A stretch of DNA of 30,342 nucleotides from Bdellovibrionota bacterium. Its GTDB lineage: Bacteria > Bdellovibrionota > UBA1018 > UBA923. A model generated the notes under the pieces. The model was not told where the DNA came from. It saw only the letters and a list, made by a program, of their open reading frames with translations, and ran no database searches. Location: contig JBFMCE010000050.1 in the NCBI GenBank assembly GCA_040754655.1, forward strand, positions 1 to 30,342, read 5' to 3'. Shown piece by piece: positions 1-30,342 of the stretch (positions are counted from its first letter, which is position 1; every line of letters starts with the position of its first letter). A program made the translations under genes and the position numbers.

Positions 1-99
1 CGACCGTCCGGTAGCCTCATAAAATCACGTTCAATCCGAGGATCCGCCAACAGTGGGGATAACATCGCGAAAAATAACAGCAACACGCGCAAATAAAAT

Positions 100-792
100 C
101 TAGCGAACTTTTTTGGATTTTTTATAAAATTCGAGAACCTTTTGAGCATACGCGTCACCTTCTTTGCCGCGGCTATTGTAATGGGCGATCATGGTCTTGG
201 AATTTCGCTTGGAATTATCAGTGATTTGAGAAAATTTATGACCTAGCAACCTGGTGCCAAGAGCCACATTGATGATGGGATCAAGCTTTTCTGCCTTCTC
301 AACATGATTGAGTTGCTTTCGCATTTCAATCCACCCTTTCTTATTGGGGAATCCGCCGAGAATGCGAAGAGACTGATCGGTAACTTGCATCAAACCTTCC
401 GCAGTACTACCTTTGACCTTAGAGCGTGCATTCGGATTAAAGGTCGATTCTACTGCAATTAAAGCTTTGATCATAAGAGGATCGAGATCATCTGGGAACG
501 GAACTCCCTGGGATTTCCAATAGTCGATCCAAAACTGAATAAGCGTATCGTATTCCGAGCCTTTGTCCTTGAAATCAACAATCTCAGGCAGAGAGGAATA
601 AACTTTTTTCGAGTTCCAAAATAAATAATGAATATTTTCGTGCAACAGGCCAGAGCTAATTTTCCCTCGATTCCGTCGGACATGAGCATCGACCCATGTT
701 GTCGTTCCAGAATGACACGTTCTTTCATGCCCTCGCACAACATGGTAACCAGGCGGACACATTTCTGACGAATCTGGCCGTCGTAATGGCAA
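100..792 (-). CDS. SLT-family lytic transglycosylase domain protein with Cys/His/Arg-rich N-terminus, no signal peptide
   Basis: SLT motifs: ALIAVES (catalytic Glu) followed by TFNPNA, GLMQ, and AHYNS (AYNAG-like). TTG start preceded by AGAGGT. Confidence 0.8.
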   Translation of the reverse strand: MPLRRPDSSEMCPPGYHVVRGHERTCHSGTTTWVDAHVRRNRGKISSGLLHENIHYLFWNSKKVYSSLPEIVDFKDKGSEYDTLIQFWIDYWKSQGVPFPDDLDPLMIKALIAVESTFNPNARSKVKGSTAEGLMQVTDQSLRILGGFPNKKGWIEMRKQLNHVEKAEKLDPIINVALGTRLLGHKFSQITDNSKRNSKTMIAHYNSRGKEGDAYAQKVLEFYKKSKKVR

Positions 793-807
793 AAGTAACC
801 TCTAAAG

Positions 808-1110
808 TTATGCTACATCGACTTTAAAATCGATTTCTAGACGTTCGGCGAGGTCCATTAGCTTGTCTACCGTAAAAAGATCAATACGGTATTTTACGAT
901 CTCATTAATTCTAGATGGATCTACTTTTAGTTGGCGCGCCAAGTGAGCTTGGGAGATTTTATTCTTAATCAAATAGATGACAAACTTCTCACAAAGTTTG
1001 TATTTTAAACGATCTGCCTTAGAAGCATTTTCTGGAAGCGTGTGCGATGGCTCGACAGACGCTAATTTTGATCGAACTTTTTTAAGATCTTTTTCACTCG
1101 GAAATCCCAT
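808..1110 (-). CDS. XRE-family HTH protein, HigA-like antitoxin candidate
   Basis: ISQAHLARQLKVDPSRINEIVKYRIDLFTVDKL is an XRE helix-turn-helix; 100 aa, 2 bp downstream of a 101-aa gene. Confidence 0.8.
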   Translation of the reverse strand: MGFPSEKDLKKVRSKLASVEPSHTLPENASKADRLKYKLCEKFVIYLIKNKISQAHLARQLKVDPSRINEIVKYRIDLFTVDKLMDLAERLEIDFKVDVA

Positions 1111-1112
1111 AA

Positions 1113-1418
1113 TCAGCCTTTCTTTCTGTCACGAAATGCGTTGACCACACCCACGTAAATCGCGCCACCTTCTAACAGCCAAATTAAGCGATACTGTTTC
1201 GATTCAAGTTCAATCAACGTTGCGAAGTATGAATAAGCTCCGCTTTTCGTTTCTGGTAGCTCGAATCTCCCATCTAGCTTTTTAACCAGCCTCAGAAGTA
1301 ATGGATCGTCGATGTGATCGGAATGCTTCTGCTCATAATGTGGGTCGATAATTACTTCAACAACCTGAACGCCATTTACAGTGATGGGATCAATTTTGTA
1401 CGTTCGCCTGGTGACCAT
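1113..1418 (-). CDS. Small hypothetical protein, putative type II toxin (RelE/BrnT-like)
   Basis: Size, position upstream of an HTH gene, and C-terminal YRLIWLL..IYVGVVNAFR beta pattern typical of RelE/BrnT-like RNases. Family assignment is inference. Confidence 0.55.
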   Translation of the reverse strand: MVTRRTYKIDPITVNGVQVVEVIIDPHYEQKHSDHIDDPLLLRLVKKLDGRFELPETKSGAYSYFATLIELESKQYRLIWLLEGGAIYVGVVNAFRDRKKG

Positions 1419-1426
1419 CTAAAACC

Positions 1427-1457
1427 ATTATAACCAGTATTGCGAAATTTCGCAATA
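1427..1457 (-). promoter_or_regulatory. Sigma70 promoter overlapped by a perfect 20-bp palindromic operator
   Basis: Minus strand TTGCGA (1455-1450), 17-bp spacer, TATAAT (1432-1427). Palindrome TATTGCGAAATTTCGCAATA at 1438-1457. Confidence 0.8.
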
Positions 1458-1484
1458 TACCAGCAATTCTTTTAAATTAGGGAC

Positions 1485-1776
1485 TTACCCGCCAAGATCA
1501 GGTTTCGTTTGTACACAAGGACAAGACTGAGGCTCTACTTTCTCGACATGATAGTTGCTCGAAGACCTGTGAGAATAAGTTAATTTTATAAATTTCAGCT
1601 CGGGTAAAAGAAGACTCTGCGTTAAGCTATTCACGGGCATAACTGTGCTATTCCTTTCGTTGAATTTTGGCGTAAGCACCTAAAATTCTACGCAAAGTAG
1701 TCGGTTATGCCCTTTTTCTTTTCCTATTTACTTACCCACCATCAACCGAGAAGATCCCACTTAATGGCCAAGAGCC
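1485..1776 (-). mobile_element. Probable truncated ISL3-family IS remnant (left end plus N-terminal transposase fragment)
   Basis: Minus strand begins GGCTCTT at 1776, an ISL3-like terminus. The ORF from ATG 1640 (MPVNSLTQSLLLPELKFIK...VEKVEPQSCP) resembles ISL3 transposase N-termini up to the first zinc-finger Cys and then stops. Recognised from memory, not by search. Confidence 0.5.
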
Positions 1777-1802
1777 CCGCAAAATCGCATCCTAGGGAAG
1801 TA

Positions 1803-1877
1803 TGGTGGTCCCACCAGGAATCGAACCTGGAACAAAGCTTTAGGAAAGCTCCGTTATATCCATTTAACTATGGGACC
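1803..1877 (-). tRNA. tRNA-Arg (anticodon CCT)
   Basis: GGTCCCA/TGGGACC acceptor stem, D-loop TAGTTAAATGGATA, anticodon arm GAGCT-TTCCTAA-AGCTT, T-arm CCAGGTTCGATTCCTGG, encoded CCA. Confidence 0.97.
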
Positions 1878-2117
1878 CCGTGAATTTACAATAAGACAGC
1901 GATTCTTGCTCTGGGTCAATCTCGGTTAGATTCATAACGTAAAATCACTACCGCCCCTTCACTTACCACATTTGATTCAGCCTTCAAACACTACTCAGGC
2001 CAAAGCCCTTTATCTTGAAGTCCCGGAACAGCTTGCACTCTGCGCAAACCCGTTGACTTTTCCTTCCTATAAATCCAGATACAGTTCTTCAGTTGGCCAT
2101 TTACGAGGAACCCTAGC

Positions 2118-4313
2118 GTGAAACGACTTCCTTTGATCCTCTTTTTTATCTTCATCGGCATTCCCCTGCTCGCTCATAGTGGAGACAGCCCCATTTCTGC
2201 GGGAGGCAAATGTTCTGAATACCTGCTTTCTCCCCGCGACCGGCAAGACGTAGAACCTATTTATCGTCTCGGGTATGGCCAAGAAATGCGCAGGCGTTTG
2301 ACAGAAGCGACCCGTCGCACGGAAGAACGGCTCGGCCCCATCTATCGCAAAGAGATCTATGAGGATCTCAAAAACCTCTTTACCGAACCTCCTGCCCCTA
2401 AGTCGCCTCAAAATGGGTATGAATACAATGGCGTCCACTATGAACTCATCGAGGGGAATGCGCTTCCGAAACTCTCGATGCGACACATAGCTACCGGAGC
2501 GACAAAAAGCGTAGAACTTTCGTCGGTAGAGCCCATCGTAAATCGACCCGATCAATACACTTATCAAATCCTCTCTGTTGATGGAACGTTATCGAATCTT
2601 ATTTACGCAGTTTACGAAAAAAATGGATCTAGTGATGTAAATATTTATGCTTTAGATCTCAATACCGGCAAGAGCCTTCCTATCTATCGCTGCAGTTACT
2701 GCCTTTACAACCTCAGATACTTGGGACACAAAGTAGGTGCCTGGTTGGGCAATAACAACGAATTCTGGATTTCTGGCGACTACTCTCGAACCAAGAACGT
2801 AACCCTCGTAAAAGCGAAATTCAACTCTTCGACCGAAGTGACGATTGAAGAATCGCCAATCGTAAAAGAAGTCTCGCTGTATGGAGACAACACCTCATTT
2901 TCGAATCTAGACGGAGGCATTCTGACTCCAGACTCACGCTTTTTGACGCTTGAGTCACCAAGCCGAGAATACCGTTACAATAAGATCATTTTCACCGAGA
3001 CCGGAACTGAGTTGTACTCAGGATACGAAGGAATTCCTGCCGGAACCAAAGTTGACTTTGCCGTTTACGTTAGCGAAGGAAAGTTCTTAAGGATACTCAG
3101 CCGTGATAGAAAACACTTCTCTATTGAAGAACTCACTTGCAACTCTACCGGATGCAAACGCCGCCAGATTGCCTCTGGTCCCGAAATTCAATTTCTAAAC
3201 GAATTTACGCTAGAAAGTTTCAGCTATAACCTGAAAGCAACCCACGAGAAGATTTACGCTCTCTTGTATAGAGAGCTTCAACCAGAGCTGGTCATTTTTG
3301 ATCTTTCTTCAAAAAGAACCTCTCGCGTCTTCCTTCCCGAAATAAAAAGCGACGCCGGCTTTACAACGGTTGATCCTGCTTCGCCCACGCTAGCGTTCAA
3401 TGGGAAAAATGCGCTCATGGAAAACCTTCAAGTCACTCTTGACCACAAGACACTTGAAATCCTTGAAGTTAAGAACTTGGAGTCGAGGCCATTCAAAGAC
3501 TATGCGATGGAAGTGATGTACTCAAAGTCGCAAGATGGCACTGCCGTTCCGATCACAGTTCTTAAACCAAAAGGCGTCGTGGTTACCCCATCAACGCCGT
3601 TGATGGCCTATGTTTACAGTGAATACGCGACCCCAGGAATTCCTTCCTGGATGGGAAGAGAACATGTCGAGCCCCTCTTAAGACGAGGTCATGTCATCGC
3701 GTTCGCCCATGCCAGAGGCAGCGGCGACTTTGGAACCCCGTGGTACGAAGCGGGATCTCACAAGAACAAAGCGCGGGGCGTCGAGGATTTCGAGAGCGTT
3801 TTAAGAAAGCTGCACGAGTCAGGCATTTCTAGCCCTGATTTCACGGCGATCAAGGGCTTTAGCGCTGGAGGTACAATGATCAGCGTTACACTTGCAAAGA
3901 CCCCTGAGCTTTTCAAAGTTGCCTTTCTTGAGTGGCCTATCACCGACGCTTTGAACTTCGTCAGAGAAACCAAATCTTTTCTTGCGGGGCCTGAGTCATT
4001 GCGGCCCATCGGAAATCCTGACGAGTCTCTTGAAATGAAAAAGATCATCTTTAAAAGATCAGGGTTGCACCTTCTTCAGCCGCCGAAACGCAAAAACATC
4101 GTTTGGTTGACGACCTCTGCCGATGATTTGCAGGTTCCGCCTTCATTTCCTCTAGGCTATGAAACAAAAGCAACACGACTCGGCTATGAAGCTCACCTGT
4201 ACTCTTCGAGCTCGGGCGGTCACCTGGGCTATGAAACACCTGAAAACGGATGGCGGGCTTTGGCATTTGAATATTCATTGCTTGAACACGCCTTCAAGAA
4301 GGAATCAGAATAG
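2118..4313 (+). CDS. Exported S9 (prolyl oligopeptidase family) serine peptidase
   Basis: Signal peptide; beta-rich N-half; SQDGTAVP, HARGSGDFGTPWY, nucleophile GFSAGG, ADDLQV (Asp), GGHLG (His). Confidence 0.88.
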   Translation: MKRLPLILFFIFIGIPLLAHSGDSPISAGGKCSEYLLSPRDRQDVEPIYRLGYGQEMRRRLTEATRRTEERLGPIYRKEIYEDLKNLFTEPPAPKSPQNGYEYNGVHYELIEGNALPKLSMRHIATGATKSVELSSVEPIVNRPDQYTYQILSVDGTLSNLIYAVYEKNGSSDVNIYALDLNTGKSLPIYRCSYCLYNLRYLGHKVGAWLGNNNEFWISGDYSRTKNVTLVKAKFNSSTEVTIEESPIVKEVSLYGDNTSFSNLDGGILTPDSRFLTLESPSREYRYNKIIFTETGTELYSGYEGIPAGTKVDFAVYVSEGKFLRILSRDRKHFSIEELTCNSTGCKRRQIASGPEIQFLNEFTLESFSYNLKATHEKIYALLYRELQPELVIFDLSSKRTSRVFLPEIKSDAGFTTVDPASPTLAFNGKNALMENLQVTLDHKTLEILEVKNLESRPFKDYAMEVMYSKSQDGTAVPITVLKPKGVVVTPSTPLMAYVYSEYATPGIPSWMGREHVEPLLRRGHVIAFAHARGSGDFGTPWYEAGSHKNKARGVEDFESVLRKLHESGISSPDFTAIKGFSAGGTMISVTLAKTPELFKVAFLEWPITDALNFVRETKSFLAGPESLRPIGNPDESLEMKKIIFKRSGLHLLQPPKRKNIVWLTTSADDLQVPPSFPLGYETKATRLGYEAHLYSSSSGGHLGYETPENGWRALAFEYSLLEHAFKKESE

Positions 4314-4327
4314 GCACAAGCTTTGCT
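4312..4327 (+). promoter_or_regulatory. Putative sigma54 (-24/-12) promoter for the SDR gene
   Basis: AGGCACAAGCTTTGCT has exact GG-N10-GC spacing and lies 70 bp upstream of the ATG at 4398. Confidence 0.55.
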
Positions 4328-4397
4328 AAAGATCCCCATACCAATGAACAATTCCCCAAACCTGGTCTTCTTTTTCTAACGCAGAGGTGTTCTAAAC

Positions 4398-5276
4398 ATG
4401 GCTGAAATCAAAGGACTCAATCAAAACCAAACCCCTCCTCCTCAAACCCAATCCAAACAGCCAGGCAGTGAAAGAAAGATGCACCCTCGCCCCTTAGATG
4501 AAAAGTCAGATTACAGGGCCAGCGCAAAACTCGAAGGCAAAGTCGCTCTCATCACAGGCGGTGACAGCGGCATCGGGCGAGCAGTTGCCTTGCTCTATGC
4601 AAAAGAGGGCGCCGATATTTCTATTATTTATCTCAATGAACACGATGATGCAAAAGAGACTCAAAAACGCGTGGAAGCGCTTGGCCGGCGCTGTCTTTTG
4701 ATCTCAGGCGACGTTGGAGACGAGCGCTTTTGCGGCCAATCAGTAGAGGAAACAGTCAACCGACTAGGCCATCTTGATATTTTGGTGAACAACGCTGCTG
4801 AACAACACACTCAAGCTAAACTTGAAGACATCAGCGCCGAGCAGCTTGAAAAAACTTTTCGCACAAATATCTTCGGATATGTCTACATGGCAAAGGCAGC
4901 ACTCAAGCACTTGCCTCAAAGAGGTTCGATCATCAACACCGCCTCGATCACGGCCTTCCGAGGGAAACCCAATTTAATTGATTATTCCGCCACTAAAGGC
5001 GCCATTGTCGCCTTCACTCGGTCGCTTTCACAGTCTCTTCGTGAAAAACAGATTCGAGTCAACGCCGTGGCTCCCGGCCCCGTATGGACCCCGCTCATCC
5101 CCTCTTCTTTCGATAAAAAGGAAGTCAGCGAGTTTGGAGAAAATACTTTTCTCGGGCGACCAGCAGAACCTTCTGAAATCGCTCCTTGTTATGTTTTCTT
5201 AGCGTCAGATGCAGACTCTCTCTTAATGACTGGCCAGACGCTGCATCCCAACGGCGGCGAAGTCATCGCGGCGTAA
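4398..5276 (+). CDS. SDR-family NAD(P)-dependent oxidoreductase (general stress protein 39 / YghA-like)
   Basis: TGGDSGIGRA, NNAA, YSATKG, VAPGPVWTP, and the Pro/Gln-rich N-terminus of this subfamily. SD AGAGGT. Confidence 0.93.
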   Translation: MAEIKGLNQNQTPPPQTQSKQPGSERKMHPRPLDEKSDYRASAKLEGKVALITGGDSGIGRAVALLYAKEGADISIIYLNEHDDAKETQKRVEALGRRCLLISGDVGDERFCGQSVEETVNRLGHLDILVNNAAEQHTQAKLEDISAEQLEKTFRTNIFGYVYMAKAALKHLPQRGSIINTASITAFRGKPNLIDYSATKGAIVAFTRSLSQSLREKQIRVNAVAPGPVWTPLIPSSFDKKEVSEFGENTFLGRPAEPSEIAPCYVFLASDADSLLMTGQTLHPNGGEVIAA

Positions 5277-5363
5277 GAGAACTTTCAAGTTGCCTGAGGA
5301 GAGGGACAATGGCGTGGCGTGCCCTATCTATTCACCATGCTCATCCGACCACCATGACGCTCA

Positions 5364-6500
5364 TCACGGTCCATGAGTCATGCTTTCAATTCTCATTTCA
5401 AAGGCATGCTTTTCGATCGCGCTTCCATCCACCGGAATTGCCCACAATTCCGCATTCCCGCACGCGACATAGGAAGCAAAGACCACATCCCCAATCCGAT
5501 GCACCTTGCTAAACGTGTAGCCTTGGCACTGAGCGGGCGTGCTCTCACAAAGAATCTGCCGGTCTTCTACTGCGATACAGCTCTTGTTTTCGGCAGGATA
5601 CCAAGTGAGCGCAGTCGTCGAGTCTTCAAAAGACCCAAACGAAACATCGATGACTATGCCCGGCAGATCACGCAATTCATTGGCCTGAGCTGAAACCAAC
5701 GAATAGCGAGCCTCTCTCGCTTTAAGGTCTTTTGTCTGAGAAAGATCGCCTGATCCGATCACGAGCACCTGATCTTTTTCAGATTTCGCGGCAATAGGGT
5801 TGGGAACATCGATGGGCATCGTGAACTCGAGTGCAAGACTGCGGATATCAATGATCGCAAGGCCTGACTGGGGTTCTGGGGCCCAGACCCTGCCTCTTGC
5901 CAAACGCTGCGCTACCACTGCCATGCGCCCTCCGCTAAGCCACAAGATCTGAGAGAGCTCAGCAGACGAGTCTGACGGATCTTTGAGCGTGCCCAGATCG
6001 ATACCACCCACACGCTGAGACAGATCAGCCGAAAAGACATCAACGGTATTTGACTCAAAACTGCTCACCCAAACCCTGCCAAGGCTATCACGAGTTGCGT
6101 ACTGAGGGTTTGAACCCTCAGGAAGCTCAATGCGCTTTTCAATCTGGCCATCTTGCCCCTTAAGCCTGCTCAAAGAATCTTTCGTCTGACGGGTGAGCAT
6201 GAAAATGCCGTCGTTTCCATCAGTCAAGAGCCTCACGTCATTTCCGGTGACAAGAATCTCTTTTGACTTTGAATCTGACTTGAGATCAAGGCGAAAAAGT
6301 TTTCCGCCATTTTGGTAATTGGTAGTTGAGAGCCAAAGCCCATTTGCCTGGTTCCTTGTTTTTACCCGTATGTTCTCACTGAACTGCACGGTTGCGCTGC
6401 CAAGCTTCTGAGGTTTTCCCCCACAACTTGTGAAGCTCAAAACGCTAACAACAACCACGTTTGAAATCAAAATGCGCAAAATACGCTGACTGTTTTTCAT
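5364..6500 (-). CDS. Beta-propeller (YncE/BtuG-like) lipoprotein, probable cobalamin-uptake accessory
   Basis: Lipobox FTSC; repeated beta-blade pattern (GSNPQ, GRVWVSS, GLAIID); 4-bp overlap with the upstream receptor gene under a B12 riboswitch. Confidence 0.7.
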   Translation of the reverse strand: MKNSQRILRILISNVVVVSVLSFTSCGGKPQKLGSATVQFSENIRVKTRNQANGLWLSTTNYQNGGKLFRLDLKSDSKSKEILVTGNDVRLLTDGNDGIFMLTRQTKDSLSRLKGQDGQIEKRIELPEGSNPQYATRDSLGRVWVSSFESNTVDVFSADLSQRVGGIDLGTLKDPSDSSAELSQILWLSGGRMAVVAQRLARGRVWAPEPQSGLAIIDIRSLALEFTMPIDVPNPIAAKSEKDQVLVIGSGDLSQTKDLKAREARYSLVSAQANELRDLPGIVIDVSFGSFEDSTTALTWYPAENKSCIAVEDRQILCESTPAQCQGYTFSKVHRIGDVVFASYVACGNAELWAIPVDGSAIEKHAFEMRIESMTHGP

Positions 6501-8224
6501 AGAACAACCTCCAACTGCAAACGCACTTCGCGCTGCATGAATTCTGGCTCGATAATATTCGTTCCGGCAGTCCCCTCAAATTGCAACGGCTGGGTCGCAT
6601 CAGGATAAAGCACAAGGTTTTTTGCCACCAATCTTAGGTCCCACGTTTTCTTTTGATAGCCTACGAAGGCCCCCGCTCGATGAAGTGCAGGAAGCCTTAG
6701 CAACCCCACCGAATCTCGCGCCTCTTCACTTCGGTAATGGTAAGTGGTTCCAAAAAAAACACGGCCCAAGGCGTATTCCGCCTCAGACTTGGCACTTAGG
6801 GCGGGCCTGCCCGGGACGTCGTGACCTCGCTGCCAATTGATCTGAGAATCATTCAAAGCAATTTGATATGTGACAGCGCCAAGCCATTTCATTTTTTCAA
6901 AGTAAGCTTCAGTTTTCAGCTCAGCACCTCTTGCCCAAACCCCTTCAATGGGAAGCGTTCTTGCCTCTACCGGCGAAGTGCCCACTTGCACTGGCGAGTT
7001 TTGACTTTCTTCCGAAAAGACGTGCGCTGAAATAAAAACAGATTCTGTTGACCACCACGGCCCGGTCTCTAGGCGAATCCCGGTTTCACTCGGCAAATCG
7101 AGAGACTCTTTTAATAGGGCGCCGTCGCCAAACCGCTGAATAGCTGTCGGTGTGATAGCATACCTGCGCGCTCTTGCAGCAACCCCGATTGGAATTCTTT
7201 TAGTAGAAGAAAGCTCGGCACCCACGTCCCAAATAAGGTCTGTCTTCTTTGTTTTAAGCGCTGTCTTGTCTTCGAAAACCTCTGAGAGCGCGTGTGCAGA
7301 GAGCTCTAGCCACCGGTTTTTCAAGTTTTCAAGGCGTGCCCTGCCTTTAAGAGAAGAGCGCGAAAACGACAGGTTTTGTCCGCCAAAATACGTCCTCTCT
7401 AAAGACTCATGGTACCCATCAAGGGTTGTAGAGACTTTGCCGCCCCACTGGGCGCGCAGCTGCGCGCCTCCCTTTATGCCATCTGTTGAGCTTGAAGTTT
7501 GATTCAAAGCCCTTGCTTCATACTCTGATTCTTGGATCTGACCATAAGGCAAAACCTCAAACTGCCCGACCGTCAGTTTTGATGAACCAAGCCACTGAGA
7601 CTGTTGTTTTTCACCAAGCATGCGTTGGCTTGCTCGCACATTCGAAAGGCGCCCATCTCTTTCGAGGATCGCGGTCCATTCTTTCTGATAGGCCCTGAGC
7701 TTGACATGGTGCTGTTCGTCTTTGTTTTGAAACGAACGAACCGAATCGTCGCGCTTGTCTTGAAAGGTTCCGCCATTATCCCAATAACGAATATCTCTGC
7801 GATCTCTTGCAAGCCCCGCTTCAATTTCAACATCAGTCTTTGAGAGTTTACCTAAGAGGCGCGCCTTGAGCCTTTGGTCTTGCGAAAGATCTATTTTGAA
7901 TTGTGTAACCCAGTTTCTTTTTTCTAACTCAGGCTTAAGTCTCCAAACGTTGTTACGCCGATGGATAGAAAGATCTTCGGTGCCTTCCAAGGTTTTAAGC
8001 TCAATGCCAAGCTCATTGACCGGGGCATCGAGCACCTTAGCCCCGACTCCGGCTTCTGCTTGAATGGTCTCTTGTTTTCGAGGTTGCGTTTGAGCTGGCC
8101 TCTCAGCCTCAATCACGACTTGAGGCGCAACATAGGCTTCAGTCTGCTGTGTTTCTTGCTGAGCATGTGCCAGCTCACCTGATCCAAGGCACCCCAGAAA
8201 GAGCGCCAAAACAAAATGCTTCAT
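6497..8224 (-). CDS. TonB-dependent receptor-like outer-membrane beta-barrel, probable cobalamin transporter
   Basis: Signal peptide, TonB-box-like VVIEAER, amphipathic beta strands, LVAKNL and terminal REVRLQLEVVL strand; lies downstream of a cobalamin riboswitch. Confidence 0.75.
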   Translation of the reverse strand: MKHFVLALFLGCLGSGELAHAQQETQQTEAYVAPQVVIEAERPAQTQPRKQETIQAEAGVGAKVLDAPVNELGIELKTLEGTEDLSIHRRNNVWRLKPELEKRNWVTQFKIDLSQDQRLKARLLGKLSKTDVEIEAGLARDRRDIRYWDNGGTFQDKRDDSVRSFQNKDEQHHVKLRAYQKEWTAILERDGRLSNVRASQRMLGEKQQSQWLGSSKLTVGQFEVLPYGQIQESEYEARALNQTSSSTDGIKGGAQLRAQWGGKVSTTLDGYHESLERTYFGGQNLSFSRSSLKGRARLENLKNRWLELSAHALSEVFEDKTALKTKKTDLIWDVGAELSSTKRIPIGVAARARRYAITPTAIQRFGDGALLKESLDLPSETGIRLETGPWWSTESVFISAHVFSEESQNSPVQVGTSPVEARTLPIEGVWARGAELKTEAYFEKMKWLGAVTYQIALNDSQINWQRGHDVPGRPALSAKSEAEYALGRVFFGTTYHYRSEEARDSVGLLRLPALHRAGAFVGYQKKTWDLRLVAKNLVLYPDATQPLQFEGTAGTNIIEPEFMQREVRLQLEVVL

Positions 8225-8301
8225 GAGATCTGCGCGGCAATTTTTGCCTGTAAAAAGGAGTAAACGGAAAAAGGTGGTCCCAGAATGATACGAAAAGACA
8301 T
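8221..8301 (-). CDS. 26-aa leader ORF (MSFRIILGPPFSVYSFLQAKIAAQIS) coupled to the receptor gene
   Basis: SD AAAGGAG 5 nt before ATG at 8301; its TGA overlaps the receptor ATG (ATGA at 8224-8221). Confidence 0.6.
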   Translation of the reverse strand: MSFRIILGPPFSVYSFLQAKIAAQIS

Positions 8302-8306
8302 CTTTG

Positions 8307-8455
8307 CTCCTTTGGCCTGATTCCGAGGGCGAATCAAAGGTTTTTTATTTCGGGTATCCTGGCTCATCCGGGTCGTAGTACGTTTACTTCGGCCCAAGAA
8401 TCACAGTTGCGGTCCAGCTGAGGAGTTGCACCTCAATTTCCCCGTTTGGGTTGAA
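8307..8455 (-). promoter_or_regulatory. Cobalamin (B12) riboswitch with SD-sequestering expression platform
   Basis: Minus strand GGGGAA-ATT-GAGGTGCAACTCCTC-AGCTGGACCGCAACTGT...GAGCCAGGATACCCG (B12 box), followed by hairpin CCTTTGATTC-GCCCTCG-GAATCAGGCCAAAGGAG. Confidence 0.92.
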
Positions 8456-8637
8456 TTTGATGAGTCGTTTACGACAAGAGCTGCTGGGTTGTCAATCGAC
8501 GGTGTTAATCAAGTCTTGCGCCCACATCGAGCAGATTTTACCTAGAAACATGGCGAGAAGGCTTGCTCTCTTTATCTCCAGCAAATCCCTGCCTCGCAAA
8601 GTCAATTCTTCGGTCACAAACGACGATAAGAGACCGA

Positions 8638-11280
8638 ATGAACTCTAGTTTTTTCAGTCATAAAAAAGCAGTCTTCGCGCGCATTTGTTCACAGCAGCGG
8701 CTGAAGTTGCGATCACGGGCTAGGTGGTTCACCCACCTCTTATTGAGCCTCTTATTCAGCTTAACGCTAAACATTGATGCACTTAGCAACTCTCGCTCTA
8801 GTCATCTTTGCGGCACAGTCGCTGGCAGAGTACTGGGCTCATTTGAAGAATACCTAAACGCAACCGAAGTTCTGAGCGATTTCAACCAAGAACTCACTGA
8901 CCTTCAACAAGCACACCTCCGTGAAGTCATTGCCCCCATGCTTGGATCGAAGCTTCTCATCAAACATACCGATGGAAGACCACGCGCTTGCGCCGTTGGT
9001 TCTTCTTGTGTCTTGTTTGGCAAGCGCCTGCCAGAAGAAAATGACTTGGCCATTGAATGGAGCGAAACTTCAACTACACCTGAGATCACAGACACTCCCT
9101 CGACCACGACCTTGCATCTGCCTGCGCGGATGAGCGTTGATGAGCTTAGAGCTCACGGTGAAGCATTCATTCAGAATTGGACTATGGGTCATGCACTGCA
9201 CCCATTCATTACAATAAAGAGTGAAAAAGACTTGCTCGGACCAACAGACAAGTTCAAGCTTCGAAAGGTGCAAGCCGCTGCCATTGCGGTAGGCAACAAG
9301 GCCTTTGATGAGGGAAAGAATAGCTTTCTCTATGTCGCGCCTACGGGCACTGGTAAAACTGAGGTCCTCACCAGCAATCTTAGCCGTGAGATGGAAAAAA
9401 CTCAGAATGATTCTAAGTTTCACATCATGGTTGCCCACCAAAATGAGCTTGTCAGTCAATTCAAAGACGATATCAAAAAAGCCCACAAAGGTGGTTTAAA
9501 GGTCTTAGAAGAATTTGACATTCAAACCCTTATTGACCCCAATTTTTACGCCGAAACCTCGCCCAAAAAAGCAAAACTGGTCGCCATTACAATACAAGCT
9601 CTTGTGAAGGCGCTTGAAAAAGCAACACCAGAAGAAATCAGCATGCTTCGATCACGGCTCGGCGTATTGGTCTTTGATGAGGCTCATCACCTGGGTGCTA
9701 AAACTTGGCTTCAGACGGTTAAAACTCTTTTGCATGAGAATCCAAATGCAAAGCTTCTAGGCGCCACGGCCACTCCATTGCATCAGGACGCAAGGATTCA
9801 AGCTCTATTTAACGACTTATTCAATGGCCAAAGTTTCTGGGCATATCTCGATAGTGAGGCACAAAAGGAAGGCATCGCACGAGACACCACTGATGTGATC
9901 GAACAGCTCGATATCGCAATCGGCACTGGCAACCTTGCTCCACTAAAACACTTTTATTCGGTTGATCCCAATTCATTTACTCACGACAACACATCTGTGT
10001 TTGCACGAAAAGATCCCAATAATGACAAATCTGACTTCGAAATTAAACACACGCTTTTGGGTACCGTTGTTAAACGATTCTCGCCACTGATTGATCGCCA
10101 TCGTTCTGGTTTCGTCGCGGCAAATAATATTGTTGAAGCAGGCAGGCTGCAAGAAGCCTTCAGCAAAGCCATGCCGCACAAGAAGTTTGAGGTTTTTCAC
10201 GGAGACCTTACGGCTAAAGAACGTAAACGCATTCGAGACCGCATCGAACAAGGAGAGGACCTATTCTTAATCACGGTAAACCTTTTGGACGAGGGCGTGG
10301 ACTTTCCCAACATGTCTTTGTATATCGATCTCAATCACAGTCTTGGGGTTCGTCAGCTCTTGCAGCGCTGGGGACGAGTGGCAAGAGTAGCGCTTGGAAA
10401 AAAGGGCATTGAGATCGCCACACTCACCGACTGGCGCGATGCCAATCATATTCGAGACAAGATCTCTCTTTTAGAAAAGTTTGCAGTCAAACCCAACACT
10501 GAGAACCCTCACGGGGCCTTTCGAGGCAAATACACCTCGACTCAAGAGAGAAAAAACAATCTCGCAAACTCAAATTCAGAGCCGGCACTTGAAGGCCTTA
10601 CCCCTATAGACGATCACACCAAGCGTGAGCAGCTCTTAGTGCTCTTGCAAGACGCCAGAAATATCTTTGAGAAAGAAAACAAAGCATCGCCACTTGAGCG
10701 GGTGATCAAGAGGGTGGCAGAAGGGAAAGGTATTCCTTCTCAAAAAGAAGATCCTAGTGCATACCAATGGGCTTATCACTTACCAAACGATCCTAATGAG
10801 TGGCCCACGATGCCGGAAGAAGTAAAACAAGCACTCATACAATGGAAAGCGAATCGTAGAACTAATACTAAAACCGGTAAAAATGAAAAAGGCCCGTTAG
10901 AGCGAATAACGAGTTCTGTAAAGGATAAAAAAGGTATTCCCTCTCAGGAAGAAGATTCTGGTGCATACCGATGGGCTTATAATCTACCAGACGATCCTAA
11001 AAAATGGCCCACGATGCCGGAAGAAGTAAAACAAGCACTCATACAATGGAAAGCGAATATACGACCTAGAACTAAATATGAGAAAGGGCCACTAGAGCGG
11101 GTAACAGATTCCGTAAAAGCAGAAAAAGGCATTCCCTCTAAAACAGTGGATTCCGGCGCGTACAACTGGGCTTATCACTTACCAAACGATCCTAATGAGT
11201 GGCCCACGATGCCGGAAGAAGTAAAACAAGCACTCATAGAGTTCAAAGCAAATATCAAACGCAGAACACCCAAAGAGTAA
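8638..11280 (+). CDS. SF2 DEAH-box helicase (ResIII/SSL2-like) with N-terminal hydrophobic signal and three C-terminal repeats
   Basis: APTGTGKT, VFDEAHH, GATATP, LLDEGVDFP, QRWGRVAR. The frame is open from 8563; ATG at 8638 taken as the likely start, which is uncertain. Confidence 0.88.
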   Translation: MNSSFFSHKKAVFARICSQQRLKLRSRARWFTHLLLSLLFSLTLNIDALSNSRSSHLCGTVAGRVLGSFEEYLNATEVLSDFNQELTDLQQAHLREVIAPMLGSKLLIKHTDGRPRACAVGSSCVLFGKRLPEENDLAIEWSETSTTPEITDTPSTTTLHLPARMSVDELRAHGEAFIQNWTMGHALHPFITIKSEKDLLGPTDKFKLRKVQAAAIAVGNKAFDEGKNSFLYVAPTGTGKTEVLTSNLSREMEKTQNDSKFHIMVAHQNELVSQFKDDIKKAHKGGLKVLEEFDIQTLIDPNFYAETSPKKAKLVAITIQALVKALEKATPEEISMLRSRLGVLVFDEAHHLGAKTWLQTVKTLLHENPNAKLLGATATPLHQDARIQALFNDLFNGQSFWAYLDSEAQKEGIARDTTDVIEQLDIAIGTGNLAPLKHFYSVDPNSFTHDNTSVFARKDPNNDKSDFEIKHTLLGTVVKRFSPLIDRHRSGFVAANNIVEAGRLQEAFSKAMPHKKFEVFHGDLTAKERKRIRDRIEQGEDLFLITVNLLDEGVDFPNMSLYIDLNHSLGVRQLLQRWGRVARVALGKKGIEIATLTDWRDANHIRDKISLLEKFAVKPNTENPHGAFRGKYTSTQERKNNLANSNSEPALEGLTPIDDHTKREQLLVLLQDARNIFEKENKASPLERVIKRVAEGKGIPSQKEDPSAYQWAYHLPNDPNEWPTMPEEVKQALIQWKANRRTNTKTGKNEKGPLERITSSVKDKKGIPSQEEDSGAYRWAYNLPDDPKKWPTMPEEVKQALIQWKANIRPRTKYEKGPLERVTDSVKAEKGIPSKTVDSGAYNWAYHLPNDPNEWPTMPEEVKQALIEFKANIKRRTPKE
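10690..11253 (+). repeat. Three tandem intragenic repeats (204 and 195 bp period)
   Basis: 39-bp identical core TGGCCCACGATGCCGGAAGAAGTAAAACAAGCACTCATA at 10801, 11005 and 11200. Protein unit PLER....KGIPS...D..AY.WAY.LP.DP..WPTMPEEVKQALI..KAN. Confidence 0.97.
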
Positions 11281-11295
11281 TTTTCAGTAATCAGA

Positions 11296-11952
11296 TCACC
11301 ATGCCGTAAGCTGAGTCTCGATCAACACCGACTTTGGCTCGCATTCAGCACCTCGAGCAGCATTGGTTTTCATGGTAAAATAGATTTTGAGCGTATTGCC
11401 GTCTCGGCTTGCTTGAACAAAGGCAGGCTTATCTAAAAGATTGCCGCTGCATTGTTTTGACGACAGAGCACTACTCTTTTTTACTTCGAGCCAAGTCTCA
11501 TCACCGTTCACACCAACACTTGTCACATCGCCAGGCACAGTAAAACAGACATCAAAACCTTCAACCTGATTGAAAGAAAGACACCCCTTGCGGTCTCTGA
11601 AATCAGCAATGACTTCTTCGTCACGCGGAAGCAAGGCTTGAGGTTCAAATTGCCGCCAGCTCACAGCACTCTCGATATTTTGGTTTTCTTCACCACCGTT
11701 AGAAATGCGCACATTGGCTGTGAGTGGACCTTCAAGAAACTCACGCGAAATCCGTAACGGATATGATGCGGCATTACTGATCACATCCTGCGCATCGTTT
11801 TGAGTTGAGGAATTGTTGTCTTGGATTTCGCCAGAAGGCGATTGCTGGGTGCCAGCCGATTCGATCGACTTTTGCGCACACCCCCAAGAAAGAACCACTT
11901 GAACAAAACCTAGAGCCAACCATAGCTTCCACACTGCGTCTTTCATTTTCAA
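11296..11952 (-). CDS. Hypothetical lipoprotein
   Basis: Lipobox SWGC, Ser/Gln/Asn linker, four further Cys; SD GGGAGG upstream of the TTG start. Confidence 0.75.
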   Translation of the reverse strand: MKMKDAVWKLWLALGFVQVVLSWGCAQKSIESAGTQQSPSGEIQDNNSSTQNDAQDVISNAASYPLRISREFLEGPLTANVRISNGGEENQNIESAVSWRQFEPQALLPRDEEVIADFRDRKGCLSFNQVEGFDVCFTVPGDVTSVGVNGDETWLEVKKSSALSSKQCSGNLLDKPAFVQASRDGNTLKIYFTMKTNAARGAECEPKSVLIETQLTAW

Positions 11953-11994
11953 GATTGAACCTCCCGTTCAAAAAAGAACAACGGAGCGATCTCA

Positions 11995-12010
11995 AGCAAG
12001 TGTTATGCCA
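11995..12010 (-). promoter_or_regulatory. Sigma54 (-24/-12) promoter for the lipoprotein gene
   Basis: Minus strand TGGCATAACACTTGCT matches TGGCAY-N5-TTGCW, about 43 bp upstream of the start. Confidence 0.75.
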
Positions 12011-12032
12011 CTAGGAAGGAACTCTAATAGGA

Positions 12033-12563
12033 TTATACAGACCAAAGTGTATGAATAGGCAGTCCGTCTAAAGCACGACGACCCTTTAAAAAATCAATCT
12101 CAAGCAGACACGCTGCGCCCATAACCTCGCCCCCAAGTTGCAACGCAAGCGACTTTGCTGCGCGAAGGGTGCCGCCAGTTGCAAGCACGTCATCAATGAG
12201 AAGCACTTTTTCCCCGGCAGAGATCGCGTCACGATGGACTTCGAGTACAGCCTCTCCGTATTCCAACGCATAGCTTTCTTGCACCGTCTGCCAAGGCAGC
12301 TTTCCTGCCTTTCGCACCGGAATCAAGCCTGCACCAAGCCGCTCCGCCACTCCGGTTCCAAAAAAGAACCCACGGCTCTCGATAGCCATCACCTTCTTGA
12401 TGCCTTTAGATTGAAAAGGTTTTGCCAACTGTTCGCAAAGAAAACTGAGCGCCCCTGGTGAAGCAAGCACCGGCGTGATGTCTTTAAAGAGAATTCCTTT
12501 TTTTGGGAAATCAGGGATATCGCGAATCAATCCCCTGACTTGTTCTAAAGAGTATCCTGACAT
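12033..12563 (-). CDS. apt: Adenine phosphoribosyltransferase
   Basis: IRDIPDFPKKGILFKDIT, IESRGF, VRKAGKLP, LEYG, PRPP motif VLLIDDVLATGGT. ATG 12563 preferred over the upstream GTG at 12587. Confidence 0.96.
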   Translation of the reverse strand: MSGYSLEQVRGLIRDIPDFPKKGILFKDITPVLASPGALSFLCEQLAKPFQSKGIKKVMAIESRGFFFGTGVAERLGAGLIPVRKAGKLPWQTVQESYALEYGEAVLEVHRDAISAGEKVLLIDDVLATGGTLRAAKSLALQLGGEVMGAACLLEIDFLKGRRALDGLPIHTLWSV

Positions 12564-12614
12564 AAGCGTCCTTTCTCTCGATGTCACCGAGGCAAGGACA
12601 CTTGTGACAATCGA

Positions 12615-13190
12615 TTACTTTTGCGCAACCGCCGGAGATTTGAGCTCTGGCAAATACAAGAGTGGATCTTGCGCCGTCTCGCCCTTTCGGATCTCAAAAT
12701 GCAAATGAGGTCCCGTCGCCTTGCCTGTGGCCCCTACAAAACCCACAAGTTGGTTTTGAGTAACACGCTGACCACGTTTGACCAAGTTCTTTCGATTGTG
12801 CGCGTAAACGGTCGCCATGCCATCATCATGTTTGATCACGATCATGTTGCCATACCCGTTGATTCGACGCGCGCTGTAGATAACAGTCCCCTCTTTTGCC
12901 GCAAAAATCGGAGTCCCTTTGGGTGCTTTAATATCGATGCCTTCATGGAAGTCGCGCTTGCGTTTTCCAAAGAGCGACGAAATTTTTCCAAGGCGTAGCG
13001 GCCAGACAAAACCTGCGTCCGAATCTTCCAGAGCAGCGTCTGATAAAGAGAGCGTCGTATTGACCTGAGGAAGTTCTTGCGGCGCGTCCCCCTGCAAAAT
13101 TCCTCTCTGGCCCGTATCGACCATCCTGGTGGTGGCACAACCAAAAACACTGACCGACAAAAGTACCGCGGCACACAATTTAAGAGTCAC
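12615..13190 (-). CDS. M23-family metallopeptidase lipoprotein (NlpD-like, no LysM)
   Basis: Lipobox VFGC; HEGID, YAH and HLHFE zinc motifs intact. Confidence 0.9.
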   Translation of the reverse strand: MTLKLCAAVLLSVSVFGCATTRMVDTGQRGILQGDAPQELPQVNTTLSLSDAALEDSDAGFVWPLRLGKISSLFGKRKRDFHEGIDIKAPKGTPIFAAKEGTVIYSARRINGYGNMIVIKHDDGMATVYAHNRKNLVKRGQRVTQNQLVGFVGATGKATGPHLHFEIRKGETAQDPLLYLPELKSPAVAQK

Positions 13191-13963
13191 TTGCTCTTCC
13201 TCCTTGAGAGTCCGGTTTCGAGTTCATCCAAAAACTCGTAGTTTGTGCAGTCAAGCTTCAACGGCGTCACAGAAACATATTTGTCAGAAACGACCCTGCA
13301 ATCGGTGCCAGGCTGATTGTGAAATCCTTTGTACTGGCCCCCAATCCAAAAATAAGGCCGTCCCCGATGATCGATGCGGCGAATCACATCCCCGCTGTAA
13401 TAACGAAAGCCCTGCCTCACGGCAGCAAAACCCCGAATTTGTTTCAGCGGCACATCAGGAACGTTCAGATTCAGCAAAGTGTGCTTCGGAATATTTTTAT
13501 AGGAATACTGTTTTATGAATTTCACCAGGCTCTTGGCCGCGGTCTCGAAATGAATCTCTCGGTCTTCCTTGCGTTTTTTGTAATTCACGTCAATTGAGAT
13601 CGCGATCGCTGGAAGCCCTAAGATACAGGCTTCACGCGCAGCTGAAACTGTACCGCTGTAGTAAATGTCTTGCCCCAGGTTCCCGCCCCGATTGATGCCA
13701 CTCACAACCAGATCGGGCATCCCTTTCATGACCTCGCGGATCGCCACATAAACACAGTCAGCTGGGCTGCCACTCACGCCATAAAACCCGTTCTGCAGCC
13801 TGTTTACACGCAAAGGCTTGTGGATCGTAAGGCTATGGCCCGTGGTGCTTTTCTCTTCGAGAGGAGCGACTACCCAAACCTGTCCTAATTGCTTTAGATA
13901 CTTATGAAGGACTTCAATGCCCCATGCATGCACGCCGTCATCATTACTGAGTAGAATCCGCAT
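13187..13963 (-). CDS. surE: 5'/3'-nucleotidase SurE
   Basis: ILLSNDDG, GSPADCV, SGINRGGN, YSGTVSAA. Confidence 0.97.
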   Translation of the reverse strand: MRILLSNDDGVHAWGIEVLHKYLKQLGQVWVVAPLEEKSTTGHSLTIHKPLRVNRLQNGFYGVSGSPADCVYVAIREVMKGMPDLVVSGINRGGNLGQDIYYSGTVSAAREACILGLPAIAISIDVNYKKRKEDREIHFETAAKSLVKFIKQYSYKNIPKHTLLNLNVPDVPLKQIRGFAAVRQGFRYYSGDVIRRIDHRGRPYFWIGGQYKGFHNQPGTDCRVVSDKYVSVTPLKLDCTNYEFLDELETGLSRRKSK

Positions 13964-13988
13964 GTTCTGATCTTATCACACATCCCCG

Positions 13989-14711
13989 TCACAACATCGG
14001 AATTCTATCTCGATACCGTGCTTCGAGTTTCTCATTGTGTTCATCACCGCCCGGGACATTGGCGCTCTTGTAGACCGGCAAAGTTTTCCCTTCAGCGCTC
14101 CACATCTCACATGCTCGTGAAAGCGCCCAATTGTACAAGAACGCATTTGCGATCGTTGAGCCCGCGCCCACGGCGGTGCCTTGCACATTCACAAGCGCGT
14201 CACCCGGAGGACAGTGGTTGTCGATGACCTGGTCGCAGATTTCATACAGCTTCTTGCCCGAAGAGTGGCGGCTTGAGACCGCCTTGGAATGCAAAACACT
14301 CGTCACGGCGATCGTAGCGACTCCCGCTTTCTTGCATTCAAGCGCCATCTCAACCGCAGCCGCATTGATGCCAGAGTTGCTTGCAATCCACATCAAGTCA
14401 CCTGAAGCCGCCTTGCTTCTGGCAAACAGGATTGGAGCGATCCCTTCAAGTCGCTCAAGCTTTCCACTCACCTTGGGCGGCGTGTGTGGAGTCAGGAAAC
14501 TAAACAACACAGGATAAACCGGCACAAGCCCACCCGCCCTGTGAAAAGCCTCTTCCACCAAAATACCAGAGTGCCCGCTGCCAAAAACATACACAAGCCC
14601 GCCACGATCGACCGTGTCTTTCATCAGTCTCGCGCACGTCTCGACGACCGCTGCGTTCTTTTGCGACAATTCACGAATCAGAGTTTCAACAGCCTGTGGA
14701 TAATTGCTCAT
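13989..14711 (-). CDS. SIS-domain (sugar isomerase) protein
   Basis: VFGSGHS, RAGGL, SNSGIN, IDNHCPPGDA, SANVPGGD. Confidence 0.9.
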   Translation of the reverse strand: MSNYPQAVETLIRELSQKNAAVVETCARLMKDTVDRGGLVYVFGSGHSGILVEEAFHRAGGLVPVYPVLFSFLTPHTPPKVSGKLERLEGIAPILFARSKAASGDLMWIASNSGINAAAVEMALECKKAGVATIAVTSVLHSKAVSSRHSSGKKLYEICDQVIDNHCPPGDALVNVQGTAVGAGSTIANAFLYNWALSRACEMWSAEGKTLPVYKSANVPGGDEHNEKLEARYRDRIPML

Positions 14712-14724
14712 ATTAAACTTTCCT

Positions 14725-17178
14725 TTAACGCGCGCCAGAGGGGTTCACAAGGCCTCCCCCGTCTTGCAAGTTCGCAAAACCTTCACCCGTCAAATTGATG
14801 GGAACGGTAAGATTCACCGCAACTTCGGGATTATCGATCCTCCAAGCCCCATCCACCACAATCTTATAACACTGTGACGGGCTCTGGTACGTCAAGCTTG
14901 CGCGCACATCTTTTACCCTGCCCGGCACATCAGTGCTGTTTTGAGAAAACGGAAACTGGTAGCTGATTCCGCTGCCAACGCCAAAGTAGTCGTTGATCGA
15001 CCAAGTAATTGACCCACCGATTTCCTTTGAATTCGCGGCGACCTGGTCGGCATTGTAAGACAAGGTCATGCTGCGTTCAAACTGCAAGAGGCGCCGTCGA
15101 TACCTTGCAAACACGTAAGAAGCGGCGAGCTTGTAGGTTTTAGCCTGCTCATAAGGATAATAAAAGAATTCACCACGCCCCTGAACCCTCAAAGTGTCCA
15201 CCGTTAAGAACGTAAAGAAGCGAGAAAGAGGTCGCTGATCTTCGGCGTCTTTCTGAAACTCTTTGAAGTTCACGCTCTGTCCCGAAGTAAGACCGACGAC
15301 TTTTCTGTATTCGGCTGGAGTTCCTTCGCTTTTCAAAATCAATTTGTTTCCTAGGCGGTAAGAAAGCGAATTTCCTAACGGCACGAAGTAGCGCTGGTCT
15401 TCGGACGTAACGGGAACAATGTCGTACTGGTCGAACTGATAACCGCCCGTCTTGAGCTGTTGGATGAAGGGATGCCGCTGGTCTTCTTGGACAAACGGGA
15501 TGTTTGAGTAAATCAGCGAGGGACGAAAGGAATGCTTGATGCGATCGCCGTATACTCGGTCTACGGTCGTCGCTGCTTCAGCCTGCCCAAGCAAATAGCC
15601 CCGGTTCGTGCTCGGGGCAAACCGGTCGTCGAACTGATAATGATAGCTTCGATACTGCACTGAAGGAACCAACTCCACCACTTCCGCAAGCCTTGCCGTA
15701 TAGTACATCTCGGGAACGATATTGAAGCGATCAGATTTGCGCAGCGGGGTTTGCCCGGGGATGAAATTGCTGGAAGAGGTCAAATCCAGCCCTTCATCGG
15801 AAATAGAATCAAAGCTAGGCCCTCTACGGTCAAAACGTGAGTAATTAGCGCTCACGCCCATGTGCAGGGGAAACGCTTCGGCAAGCCTGTGATCGACCGA
15901 TGCGACGGTCAATGAGGGAAGCACTTGCACCGTATTTGAATCAAATCCCGTGAGTTCCCGGGTGAGCAAACTTCGTATGCGTTTTGCGTTGGCCGAGACC
16001 GTGATCTCGCGGGTTGTGCGCGACAATCCCCCCTCAGAGACAAGGGCAGGTTCGGCGCGCCCCGGGATGTCTCCGATCTTACGCGAATAGTCTCGGTCAG
16101 AAGCATCGAGCCAAAGGGCTTTTTGGTCAATCCCAAAAGGGAGCGCAAGATTGTGCTGGTAATTCAACGCCCAGCGATTGAAATAAGGGTCGCCGACGAA
16201 AGTCTTGTCTCTTAAATAATAGCTATTGAGTTGCCCCCTGCTCCGCGAGCTCAGCATGTACCGATACTCAAGCTCGCCGCGATCACCGCGCTGGGTATCT
16301 CTGCCGACCGCGATCGTGGCGTCTTGACTGCGTGAGATCGCCCAGAAGTAAGGTTGTACGAGGCTGAACCCGCCGCTTTGCGAACGCACTTGAAATCGTG
16401 GGAAAAGGAACCCGCTCTGTCTTTCTGTTTTGACGGGAATGACGGCGTACGGGATGTACATCGCCGGCGCTTCATTGATCTTGATGAACACGTGGCTCAA
16501 GTAAGCGTATCCATTCACGGTGAGATCGATCGTCTTGCCCGCGATTTTCCAGCTCGCTGGGCAGTCACGGCAGGTCGTGTACTCACCGTCGTAGGCCTTG
16601 AAATGATTGATTGAGAGCCTCTCGATTTTTTCGCCCAGCAACTGGTACTTGTCGCTCTCAACGCGGCCATCCTCAATGATGCCGGTCTCGGTGATGAAAT
16701 TGAAATCCATCTTCGATCCATAAATAACCGTGTCCGGCGTGAAATAAACGACATTGCCTTCGGCATGCAGCTGCTCGGTGCTCAAGTCCATCACGGCGTA
16801 ATCAGCGGTCAAGAGCTCTGATGGGCGCCGGATATAGACGTTCCCAAAGCATTCAAGCCTGTTGTTCTCAAGGTCCCGAAGACTGCGAGTGCAGCTCAAG
16901 TGCAGAAACTTGCCTGACGTCAGAAGTTTCGTCCCAGACCTCACACCAGCGGCCTCTTCCGGAGTCTCTTCTTCAATCCTCGGGTTTGAGCCGTTTGACG
17001 GAGCCTTCTTTCGGGGCGATCGCGTGTTTTTTTGAGCCGTCGGTGCGGCGCTGGGCTCTTCGCCAGCGGCGGCCGTAGCCTCGCTCTGAGCATACACGTT
17101 AGCCCATGCGGCCCCGAAAAAAAGGAAAAGAACGAAGACGAAAATCAGCTTTTTGTTTTTCGAGCAGATTTCGACCAT
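14725..17178 (-). CDS. lptD: LPS-assembly outer membrane protein LptD
   Basis: Signal peptide, OstA-like N-domain, YTTC, RQSGFLFP, PYFWAISRSQDAT, YQSPSQCY. Confidence 0.92.
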   Translation of the reverse strand: MVEICSKNKKLIFVFVLFLFFGAAWANVYAQSEATAAAGEEPSAAPTAQKNTRSPRKKAPSNGSNPRIEEETPEEAAGVRSGTKLLTSGKFLHLSCTRSLRDLENNRLECFGNVYIRRPSELLTADYAVMDLSTEQLHAEGNVVYFTPDTVIYGSKMDFNFITETGIIEDGRVESDKYQLLGEKIERLSINHFKAYDGEYTTCRDCPASWKIAGKTIDLTVNGYAYLSHVFIKINEAPAMYIPYAVIPVKTERQSGFLFPRFQVRSQSGGFSLVQPYFWAISRSQDATIAVGRDTQRGDRGELEYRYMLSSRSRGQLNSYYLRDKTFVGDPYFNRWALNYQHNLALPFGIDQKALWLDASDRDYSRKIGDIPGRAEPALVSEGGLSRTTREITVSANAKRIRSLLTRELTGFDSNTVQVLPSLTVASVDHRLAEAFPLHMGVSANYSRFDRRGPSFDSISDEGLDLTSSSNFIPGQTPLRKSDRFNIVPEMYYTARLAEVVELVPSVQYRSYHYQFDDRFAPSTNRGYLLGQAEAATTVDRVYGDRIKHSFRPSLIYSNIPFVQEDQRHPFIQQLKTGGYQFDQYDIVPVTSEDQRYFVPLGNSLSYRLGNKLILKSEGTPAEYRKVVGLTSGQSVNFKEFQKDAEDQRPLSRFFTFLTVDTLRVQGRGEFFYYPYEQAKTYKLAASYVFARYRRRLLQFERSMTLSYNADQVAANSKEIGGSITWSINDYFGVGSGISYQFPFSQNSTDVPGRVKDVRASLTYQSPSQCYKIVVDGAWRIDNPEVAVNLTVPINLTGEGFANLQDGGGLVNPSGAR

Positions 17179-18032
17179 GACCCCTTTTTCAACATGTTGA
17201 GAATCTTCGAGATGGTGTGAGGAAGGTCTTTGCGCGGCACGATCATATCGACGAAACCGTGCTTCAAAAGAAATTCTGAGCGTTGAAACCCCGGAGGAAG
17301 CCCCTGGCGCATCGTTTGCTCGATCACGCGCGGCCCGGCAAATCCGATCAATGCCCCGGGCTCAGCGATGATGATATCGCCAAGCATCGCAAAGCTCGCG
17401 GCAACGCCCCCGGTTGTGGGGTCGGCCAAGACTGAGATATAAGGCAAGCCCGCCTTTTTCATTTGGCCGACGAGCGCCGATGTTTTTGCCATCTGCATCA
17501 GCGACAAAATACCCTCTTGCATTCGCGCTCCACCGCTTGCCGAAACCACGACTGCCGGAAGTTTCAGATCGAGCGCAGCTTCAAGTAACCTTGCGATCTT
17601 TTCTCCGACGACGGTTCCCATGCTTCCGCCCATGAAGCGAAACTCAAACGCGCCTAGCATCGCGGGAACTCCCGCTACGGTTCCCCGCCCCGTTACGATC
17701 GCATCGAGTTGCCTGGTGCTCTCGGCCGCCTTTTCAAGCCGCAAAGCATAGGGTTTTGTGTCGGTAAAACTTAAAGGATCAGAAGACCGCAGCGACTCTT
17801 CGATCTCTTCAAAGCTATGGTCTTGAGTCAGATGCGCAATCCGTTCCCAGGCACCTAGCCTAAAATGAAACTCGCACTCTGGGCAAACTTGATAATTCTC
17901 TTTCAAGACCTTTGATTGCAAGATCTCGCCACAAGAAGAGCACTTGACCCAAAAACCCTCAGGCACCTTCACGACCTTGTCTGAAGGCTTCTCTTTGATT
18001 TTTGGTGTTTTGATATTGTCAAACCAGCTCAT
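17145..18032 (-). CDS. accD: Acetyl-CoA carboxylase carboxyltransferase beta subunit
   Basis: Zinc finger WVKCSSC..CPEC, FMGGSMG, SGGARMQEG, PTTGGV, IGFAGPRVI. Confidence 0.97.
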   Translation of the reverse strand: MSWFDNIKTPKIKEKPSDKVVKVPEGFWVKCSSCGEILQSKVLKENYQVCPECEFHFRLGAWERIAHLTQDHSFEEIEESLRSSDPLSFTDTKPYALRLEKAAESTRQLDAIVTGRGTVAGVPAMLGAFEFRFMGGSMGTVVGEKIARLLEAALDLKLPAVVVSASGGARMQEGILSLMQMAKTSALVGQMKKAGLPYISVLADPTTGGVAASFAMLGDIIIAEPGALIGFAGPRVIEQTMRQGLPPGFQRSEFLLKHGFVDMIVPRKDLPHTISKILNMLKKGSWSKSARKTKS

Positions 18033-18063
18033 GTGAATCTTGCCCTACCGTAACAGCTCTTGA

Positions 18064-18819
18064 TTAAAAGATAAACTCGTCTTCTTGTTCGACGATCTTA
18101 AGATTGTCGATTTGAAGATCGTTGATCTCATTGAGCAGGGTTTGGTTGTAGCGGGGTTTGAGGTGATAGATGTACAGCGGAACGTTGGTGTGGATTTTTC
18201 GCAACTCTTCTCGAAACGTTTTAGGGGTGAAATGCCCACTGACATTTGCAACTGCCTCTTGTTCAATCGGAAACGAAATTTCCGTAAATATCGCCTTAAG
18301 TCGTTTCGTCGAATTCGTCTTTTGCCAAATCAGCTCGGTTGGACCTGTATCACCAGTGATCGTCACGGAGCTATGGGCATCTTCTAAAATAAACCCGACA
18401 GCATTGCACGGATGATTTACACTGTACATCCGAATCGTGAGGTCGTCAATTTTGATCCTCTCGCGAACAGACTTGTAAACGATGGTGGGATTCTTCTTGC
18501 TCGGGATGGCTGCAAAGTCAGGCCACAGGATATCATTGAACAAGTGCCGTTTGATATGAGCGACCACGGCGGGAACGCTTACGATGCAAAGCGGTTTTGT
18601 ACGCGCCCCGAAAATATTGTCGACCATGAAGGGCAAGTCTTTGATGTGATCGATATGAGGATGGCTGATGATGACGTAATCTATGGTTTCCTGCCGTGAA
18701 ATCGAAAGTGCCGAGGCAGCGGCGCCCGCATCAATCAAGATGCGATCGTTTACAAGAAAACTCGTGGTTCGAAGTCCGGGAGCAATTCCGCCGTCACCGC
18801 CTAGAACACGAATCTTCAA
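18064..18819 (-). CDS. MBL-fold (class II) 3',5'-cyclic nucleotide phosphodiesterase
   Basis: LIDAG, SHPHIDHI, FNDILWPDF, VNH, TGDTGPT, GHFTP, YHLKP. Confidence 0.85.
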   Translation of the reverse strand: MKIRVLGGDGGIAPGLRTTSFLVNDRILIDAGAAASALSISRQETIDYVIISHPHIDHIKDLPFMVDNIFGARTKPLCIVSVPAVVAHIKRHLFNDILWPDFAAIPSKKNPTIVYKSVRERIKIDDLTIRMYSVNHPCNAVGFILEDAHSSVTITGDTGPTELIWQKTNSTKRLKAIFTEISFPIEQEAVANVSGHFTPKTFREELRKIHTNVPLYIYHLKPRYNQTLLNEINDLQIDNLKIVEQEDEFIF

Positions 18820-18822
18820 CCG

Positions 18823-20049
18823 TCAGGTCTCCTTGACTCGTTTTCGCAACGAGCCCGACTCAAAAGCTTTTACAAAGGCATCGACGACTTCAGCGTCAAA
18901 CTGCGTGCCCCTGTATTTCGTGATCTCAGAGAAAGCGATCTTTGGGTCAAGTCCTTTTCTATAGGGACGAGTGCTCACCATCGCGTCATAAGTATCGGCA
19001 ACGCTGATGATGCTCGCGATCTTTGGAATCTCGTCGCCCTTGAGCCCATAGGGATACCCTTTTCCATCGGGCCGCTCGTGGTGGTACCTGGCGCCGTCAA
19101 TGACGTCCTTCAATTCGTTGACTTGAGACAAAATCTCATAGCCGATGGCCGGATGGCTTTTCATCGTTTGGTACTCTTCATCATTGAGGGCATACTGCTT
19201 CTTCAAAATCTTATCATCGATCCCTATTTTCCCGATGTCATGAAGAATCGCAGCCAACCTCAAGTTTTCTCTCTGAGTGGAAGTCAGGTTCACGTACTCC
19301 GCTATGGCCAAACTGTAGTGCAAGACTCTTTTGGTGTGCCCGCCCGTATAACGGTCTTTTGCTTCTATCGCACCCGCCATGGCTGCAGCGGTCTGAACGA
19401 AAGTTTCTTTCAGTTTCGTATAGAGTTGGGCGTTCTCGACCGCGATCGCGACTTGATGCGAAAGCGTTTCAAGGAGGCCCAAGTCTTCTTGAGTGAAGTC
19501 TCCATCTCTTTTGTTGATGGCCTCAAGAACCCCGATGACCGTGCCTTTAGCCACGACCGGAACGCACACCATGTTGAGGGTCTTGAACTTGGTTTTCTCA
19601 TCAGCCTTTTTGAAATGAAATGGGCTCTGAGCGACGTCATTCACGACGATCGACTTGCAAGTCAGCGCCACGTGCCCCGCGATGCTTTGATCGTTGATCG
19701 CCAGCCTAAAGGCTTGCTTCAGCTCTTCCCCGCTCGCACCAAGCGCCGTTTCCCAGTAGAGCTCGTTGGTGGCGGCGTCTACCAAGAGCAACGAACCTGT
19801 CGCGCAATTCAGCAGCTTGCAGGTCGCCTCAAGCGCTTTTTCCCGAACTGACTGGGTGTCGAGAGTCGAATTGAGGATCGCGCTGAACTGCGTGAGGCAT
19901 TCGAGCTGATAAACTTTGGTTTGAGTGACTGAAATGGTTTCTAGGATTTCTTTTTCAAGGCGGGAAATGATGGCAATCGCTGCTTCAAGAGATCGAGGCT
20001 CGGTCTTATGTGAATTTATTTCAACTGTTTTGAGTTTGCGGTTGGCCAT
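18823..20049 (-). CDS. GAF + HD-GYP cyclic dinucleotide phosphodiesterase
   Basis: GAF domain, then YTGGH, LHDIGKIG, HHERPDGKGYP, VADTYDAM, RPYR. Confidence 0.93.
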   Translation of the reverse strand: MANRKLKTVEINSHKTEPRSLEAAIAIISRLEKEILETISVTQTKVYQLECLTQFSAILNSTLDTQSVREKALEATCKLLNCATGSLLLVDAATNELYWETALGASGEELKQAFRLAINDQSIAGHVALTCKSIVVNDVAQSPFHFKKADEKTKFKTLNMVCVPVVAKGTVIGVLEAINKRDGDFTQEDLGLLETLSHQVAIAVENAQLYTKLKETFVQTAAAMAGAIEAKDRYTGGHTKRVLHYSLAIAEYVNLTSTQRENLRLAAILHDIGKIGIDDKILKKQYALNDEEYQTMKSHPAIGYEILSQVNELKDVIDGARYHHERPDGKGYPYGLKGDEIPKIASIISVADTYDAMVSTRPYRKGLDPKIAFSEITKYRGTQFDAEVVDAFVKAFESGSLRKRVKET

Positions 20050-20109
20050 TCGTCATCCTTGACCTTAACCAAATCCGTAAAGACTATCGCGACACGAACT
20101 TGGAGCCTT

Positions 20110-20254
20110 GCGTTTTCAAAGAGTGGCCGGTTTCTAGCAGCATCCTACTTCTAGAGAACCGGCCTCGCGGAACTTTTATGAAAATCCTTTTCCATAAATC
20201 CATCCATGGATTTAAGCTCCACAACCACTCTTTCTAGGTTAAAGGATGCTGCAC
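20110..20254 (-). ncRNA. Candidate structured, GGA-rich leader RNA
   Basis: Nested complementary segments and two GGA-loop hairpins (see findings). No known family recognised. Confidence 0.5.
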
Positions 20255-21178
20255 TCATGTCAAGTGACGGATGATAAATTCGTAAATAACTCGACGCGAC
20301 AACCCGAATCGCTTCGAAAGCGCTTTGGCAGCGTCTTTCGAGGAAACCCCTGACTTGATGAGCGCGGCAATTTCAGCCTGCTGGTCCGCGGTGAGTTCGG
20401 GGGGTTGGGGCTCTGAAACCTGCATTTGAGGTTCAAGACGTGAAGCTTCTTGCGTGAAATCGCGAGACTTTTTTTCTGGCCTAGGCACTCCTCCCATCAA
20501 TGCAATCACGCACTCGCCGCGAACCTTTTCGCGCTCTGAAAGGGTCTCAAAGATTTTCTTGGCCGAACCCTTAAGAATCTCTTCATGCACCTTTGTGAGT
20601 TCCCTTCCCAGAACCACGACTGTATCAGGCGTGTTACGACTGATGATTTCAAAGGCTCCCAGAAGTCTGTTCGACGCCTCGTAAAAAATGTGGACTAACG
20701 GATAGTTCCGCACAACCTCTAAAGTGCGTTCAACTTCTCCACGCGTCCTCGGGAAGAAGCCATGGAAAAGGAATTTCGGCGAAGGAAGGCCGCTTGCCGC
20801 GAACAACATCACCGCAGCCGATGGTCCCGGAACAACACTCACCTTTGCCCCGATTTCTTGCGCCGCCCTCACTAAGACAAACCCTGGATCACTCACCACG
20901 GGCATGCCCCCGTCGGTGCAATACGCCACGGTTTGCCCGTTTTTGAGCGCCTCCTTGATGCGCCCTAAGACCTTCGGGCCGGAATGGTCGTGAAAACTCT
21001 CTGCTCTTGTTTCGCGCTCGATGCCGTAGTGTTTCATCAAAACGTGGGTGTGCCTTGTGTCTTCACAAAACAAAAGATCAGCCTCCTTCAAGATCCGCAC
21101 GGCCCTGAAGGTCATGTCTTCCAAATTTCCCACCGGCGTTCCCACTAGGTAAAGCGTGCCGGGATCAACATCTTTCAT
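20255..21178 (-). CDS. rsmI: 16S rRNA (cytidine1402-2'-O)-methyltransferase
   Basis: LYLVGTPVGNLEDMT, CEDTR, GMPVVSDPG, VPGPSA, RELTKVHEE. Confidence 0.96.
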   Translation of the reverse strand: MKDVDPGTLYLVGTPVGNLEDMTFRAVRILKEADLLFCEDTRHTHVLMKHYGIERETRAESFHDHSGPKVLGRIKEALKNGQTVAYCTDGGMPVVSDPGFVLVRAAQEIGAKVSVVPGPSAAVMLFAASGLPSPKFLFHGFFPRTRGEVERTLEVVRNYPLVHIFYEASNRLLGAFEIISRNTPDTVVVLGRELTKVHEEILKGSAKKIFETLSEREKVRGECVIALMGGVPRPEKKSRDFTQEASRLEPQMQVSEPQPPELTADQQAEIAALIKSGVSSKDAAKALSKRFGLSRRVIYEFIIRHLT

Positions 21179-21238
21179 AAAAGCACTTCCTATCTTTGTT
21201 TGCGAATTGCGCCTTATAATAAGAACAAGGAGGCTGCC

Positions 21239-21592
21239 ATGGCAATGAAAACAAGCATTCGAAAGGATTCAGGTGCTCTGATCGTGAGCCTCGAGGGGCA
21301 TCTTGATTTCGAAACCACCGATAGTTTCAGACAAAACCTTCTCAAACTCGAAGAAGAAGCGGCAAAAAACCAGCGCGTGATCTTTGATCTTTCAGACCTT
21401 CATTTCGTGGGATCAAGCGGCATCAGCGCTTTCATCCAGGCCTTGCGCGAATTCAATTCACGGGCAGCGACCAAACCTCGTTATACTAACGTGAAAAATG
21501 AATTCAAACGCATCATCTCGGCTTTTGACGACACTGGCTCTTTCGAGTTCTGCGAGACCACCGAGCGGGCATTGAGAAGCGTAGACAACTAG
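21239..21592 (+). CDS. STAS-domain anti-sigma-factor antagonist
   Basis: LEGHLD, DLSDLHFVGSSG. SD AAGGAGG before ATG 21239; TATAAT at 21215-21220. Confidence 0.88.
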   Translation: MAMKTSIRKDSGALIVSLEGHLDFETTDSFRQNLLKLEEEAAKNQRVIFDLSDLHFVGSSGISAFIQALREFNSRAATKPRYTNVKNEFKRIISAFDDTGSFEFCETTERALRSVDN

Positions 21593-21683
21593 AGCGCGTT
21601 TTCAATTCTTTTTCTGCTGCGCCGGCCAGAATAGGCTTTAAGTTGGAATGCCTGCGTCTGCATAACGGTTCATCTCGTCGCGG

Positions 21684-22178
21684 TCAAAACTGGACCTGGA
21701 AGACGGGCGTCCATAAGACGAACTCAGCGCGCCTTGCTCCGCCTGCGGCGAGTTTACGCGCGTCTGGCAAGTCGATCAAAGAACTCTCGCGCTGATCAGG
21801 CGGAATGTAATCTTCGTAATTCTCTTCAGGCCCCTCTTCCCAATCTTCTTCCCGAGCCGGACGTTTGGGCGCGTAGGGGTTGCGCGGTCCTTGCCTGTAA
21901 TGGGTCTGCTTGTAATCGTCTTGGGTAAATACAATGTATCCGGCAAGTAAAATGCCCGCATACATGCCTGAGCTTGCGCCCATCAAGACATTTTGAAAAT
22001 TACCTAACCCCATGGCTATCGTGCCCGCACCGATCACCGCTCCAGCCGCTGCCCCATAGCCCGCCGTCTTGAACATCAGCTTAAGTCTTTTATCCAAGGC
22101 ATGAGCGCTTGAGTTAAAGCAGAAGAGTGAAAAAACAAACAAAATGGCAGTCACATTGAGGTGTTTTTTTAGGGTCAT
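21684..22178 (-). CDS. Hypothetical exported/membrane protein with Gly/Ala-rich helices
   Basis: Signal peptide ending AHA; YGAAAGAVIGAG and GASSGMYAGILLAG segments; C-terminal VFQVQF. Confidence 0.7.
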   Translation of the reverse strand: MTLKKHLNVTAILFVFSLFCFNSSAHALDKRLKLMFKTAGYGAAAGAVIGAGTIAMGLGNFQNVLMGASSGMYAGILLAGYIVFTQDDYKQTHYRQGPRNPYAPKRPAREEDWEEGPEENYEDYIPPDQRESSLIDLPDARKLAAGGARRAEFVLWTPVFQVQF

Positions 22179-22295
22179 CGTAGGTTTAGTTTAGACCAAG
22201 ATCAGGGCGCTGACGAGTCTTCGAATAATCACGCAACGCATTATATACTATAGACATTTTGTCCACTTTGTAATAGCAACAAATTCGATTTACCT

Positions 22296-24359
22296 ATGAG
22301 AATTTCAAAGCCATTTCCTCTTTTAAACGCCCTAGGCTTTTGCCTCATCCTTGCCTCTGGCCTTTATTCGGGCGAAACCTTGAGTGCCGACGCCGAGCTC
22401 GGGTCTCCTGGCTTGAAGTGCCAAAGCGCTTTACTCTCCCCCAAAGATCTTGAAGAGATGGCCCTCCGTATCTCTACCGAAAGCGATCAAAAAGATCTGC
22501 AGGCTTCTCGTTTGATGGTGCGAAGAAGCTGGCTTGAATCATTGCAAGCAGACCTTGATCCTGCGTTAGAGGGTCTATTAAAACGAAAGGTGATCTCTAG
22601 ATTTGCCCAGGCCGAAATTTACAACTCCTCTGACCCTCTTCCGCGTTGGAAGAACGAGACTGAAGCTGTCGAAGTCGAAGCCCGAAACTTCGCTGCACTT
22701 CTCATCCACCGCTTGCTTGCTGAAATAAAAGATCCCAAGACCGCTTCTGAAATTGAAATCGCCGGCAGACTTGCTCTCTTCAAAGTCAAATCAAAGACTG
22801 AGCTTGAGCATCTTTACGAGCTTCCTGTTGAAGCGTATGTGCAATTCTATGAATATCTTGTCCAAGGGATGCTTGTTTCAGACCCGCTTGTCGCCCAGAA
22901 TATTGAAAAACATTACACGTCGTGGCGGCGAAAACACCAGGTTCTTGTAGCGATGGGCCAATGGATCGGTGAATGGTTTACCAAGCGCCCTCTGCGACTG
23001 CATCCCCTCGATAAAAAAGAAGTCGTCATTCCTTCAGAAGAGGCGCCAAAGACTTCCATCCCTCTACCCGGAGATGAACTAAGTCTTACGCTTGCCCTTT
23101 CGCGGAATGAAACGCTATCGGTCAGCTGGCTAGCCCTTGGCACATTCACACCACAGCAGCGCCTCTTTCACCTCGCCATTCGAGCCTCACGCCTCAACTT
23201 AAACCAGTTAAATGAGCTTTTTCAGCGGTCTAACGCCAAAGACCTGCTGCCTTCTGAGCTTTTTCATGAGCTTCAGAAACGTCGAGAGGCCTTACAGCGC
23301 ATTAACGATGATTACACTCTCTATGATGAGCTGCGTGGTCGTCGGCTGCGAGACCGTTCTCAGCTGCAACCGATTGATGAATCTACGACAACTCTTGGGC
23401 AGTATTCTCAGGCTTTCCTTGAGAAAAACATAGACTTTATCGGCGACAGTGCCGTGCATAAAGCGCTCAGTGCGCATAATAGAAGAGGATCTGCCCGCTT
23501 TTTCTCGGCTGAAATAGTGGAAAAACTAAAAGAACGAGAGAAACTGTACAAAGAAACTGAAAGCACAAAGAGCCAGATCGAAGAGGCTAAAAAACAAAAA
23601 CCAAAGCATGAAGAAGAGCTCCGCAGTGTCAGTGCCTCTGTTGAAGCTAAGATTCATTACCTCGCCCATTTGAAAGATCGTCTTTCAAAACTTGAACTTT
23701 TTGCAGCTTCAATGGAAGCGAATTCACCCGTCAAAGATCCAATCCCATTGCTGGATGTGCATGAAGTTTTAGACGCCCTGCATACCTGGGAAAAATCAAC
23801 TGATTATTCGACACCGCTTCTTCGAATGAAAGCATTGATCGCATTCGAAGAAATCTTTAGCCCTTACGGCTCAAAGCTAGATGCCGGGGGTTTTGAACGG
23901 GCGATGGATGTTGCTTTTCGAAAAACCTCTTCCTTCATTAAGACTTCGACAGACCAAGGGGACCGGCAAGTGGTGGAGCTATTCCTGAACGTCTTTCGTC
24001 GCCATGCCCAACACATCGAAAAGACAGCAGCCACTGAAAAACAGTGGATCGCGACGTTTACCGAACACTTTGGCGTATTACTACCATCACGGAACATACA
24101 CGGCGTTTGGAGACCGATTTTAGAACAAGTTGGCGATCTTTCATGGACCACAAGACCTGCGTACGCCCGAGAAAGCGCACAAAAAGAAGTTCTGCGCGGT
24201 CAAAGAGAGCTCGAGGAAATCGAGAAAGAGGTCTCTGAAGCCAAAGAAAAACGCAAGGCCATGAGTGCAAAAATCAGCGAGCTCAAAGAAAAAATCATCG
24301 CTCTAGAAGGCAAAGAAGCAGAGCTCAGTGCGACAACGACGGTGCGTGAGGAGAAGTGA
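22296..24359 (+). CDS. Hypothetical exported alpha-helical/coiled-coil protein (paralogue 1)
   Basis: 687-aa ORF with N-terminal hydrophobic segment and two heptad-rich regions; shares motifs with the next ORF. Confidence 0.8.
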   Translation: MRISKPFPLLNALGFCLILASGLYSGETLSADAELGSPGLKCQSALLSPKDLEEMALRISTESDQKDLQASRLMVRRSWLESLQADLDPALEGLLKRKVISRFAQAEIYNSSDPLPRWKNETEAVEVEARNFAALLIHRLLAEIKDPKTASEIEIAGRLALFKVKSKTELEHLYELPVEAYVQFYEYLVQGMLVSDPLVAQNIEKHYTSWRRKHQVLVAMGQWIGEWFTKRPLRLHPLDKKEVVIPSEEAPKTSIPLPGDELSLTLALSRNETLSVSWLALGTFTPQQRLFHLAIRASRLNLNQLNELFQRSNAKDLLPSELFHELQKRREALQRINDDYTLYDELRGRRLRDRSQLQPIDESTTTLGQYSQAFLEKNIDFIGDSAVHKALSAHNRRGSARFFSAEIVEKLKEREKLYKETESTKSQIEEAKKQKPKHEEELRSVSASVEAKIHYLAHLKDRLSKLELFAASMEANSPVKDPIPLLDVHEVLDALHTWEKSTDYSTPLLRMKALIAFEEIFSPYGSKLDAGGFERAMDVAFRKTSSFIKTSTDQGDRQVVELFLNVFRRHAQHIEKTAATEKQWIATFTEHFGVLLPSRNIHGVWRPILEQVGDLSWTTRPAYARESAQKEVLRGQRELEEIEKEVSEAKEKRKAMSAKISELKEKIIALEGKEAELSATTTVREEK

Positions 24360-26512
24360 TGAGAGCGTATTGCAACGACCGCCGTATCACAGAAACAAGC
24401 CCTAAGAACAAAGGGCTTGCAACTAGAAGCCATCTCATAAGTATTTCTGTAGCGAGGGCGCACCAAAAGACACCTAACTTTCACCGTAAAAAGCAGTTCT
24501 TTCTTTTCTTTCTCTTGCTATGCATTTTAAGCCCACACAAGTCTCTTGCTACTCAGACCAAGGAATCCGAGCACTGCGAGGCTGCCCTGGTGAAGTTTGG
24601 TTCTTACCTCGATCAAAAAACGCTTGTCCAAGACCTTCTGAGCTCTGGAATTGCCAAGACTGAATTTGAGGCCGCCCAACTTGCCCGCGCATCAATAGCA
24701 GACCACCTGTACGAAGCAATGGCGCCAGAGCTGCACGAGATCATTGGCAATGGAGTCTTGCACGAGTTCCTGCAACGTTCTCTACATTTGAATAAACGTG
24801 GCCTGCTGACCAAACGCGTGAGAGATGCCGTTTACGGAGGTCTTCAGAAAGAAATTGAATTAGACAAACTCAGTAAGACTGAAAGCGGAGACACTGTGTT
24901 TTCGCTTCTTCAAGTGATTGGTGGAGGATCAATAGAAAAACCGGTTGCTCCTGAGAGCGCTGTGGCATTGCTCAAACTCAGAGACGAATATTCGTTAAGG
25001 CAACTGAGCGAGCTTCCCCTCGAAGAATATTTTAAACTTACGGACTGGCTTGAACATGTTTTGCACCTCCCGGACCACCCCTTTTTCATCGAAGCGGAAC
25101 AAAGACTTTCTCGTGGCAGGCGCTTCCTCGGCTGGCTAAAAAATGGCTATAAGATTCTCGTAAGAAGACCTGTAAAAAACGAAGCTCTTTCGATAGGCAT
25201 TGATTACACGCCTGAAAAAAACCTATGGGGCCTTGCAAGTTACAAGTTTGGCAGCGCCTATTTCGTAAAATTAGACGCTGTGATCCGAGACGCGAACCGT
25301 CTGCAAAACTCTTACTTTTTGGCCCGTTACGCTCAGTACCTTTCAAAGCAACAGCTAGACATGGTCTCCAAGTCTTTCCGATTCGATGAGATGCCCCCAA
25401 TCGTTGCCGAGCGCCTTAAGGAACAACGTGAGAGGCTTGAATCAGCGCTAAAAGATCTTGAGGTCAAAAACATGCTTCAATCGCACTTGCTCTCTGTGCC
25501 CAAAGAGCTCTTGACGGCACTTAGTGAGATTACCAACCACGAGCCCGGCAAGCTTTTAGATGAGCTTCTCAAAACCCCTGCCGCAGCAACGCTTAAGAGT
25601 GCACAAATGCTTCCTCTCAAGAAAGCGTTCTCAAGACGCACCGACCTGATCTCTAAAGAAGCCCTTGAGACTTTAGAGATGATGGCGAAACCAGAAGAAA
25701 CAAGGATTGAACTCAAACCAAGGCTCGAAGCAGTAAATAAAGAAATCAACAGGCTCGAACGTCGCCTTGGAAAAAGTGAAATCATTGAACTTGAAAGTGA
25801 CATAAAAGCGACTGACTCTGAGATTGCGGCTTTCAAAAAAATCGAAGAACAGCTTCAAGGCTTTGCTCGTGAACTGAGCACTTCCCCAGAATCTTCGAAA
25901 TCGCCATACGGCAAGATTAGCTATGGCCAACTGCTTGATGCCATTTATCGCTGGAACATGGAATTGAGAACCGGTCGCTATAAGGTCCCAGCTCAATACC
26001 AAGCAGCTCGAAAACTAAGAGAGCTCTTTAACCCTTACTCTTCATCTTTGCGACCGGAAGAATTCAAGACTGCTGTTGAAGTCTTGTTTCAACCCATAAA
26101 AGATTACTGGAGAGAATTCCCGACTGAAATAAAGATGGAGTTCATCTACACAGTCCGGCGTCACGCCCAAAACATTGCCGAACTCACTCAGGACTCCACC
26201 GATTCGGTCAAGAAAACGATCATACAAACATTCAGTCTTGACCTCGACCCTAGTACAGTGGGCGCCGATCACTATCCAATATATACCTATGAAATTCTTC
26301 CAAGTCTTTCCAGGTCGTGGCAACCCAGACCTCGCCCTACGCAAGAAGAGGTAGAAAGCGACATTCTAACGCTCCAACAGCTGATCAAGTCATTAGAGTC
26401 TAGACGCGACTTTGACGCGAAATTAATTAAAGAGCACCGCTCTGAACTTGAAAACTACCGAAAAGAAAAGGAATCGATCGAAAGCCAACTTAAAGAACTT
26501 GAGGGAAAATAA
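24356..26512 (+). CDS. Hypothetical exported alpha-helical/coiled-coil protein (paralogue 2)
   Basis: 718-aa ORF overlapping the upstream stop by 4 bp; hydrophobic FFLFFLLLCIL followed by SLA; start uncertain. Confidence 0.8.
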   Translation: MMRAYCNDRRITETSPKNKGLATRSHLISISVARAHQKTPNFHRKKQFFLFFLLLCILSPHKSLATQTKESEHCEAALVKFGSYLDQKTLVQDLLSSGIAKTEFEAAQLARASIADHLYEAMAPELHEIIGNGVLHEFLQRSLHLNKRGLLTKRVRDAVYGGLQKEIELDKLSKTESGDTVFSLLQVIGGGSIEKPVAPESAVALLKLRDEYSLRQLSELPLEEYFKLTDWLEHVLHLPDHPFFIEAEQRLSRGRRFLGWLKNGYKILVRRPVKNEALSIGIDYTPEKNLWGLASYKFGSAYFVKLDAVIRDANRLQNSYFLARYAQYLSKQQLDMVSKSFRFDEMPPIVAERLKEQRERLESALKDLEVKNMLQSHLLSVPKELLTALSEITNHEPGKLLDELLKTPAAATLKSAQMLPLKKAFSRRTDLISKEALETLEMMAKPEETRIELKPRLEAVNKEINRLERRLGKSEIIELESDIKATDSEIAAFKKIEEQLQGFARELSTSPESSKSPYGKISYGQLLDAIYRWNMELRTGRYKVPAQYQAARKLRELFNPYSSSLRPEEFKTAVEVLFQPIKDYWREFPTEIKMEFIYTVRRHAQNIAELTQDSTDSVKKTIIQTFSLDLDPSTVGADHYPIYTYEILPSLSRSWQPRPRPTQEEVESDILTLQQLIKSLESRRDFDAKLIKEHRSELENYRKEKESIESQLKELEGK

Positions 26513-26594
26513 AAGCCATCTTGCCCCAGTTGAAATCTTCTCCGCCTAAGTTCAAATTCCTGTAAGGCGCGAGTCGCTTAGACCAAGTTTGCTC

Positions 26595-26972
26595 TCAGTC
26601 CCACACATTCTTCCAATGCTCGATCTTATCTTGCACTACCCAGATCATGTCAAAACGATATGAGAACCCTTTGAATTTTGGATGGCTCAACAAGAAGTTT
26701 TGAATCGTATTCTTGATCTTTCGCCGCTTTGAAAGCCCCACGGAATACGCAAGCCACGGTGAAATTGAAGACGAAGAGCGCACTTCCACAAAAACCAGAA
26801 CCGCCTCTGGGGTGAGCAAAATCAAGTCAATCTCGCCGCCCTTCCATCTGAAGTTTCGCGCGATGAAAAACCATCCCTTTTGGGTGAGCCATTCTTCTAC
26901 CTTATTCTCTACGGCACGGCCTCGGTCAGTTGTGCTCGAGGGTTCCGGCGTGGGGTTAATTTTTTGATCCAT
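26595..26972 (-). CDS. yraN: YraN-family putative endonuclease
   Basis: GRAVE, RNFRWKGGEIDLI, VFVEVR, RFD; next to rnhB. Confidence 0.92.
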   Translation of the reverse strand: MDQKINPTPEPSSTTDRGRAVENKVEEWLTQKGWFFIARNFRWKGGEIDLILLTPEAVLVFVEVRSSSSISPWLAYSVGLSKRRKIKNTIQNFLLSHPKFKGFSYRFDMIWVVQDKIEHWKNVWD

Positions 26973-27029
26973 ACGAACTATGCGATTGCAATCACTAGAC
27001 CATCCGCGCAGTCAAAAGCGAAGGGTCTC

Positions 27030-27767
27030 TTAAACAAGCGTGAGCTGTTCAGGGGCTTGCGAAGGATGGGTCTTACGGCACTCAAAAATCTCCCGCACCG
27101 GCGCAAAACTTCTGCGGTGTAAAACACAAGGACCATGCTCTCGTAAAGCCTTGTAATGGGCGGGGGTTGAATATCCCTTGTGCTCTTCAAATCCGTAGGC
27201 AGGAAAAGTCTCTGCCAGATCGCTCATCCACCGGTCACGGTAAACTTTGGCGACTACGCTGGCAGCTGCGATCGAGAGAGCTCGCTGATCTCCCTTCACC
27301 AGGGTTTCAACTTCAGTAAACCCTAAAGCTTCTTGTTCACCTTGAGGACATCGAAAACGCGTGTCAAACGGACTCTGATTGCCATCTACGAGCACGGCCT
27401 GAGCATGCCCCCGAAAAGGCCATAGAGCGCGTCTCATGGCGATCATCGCGGCGTGCAAAATATTCCAGCGATCGACTTCTTCAACCGTGCACCAGGCTAC
27501 TTGCACGTCGGCATGCTTCCAGACGAGTGCCGCCAGGCGCTCTCGTTCGAGCGGTTTCAATAATTTCGAATCATTGAGTCCAAGCCACCAGGGTTCAGTT
27601 TTTTGAGAATCTTCAAAAACAAACTCAGGCAATACAACGGCAGCAGTGACCACAGGGCCTGCCAGACAACCTCGCCCCACCTCGTCGACACCAACACACT
27701 TCCGCCCTGCAGAGTAGTGTTTGCGTTCAAAAGCGAGATCAGGCTGCGGTCTTGGCGTTTGGGCCAT
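27030..27767 (-). CDS. rnhB: Ribonuclease HII
   Basis: GVDEVGRGCLAGPV, DSK, VDGN, VKGD, SIAAASVVAKV, HKGY, HRRSF. Confidence 0.97.
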   Translation of the reverse strand: MAQTPRPQPDLAFERKHYSAGRKCVGVDEVGRGCLAGPVVTAAVVLPEFVFEDSQKTEPWWLGLNDSKLLKPLERERLAALVWKHADVQVAWCTVEEVDRWNILHAAMIAMRRALWPFRGHAQAVLVDGNQSPFDTRFRCPQGEQEALGFTEVETLVKGDQRALSIAAASVVAKVYRDRWMSDLAETFPAYGFEEHKGYSTPAHYKALREHGPCVLHRRSFAPVREIFECRKTHPSQAPEQLTLV

Positions 27768-27793
27768 TTAAAAAGAAAAGGATTTCCTTAAAC

Positions 27794-28156
27794 TTACTGA
27801 GTTTCGGATTCGCTGCGAATGCGCGCAGCTTTTCCTGAAAGGCCGCGCACGTAATAGATTTTTGCGCGACGAACGCGTCCCTTTTCTGCGACTTCAATCT
27901 TCGCAAGTTTTGGTGAAAATAGCGGAAAAACACGCTCAACGCCTACGCCATGCGAAATCTTGCGCACTGTAAAGGATCTGCGAGAACCCGTATTGTTAAA
28001 AGCAATCACGGCGCCTTCAAAAATTTGAACGCGCTCTTTGTCGCCTTCTTTGATTCGAACGTGCACGCGGACCGTGTCACCTGAAGAGAATGCAGGAAGA
28101 TCAGTTTTGATATACTTTTTTTCAACTAAGGCAACTTTTCCACTCGCCTGGCTCAT
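27794..28156 (-). CDS. rplS: 50S ribosomal protein L19
   Basis: [40 protein letters not shown]. Confidence 0.98.
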
Positions 28157-28176
28157 GCGTTTGCTCCTTAAAAAAA

Positions 28177-28797
28177 TCAGTTTTCATGATCGCCAAAGAC
28201 CCTATCAAGCACTACGGCTGCCGCTGCTCGCACAGACAAGTGGTTATACTTGGCCTGGCTACTGCAACGCAAAGGCTTCAACGGGCGATCAACCCTATCA
28301 TAGAACTTGGGAGATATCCCCCAACCTGTTCCAAAAACAATCATCAATGGCCTGAGTCTTCCGTTTTCATCTCCGGGCAATTCCGCTTTCTGCAGCTTTT
28401 CCCGCAATTCACGATACGACCAGGCGCCCTCAAGGTCTTTCGCGTCGGGCATCACAACAAAGGGACGACCGACAGGTCCATTCCCCTCAAGCGAGGCCTC
28501 ATTAAAGGCTTCTTCAAAACTTCGCGTAAATCGAACAAGCTCTAGCGCTTGAGCACGCGAGGGGTGATGAATCCAAGAGACTTCGGTCTTCCAATGGTCA
28601 AGAATCATTCGAACCATGCGCTCTTGTTCAACCTCGGGATTCACAATAAAATACTTTGTGATTCCATAAGTTTTACAAGATCTCGCGATATCATGGATAT
28701 CTAGATTCGTCACAGCTGTCGTGACCTCTTTGCCCGCACGGTCAACCATTGGGCTATGCAAGAGAACCACGTAAATCAAACGGCTGTTTGGCATCAC
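28177..28797 (-). CDS. SPOUT-class RNA methyltransferase of the TrmD-associated type
   Basis: [32 protein letters not shown]. Confidence 0.88.
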
Positions 28798-28910
28798 AAG
28801 ACCACTGTTTTCCCAAAAACCTCTTTGTGCTTGGGGTTTTTGGTGTTTAACATAACCGTGCTGGCCATTCTAGTATTACTTTCACCAAAATGAGTCGTGC
28901 TTTTAAGGTT

Positions 28911-29690
28911 TTAATCTTTCTTCAGGTCAGGCCTGCGTAGCTGAGTTCGACTTTGGCTTTGAGCAAGCCGCCAGAGAGCGATCTCACGATGATTGCCCGA
29001 GAGTAAAACGTCGGGAACCTTCTTCCCCCTCCACTCGGCTGGGCGGGTGTACATAGGCGACTTTAGCCCCCCCGTCACCATCTCAGCTGAGGCTCCAAAA
29101 GTGTCTCCTTCAACACTTGCCTGCTCTCCCACAACTCCCGGGATAAAGCGGCTTACGGCATCAAGAACCACCGCCGCGGCAGGCTCTCCGCCGGTAAGCA
29201 CATAATCACCGATAGAGATCTCTTCGTGAACGAAAGATTCCAAGATGCGCTCATCCAGCCCTTCATAATGTCCACAAACCAAGACGACGTGTTCAAGAGT
29301 AGAAATCATTTTTGCATGGGAAGCAGTCAATTTTTGGCCTTGGGGGGAAAGATAAACGACATGTGGAAGAGATTTTAGCTCCGCTGACCTGCTCAGTTCC
29401 CGTGAGGGATTTGTTCGGTAGTGCTGAACCTCTTGTTCGAGGAGACTCACAGCCGAGGGTTCTTTAAGCAGGTGAAGGAAAGCCTTCTCAATCACCTCAG
29501 GCATCATCACCATGCCGACCCCACCACCATAGGGTTTGTCGTCTACGGCGCGATACCGGCCTTCCCCAAATTGACGGAGATCAACGAGATCCACGTGTAA
29601 CAAGCCGGCCTTACTCGCTCGCCCTAGAAGAGAGCAAGTCAACACCGACTGAAAATACTCGGGAAATAGCGTTAGAATTGAAAACTTCAC
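28911..29690 (-). CDS. trmD: tRNA (guanine37-N1)-methyltransferase
   Basis: TLFPE, DDKPYGGGVGM, LSPQG, CGHYEGLDER, SIGDYVLTGGE, YTRP, LLSGNH. Confidence 0.98.
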   Translation of the reverse strand: MKFSILTLFPEYFQSVLTCSLLGRASKAGLLHVDLVDLRQFGEGRYRAVDDKPYGGGVGMVMMPEVIEKAFLHLLKEPSAVSLLEQEVQHYRTNPSRELSRSAELKSLPHVVYLSPQGQKLTASHAKMISTLEHVVLVCGHYEGLDERILESFVHEEISIGDYVLTGGEPAAAVVLDAVSRFIPGVVGEQASVEGDTFGASAEMVTGGLKSPMYTRPAEWRGKKVPDVLLSGNHREIALWRLAQSQSRTQLRRPDLKKD

Positions 29691-29697
29691 ACAAAAC

Positions 29698-29940
29698 TTA
29701 CTCGATGATTTCGAGTACTGAGCGCTTCTTTAGCTTGGTGCTCGCACCATTCAAGATCGTACGAATGGCTCGAGCAGTACGGCCCTGTTTGCCAATTACT
29801 TTGCCCAAGTCTTCTTTGGCGACCTTAAGTTCAAGTACGGTGGTCTGCTCGCCTTCGATTTCAGTCACTTCAACTTGGTCAGGCACATCTACAAGCGCCT
29901 TTGCCATCAACACGACTAGATTCTTGAGTTCGCTCGCCAT
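29698..29940 (-). CDS. khpA: KH-domain RNA-binding protein
   Basis: [17 protein letters not shown]; located after rpsP. Confidence 0.93.
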
Positions 29941-30004
29941 TTGAGCGCCTCCTTCACGCGATCAGCAGTTAGCCATCCACTTCAACAAGAACTACAATTT
30001 CGAC

Positions 30005-30256
30005 TTACTGTTTCAATTTTGCGGCGGCCTTCAAAAGATGTCCAACAGTTTCTGAAACTTGTGCACCTTTTTTGATCCAACCTTGAACGGCTTCATCATC
30101 GACTTTCAGCTGATCCTTGTCTGCAACTTTTGGATTGTAGACACCAAGACGAGCCAGATACTTCCCATCACGCGGACGGTTGTTGTCGGCTGCAACCACG
30201 TGAAAAATTGGCTTCTTTTTTGTACCTGCTCGGGCAAGACGAATTACTACTGACAT
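30005..30256 (-). CDS. rpsP: 30S ribosomal protein S16
   Basis: IRLARAG, RPRDG, LGVYNP, GAQVSETV. Confidence 0.97.
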   Translation of the reverse strand: MSVVIRLARAGTKKKPIFHVVAADNNRPRDGKYLARLGVYNPKVADKDQLKVDDEAVQGWIKKGAQVSETVGHLLKAAAKLKQ

Positions 30257-30342
30257 GTTTTTTAAGTCCTTTTTTAAATTCGCGTTTTTAAAACTCTTTT
30301 GTAAACCAGGCGTTCAATCTCTCTTACAGACATTTCGATGTC

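What the first reader, a model, noticed from the sequence alone, without database searches (positions are those of the whole stretch)
2118..24600. Shared 'signal peptide + short linker + Cys-x-x-x-Leu-Leu' tag on unrelated accessory proteins: candidate undescribed export/targeting signal
Seen: all four large plus-strand accessory ORFs have a hydrophobic export signal and then, about 9-13 residues after the predicted cleavage site, a Cys. S9 peptidase: GGKCSEYLLSPRD (2208-2240). Paralogue 1: GLKCQSALLSPKD (22416-22448). Paralogue 2: SEHCEAALVKF (Cys 24575). Helicase: SHLCGTVAGRVL (Cys 8809, weakest match). The peptidase and paralogue 1 are otherwise non-homologous and 20 kb apart, yet both read KCxxxLLSP[RK]D. 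In both ~700-aa paralogues this is the only Cys of the predicted mature chain. It is not a lipobox Cys because it sits well after the h-region. Inference: a modular N-terminal tag directing diverse cargo (peptidase, ATP-dependent helicase, coiled-coil proteins) to a second transport step or a covalent/disulfide carrier, possibly effector delivery into prey or host if the organism is predatory.
Basis: partly seen in the sequence, partly recalled or inferred. Interest (0 to 1): 0.85.

Follow-up and report, generated by a model that had tools for sequence, protein, structure and literature searches.

The report
Post-signal-peptide cysteine tag on exported proteins
In this uncultured relative of predatory Bdellovibrio-like bacteria, dozens of unrelated exported proteins, including enzymes that normally work only inside cells, carry one extra cysteine in a short Cys-Glu-x-Leu-Leu motif just after the signal peptide, which looks like an undescribed sorting or tethering tag.

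Summary
All four window proteins have an N-terminal export signal followed by a Cys; KCxxxLLSP[RK]D occurs only twice in the six-frame genome, both here. In my gene set, the core motif (C..[LIVMFA]L or C...L[LIVMF]) lies 5-32 residues after the hydrophobic core in 39 of 868 signal-peptide-like proteins, 4.4x the rate later in the same proteins (p 1e-13). In a scan of 8565 gapped patterns, C..LL and CE..L were the two most enriched. The tag Cys is supernumerary: 30 of 39 tagged proteins have an odd Cys count, against 248 of 614 untagged exported proteins. Carriers are unrelated beyond the tag. They include a sigma-54 activator, a sigma-70-like protein, a helicase, a MoxR ATPase, a Fic protein and methyltransferases, all nearly Cys-free apart from the tag. 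Samples of two other genera of the same family show the enrichment; two further genera and two other families do not. It is not a lipobox, and no Pfam or NCBIfam model fits it. Its function is untested. I favour a thiol-dependent second-step sorting or tether signal for effectors. The organism belongs to Bdellovibrionota.

The parts
2118..4313 (+). P0001, a divergent S9 (prolyl oligopeptidase family) serine peptidase of 731 aa that carries the tag
   Evidence: Pfam Peptidase_S9 E 7.7e-27 at residues 519-728. S582, D670 and H702 are invariant in the alignment with distant S9 homologs. No close homolog: the best are 27-34% identical in the catalytic domain only.
2118..2180 (+). Signal peptide of P0001 (n-region VKR, h-region LPLILFFIFIGIPLL, c-region AHS)
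   Evidence: Translation; own signal-peptide heuristic.
2208..2240 (+). Tag KCSEYLLSPRD of P0001 (Cys32, codon 2211-2213)
   Evidence: In the AlphaFold2 model, residues 14-53 are coil with pLDDT below 50 and lie upstream of the first confident helix at 55-87. The model is weak overall (mean pLDDT 55).
8563..11280 (+). P0004, a superfamily-2 helicase (ResIII/DEAD/Helicase_C). The ORF starts at TTG 8563; the likely start is ATG 8638
   Evidence: Pfam; candidate starts. The ortholog G005:C1:852092-855091 is 34% identical and also has a signal peptide followed by a Cys.
8725..8769 (+). Hydrophobic core of the helicase export signal (WFTHLLLSLLFSLTL)
8809..8826 (+). Tag-position Cys83 of the helicase (CGTVAG). 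The motif is degenerate here, but the Cys is conserved in the G005 ortholog (CNELVR)
22296..24359 (+). P0002, a 687-aa orphan, largely helical with a coiled-coil-like C-terminus, that carries the tag
   Evidence: No Pfam or NCBIfam hit. No homolog in the 5.8e9-protein database, in 40 relatives or among 1.84e9 representatives.
22296..22370 (+). Signal peptide of P0002 (MRISKPFPLLNALGFCLILASGLYS)
22416..22448 (+). Tag KCQSALLSPKD of P0002 (Cys42, the only Cys after the signal peptide)
24359..26512 (+). P0003, a full-length paralogue of P0002. Its likely start ATG 24359 overlaps the P0002 stop (TGATG) and follows a GAGGAG ribosome-binding site
24497..24532 (+). Hydrophobic core of P0003 (FFLFFLLLCILS), preceded by a 45-residue n-region
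24575..24592 (+). Tag CEAALV of P0003 (Cys74, the only Cys after the hydrophobic core)

Best explanation
What it is. This is a lineage-specific N-terminal tag carried by roughly 45-50 Sec-exported proteins of this genome (about 1.4% of genes). Its layout is an ordinary signal peptide with an SPase-I-type AxA site, then a short Ser/Ala/Pro/Gly-rich linker, then (K)-C-[ESAT]-x-[LA]-L, often followed by Pro. The hydrophobic core ends a median of 15 residues before the Cys.

Shown:
- The motif is position-specific, selected at protein level and attached to unrelated cargo.
- Its Cys comes on top of an otherwise even (disulfide-paired) or zero Cys count.
- Cargo includes ATP- or SAM-dependent enzymes and transcription factors that cannot work in a periplasm: a helicase, a MoxR AAA ATPase, a sigma-54 activator, a sigma-70-like protein, a Fic protein and methyltransferases.
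- Samples of three genera of one Bdellovibrionota family carry the motif enrichment.

Inferred. After Sec export and signal-peptide cleavage, the tag acts as a recognition and tether element for a second step. The Leu-Leu patch docks on a carrier or outer-membrane translocon, and the free thiol forms a mixed disulfide with it. That link would hold potentially dangerous cargo until it is handed outward, onto the surface or into a target bacterium, and reduction there could release it. Sigma-54 activator and sigma-factor cargo point to bacterial targets, that is, prey.
For: Enrichment and position:
- C..[LIVMFA]L density is 2.07 per 1000 residues at 10-19 residues after the hydrophobic core, against 0.27 beyond residue 120.
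- The core motif is in 39 of 868 signal-peptide-like proteins, 4.4x expectation, p 1e-13.
- Of 8565 gapped 3-residue patterns tested, the top two were C..LL (18 observed, 2.58 expected, p 3.5e-10) and CE..L (17 observed, 2.58 expected).
- A motif-first search added 14 more candidates, P0003 among them.

Protein-level selection:
- Codons at the tag are diverse.
- The P0001 and P0002 tags differ at synonymous sites.
- Two methyltransferase paralogues are 30% identical overall but keep GCE[DK]LLK.

Unrelated cargo: the 69 broadly tagged proteins form 68 separate BLAST components.

Unpaired Cys:
- Untagged signal-peptide proteins are even-biased (counts for 0 to 6 Cys: 215, 136, 178, 55, 100, 27, 32), while non-exported proteins show no such bias.
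- Tagged proteins are odd in 30 of 39 cases, against 248 of 614 untagged (Fisher p 1.5e-5). Proteins with a Cys in the same window but no motif are odd in 70 of 196 cases.
- Of 158 single-Cys exported proteins, the Cys lies in the window in 49, against 15.8 expected.

Export of cytoplasmic-type cargo:
- Pfam domains are listed.
- Eight such proteins hold 12 Cys in 4266 residues, 8 of them the tag Cys, against 43.5 expected (p 1.7e-8). The 17 cytoplasmic paralogues of the tagged sigma-54 activator have 1-7 Cys each.
- Net flank charge is +3.05 on the N side and -0.18 on the C side, which gives an N-in/C-out topology.

Conservation:
- G005: 8 of 168, 6.2x, p 6e-5.
- G006: 5 of 69, 17.5x, p 1e-5.
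- G003 1 of 52, G001 1 of 118, G017 0 of 92, G044 0 of 79. These also serve as negative controls for the pipeline.
- The helicase ortholog keeps the signal peptide and the Cys.

Not a lipobox. No curated model matches 24 tag-bearing N-termini.
Against: - No partner, carrier or dedicated machinery was found. Tagged genes are not clustered (2 pairs within 5 genes, 1.8 expected) and have no recurrent neighbour family.
- Signal peptides come from a crude heuristic that flags 26% of genes. About 4-6 of the 39 are likely false positives: the OEP lipoprotein, PNP_UDP and HNH (both called from internal starts), and GH15, whose Cys lies inside the domain and is conserved in an ortholog.
- Enrichment of cytoplasmic-type cargo is not properly controlled. 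The only proxy gave 5 of 39 against 48 of 829, p 0.08.
- The relatives were sampled only in part (316-800 kb each).
- The motif holds little information: one Cys, one near-invariant Leu and two preferred positions.
- Two genera of the same family show no enrichment.
- Nothing shows where the proteins end up or what the chemical state of the Cys is.
Confidence: 0.45

Rival explanations
1. The tag is a non-canonical lipidation and anchoring signal, an N-terminal mirror image of MYXO-CTERM. The invariant Cys, held near the membrane by the still-attached hydrophobic segment, is lipidated without a lipobox. A dedicated protease then cuts just before it, giving surface- or vesicle-anchored lipoproteins.
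For: - The Cys is unpaired and extra.
- The geometry is a basic cluster, a hydrophobic helix, a low-complexity linker of about 10-20 residues and then the invariant Cys. This mirrors MYXO-CTERM. In TraA the Cys lies about 12 residues before the TM helix and Arg cluster, and it is proposed to be lipidated without a defined lipobox and then cleaved by the CPBP protease myxosortase (PMC11980579, passages read).
- Dozens of unrelated cargo proteins per genome and a restricted lineage, as for MYXO-CTERM.
Against: - Most tagged proteins have a good AxA SPase I site between the hydrophobic core and the Cys (listings). Cleavage there would release the Cys from the membrane before lipidation.
- The conserved residues follow the Cys rather than precede it.
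- Lipid anchoring makes little sense for a helicase, a sigma-54 activator or a sigma factor.
- No partner protease was looked for or found.
Confidence: 0.2
2. The Cys has no sorting role. It makes disulfide-linked homodimers, or acts as a redox switch that keeps exported enzymes inactive in the producer's oxidising periplasm. The neighbouring Leu residues are just the start of the first helix.
For: The Cys is unpaired in an organism whose exported proteome is clearly disulfide-forming. The tag region of P0001 is modelled as a flexible N-terminal stretch, which could pair between molecules (low-confidence model).
Against: This does not explain why about 40 unrelated proteins share the same C-E-x-L-L context at the same distance from the signal peptide. 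It also does not explain why ATP-dependent cytoplasmic-type enzymes are exported at all.
Confidence: 0.15
3. The pattern is chance or an artefact: a low-information motif picked out by a permissive signal-peptide heuristic, wrong start codons and after-the-fact motif definition.
For: The motif was refined after looking at the data. The heuristic has clear false positives, such as SHMT, RtcB, PNP_UDP and PheS. Three of the four window examples reduce to two independent ones, because P0002 and P0003 are paralogues.
Against:
- The unbiased scan puts C..LL and CE..L first of 8565 patterns and survives Bonferroni correction.
- The same pipeline gives 0 of 92 and 0 of 79 in two other families.
- Cys parity and Cys depletion are independent of how the motif was defined.
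- The enrichment is replicated in two further genera.
Confidence: 0.04

Closest known systems
Bacterial lipoprotein signal (lipobox; Lgt/LspA pathway)
   Same: An N-terminal signal peptide is followed by an invariant Cys that is extra to any disulfide pairs, on many unrelated exported proteins.
   Different: - There is no [LVI][ASTVI][GAS]C consensus: 4 of 39 tags fit even a relaxed form.
- The Cys lies a median of 15 residues past the hydrophobic core, beyond an AxA site.
- The conserved residues (E at +1, L/A at +3, L at +4) follow the Cys.
- Canonical lipoproteins coexist in the same genome, seen as the Cys peak at -3 to +5 and in 139 proteins with a relaxed lipobox.
MYXO-CTERM / myxosortase sorting tag of Myxococcota (PMC11980579; passages read)
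   Same: An invariant Cys is separated by a low-complexity linker of about a dozen residues from a membrane helix and a basic cluster. There are dozens of unrelated cargo proteins per genome, the lineage is restricted, and no lipobox is present.
   Different: MYXO-CTERM is C-terminal, so this tag is its mirror image. Its motif is GCGC-like rather than C-E-x-L-L. Here an SPase I site lies between the helix and the Cys. A CPBP partner protease was not tested here.
Host-targeting motifs of eukaryotic pathogens: PEXEL (RxLxE/Q/D), oomycete RxLR, powdery-mildew Y/F/WxC (recalled from memory, not read here)
   Same: A short linear motif sits at a constrained distance downstream of the signal peptide on large sets of unrelated, fast-turning-over secreted proteins. 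Here the cargo is largely species-specific.
   Different: Those are eukaryotic ER-route systems. I know of no bacterial counterpart. Neither processing of the tag nor delivery of the cargo has been shown here.
N-terminal post-signal targeting segments in bacteria: CsgA N22 for the curli CsgG channel, and the lipoprotein export signal of Bacteroidota surface lipoproteins (recalled from memory)
   Same: In a two-step route, Sec export is followed by a short segment at the mature N-terminus that selects cargo for outer-membrane passage.
   Different: CsgA N22 serves a single protein family and has no Cys. The Bacteroidota signal follows a lipidated +1 Cys of a true lipobox. Neither is built around an unpaired Cys on diverse soluble cargo.

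Membership tests
Bacterial lipoprotein (SPase II / lipobox) | A lipobox [LVI][ASTVI][GAS] immediately before the Cys | tested here: not met
   The window proteins have GGK-C, GLK-C, SEH-C and SHL-C. A relaxed lipobox is present in 4 of 39 core tags, and at least one of these (OEP, AMIG-C) is a genuine lipoprotein.
Bacterial lipoprotein (SPase II / lipobox) | The Cys directly abuts the hydrophobic core | tested here: not met
   The median distance from the end of the hydrophobic core to the Cys is 15 residues, and the positional peak is at 10-19.
Bacterial lipoprotein (SPase II / lipobox) | Diacylglyceryl modification of the Cys | not testable with these tools
   Needs mass spectrometry or labelling.
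Sec/SPase I signal peptide | A positive n-region, a hydrophobic h-region and an AxA-type c-region | tested here: met
   Own heuristic and listings. Flank charge is +3.05 against -0.18. The even-Cys bias of the predicted set supports real export. SignalP was not available.
MYXO-CTERM-type sorting tag | C-terminal tripartite tag: Cys motif, TM helix, Arg cluster | tested here: not met
   The element is N-terminal. Only the mirror-image geometry matches (PMC11980579 passages).
MYXO-CTERM-type sorting tag | A dedicated CPBP intramembrane protease (myxosortase) that co-occurs with the tag | not tested
   No search for CPBP proteases was run.
Host-targeting linear motif class (PEXEL / RxLR-like) | A short motif at a fixed distance after the signal peptide on many non-homologous secreted proteins | tested here: met
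Host-targeting linear motif class (PEXEL / RxLR-like) | The motif is needed for delivery into the target cell, or is proteolytically processed | not testable with these tools
   Needs reporter fusions and proteomics.
Peptidase S9 (for P0001) | An alpha/beta-hydrolase catalytic domain with a Ser-Asp-His triad | tested here: met
   Pfam PF00326 E 7.7e-27. S582 (within G-x-S-x-G-G), D670 and H702 are invariant in alignment A3.
Any curated N-terminal sorting-signal model (Pfam-A, NCBIfam) | A shared profile hit over the tag region | tested here: not met
   No family is shared among 24 tag-bearing N-termini at E up to 1; only scattered sub-threshold hits appear.

The most novel reading that the evidence does not exclude
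The C-E-x-L-L tag is the address label of a thiol-dependent delivery route by which these Bdellovibrionota send Sec-exported, Cys-purged, ATP-dependent effectors into the cytoplasm of prey bacteria. The effectors include a sigma-54 activator, a sigma-70-like factor, histidine kinases, a helicase, a Fic protein and methyltransferases. The cargo would be disulfide-loaded onto a translocator and released by reduction inside the prey. This would be a bacterial counterpart of PEXEL/RxLR addressing combined with AB-toxin-style reductive release, and it implies that the predator reprograms prey transcription.
Probability: 0.15. Interest if true: 0.95.

Novelty: new variant of a known kind. Interest (0 to 1): 0.78.

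Why it matters
How Bdellovibrio-like predators and related bacteria move proteins beyond their own periplasm, and how cargo is chosen, is largely unknown. A recognisable tag would turn an unannotatable set of orphan proteins into a defined candidate effector list. It would also give a handle for pull-downs of the receptor (a tag peptide with and without the Cys).

The tag draws attention to an unexpected cargo class: bacterial transcription machinery and ATPases carrying signal peptides. It would add an N-terminal member, built on an unpaired Cys, to the mostly C-terminal catalogue of bacterial sorting tags.

The Cys-parity and Cys-depletion tests used here can be applied to any proteome to find such tags.

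Tried and rejected
- **Homolog searches for the window cargo.** P0002 matched only itself in the word-indexed database, in 40 relatives, in its own genome, in the Atlas (no usable hit) and as a P0002+P0003 profile against 1.84e9 representatives. P0001 has only distant S9 relatives. The tagged methyltransferase has none. Tag conservation therefore could not be read from orthologs, except for the helicase.
- **The search for related loci with the tagged MoxR protein** found nothing.
- **Genomic context.** Tagged genes do not cluster, and no neighbour family recurs.
- **Machinery.** One presence/absence test (Pfam T2SSK on 5 genomes) did not discriminate, and the model also rang in unrelated control genomes. 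I dropped this line.
- **Phyletic candidates from partial genome samples.** The 73 proteins shared with the G005 and G006 samples were mostly syntenic housekeeping genes, so this was uninformative.
- **Pfam control set of untagged exported proteins.** I could not fetch it, so over-representation of cytoplasmic-type domains rests on a weak proxy.
- **DNA-level explanations.** A repeat, a DNA motif and recent gene conversion were all rejected.
- **Paralogy as the source of the shared tag** was rejected.
- **Orthologs of the tagged sigma-54 activator.** The best family hits are ordinary cytoplasmic activators with sensor domains.
- **AlphaFold2 of P0001.** The model is weak overall (mean pLDDT 55), so it says only that the tag region is not confidently structured.
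- **Literature.** Five answered searches and passages of four papers turned up no description of such a tag. The library does not cover most subscription journals.

Full report
**Setting.** The window is the whole 30,342-bp contig C50 of a 3.78-Mb, 196-contig metagenome-assembled genome (90% complete, 0.95% contamination) with 50% G+C. The best matches to its ribosomal protein L19 are Bacteriovorax and 'Oligoflexia' MAGs at 62-68% identity. The organism is therefore a deep, unnamed member of Bdellovibrionota. Most of the contig is housekeeping: L19, TrmD, RNase HII, SurE, AccD and an LptD-like protein. The four large plus-strand genes of the finding are lineage-specific.

**The observation.**
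- P0001 (an S9 peptidase) reads VKRLPLILFFIFIGIPLLAHS-GDSPISAGG-KCSEYLLSPRD.
- P0002 (an orphan) reads ...LILASGLYS-GETLSADAELGSPGL-KCQSALLSPKD.
- P0003 is a full-length paralogue of P0002 (24-26% identity). It has a 45-residue n-region, the core FFLFFLLLCILS, the site SLA|T and then CEAALV.
- P0004 (the helicase) has the core WFTHLLLSLLFSLTL and then Cys83 in CGTVAG.

P0002 and P0003 have no other Cys after the hydrophobic core. P0001 has the tag Cys plus two close pairs, and P0004 has the tag Cys plus one close pair. KC...LLSP[RK]D occurs twice in the six-frame genome, both times here. P0001 and P0002 share nothing else. The two tags use different synonymous codons, so the identity is maintained at protein level.

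**Genome-wide test.** No signal-peptide predictor was available. I called 3330 genes with a codon-usage model and flagged 868 proteins with a positive n-region, a hydrophobic core and no further TM segment. This set is permissive but enriched for truly exported proteins. Its Cys counts are strongly even-biased (0: 215, 1: 136, 2: 178, 3: 55, 4: 100, 5: 27, 6: 32), while non-flagged proteins show no parity bias. The results on this set were:
- Around Cys residues in that window, Leu at +4 is 2.1-fold enriched, Leu at +3 is 1.8-fold enriched, and Pro at +6/+7 is about 2-fold enriched.
- The density of C..[LIVMFA]L peaks at 10-19 residues after the core: 2.07 per 1000 residues against 0.27 far downstream.
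- In an unbiased scan of 8565 gapped three-residue patterns, the two most enriched were C..LL (18 observed, 2.58 expected, p 3.5e-10) and CE..L (17 observed, 2.58 expected). C...LL and KC...L also ranked high. The other top patterns were Ser/Gly/Pro-rich linker composition.
- The 39 core-tagged proteins give the consensus (K)-C-[E>S,A,T]-x-[L>A,I]-L.
- A motif-first search that ignores n-region length adds 14 more candidates, including P0003.

Together these give roughly 45-50 carriers.

**What kind of element it is.**
- It is not DNA-level. Codons at the tag are diverse.
- It is not paralogy. Of 69 broadly tagged proteins, only one pair is related beyond the tag. That pair, two methyltransferases 30% identical overall, keeps GCE[DK]LLK.
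- It is not a lipobox. Only 4 of 39 tags have even a relaxed one, and canonical lipoproteins are a separate population whose Cys abuts the core.
- It is not a described family. 24 tag-bearing N-termini share no Pfam or NCBIfam hit at E up to 1.
- In a weak AlphaFold2 model of P0001 (mean pLDDT 55), residues 14-53, which include the tag, are unstructured and lie upstream of the first helix.

**The Cys is an extra, unpaired Cys.** Tagged proteins have odd Cys counts in 30 of 39 cases, 22 of them with a single Cys. This compares with 248 of 614 untagged exported proteins (p 1.5e-5) and 70 of 196 exported proteins that have a Cys in the same window but no motif. Among 158 exported proteins with a single Cys, that Cys lies in the window in 49, against 15.8 expected.

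**Cargo.** I scanned 40 of the 51 proteins in the first tagged list against Pfam; the other 11 (the two window proteins, already scanned, and nine others) were left out of this scan.
- 24 of the 40 had no family.
- The rest include a MoxR AAA ATPase (956 aa) and a Fic protein whose HPxxxGNGR motif is intact.
- One is a sigma-54 activator in which the signal peptide and tag directly precede an intact AAA+ domain with GSFTGA, followed by HTH_8.
- Others are a sigma-70 r2/r4 protein, two SAM methyltransferases, an HD phosphohydrolase, an FGE-sulfatase-like protein and a GH15 enzyme.
- Clear heuristic errors are SHMT, RtcB, PNP_UDP and an OEP lipoprotein.

With the window's helicase, eight cytoplasmic-type carriers together hold 12 Cys in 4266 residues, 8 of them the tag Cys, against 43.5 expected from the non-exported proteome (p 1.7e-8). 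The 17 cytoplasmic paralogues of the tagged activator have 1-7 Cys each. Flank charges (+3.05 on the N side, -0.18 on the C side) fit an N-in/C-out topology. These proteins therefore look adapted to an oxidising extracytoplasmic passage, yet they need ATP or SAM and, for the transcription factors, a bacterial RNA polymerase.

I could not obtain a Pfam control set of untagged exported proteins. The only proxy is homologs that mostly lack a signal peptide: 5 of 39 tagged against 48 of 829 untagged (p 0.08). Over-representation of cytoplasmic-type cargo is therefore suggestive but not shown.

**Relatives.** I ran the same pipeline on partial samples of other genomes.

| Genome | Relationship | Sample | Core motif | Fold over expectation | p |
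|---|---|---|---|---|---|
| G005 | same family, other genus | 800 kb | 8 of 168 | 6.2x | 6e-5 |
| G006 | same family, other genus | 336 kb | 5 of 69 | 17.5x | 1e-5 |
| G003 | same family | 316 kb | 1 of 52 | not significant | - |
| G001 | same family | 400 kb | 1 of 118 | not significant | - |
| G017 | other family, same order | 400 kb | 0 of 92 | none | - |
| G044 | other family, same phylum | 400 kb | 0 of 79 | none | - |

The tag therefore marks a subclade of one family, and the pipeline does not create the signal by itself. Tagged cargo in G005 and G006 is again mostly without a Pfam family. It includes the helicase ortholog, two HisKA/HATPase kinases with a signal-peptide-like N-terminus, a HEAT-repeat protein and an S46 peptidase; PheS and a GT2 enzyme are errors. 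The helicase is the only window cargo with an ortholog in the family. That ortholog (G005, 34% identity) has a signal peptide followed by AVIDQDT-CNELVR, so the Cys is conserved and the motif is better there. Most cargo is species-specific, as effector repertoires usually are.

**Mechanism.**
- *Shown:* a selected, position-constrained, lineage-specific N-terminal element with an unpaired Cys on diverse Sec-type cargo.
- *Inferred (about 45%):* it is a recognition and tether signal for a step after Sec export. The Leu-Leu patch would dock on a carrier or translocon and the thiol would form a mixed disulfide with it. Release could follow reduction in a target cell. Sigma-54 activator and sigma-factor cargo point to bacterial prey.
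- *Rival, about 20%:* lipidation in a mirror image of MYXO-CTERM. There an invariant Cys about 12 residues from a TM helix is thought to be lipidated without a lipobox and cleaved by a CPBP protease (PMC11980579, passages read). The AxA sites between the core and the Cys argue against this.
- *Rival, about 15%:* plain disulfide dimerisation or a redox switch.
- *Rival, about 4%:* artefact.

No partner was found. Tagged genes are dispersed and have no recurrent neighbours, and one secretion-system presence/absence test was uninformative.

**Comparison with known systems.** The tag works most like a sorting tag. Its logic resembles host-targeting motifs that follow the signal peptide in eukaryotic pathogens (PEXEL, RxLR, Y/F/WxC; recalled from memory) and post-signal targeting segments such as CsgA N22 (recalled from memory). 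Its chemistry, an extra Cys, resembles lipobox and MYXO-CTERM tags. It fails the defining tests of both of those Cys-based families. Five answered literature searches and passages from four papers gave no description of it. A comparative-genomics paper on Bdellovibrionota lineage-specific families does not contain the words cysteine, signal peptide, N-terminal or sorting. Most subscription journals were not searchable.

**Verdict.** The interpretation as a modular tag on diverse, partly cytoplasmic-type cargo is supported. The proposed function (second transport step, carrier, delivery into prey) remains inference.

Noticed in passing
window 10726-11238: The 3' end of the helicase gene holds a 195-bp tandem repeat (2.6 copies, 81% matches). 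It encodes three ~65-aa repeats (KGIPS...AYxWAYxLPxDPxxWPTMPEEVKQALIxWKAN). No Pfam family reaches its cut-off.
   Followed up: partly
window 24356-24361: The stop codon of P0002 overlaps the ATG of P0003 (TGATG), and a GAGGAG ribosome-binding site lies inside the end of P0002. This suggests translational coupling of the two tagged paralogues. Tandem tagged pairs also occur in relatives, at G006 L266:3586-6729 / 6862-8874 and G005 L224:10812-12065 / 12092-15091.
   Followed up: partly
window 808-1418 (minus strand): A 100-aa HTH_37/HTH_19 protein sits directly downstream of a 101-aa ORF with no family. The layout resembles a toxin-antitoxin pair.
   Followed up: no
G000 whole genome: The predicted exported proteome shows a strong even-number Cys bias, and the cytoplasmic proteome shows none. 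The periplasm is therefore disulfide-forming. I did not search for the Dsb/VKOR genes themselves.
   Followed up: partly
G000:C42:17482-18891 (L039): In this sigma-54 enhancer-binding protein, a signal peptide plus tag (…AQVAHA-NLK-CTELLA) replaces the usual N-terminal sensor domain. Walker A, GSFTGA and HTH_8 are intact. It is the only one of 18 such activators in the genome with an export signal.
   Followed up: partly
G000:C89:4958-6385: This is a third protein with the extended form of the motif (…SLKA-CQQKLSPSDLE), close to KCQSALLSPKDLE of P0002. LSPxD occurs in the post-signal window of 3 of 868 proteins, against 2 of 8012 later windows.
   Followed up: no
G000:C38:29886-31307 (L027) and G005 L077:4412-5734: These GH15 glucoamylase orthologs both have C-[ET]-[KQ]-[IL]-L-[RK] after the signal peptide. 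Here the Cys falls at the edge of the Pfam GH15 domain, so it may belong to the fold rather than be a tag.
   Followed up: partly
window 5364-8224 (minus strand): Two adjacent genes of unknown function overlap by 4 nt: a 378-aa lipoprotein-like protein (…FTSCGG) and a 575-aa protein with a signal peptide. Neither has a Pfam or NCBIfam hit.
   Followed up: no
G005 L236:16942-18795 and L233:8516-9934: Two histidine kinases (HisKA + HATPase_c, one with a GAF domain) have only an N-terminal signal-peptide-like segment followed by a tag-like Cys (CSHYLL, CSKMVT). If that segment is cleaved, the kinase core would lie outside the cytoplasm.
   Followed up: no

Follow-up and report, generated by a model that had tools for sequence, protein, structure and literature searches.

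An SF2 helicase of Bdellovibrionota whose predicted Sec signal is followed by a conserved cysteine, a candidate effector for delivery into prey

The window (the whole stretch of 30,342 nucleotides that was analyzed) carries an ORF at 8638–11280 that encodes an intact ResIII-like SF2 helicase, preceded by a predicted Sec signal peptide and a conserved cysteine. Export of a conserved helicase would be contradictory unless some route leads it into a cytoplasm. Since this signal-Cys start is conserved and resembles that of about 40 unrelated proteins in the same genome, including enzymes that work only in a cytoplasm, the helicase is probably sent into the prey interior by an undescribed route, and we lean slightly towards regarding it as an effector that predatory-type Bdellovibrionota deliver to the cytoplasm of bacterial prey. 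Predation by the source organism is likely, going by its phylum only. More tentatively, uncultured Bdellovibrionota may possess an undescribed two-step pathway in which a Cys-plus-helix tag behind a Sec signal marks dozens of enzymes normally found in the cytoplasm (a DNA helicase, a sigma factor, a sigma-54 activator, AMPylases, methyltransferases and nucleotidases) for transfer into living prey, where DNA and the transcription machinery would be taken over or shut down; we regard this as possible, if short of probable. Neither an exported bacterial helicase nor this tag was described in the literature searched, which took in few subscription papers and no bioRxiv supplements.

Layout of the helicase gene

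The features of the gene, all on the + strand, are as follows:

8638–11280, +, whole helicase gene, 880 aa from the ATG at 8638, with an alternative TTG start at 8707
8638–8781, +, predicted Sec signal peptide (heuristic only): n-region 8638–8736, h-region 8737–8769, c-region NIDA 8770–8781
8809–8859, +, Cys58 and the following helix, candidate sorting or tethering tag (low confidence in the model)
8899–9222, +, family-specific alpha/beta N-domain, with G-H-x-L-H-P at its C-terminal end
9250–9780, +, SF2 RecA1 domain (ResIII/DEAD) with the Q-motif, Walker A 9337–9360, DEAH 9676–9687 and motif III 9766–9774
10048–10482, +, SF2 RecA2 domain (Helicase_C) with motif V 10270–10302 and motif VI 10363–10386
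10690–10857, +, C-terminal helical repeat 1, about 56 aa, HA-like, candidate DNA binder
10894–11061, +, C-terminal repeat 2
11089–11256, +, C-terminal repeat 3

The two RecA domains hold the motifs that define an SF2 helicase or translocase, namely Q (residues 208–212), I (Walker A, APTGTGKT, 234–241), II (DEAH, 347–350), III (TAT, 377–379), V (545–555) and VI (QRWGRVAR, 576–583), and ResIII, DEAD and Helicase_C all exceed their Pfam cut-offs. A preliminary description of this DNA had proposed intact helicase motifs behind an apparent Sec signal, which is borne out by the in-frame N-terminus, the motifs, Pfam and our heuristic signal call; it had placed the end of the gene at 10500, and so missed the three C-terminal repeats, and it did not include Cys58. 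The N-domain gave no match in Pfam, PDB sequences or Atlas features and no clear one in fold comparison. Its likeness to YgjP-like proteins is weak (TM 0.30–0.35), its scores against Vsr/DUF559-like nucleases (Z 4.0–4.6) and zincins (Z up to 5.2) all lie inside the common range, and these are leads only. No acidic residue is invariant in this domain across the family, and no match to a sigma-70 promoter was found upstream of the gene.

Signal peptides were called throughout with a purpose-made heuristic, not SignalP. The N-terminus quoted in the preliminary description shares the helicase's reading frame, and from the ATG at 8638 it comprises a basic n-region (residues 1–33), an h-region (LLLSLLFSLTL, residues 34–44, mean hydropathy 2.46) and a small-residue site with a predicted cut after Ala48 (I-D-A, with Ile at −3 and Ala at −1); the net charge is +3 before the h-region and 0 after it, and no further transmembrane segment follows, which by this heuristic gives the protein the sequence features of a Sec/SPI substrate. 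The n-region is 33 aa long from ATG 8638 and 10 aa from TTG 8707. A genome-trained start matrix scored ATG 8638 best, upstream of the hydrophobic stretch, which speaks against the concern raised in the preliminary description that the true start might lie past it. Cys58 lies ten residues past the predicted cut, and the helix at residues 55–74 is modelled at a pLDDT under 50. A lipoprotein (SPII) was rejected, as there is no lipobox and the Cys lies 13 residues past the h-region in the window protein and 7–37 in relatives, with polar or charged linkers between them. A Tat substrate was likewise rejected: the window helicase lacks an RR pair ahead of its h-region, and no twin-arginine motif is conserved in the alignment.

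The helicase family and its nearest known systems

The family is patchy in Bdellovibrionota, being found in 33 of 401 genomes of the phylum. Among the 37 relatives whose 5′ end is complete, which share about 25–40% identity, a signal-like segment is kept in 36 and signal plus Cys in 35 (L179 has a signal but no Cys, and L175 is ambiguous), so the doubt whether homologues might lack the signal is settled in its favour. Most relatives have their sole start codon just upstream of the signal. With the signal present in 36/37, a mis-called start is unlikely. Cys58 is at least 90% conserved in the 20 aligned members, and the catalytic motifs are conserved alongside signal and Cys. The signal segment is absent from all five outgroup helicases inspected, which together with its retention in the family speaks against a chance occurrence, and the family forms one side of a single branch (SH-aLRT 93) in a quick tree of 57 cores.

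Across 12 loci no neighbour gene is conserved around the helicase, and synteny does not extend beyond three close relatives; with no partner genes either, a restriction-modification or defence cassette was rejected. A type I/III restriction or SauUSI-type enzyme also finds no support, since Pfam, NCBIfam and PADLOC gave no nuclease or methylase match in the protein or the scanned neighbours, in keeping with the earlier view that this is not an ordinary type I/III restriction subunit. The next gene in the window is convergent, and no common downstream gene was seen at the 12 loci. A polymorphic toxin with an immunity gene (CDI or MafB type) was rejected, as no small same-strand immunity gene lies directly downstream.

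By sequence profile the top solved match is the type IV restriction enzyme SauUSI (PDB 7CLG; E 6e-18), which ranks second by Foldseek. SauUSI, as described in PMC7913695, and the window helicase both combine an N-domain, a ResIII-like SF2 motor and a C-terminal recognition part, but SauUSI is cytoplasmic with a PLD nuclease and an SRA domain, whereas the window helicase has a signal peptide, helical repeats and an N-domain without invariant acidic residues. The motor core is also alike in sequence and fold to RadD, XPB and UvrB-like SF2 DNA translocases (PDB 6JDE, 6P4F, 6O8H), from which the window helicase differs in NCBIfam scores far under the cut-off and in having no zinc finger or repair-specific domain that we could find; no such translocase is known to be exported. 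HA (PF03457) helicases share the plan of ResIII, Helicase_C and C-terminal three-helix repeats, and are known as cytoplasmic or viral proteins. One family member, L169, exceeds the HA cut-off (32.6 vs 28.4 bits), and through iterated profiles its repeats can be connected with the repeats in ten other members. However, the window protein's own repeats have no PF03457 match, and their link to HA is weak (hhalign E 5e-4, probability 31%).

A Cys-helix tag in the same genome

We define the proposed tag class as a signal, a polar linker and a Cys that begins a C-x-x-L/F-L/F helix. In the same genome 53 signal-bearing proteins carry such a tag (C-E-x-L-L), about 4.5 times background. Chance alone should account for roughly a quarter of these 53, one of which is a transglycosylase. 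The window helicase stands outside the 53, as its Cys context (CGTVAG) fails the strict pattern, which seven of its relatives pass. Genome-wide, the 113 signal proteins with a single Cys have it within the first 30 mature residues in 45 cases vs 12.4 expected, and the tag rule applied at the N-terminus selects 33 of 436 proteins vs 5–10 in shifted windows. Glu, which was not a selection criterion, follows the tag Cys in 21/53 (background 8.5%, p 7e-10). The tag Cys is the only Cys in 27 of the 53. The other signal proteins of the genome show an even-Cys bias and there are two VKOR genes, which therefore suggests a disulfide-forming periplasm; DsbB was not found in the genome. Three other proteins in the window carry a signal and a Cys-helix:

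2118–4313, +, S9 prolyl-oligopeptidase-family peptidase (CSEYLL)
22296–24359, +, single Cys-helix protein (CQSALL), no named family
24350–26512, +, single Cys-helix protein (CEAALV), no named family, start uncertain

Small samples of other genomes gave four tag matches in 200 kb of G005 (one looks false), two each in G060 and G165, one in G186, and three doubtful ones in 400 kb of G171 (one a dihydrodipicolinate synthase); there was no match in the samples of G180 (104 kb) and G361 (200 kb) or in 274 kb from other phyla.

A Pfam name was obtained for 10 of the 45 tagged proteins scanned, and five of these require cytoplasmic partners: a sigma-70 factor, a sigma-54 activator, a Fic enzyme, an HD nucleotidase and a SAM methyltransferase. 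Such cargo occurs in none of the 22 named proteins among 39 untagged controls (Fisher p 0.0013), a contrast for which cargo classes were assigned after the cargoes had been seen and which is weak over all scanned proteins (5/45 vs 0/39, p 0.058). Other tagged proteins have no need of a cytoplasm (S9 and C1B peptidases and a GH15 glycoside hydrolase). No tagged orthologue was found among 29 best hits of the sigma factor or 22 scored best hits of the sigma-54 activator (seven more were not parsed). NCBIfam matched 4 of 49 tagged proteins and has no model of the tag, and PHROGs gave no match for 34 tagged proteins.

Proposed delivery and alternative explanations

The genome holds four secretins; it has two Tad-like secretin loci plus GspD and PilQ. 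No T6SS sheath and no VirB4 were found in it, the contractile-injection tube family PF06841 gave no match (the control was equally blank), and no candidate carrier or translocon for the tagged proteins was found. The periplasm contains no ATP. We propose that the helicase would be exported through Sec and would sit idle in the producer's periplasm, with neither ATP nor DNA to act on, which may be why no immunity gene adjoins it. There the Cys-helix might be read, or tethered by a disulfide, as the label for a second step, which would use a secretin machine, whether type II secretion or a type IVa or Tad pilus, or else an opened predator-prey junction. In the prey the repeats would bind DNA and prey ATP would power the motor, which could translocate on or strip the chromosome, so that replication or transcription would stop or DNA would be opened to nucleases.

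Parts of this route resemble known systems. Sec-dependent two-step toxins that act in a target cytoplasm include AB toxins using type II secretion, CdiA, Neisseria MafB and Myxococcus SitA, and the cargo of typhoid toxin is joined to its carrier by a single cysteine. As in the route proposed here, Sec comes first, an outer-membrane step follows and the enzyme is active only in the target cell. Unlike these toxins, the window helicase has neither a B subunit nor a delivery domain, lipobox or immunity gene that we could find; it is itself a large motor driven by ATP, and the common element is just a Cys and one helix. Predator pilus machines, namely Tad/Kil in contact-dependent killing by Myxococcus and Tad of Bdellovibrio, have been proposed to deliver effectors (PMC12075869, bioRxiv 10.64898/2026.07.08.737194), and the genome analyzed here has Tad-like secretin loci, GspD and PilQ. 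As far as those accounts go, however, the effectors remain hypothetical and are given no sorting signal. The junction of epibiotic predators has been proposed as an opening to the prey cytoplasm, in the account of PMC12428579.

One alternative, which we consider unlikely, is that the helicase is exported and not injected, acting outside the producer as a digestive enzyme on DNA and ATP freed by prey lysis or permeabilization, with the Cys serving stability, dimerization or surface attachment. The tagged peptidases and GH15 hydrolase fit such a role, as does the statement in PMC12622784 that predators secrete many hydrolases by largely unexplored secretion. A helicase, Bd1370, is reported among early prey-degradation genes (PMC2797640), but there it is annotated as an RNA helicase and its increase is only 1.35–1.45-fold. 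Two other tagged proteins, the sigma factor and the sigma-54 activator, make sense only next to a working RNA polymerase.

We think it quite unlikely that the hydrophobic stretch is an uncleaved anchor, so that the helicase would face the producer's own cytoplasm or would sit in the periplasm where DNA enters, in uptake or defence. The core does resemble defence and restriction ATPases (SauUSI above; PADLOC PbeA, E 8e-24), and an n-region that begins at ATG 8638 is longer than usual. Positive charge precedes the 11-residue h-region in 15 of the 19 aligned members that have one and follows it in two, small-residue sites come after, and there is no second transmembrane segment, so by the positive-inside rule the C-terminus should be outside; the periplasm lacks ATP, and there is no defence partner or conserved neighbour. 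The preliminary description had offered both this membrane-anchored, cytoplasm-facing reading, which charge placement and the lack of a second transmembrane segment now disfavour, and delivery into another cell, which gains indirect support from a Cys tag common to other cytoplasm-dependent cargoes.

A eukaryotic host or its organelles (e.g., a protist) as the target, with the tag as a host-targeting signal, seems very doubtful. Giant viruses supply most of the HA-rich clusters nearest the helicase repeats (Atlas features 0.79–0.81, a lead only), and the tagged Fic protein has an effector family as its best NCBIfam match, far under the cut-off. Against this, the sigma-70 and sigma-54 activator cargoes suggest bacterial RNA polymerase, and the Tad and type IVa pilus secretins of this genome are typical of bacterial predators. 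Finally, an untranslated signal on an ordinary cytoplasmic helicase with HA-like repeats is highly improbable: a later start was called for one relative (P0007 vs L010) and, in the protein collection, for the tagged sigma factor (259 aa from a downstream ATG, no signal), and the first 60 codons of the helicase gene score low for coding, but low scores are probably usual for signal peptides, the in-frame signal persists in the diverged relatives described above, and the first ATG after the h-region, at 8938, scores worse as a start and would cost the protein Cys58 as well as part of a conserved helix.

In the reviews' accounts (PMC12428579, PMC12075869) predator secretion systems are inferred and their effectors hypothetical. 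If our preferred reading of a helicase delivered into prey holds, the tag would offer a direct handle on how predatory bacteria move effectors into the prey cytoplasm, by reporter fusion, one-residue mutation or pull-down of a tag reader, and would yield around 40 candidate effectors in each genome, most of them from no known family. If a sigma factor is truly among the cargoes, one bacterium would be reprogramming the transcription of another, as phages do.

A helicase gene with a predicted export signal

8638-11280, + strand: ResIII-like SF2 helicase with a predicted Sec signal peptide and Cys58

The frame holding the N-terminal peptide from which the preliminary description proposed an exported helicase runs without interruption from 8509 up to its stop codon at 11280, and from the ATG at 8638 it encodes 880 aa. 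ResIII (E 1.7e-22), DEAD and Helicase_C all score above the Pfam cut-off, and the full set of SF2 motifs is intact. The N-terminus comprises a basic region, then a hydrophobic core of 11 residues and I-D-A, with no further transmembrane segment found. The helicase and its signal-like start are real and conserved (see below), but the coordinates first assigned to it stop 780 bases short at the 3′ end. A start downstream of the hydrophobic stretch was not borne out, since ATG 8638 scored highest of five candidates, above ATG 8938, the first ATG past the core.

In the AlphaFold model (mean pLDDT 75.7, pTM 0.67) the N-terminus is of low confidence; it is followed by a folded alpha/beta domain, two RecA domains and three helical repeats. 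Foldseek placed Dicer-type helicase, SauUSI and RadD at the top. SauUSI is the closest solved relative of the motor, but its nuclease and SRA domains, as described in the accessible part of PMC7913695, are missing from the window helicase. The surroundings likewise give little to a restriction or defence reading: as first noted from the window, no methyltransferase or nuclease domain is evident next to the gene, and over 12 family loci, where only three close relatives have neighbours in common, no gene of methylase, nuclease or immunity-like type turns up repeatedly near the helicase. PADLOC returned zero hits on five window neighbours. Two other regions of the window were noted:

5364-8224, - strand: divergent from the helicase, an exported 575-aa protein, outer-membrane-barrel-like by eye and without a name in Pfam or NCBIfam, then a lipoprotein of 378 aa whose propeller hit is weak
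100-1418, - strand: low-GC trio of a toxin-like small ORF, an HTH_37 antitoxin-like gene and an SLT transglycosylase with an N-terminal 'GHER...HVRRN' stretch, which looks like a mobile remnant

The helicase family and its accessory domains

Protein and genome searches recovered a family whose named members are mostly titled Bdellovibrionota. Among 401 genomes of the phylum, a 20-member profile at E 1e-25 found it in 33, and its distribution is patchy (11/34 genomes in one taxonomic family, 4/153 in the two largest). Nineteen relatives were aligned, one of them N-terminally cut; the 18 usable sequences, three of which are near-copies, all have a hydrophobic core that lies within 35 residues of the N-terminus, closely followed by a Cys, in the Cys58 column in 17 and off by three residues in one. 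Among 21 further loci (L161-L181; L152-L160 were excluded as the window's own gene or already counted sequences), two are cut by contig ends and L175 is unclear, while 18 have the signal and 17 both signal and Cys, the Cys being absent from L179. L180 (G280:C68:10149-13709) has signal, Cys and repeats with only a degenerate second RecA half, and a second, similar gene adjoins it. Homologues thus keep the signal in 36 of 37 relatives with a complete 5′ end (signal and Cys in 35), and it is absent in all five outgroup helicases inspected. A quick tree built from 57 cores places the 37 family rows together on one side of a single branch (SH-aLRT 93). One family match (G177:C5:26979-28601) lies inside an open frame of 2986 aa, much longer than other members, and the member P0020 has a short end segment that is RelE-type-like by eye, without a Pfam hit.

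The N-domain, about residues 88-195, was restricted to this family in searches of 1.84 billion representatives (11 family hits and one repetitive false hit). Modelled alone it is confident (pLDDT 79.9). We do not claim it as a nuclease because no fold match is clear (best Z 5.2; Vsr/DUF559-like nucleases Z 4.0-4.6) and the residues that never vary in it are three Gly/Leu and one His. C-terminal tails differ between members in both length and type; the window helicase has three repeats of 56 aa each, and nine and four are present in its two closest relatives. One relative scores above the cut-off of Pfam HA, iterated profiles from it reach ten other members and, weakly, the window repeats, and an Atlas feature search with the window repeats gave HA clusters at 0.79-0.81 as a lead, so HA-like DNA binding by these repeats is predicted as likely.

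A candidate Cys-helix tag and its cargo

In a heuristic survey of the window's genome (3307 ORFs, 90% complete), 616 soluble signal-peptide proteins were found. Of the 113 with a single Cys in the mature chain, 45 have it among that chain's first 30 residues (expected: 12.4). A search rule that combines signal, linker, Cys and hydrophobic helix face picks 53 proteins, of which about 40 should be real; among 436 proteins it gave 33 hits at the N-terminus versus 5-10 in shifted windows. Glu, which is outside the rule, directly follows the Cys in 21/53 (background 8.5%, p 7e-10), for a consensus of C-E-x-L-L. No NCBIfam model hit the tag in 49 tagged proteins. The window helicase (CGTVAG) is missed by the strict rule, which seven relatives meet. 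A second Cys is lacking in 27/53 tagged proteins. Even Cys numbers are favoured among untagged signal proteins, and two VKOR proteins are encoded in the genome; the lone Cys would therefore reside in a periplasm that forms disulfides. The window holds three tagged genes, and includes a tandem pair:

22296-26512, + strand: two overlapping tandem genes for large helical/coiled-coil proteins, each with a signal and a single tagged Cys and without a family hit

Pfam named 10 of 45 tagged proteins scanned, and five of these depend on partners in the cytoplasm: a sigma-70 factor, a sigma-54 activator, a Fic protein, an HD nucleotidase and a SAM methyltransferase.

Tagged or signal-bearing proteins with cytoplasm-dependent domains in the window's genome
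L059, G000:C103:3567-4556, + strand: FliA-like sigma-70 family factor, regions 2 and 4, in-frame signal, CSYLL tag
L049, G000:C42:17422-18891, + strand: sigma-54 activator, AAA+ and Fis HTH, signal, CTELL tag
L039, G000:C43:8110-10842, - strand: Fic protein, 893 aa, motif variant HPNIDGNGRTSR, signal, CTNLL tag
L057, L100, L073: SAM methyltransferases with signal and Cys, two of the three from first-pass lists; L057 and L100 appear to be paralogues

The upstream ATG, hydrophobic core and CSYLL of the sigma-70 factor are all in frame, and its public gene call begins past the signal. The sigma-54 activator has Walker motifs, the GSFTGA loop and the HTH, with signal and tag in place of its regulatory domain. 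No close homologue of the former was found and no tagged orthologue of either was among the best hits, so both are single cases. As controls, 40 untagged signal proteins were drawn at random and 39 of them scanned; the 22 named are of envelope or secreted kinds (secretins, LptC, PBP, SNase, PLD, trypsin), with one flavin oxidase and no ATP-, SAM- or polymerase-dependent protein. With classes set after the Pfam scan, Fisher p for cytoplasm-dependent cargo in tagged versus control proteins is 0.0013 among named proteins, 0.006 with the oxidase counted and 0.058 over all scanned. Outside the tag class, the signal-bearing L147 (G000:C5:51417-52346), with a Gln_deamidase_2 domain, is a possible effector.

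Proposed export and delivery into prey

Signal peptides direct proteins to Sec export, and Sec would carry the helicase out, a step we consider very probable. The alternative of a membrane anchor facing the producer's own cytoplasm fits poorly with the charge distribution around the hydrophobic core. We infer the function and delivery route of a predator effector acting in prey cytoplasm. In the producer's periplasm, without ATP or chromosome, the enzyme would be idle, so no immunity gene would be needed. The outer membrane would most simply be crossed through a secretin, as the genome has four (GspD, PilQ and two Tad-like) and gave no match to a T6SS sheath or VirB4 at 90% completeness. A Tad-like locus (G000:C121:458-6844; secretin, TadZ/TadA fusion, TadB) has an exported DUF6531/RHS protein encoded directly behind it. 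For prey entry, the Cys could tether cargo to a carrier until the reducing cytoplasm releases it, by analogy with typhoid toxin. Alternatively, entry could happen passively by way of a Bdellovibrio exovorus-type junction, for which access to prey cytoplasm is proposed in the part of PMC12428579 available. Once in prey, the repeats would grip DNA and the motor translocate. We lean only slightly towards this whole chain, from Sec export through prey-cytoplasm delivery to DNA action.

The helicase Bd1370, which is up-regulated at an early stage of predation, carries an RNA helicase annotation (accessible parts of PMC2797640, PMC3526173). Neither an exported helicase nor a Cys-helix tag is mentioned in the accessible portions of PMC12622784, PMC13689555, PMC12075869, PMC11656739, PMC11495043 and bioRxiv 10.64898/2026.07.08.737194 and 10.1101/2023.11.21.568195, nor is an exported bacterial helicase or such a tag described in the open articles and preprint main texts searched. 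In two genomes belonging to the largest families, small samples showed the tag rarely or not at all, which may be the reason for the absence of reports from model predators. None of the families tested accommodates an exported SF2 helicase, and the shared Cys-helix start points towards a broader class of exported proteins with a cytoplasmic site of action.
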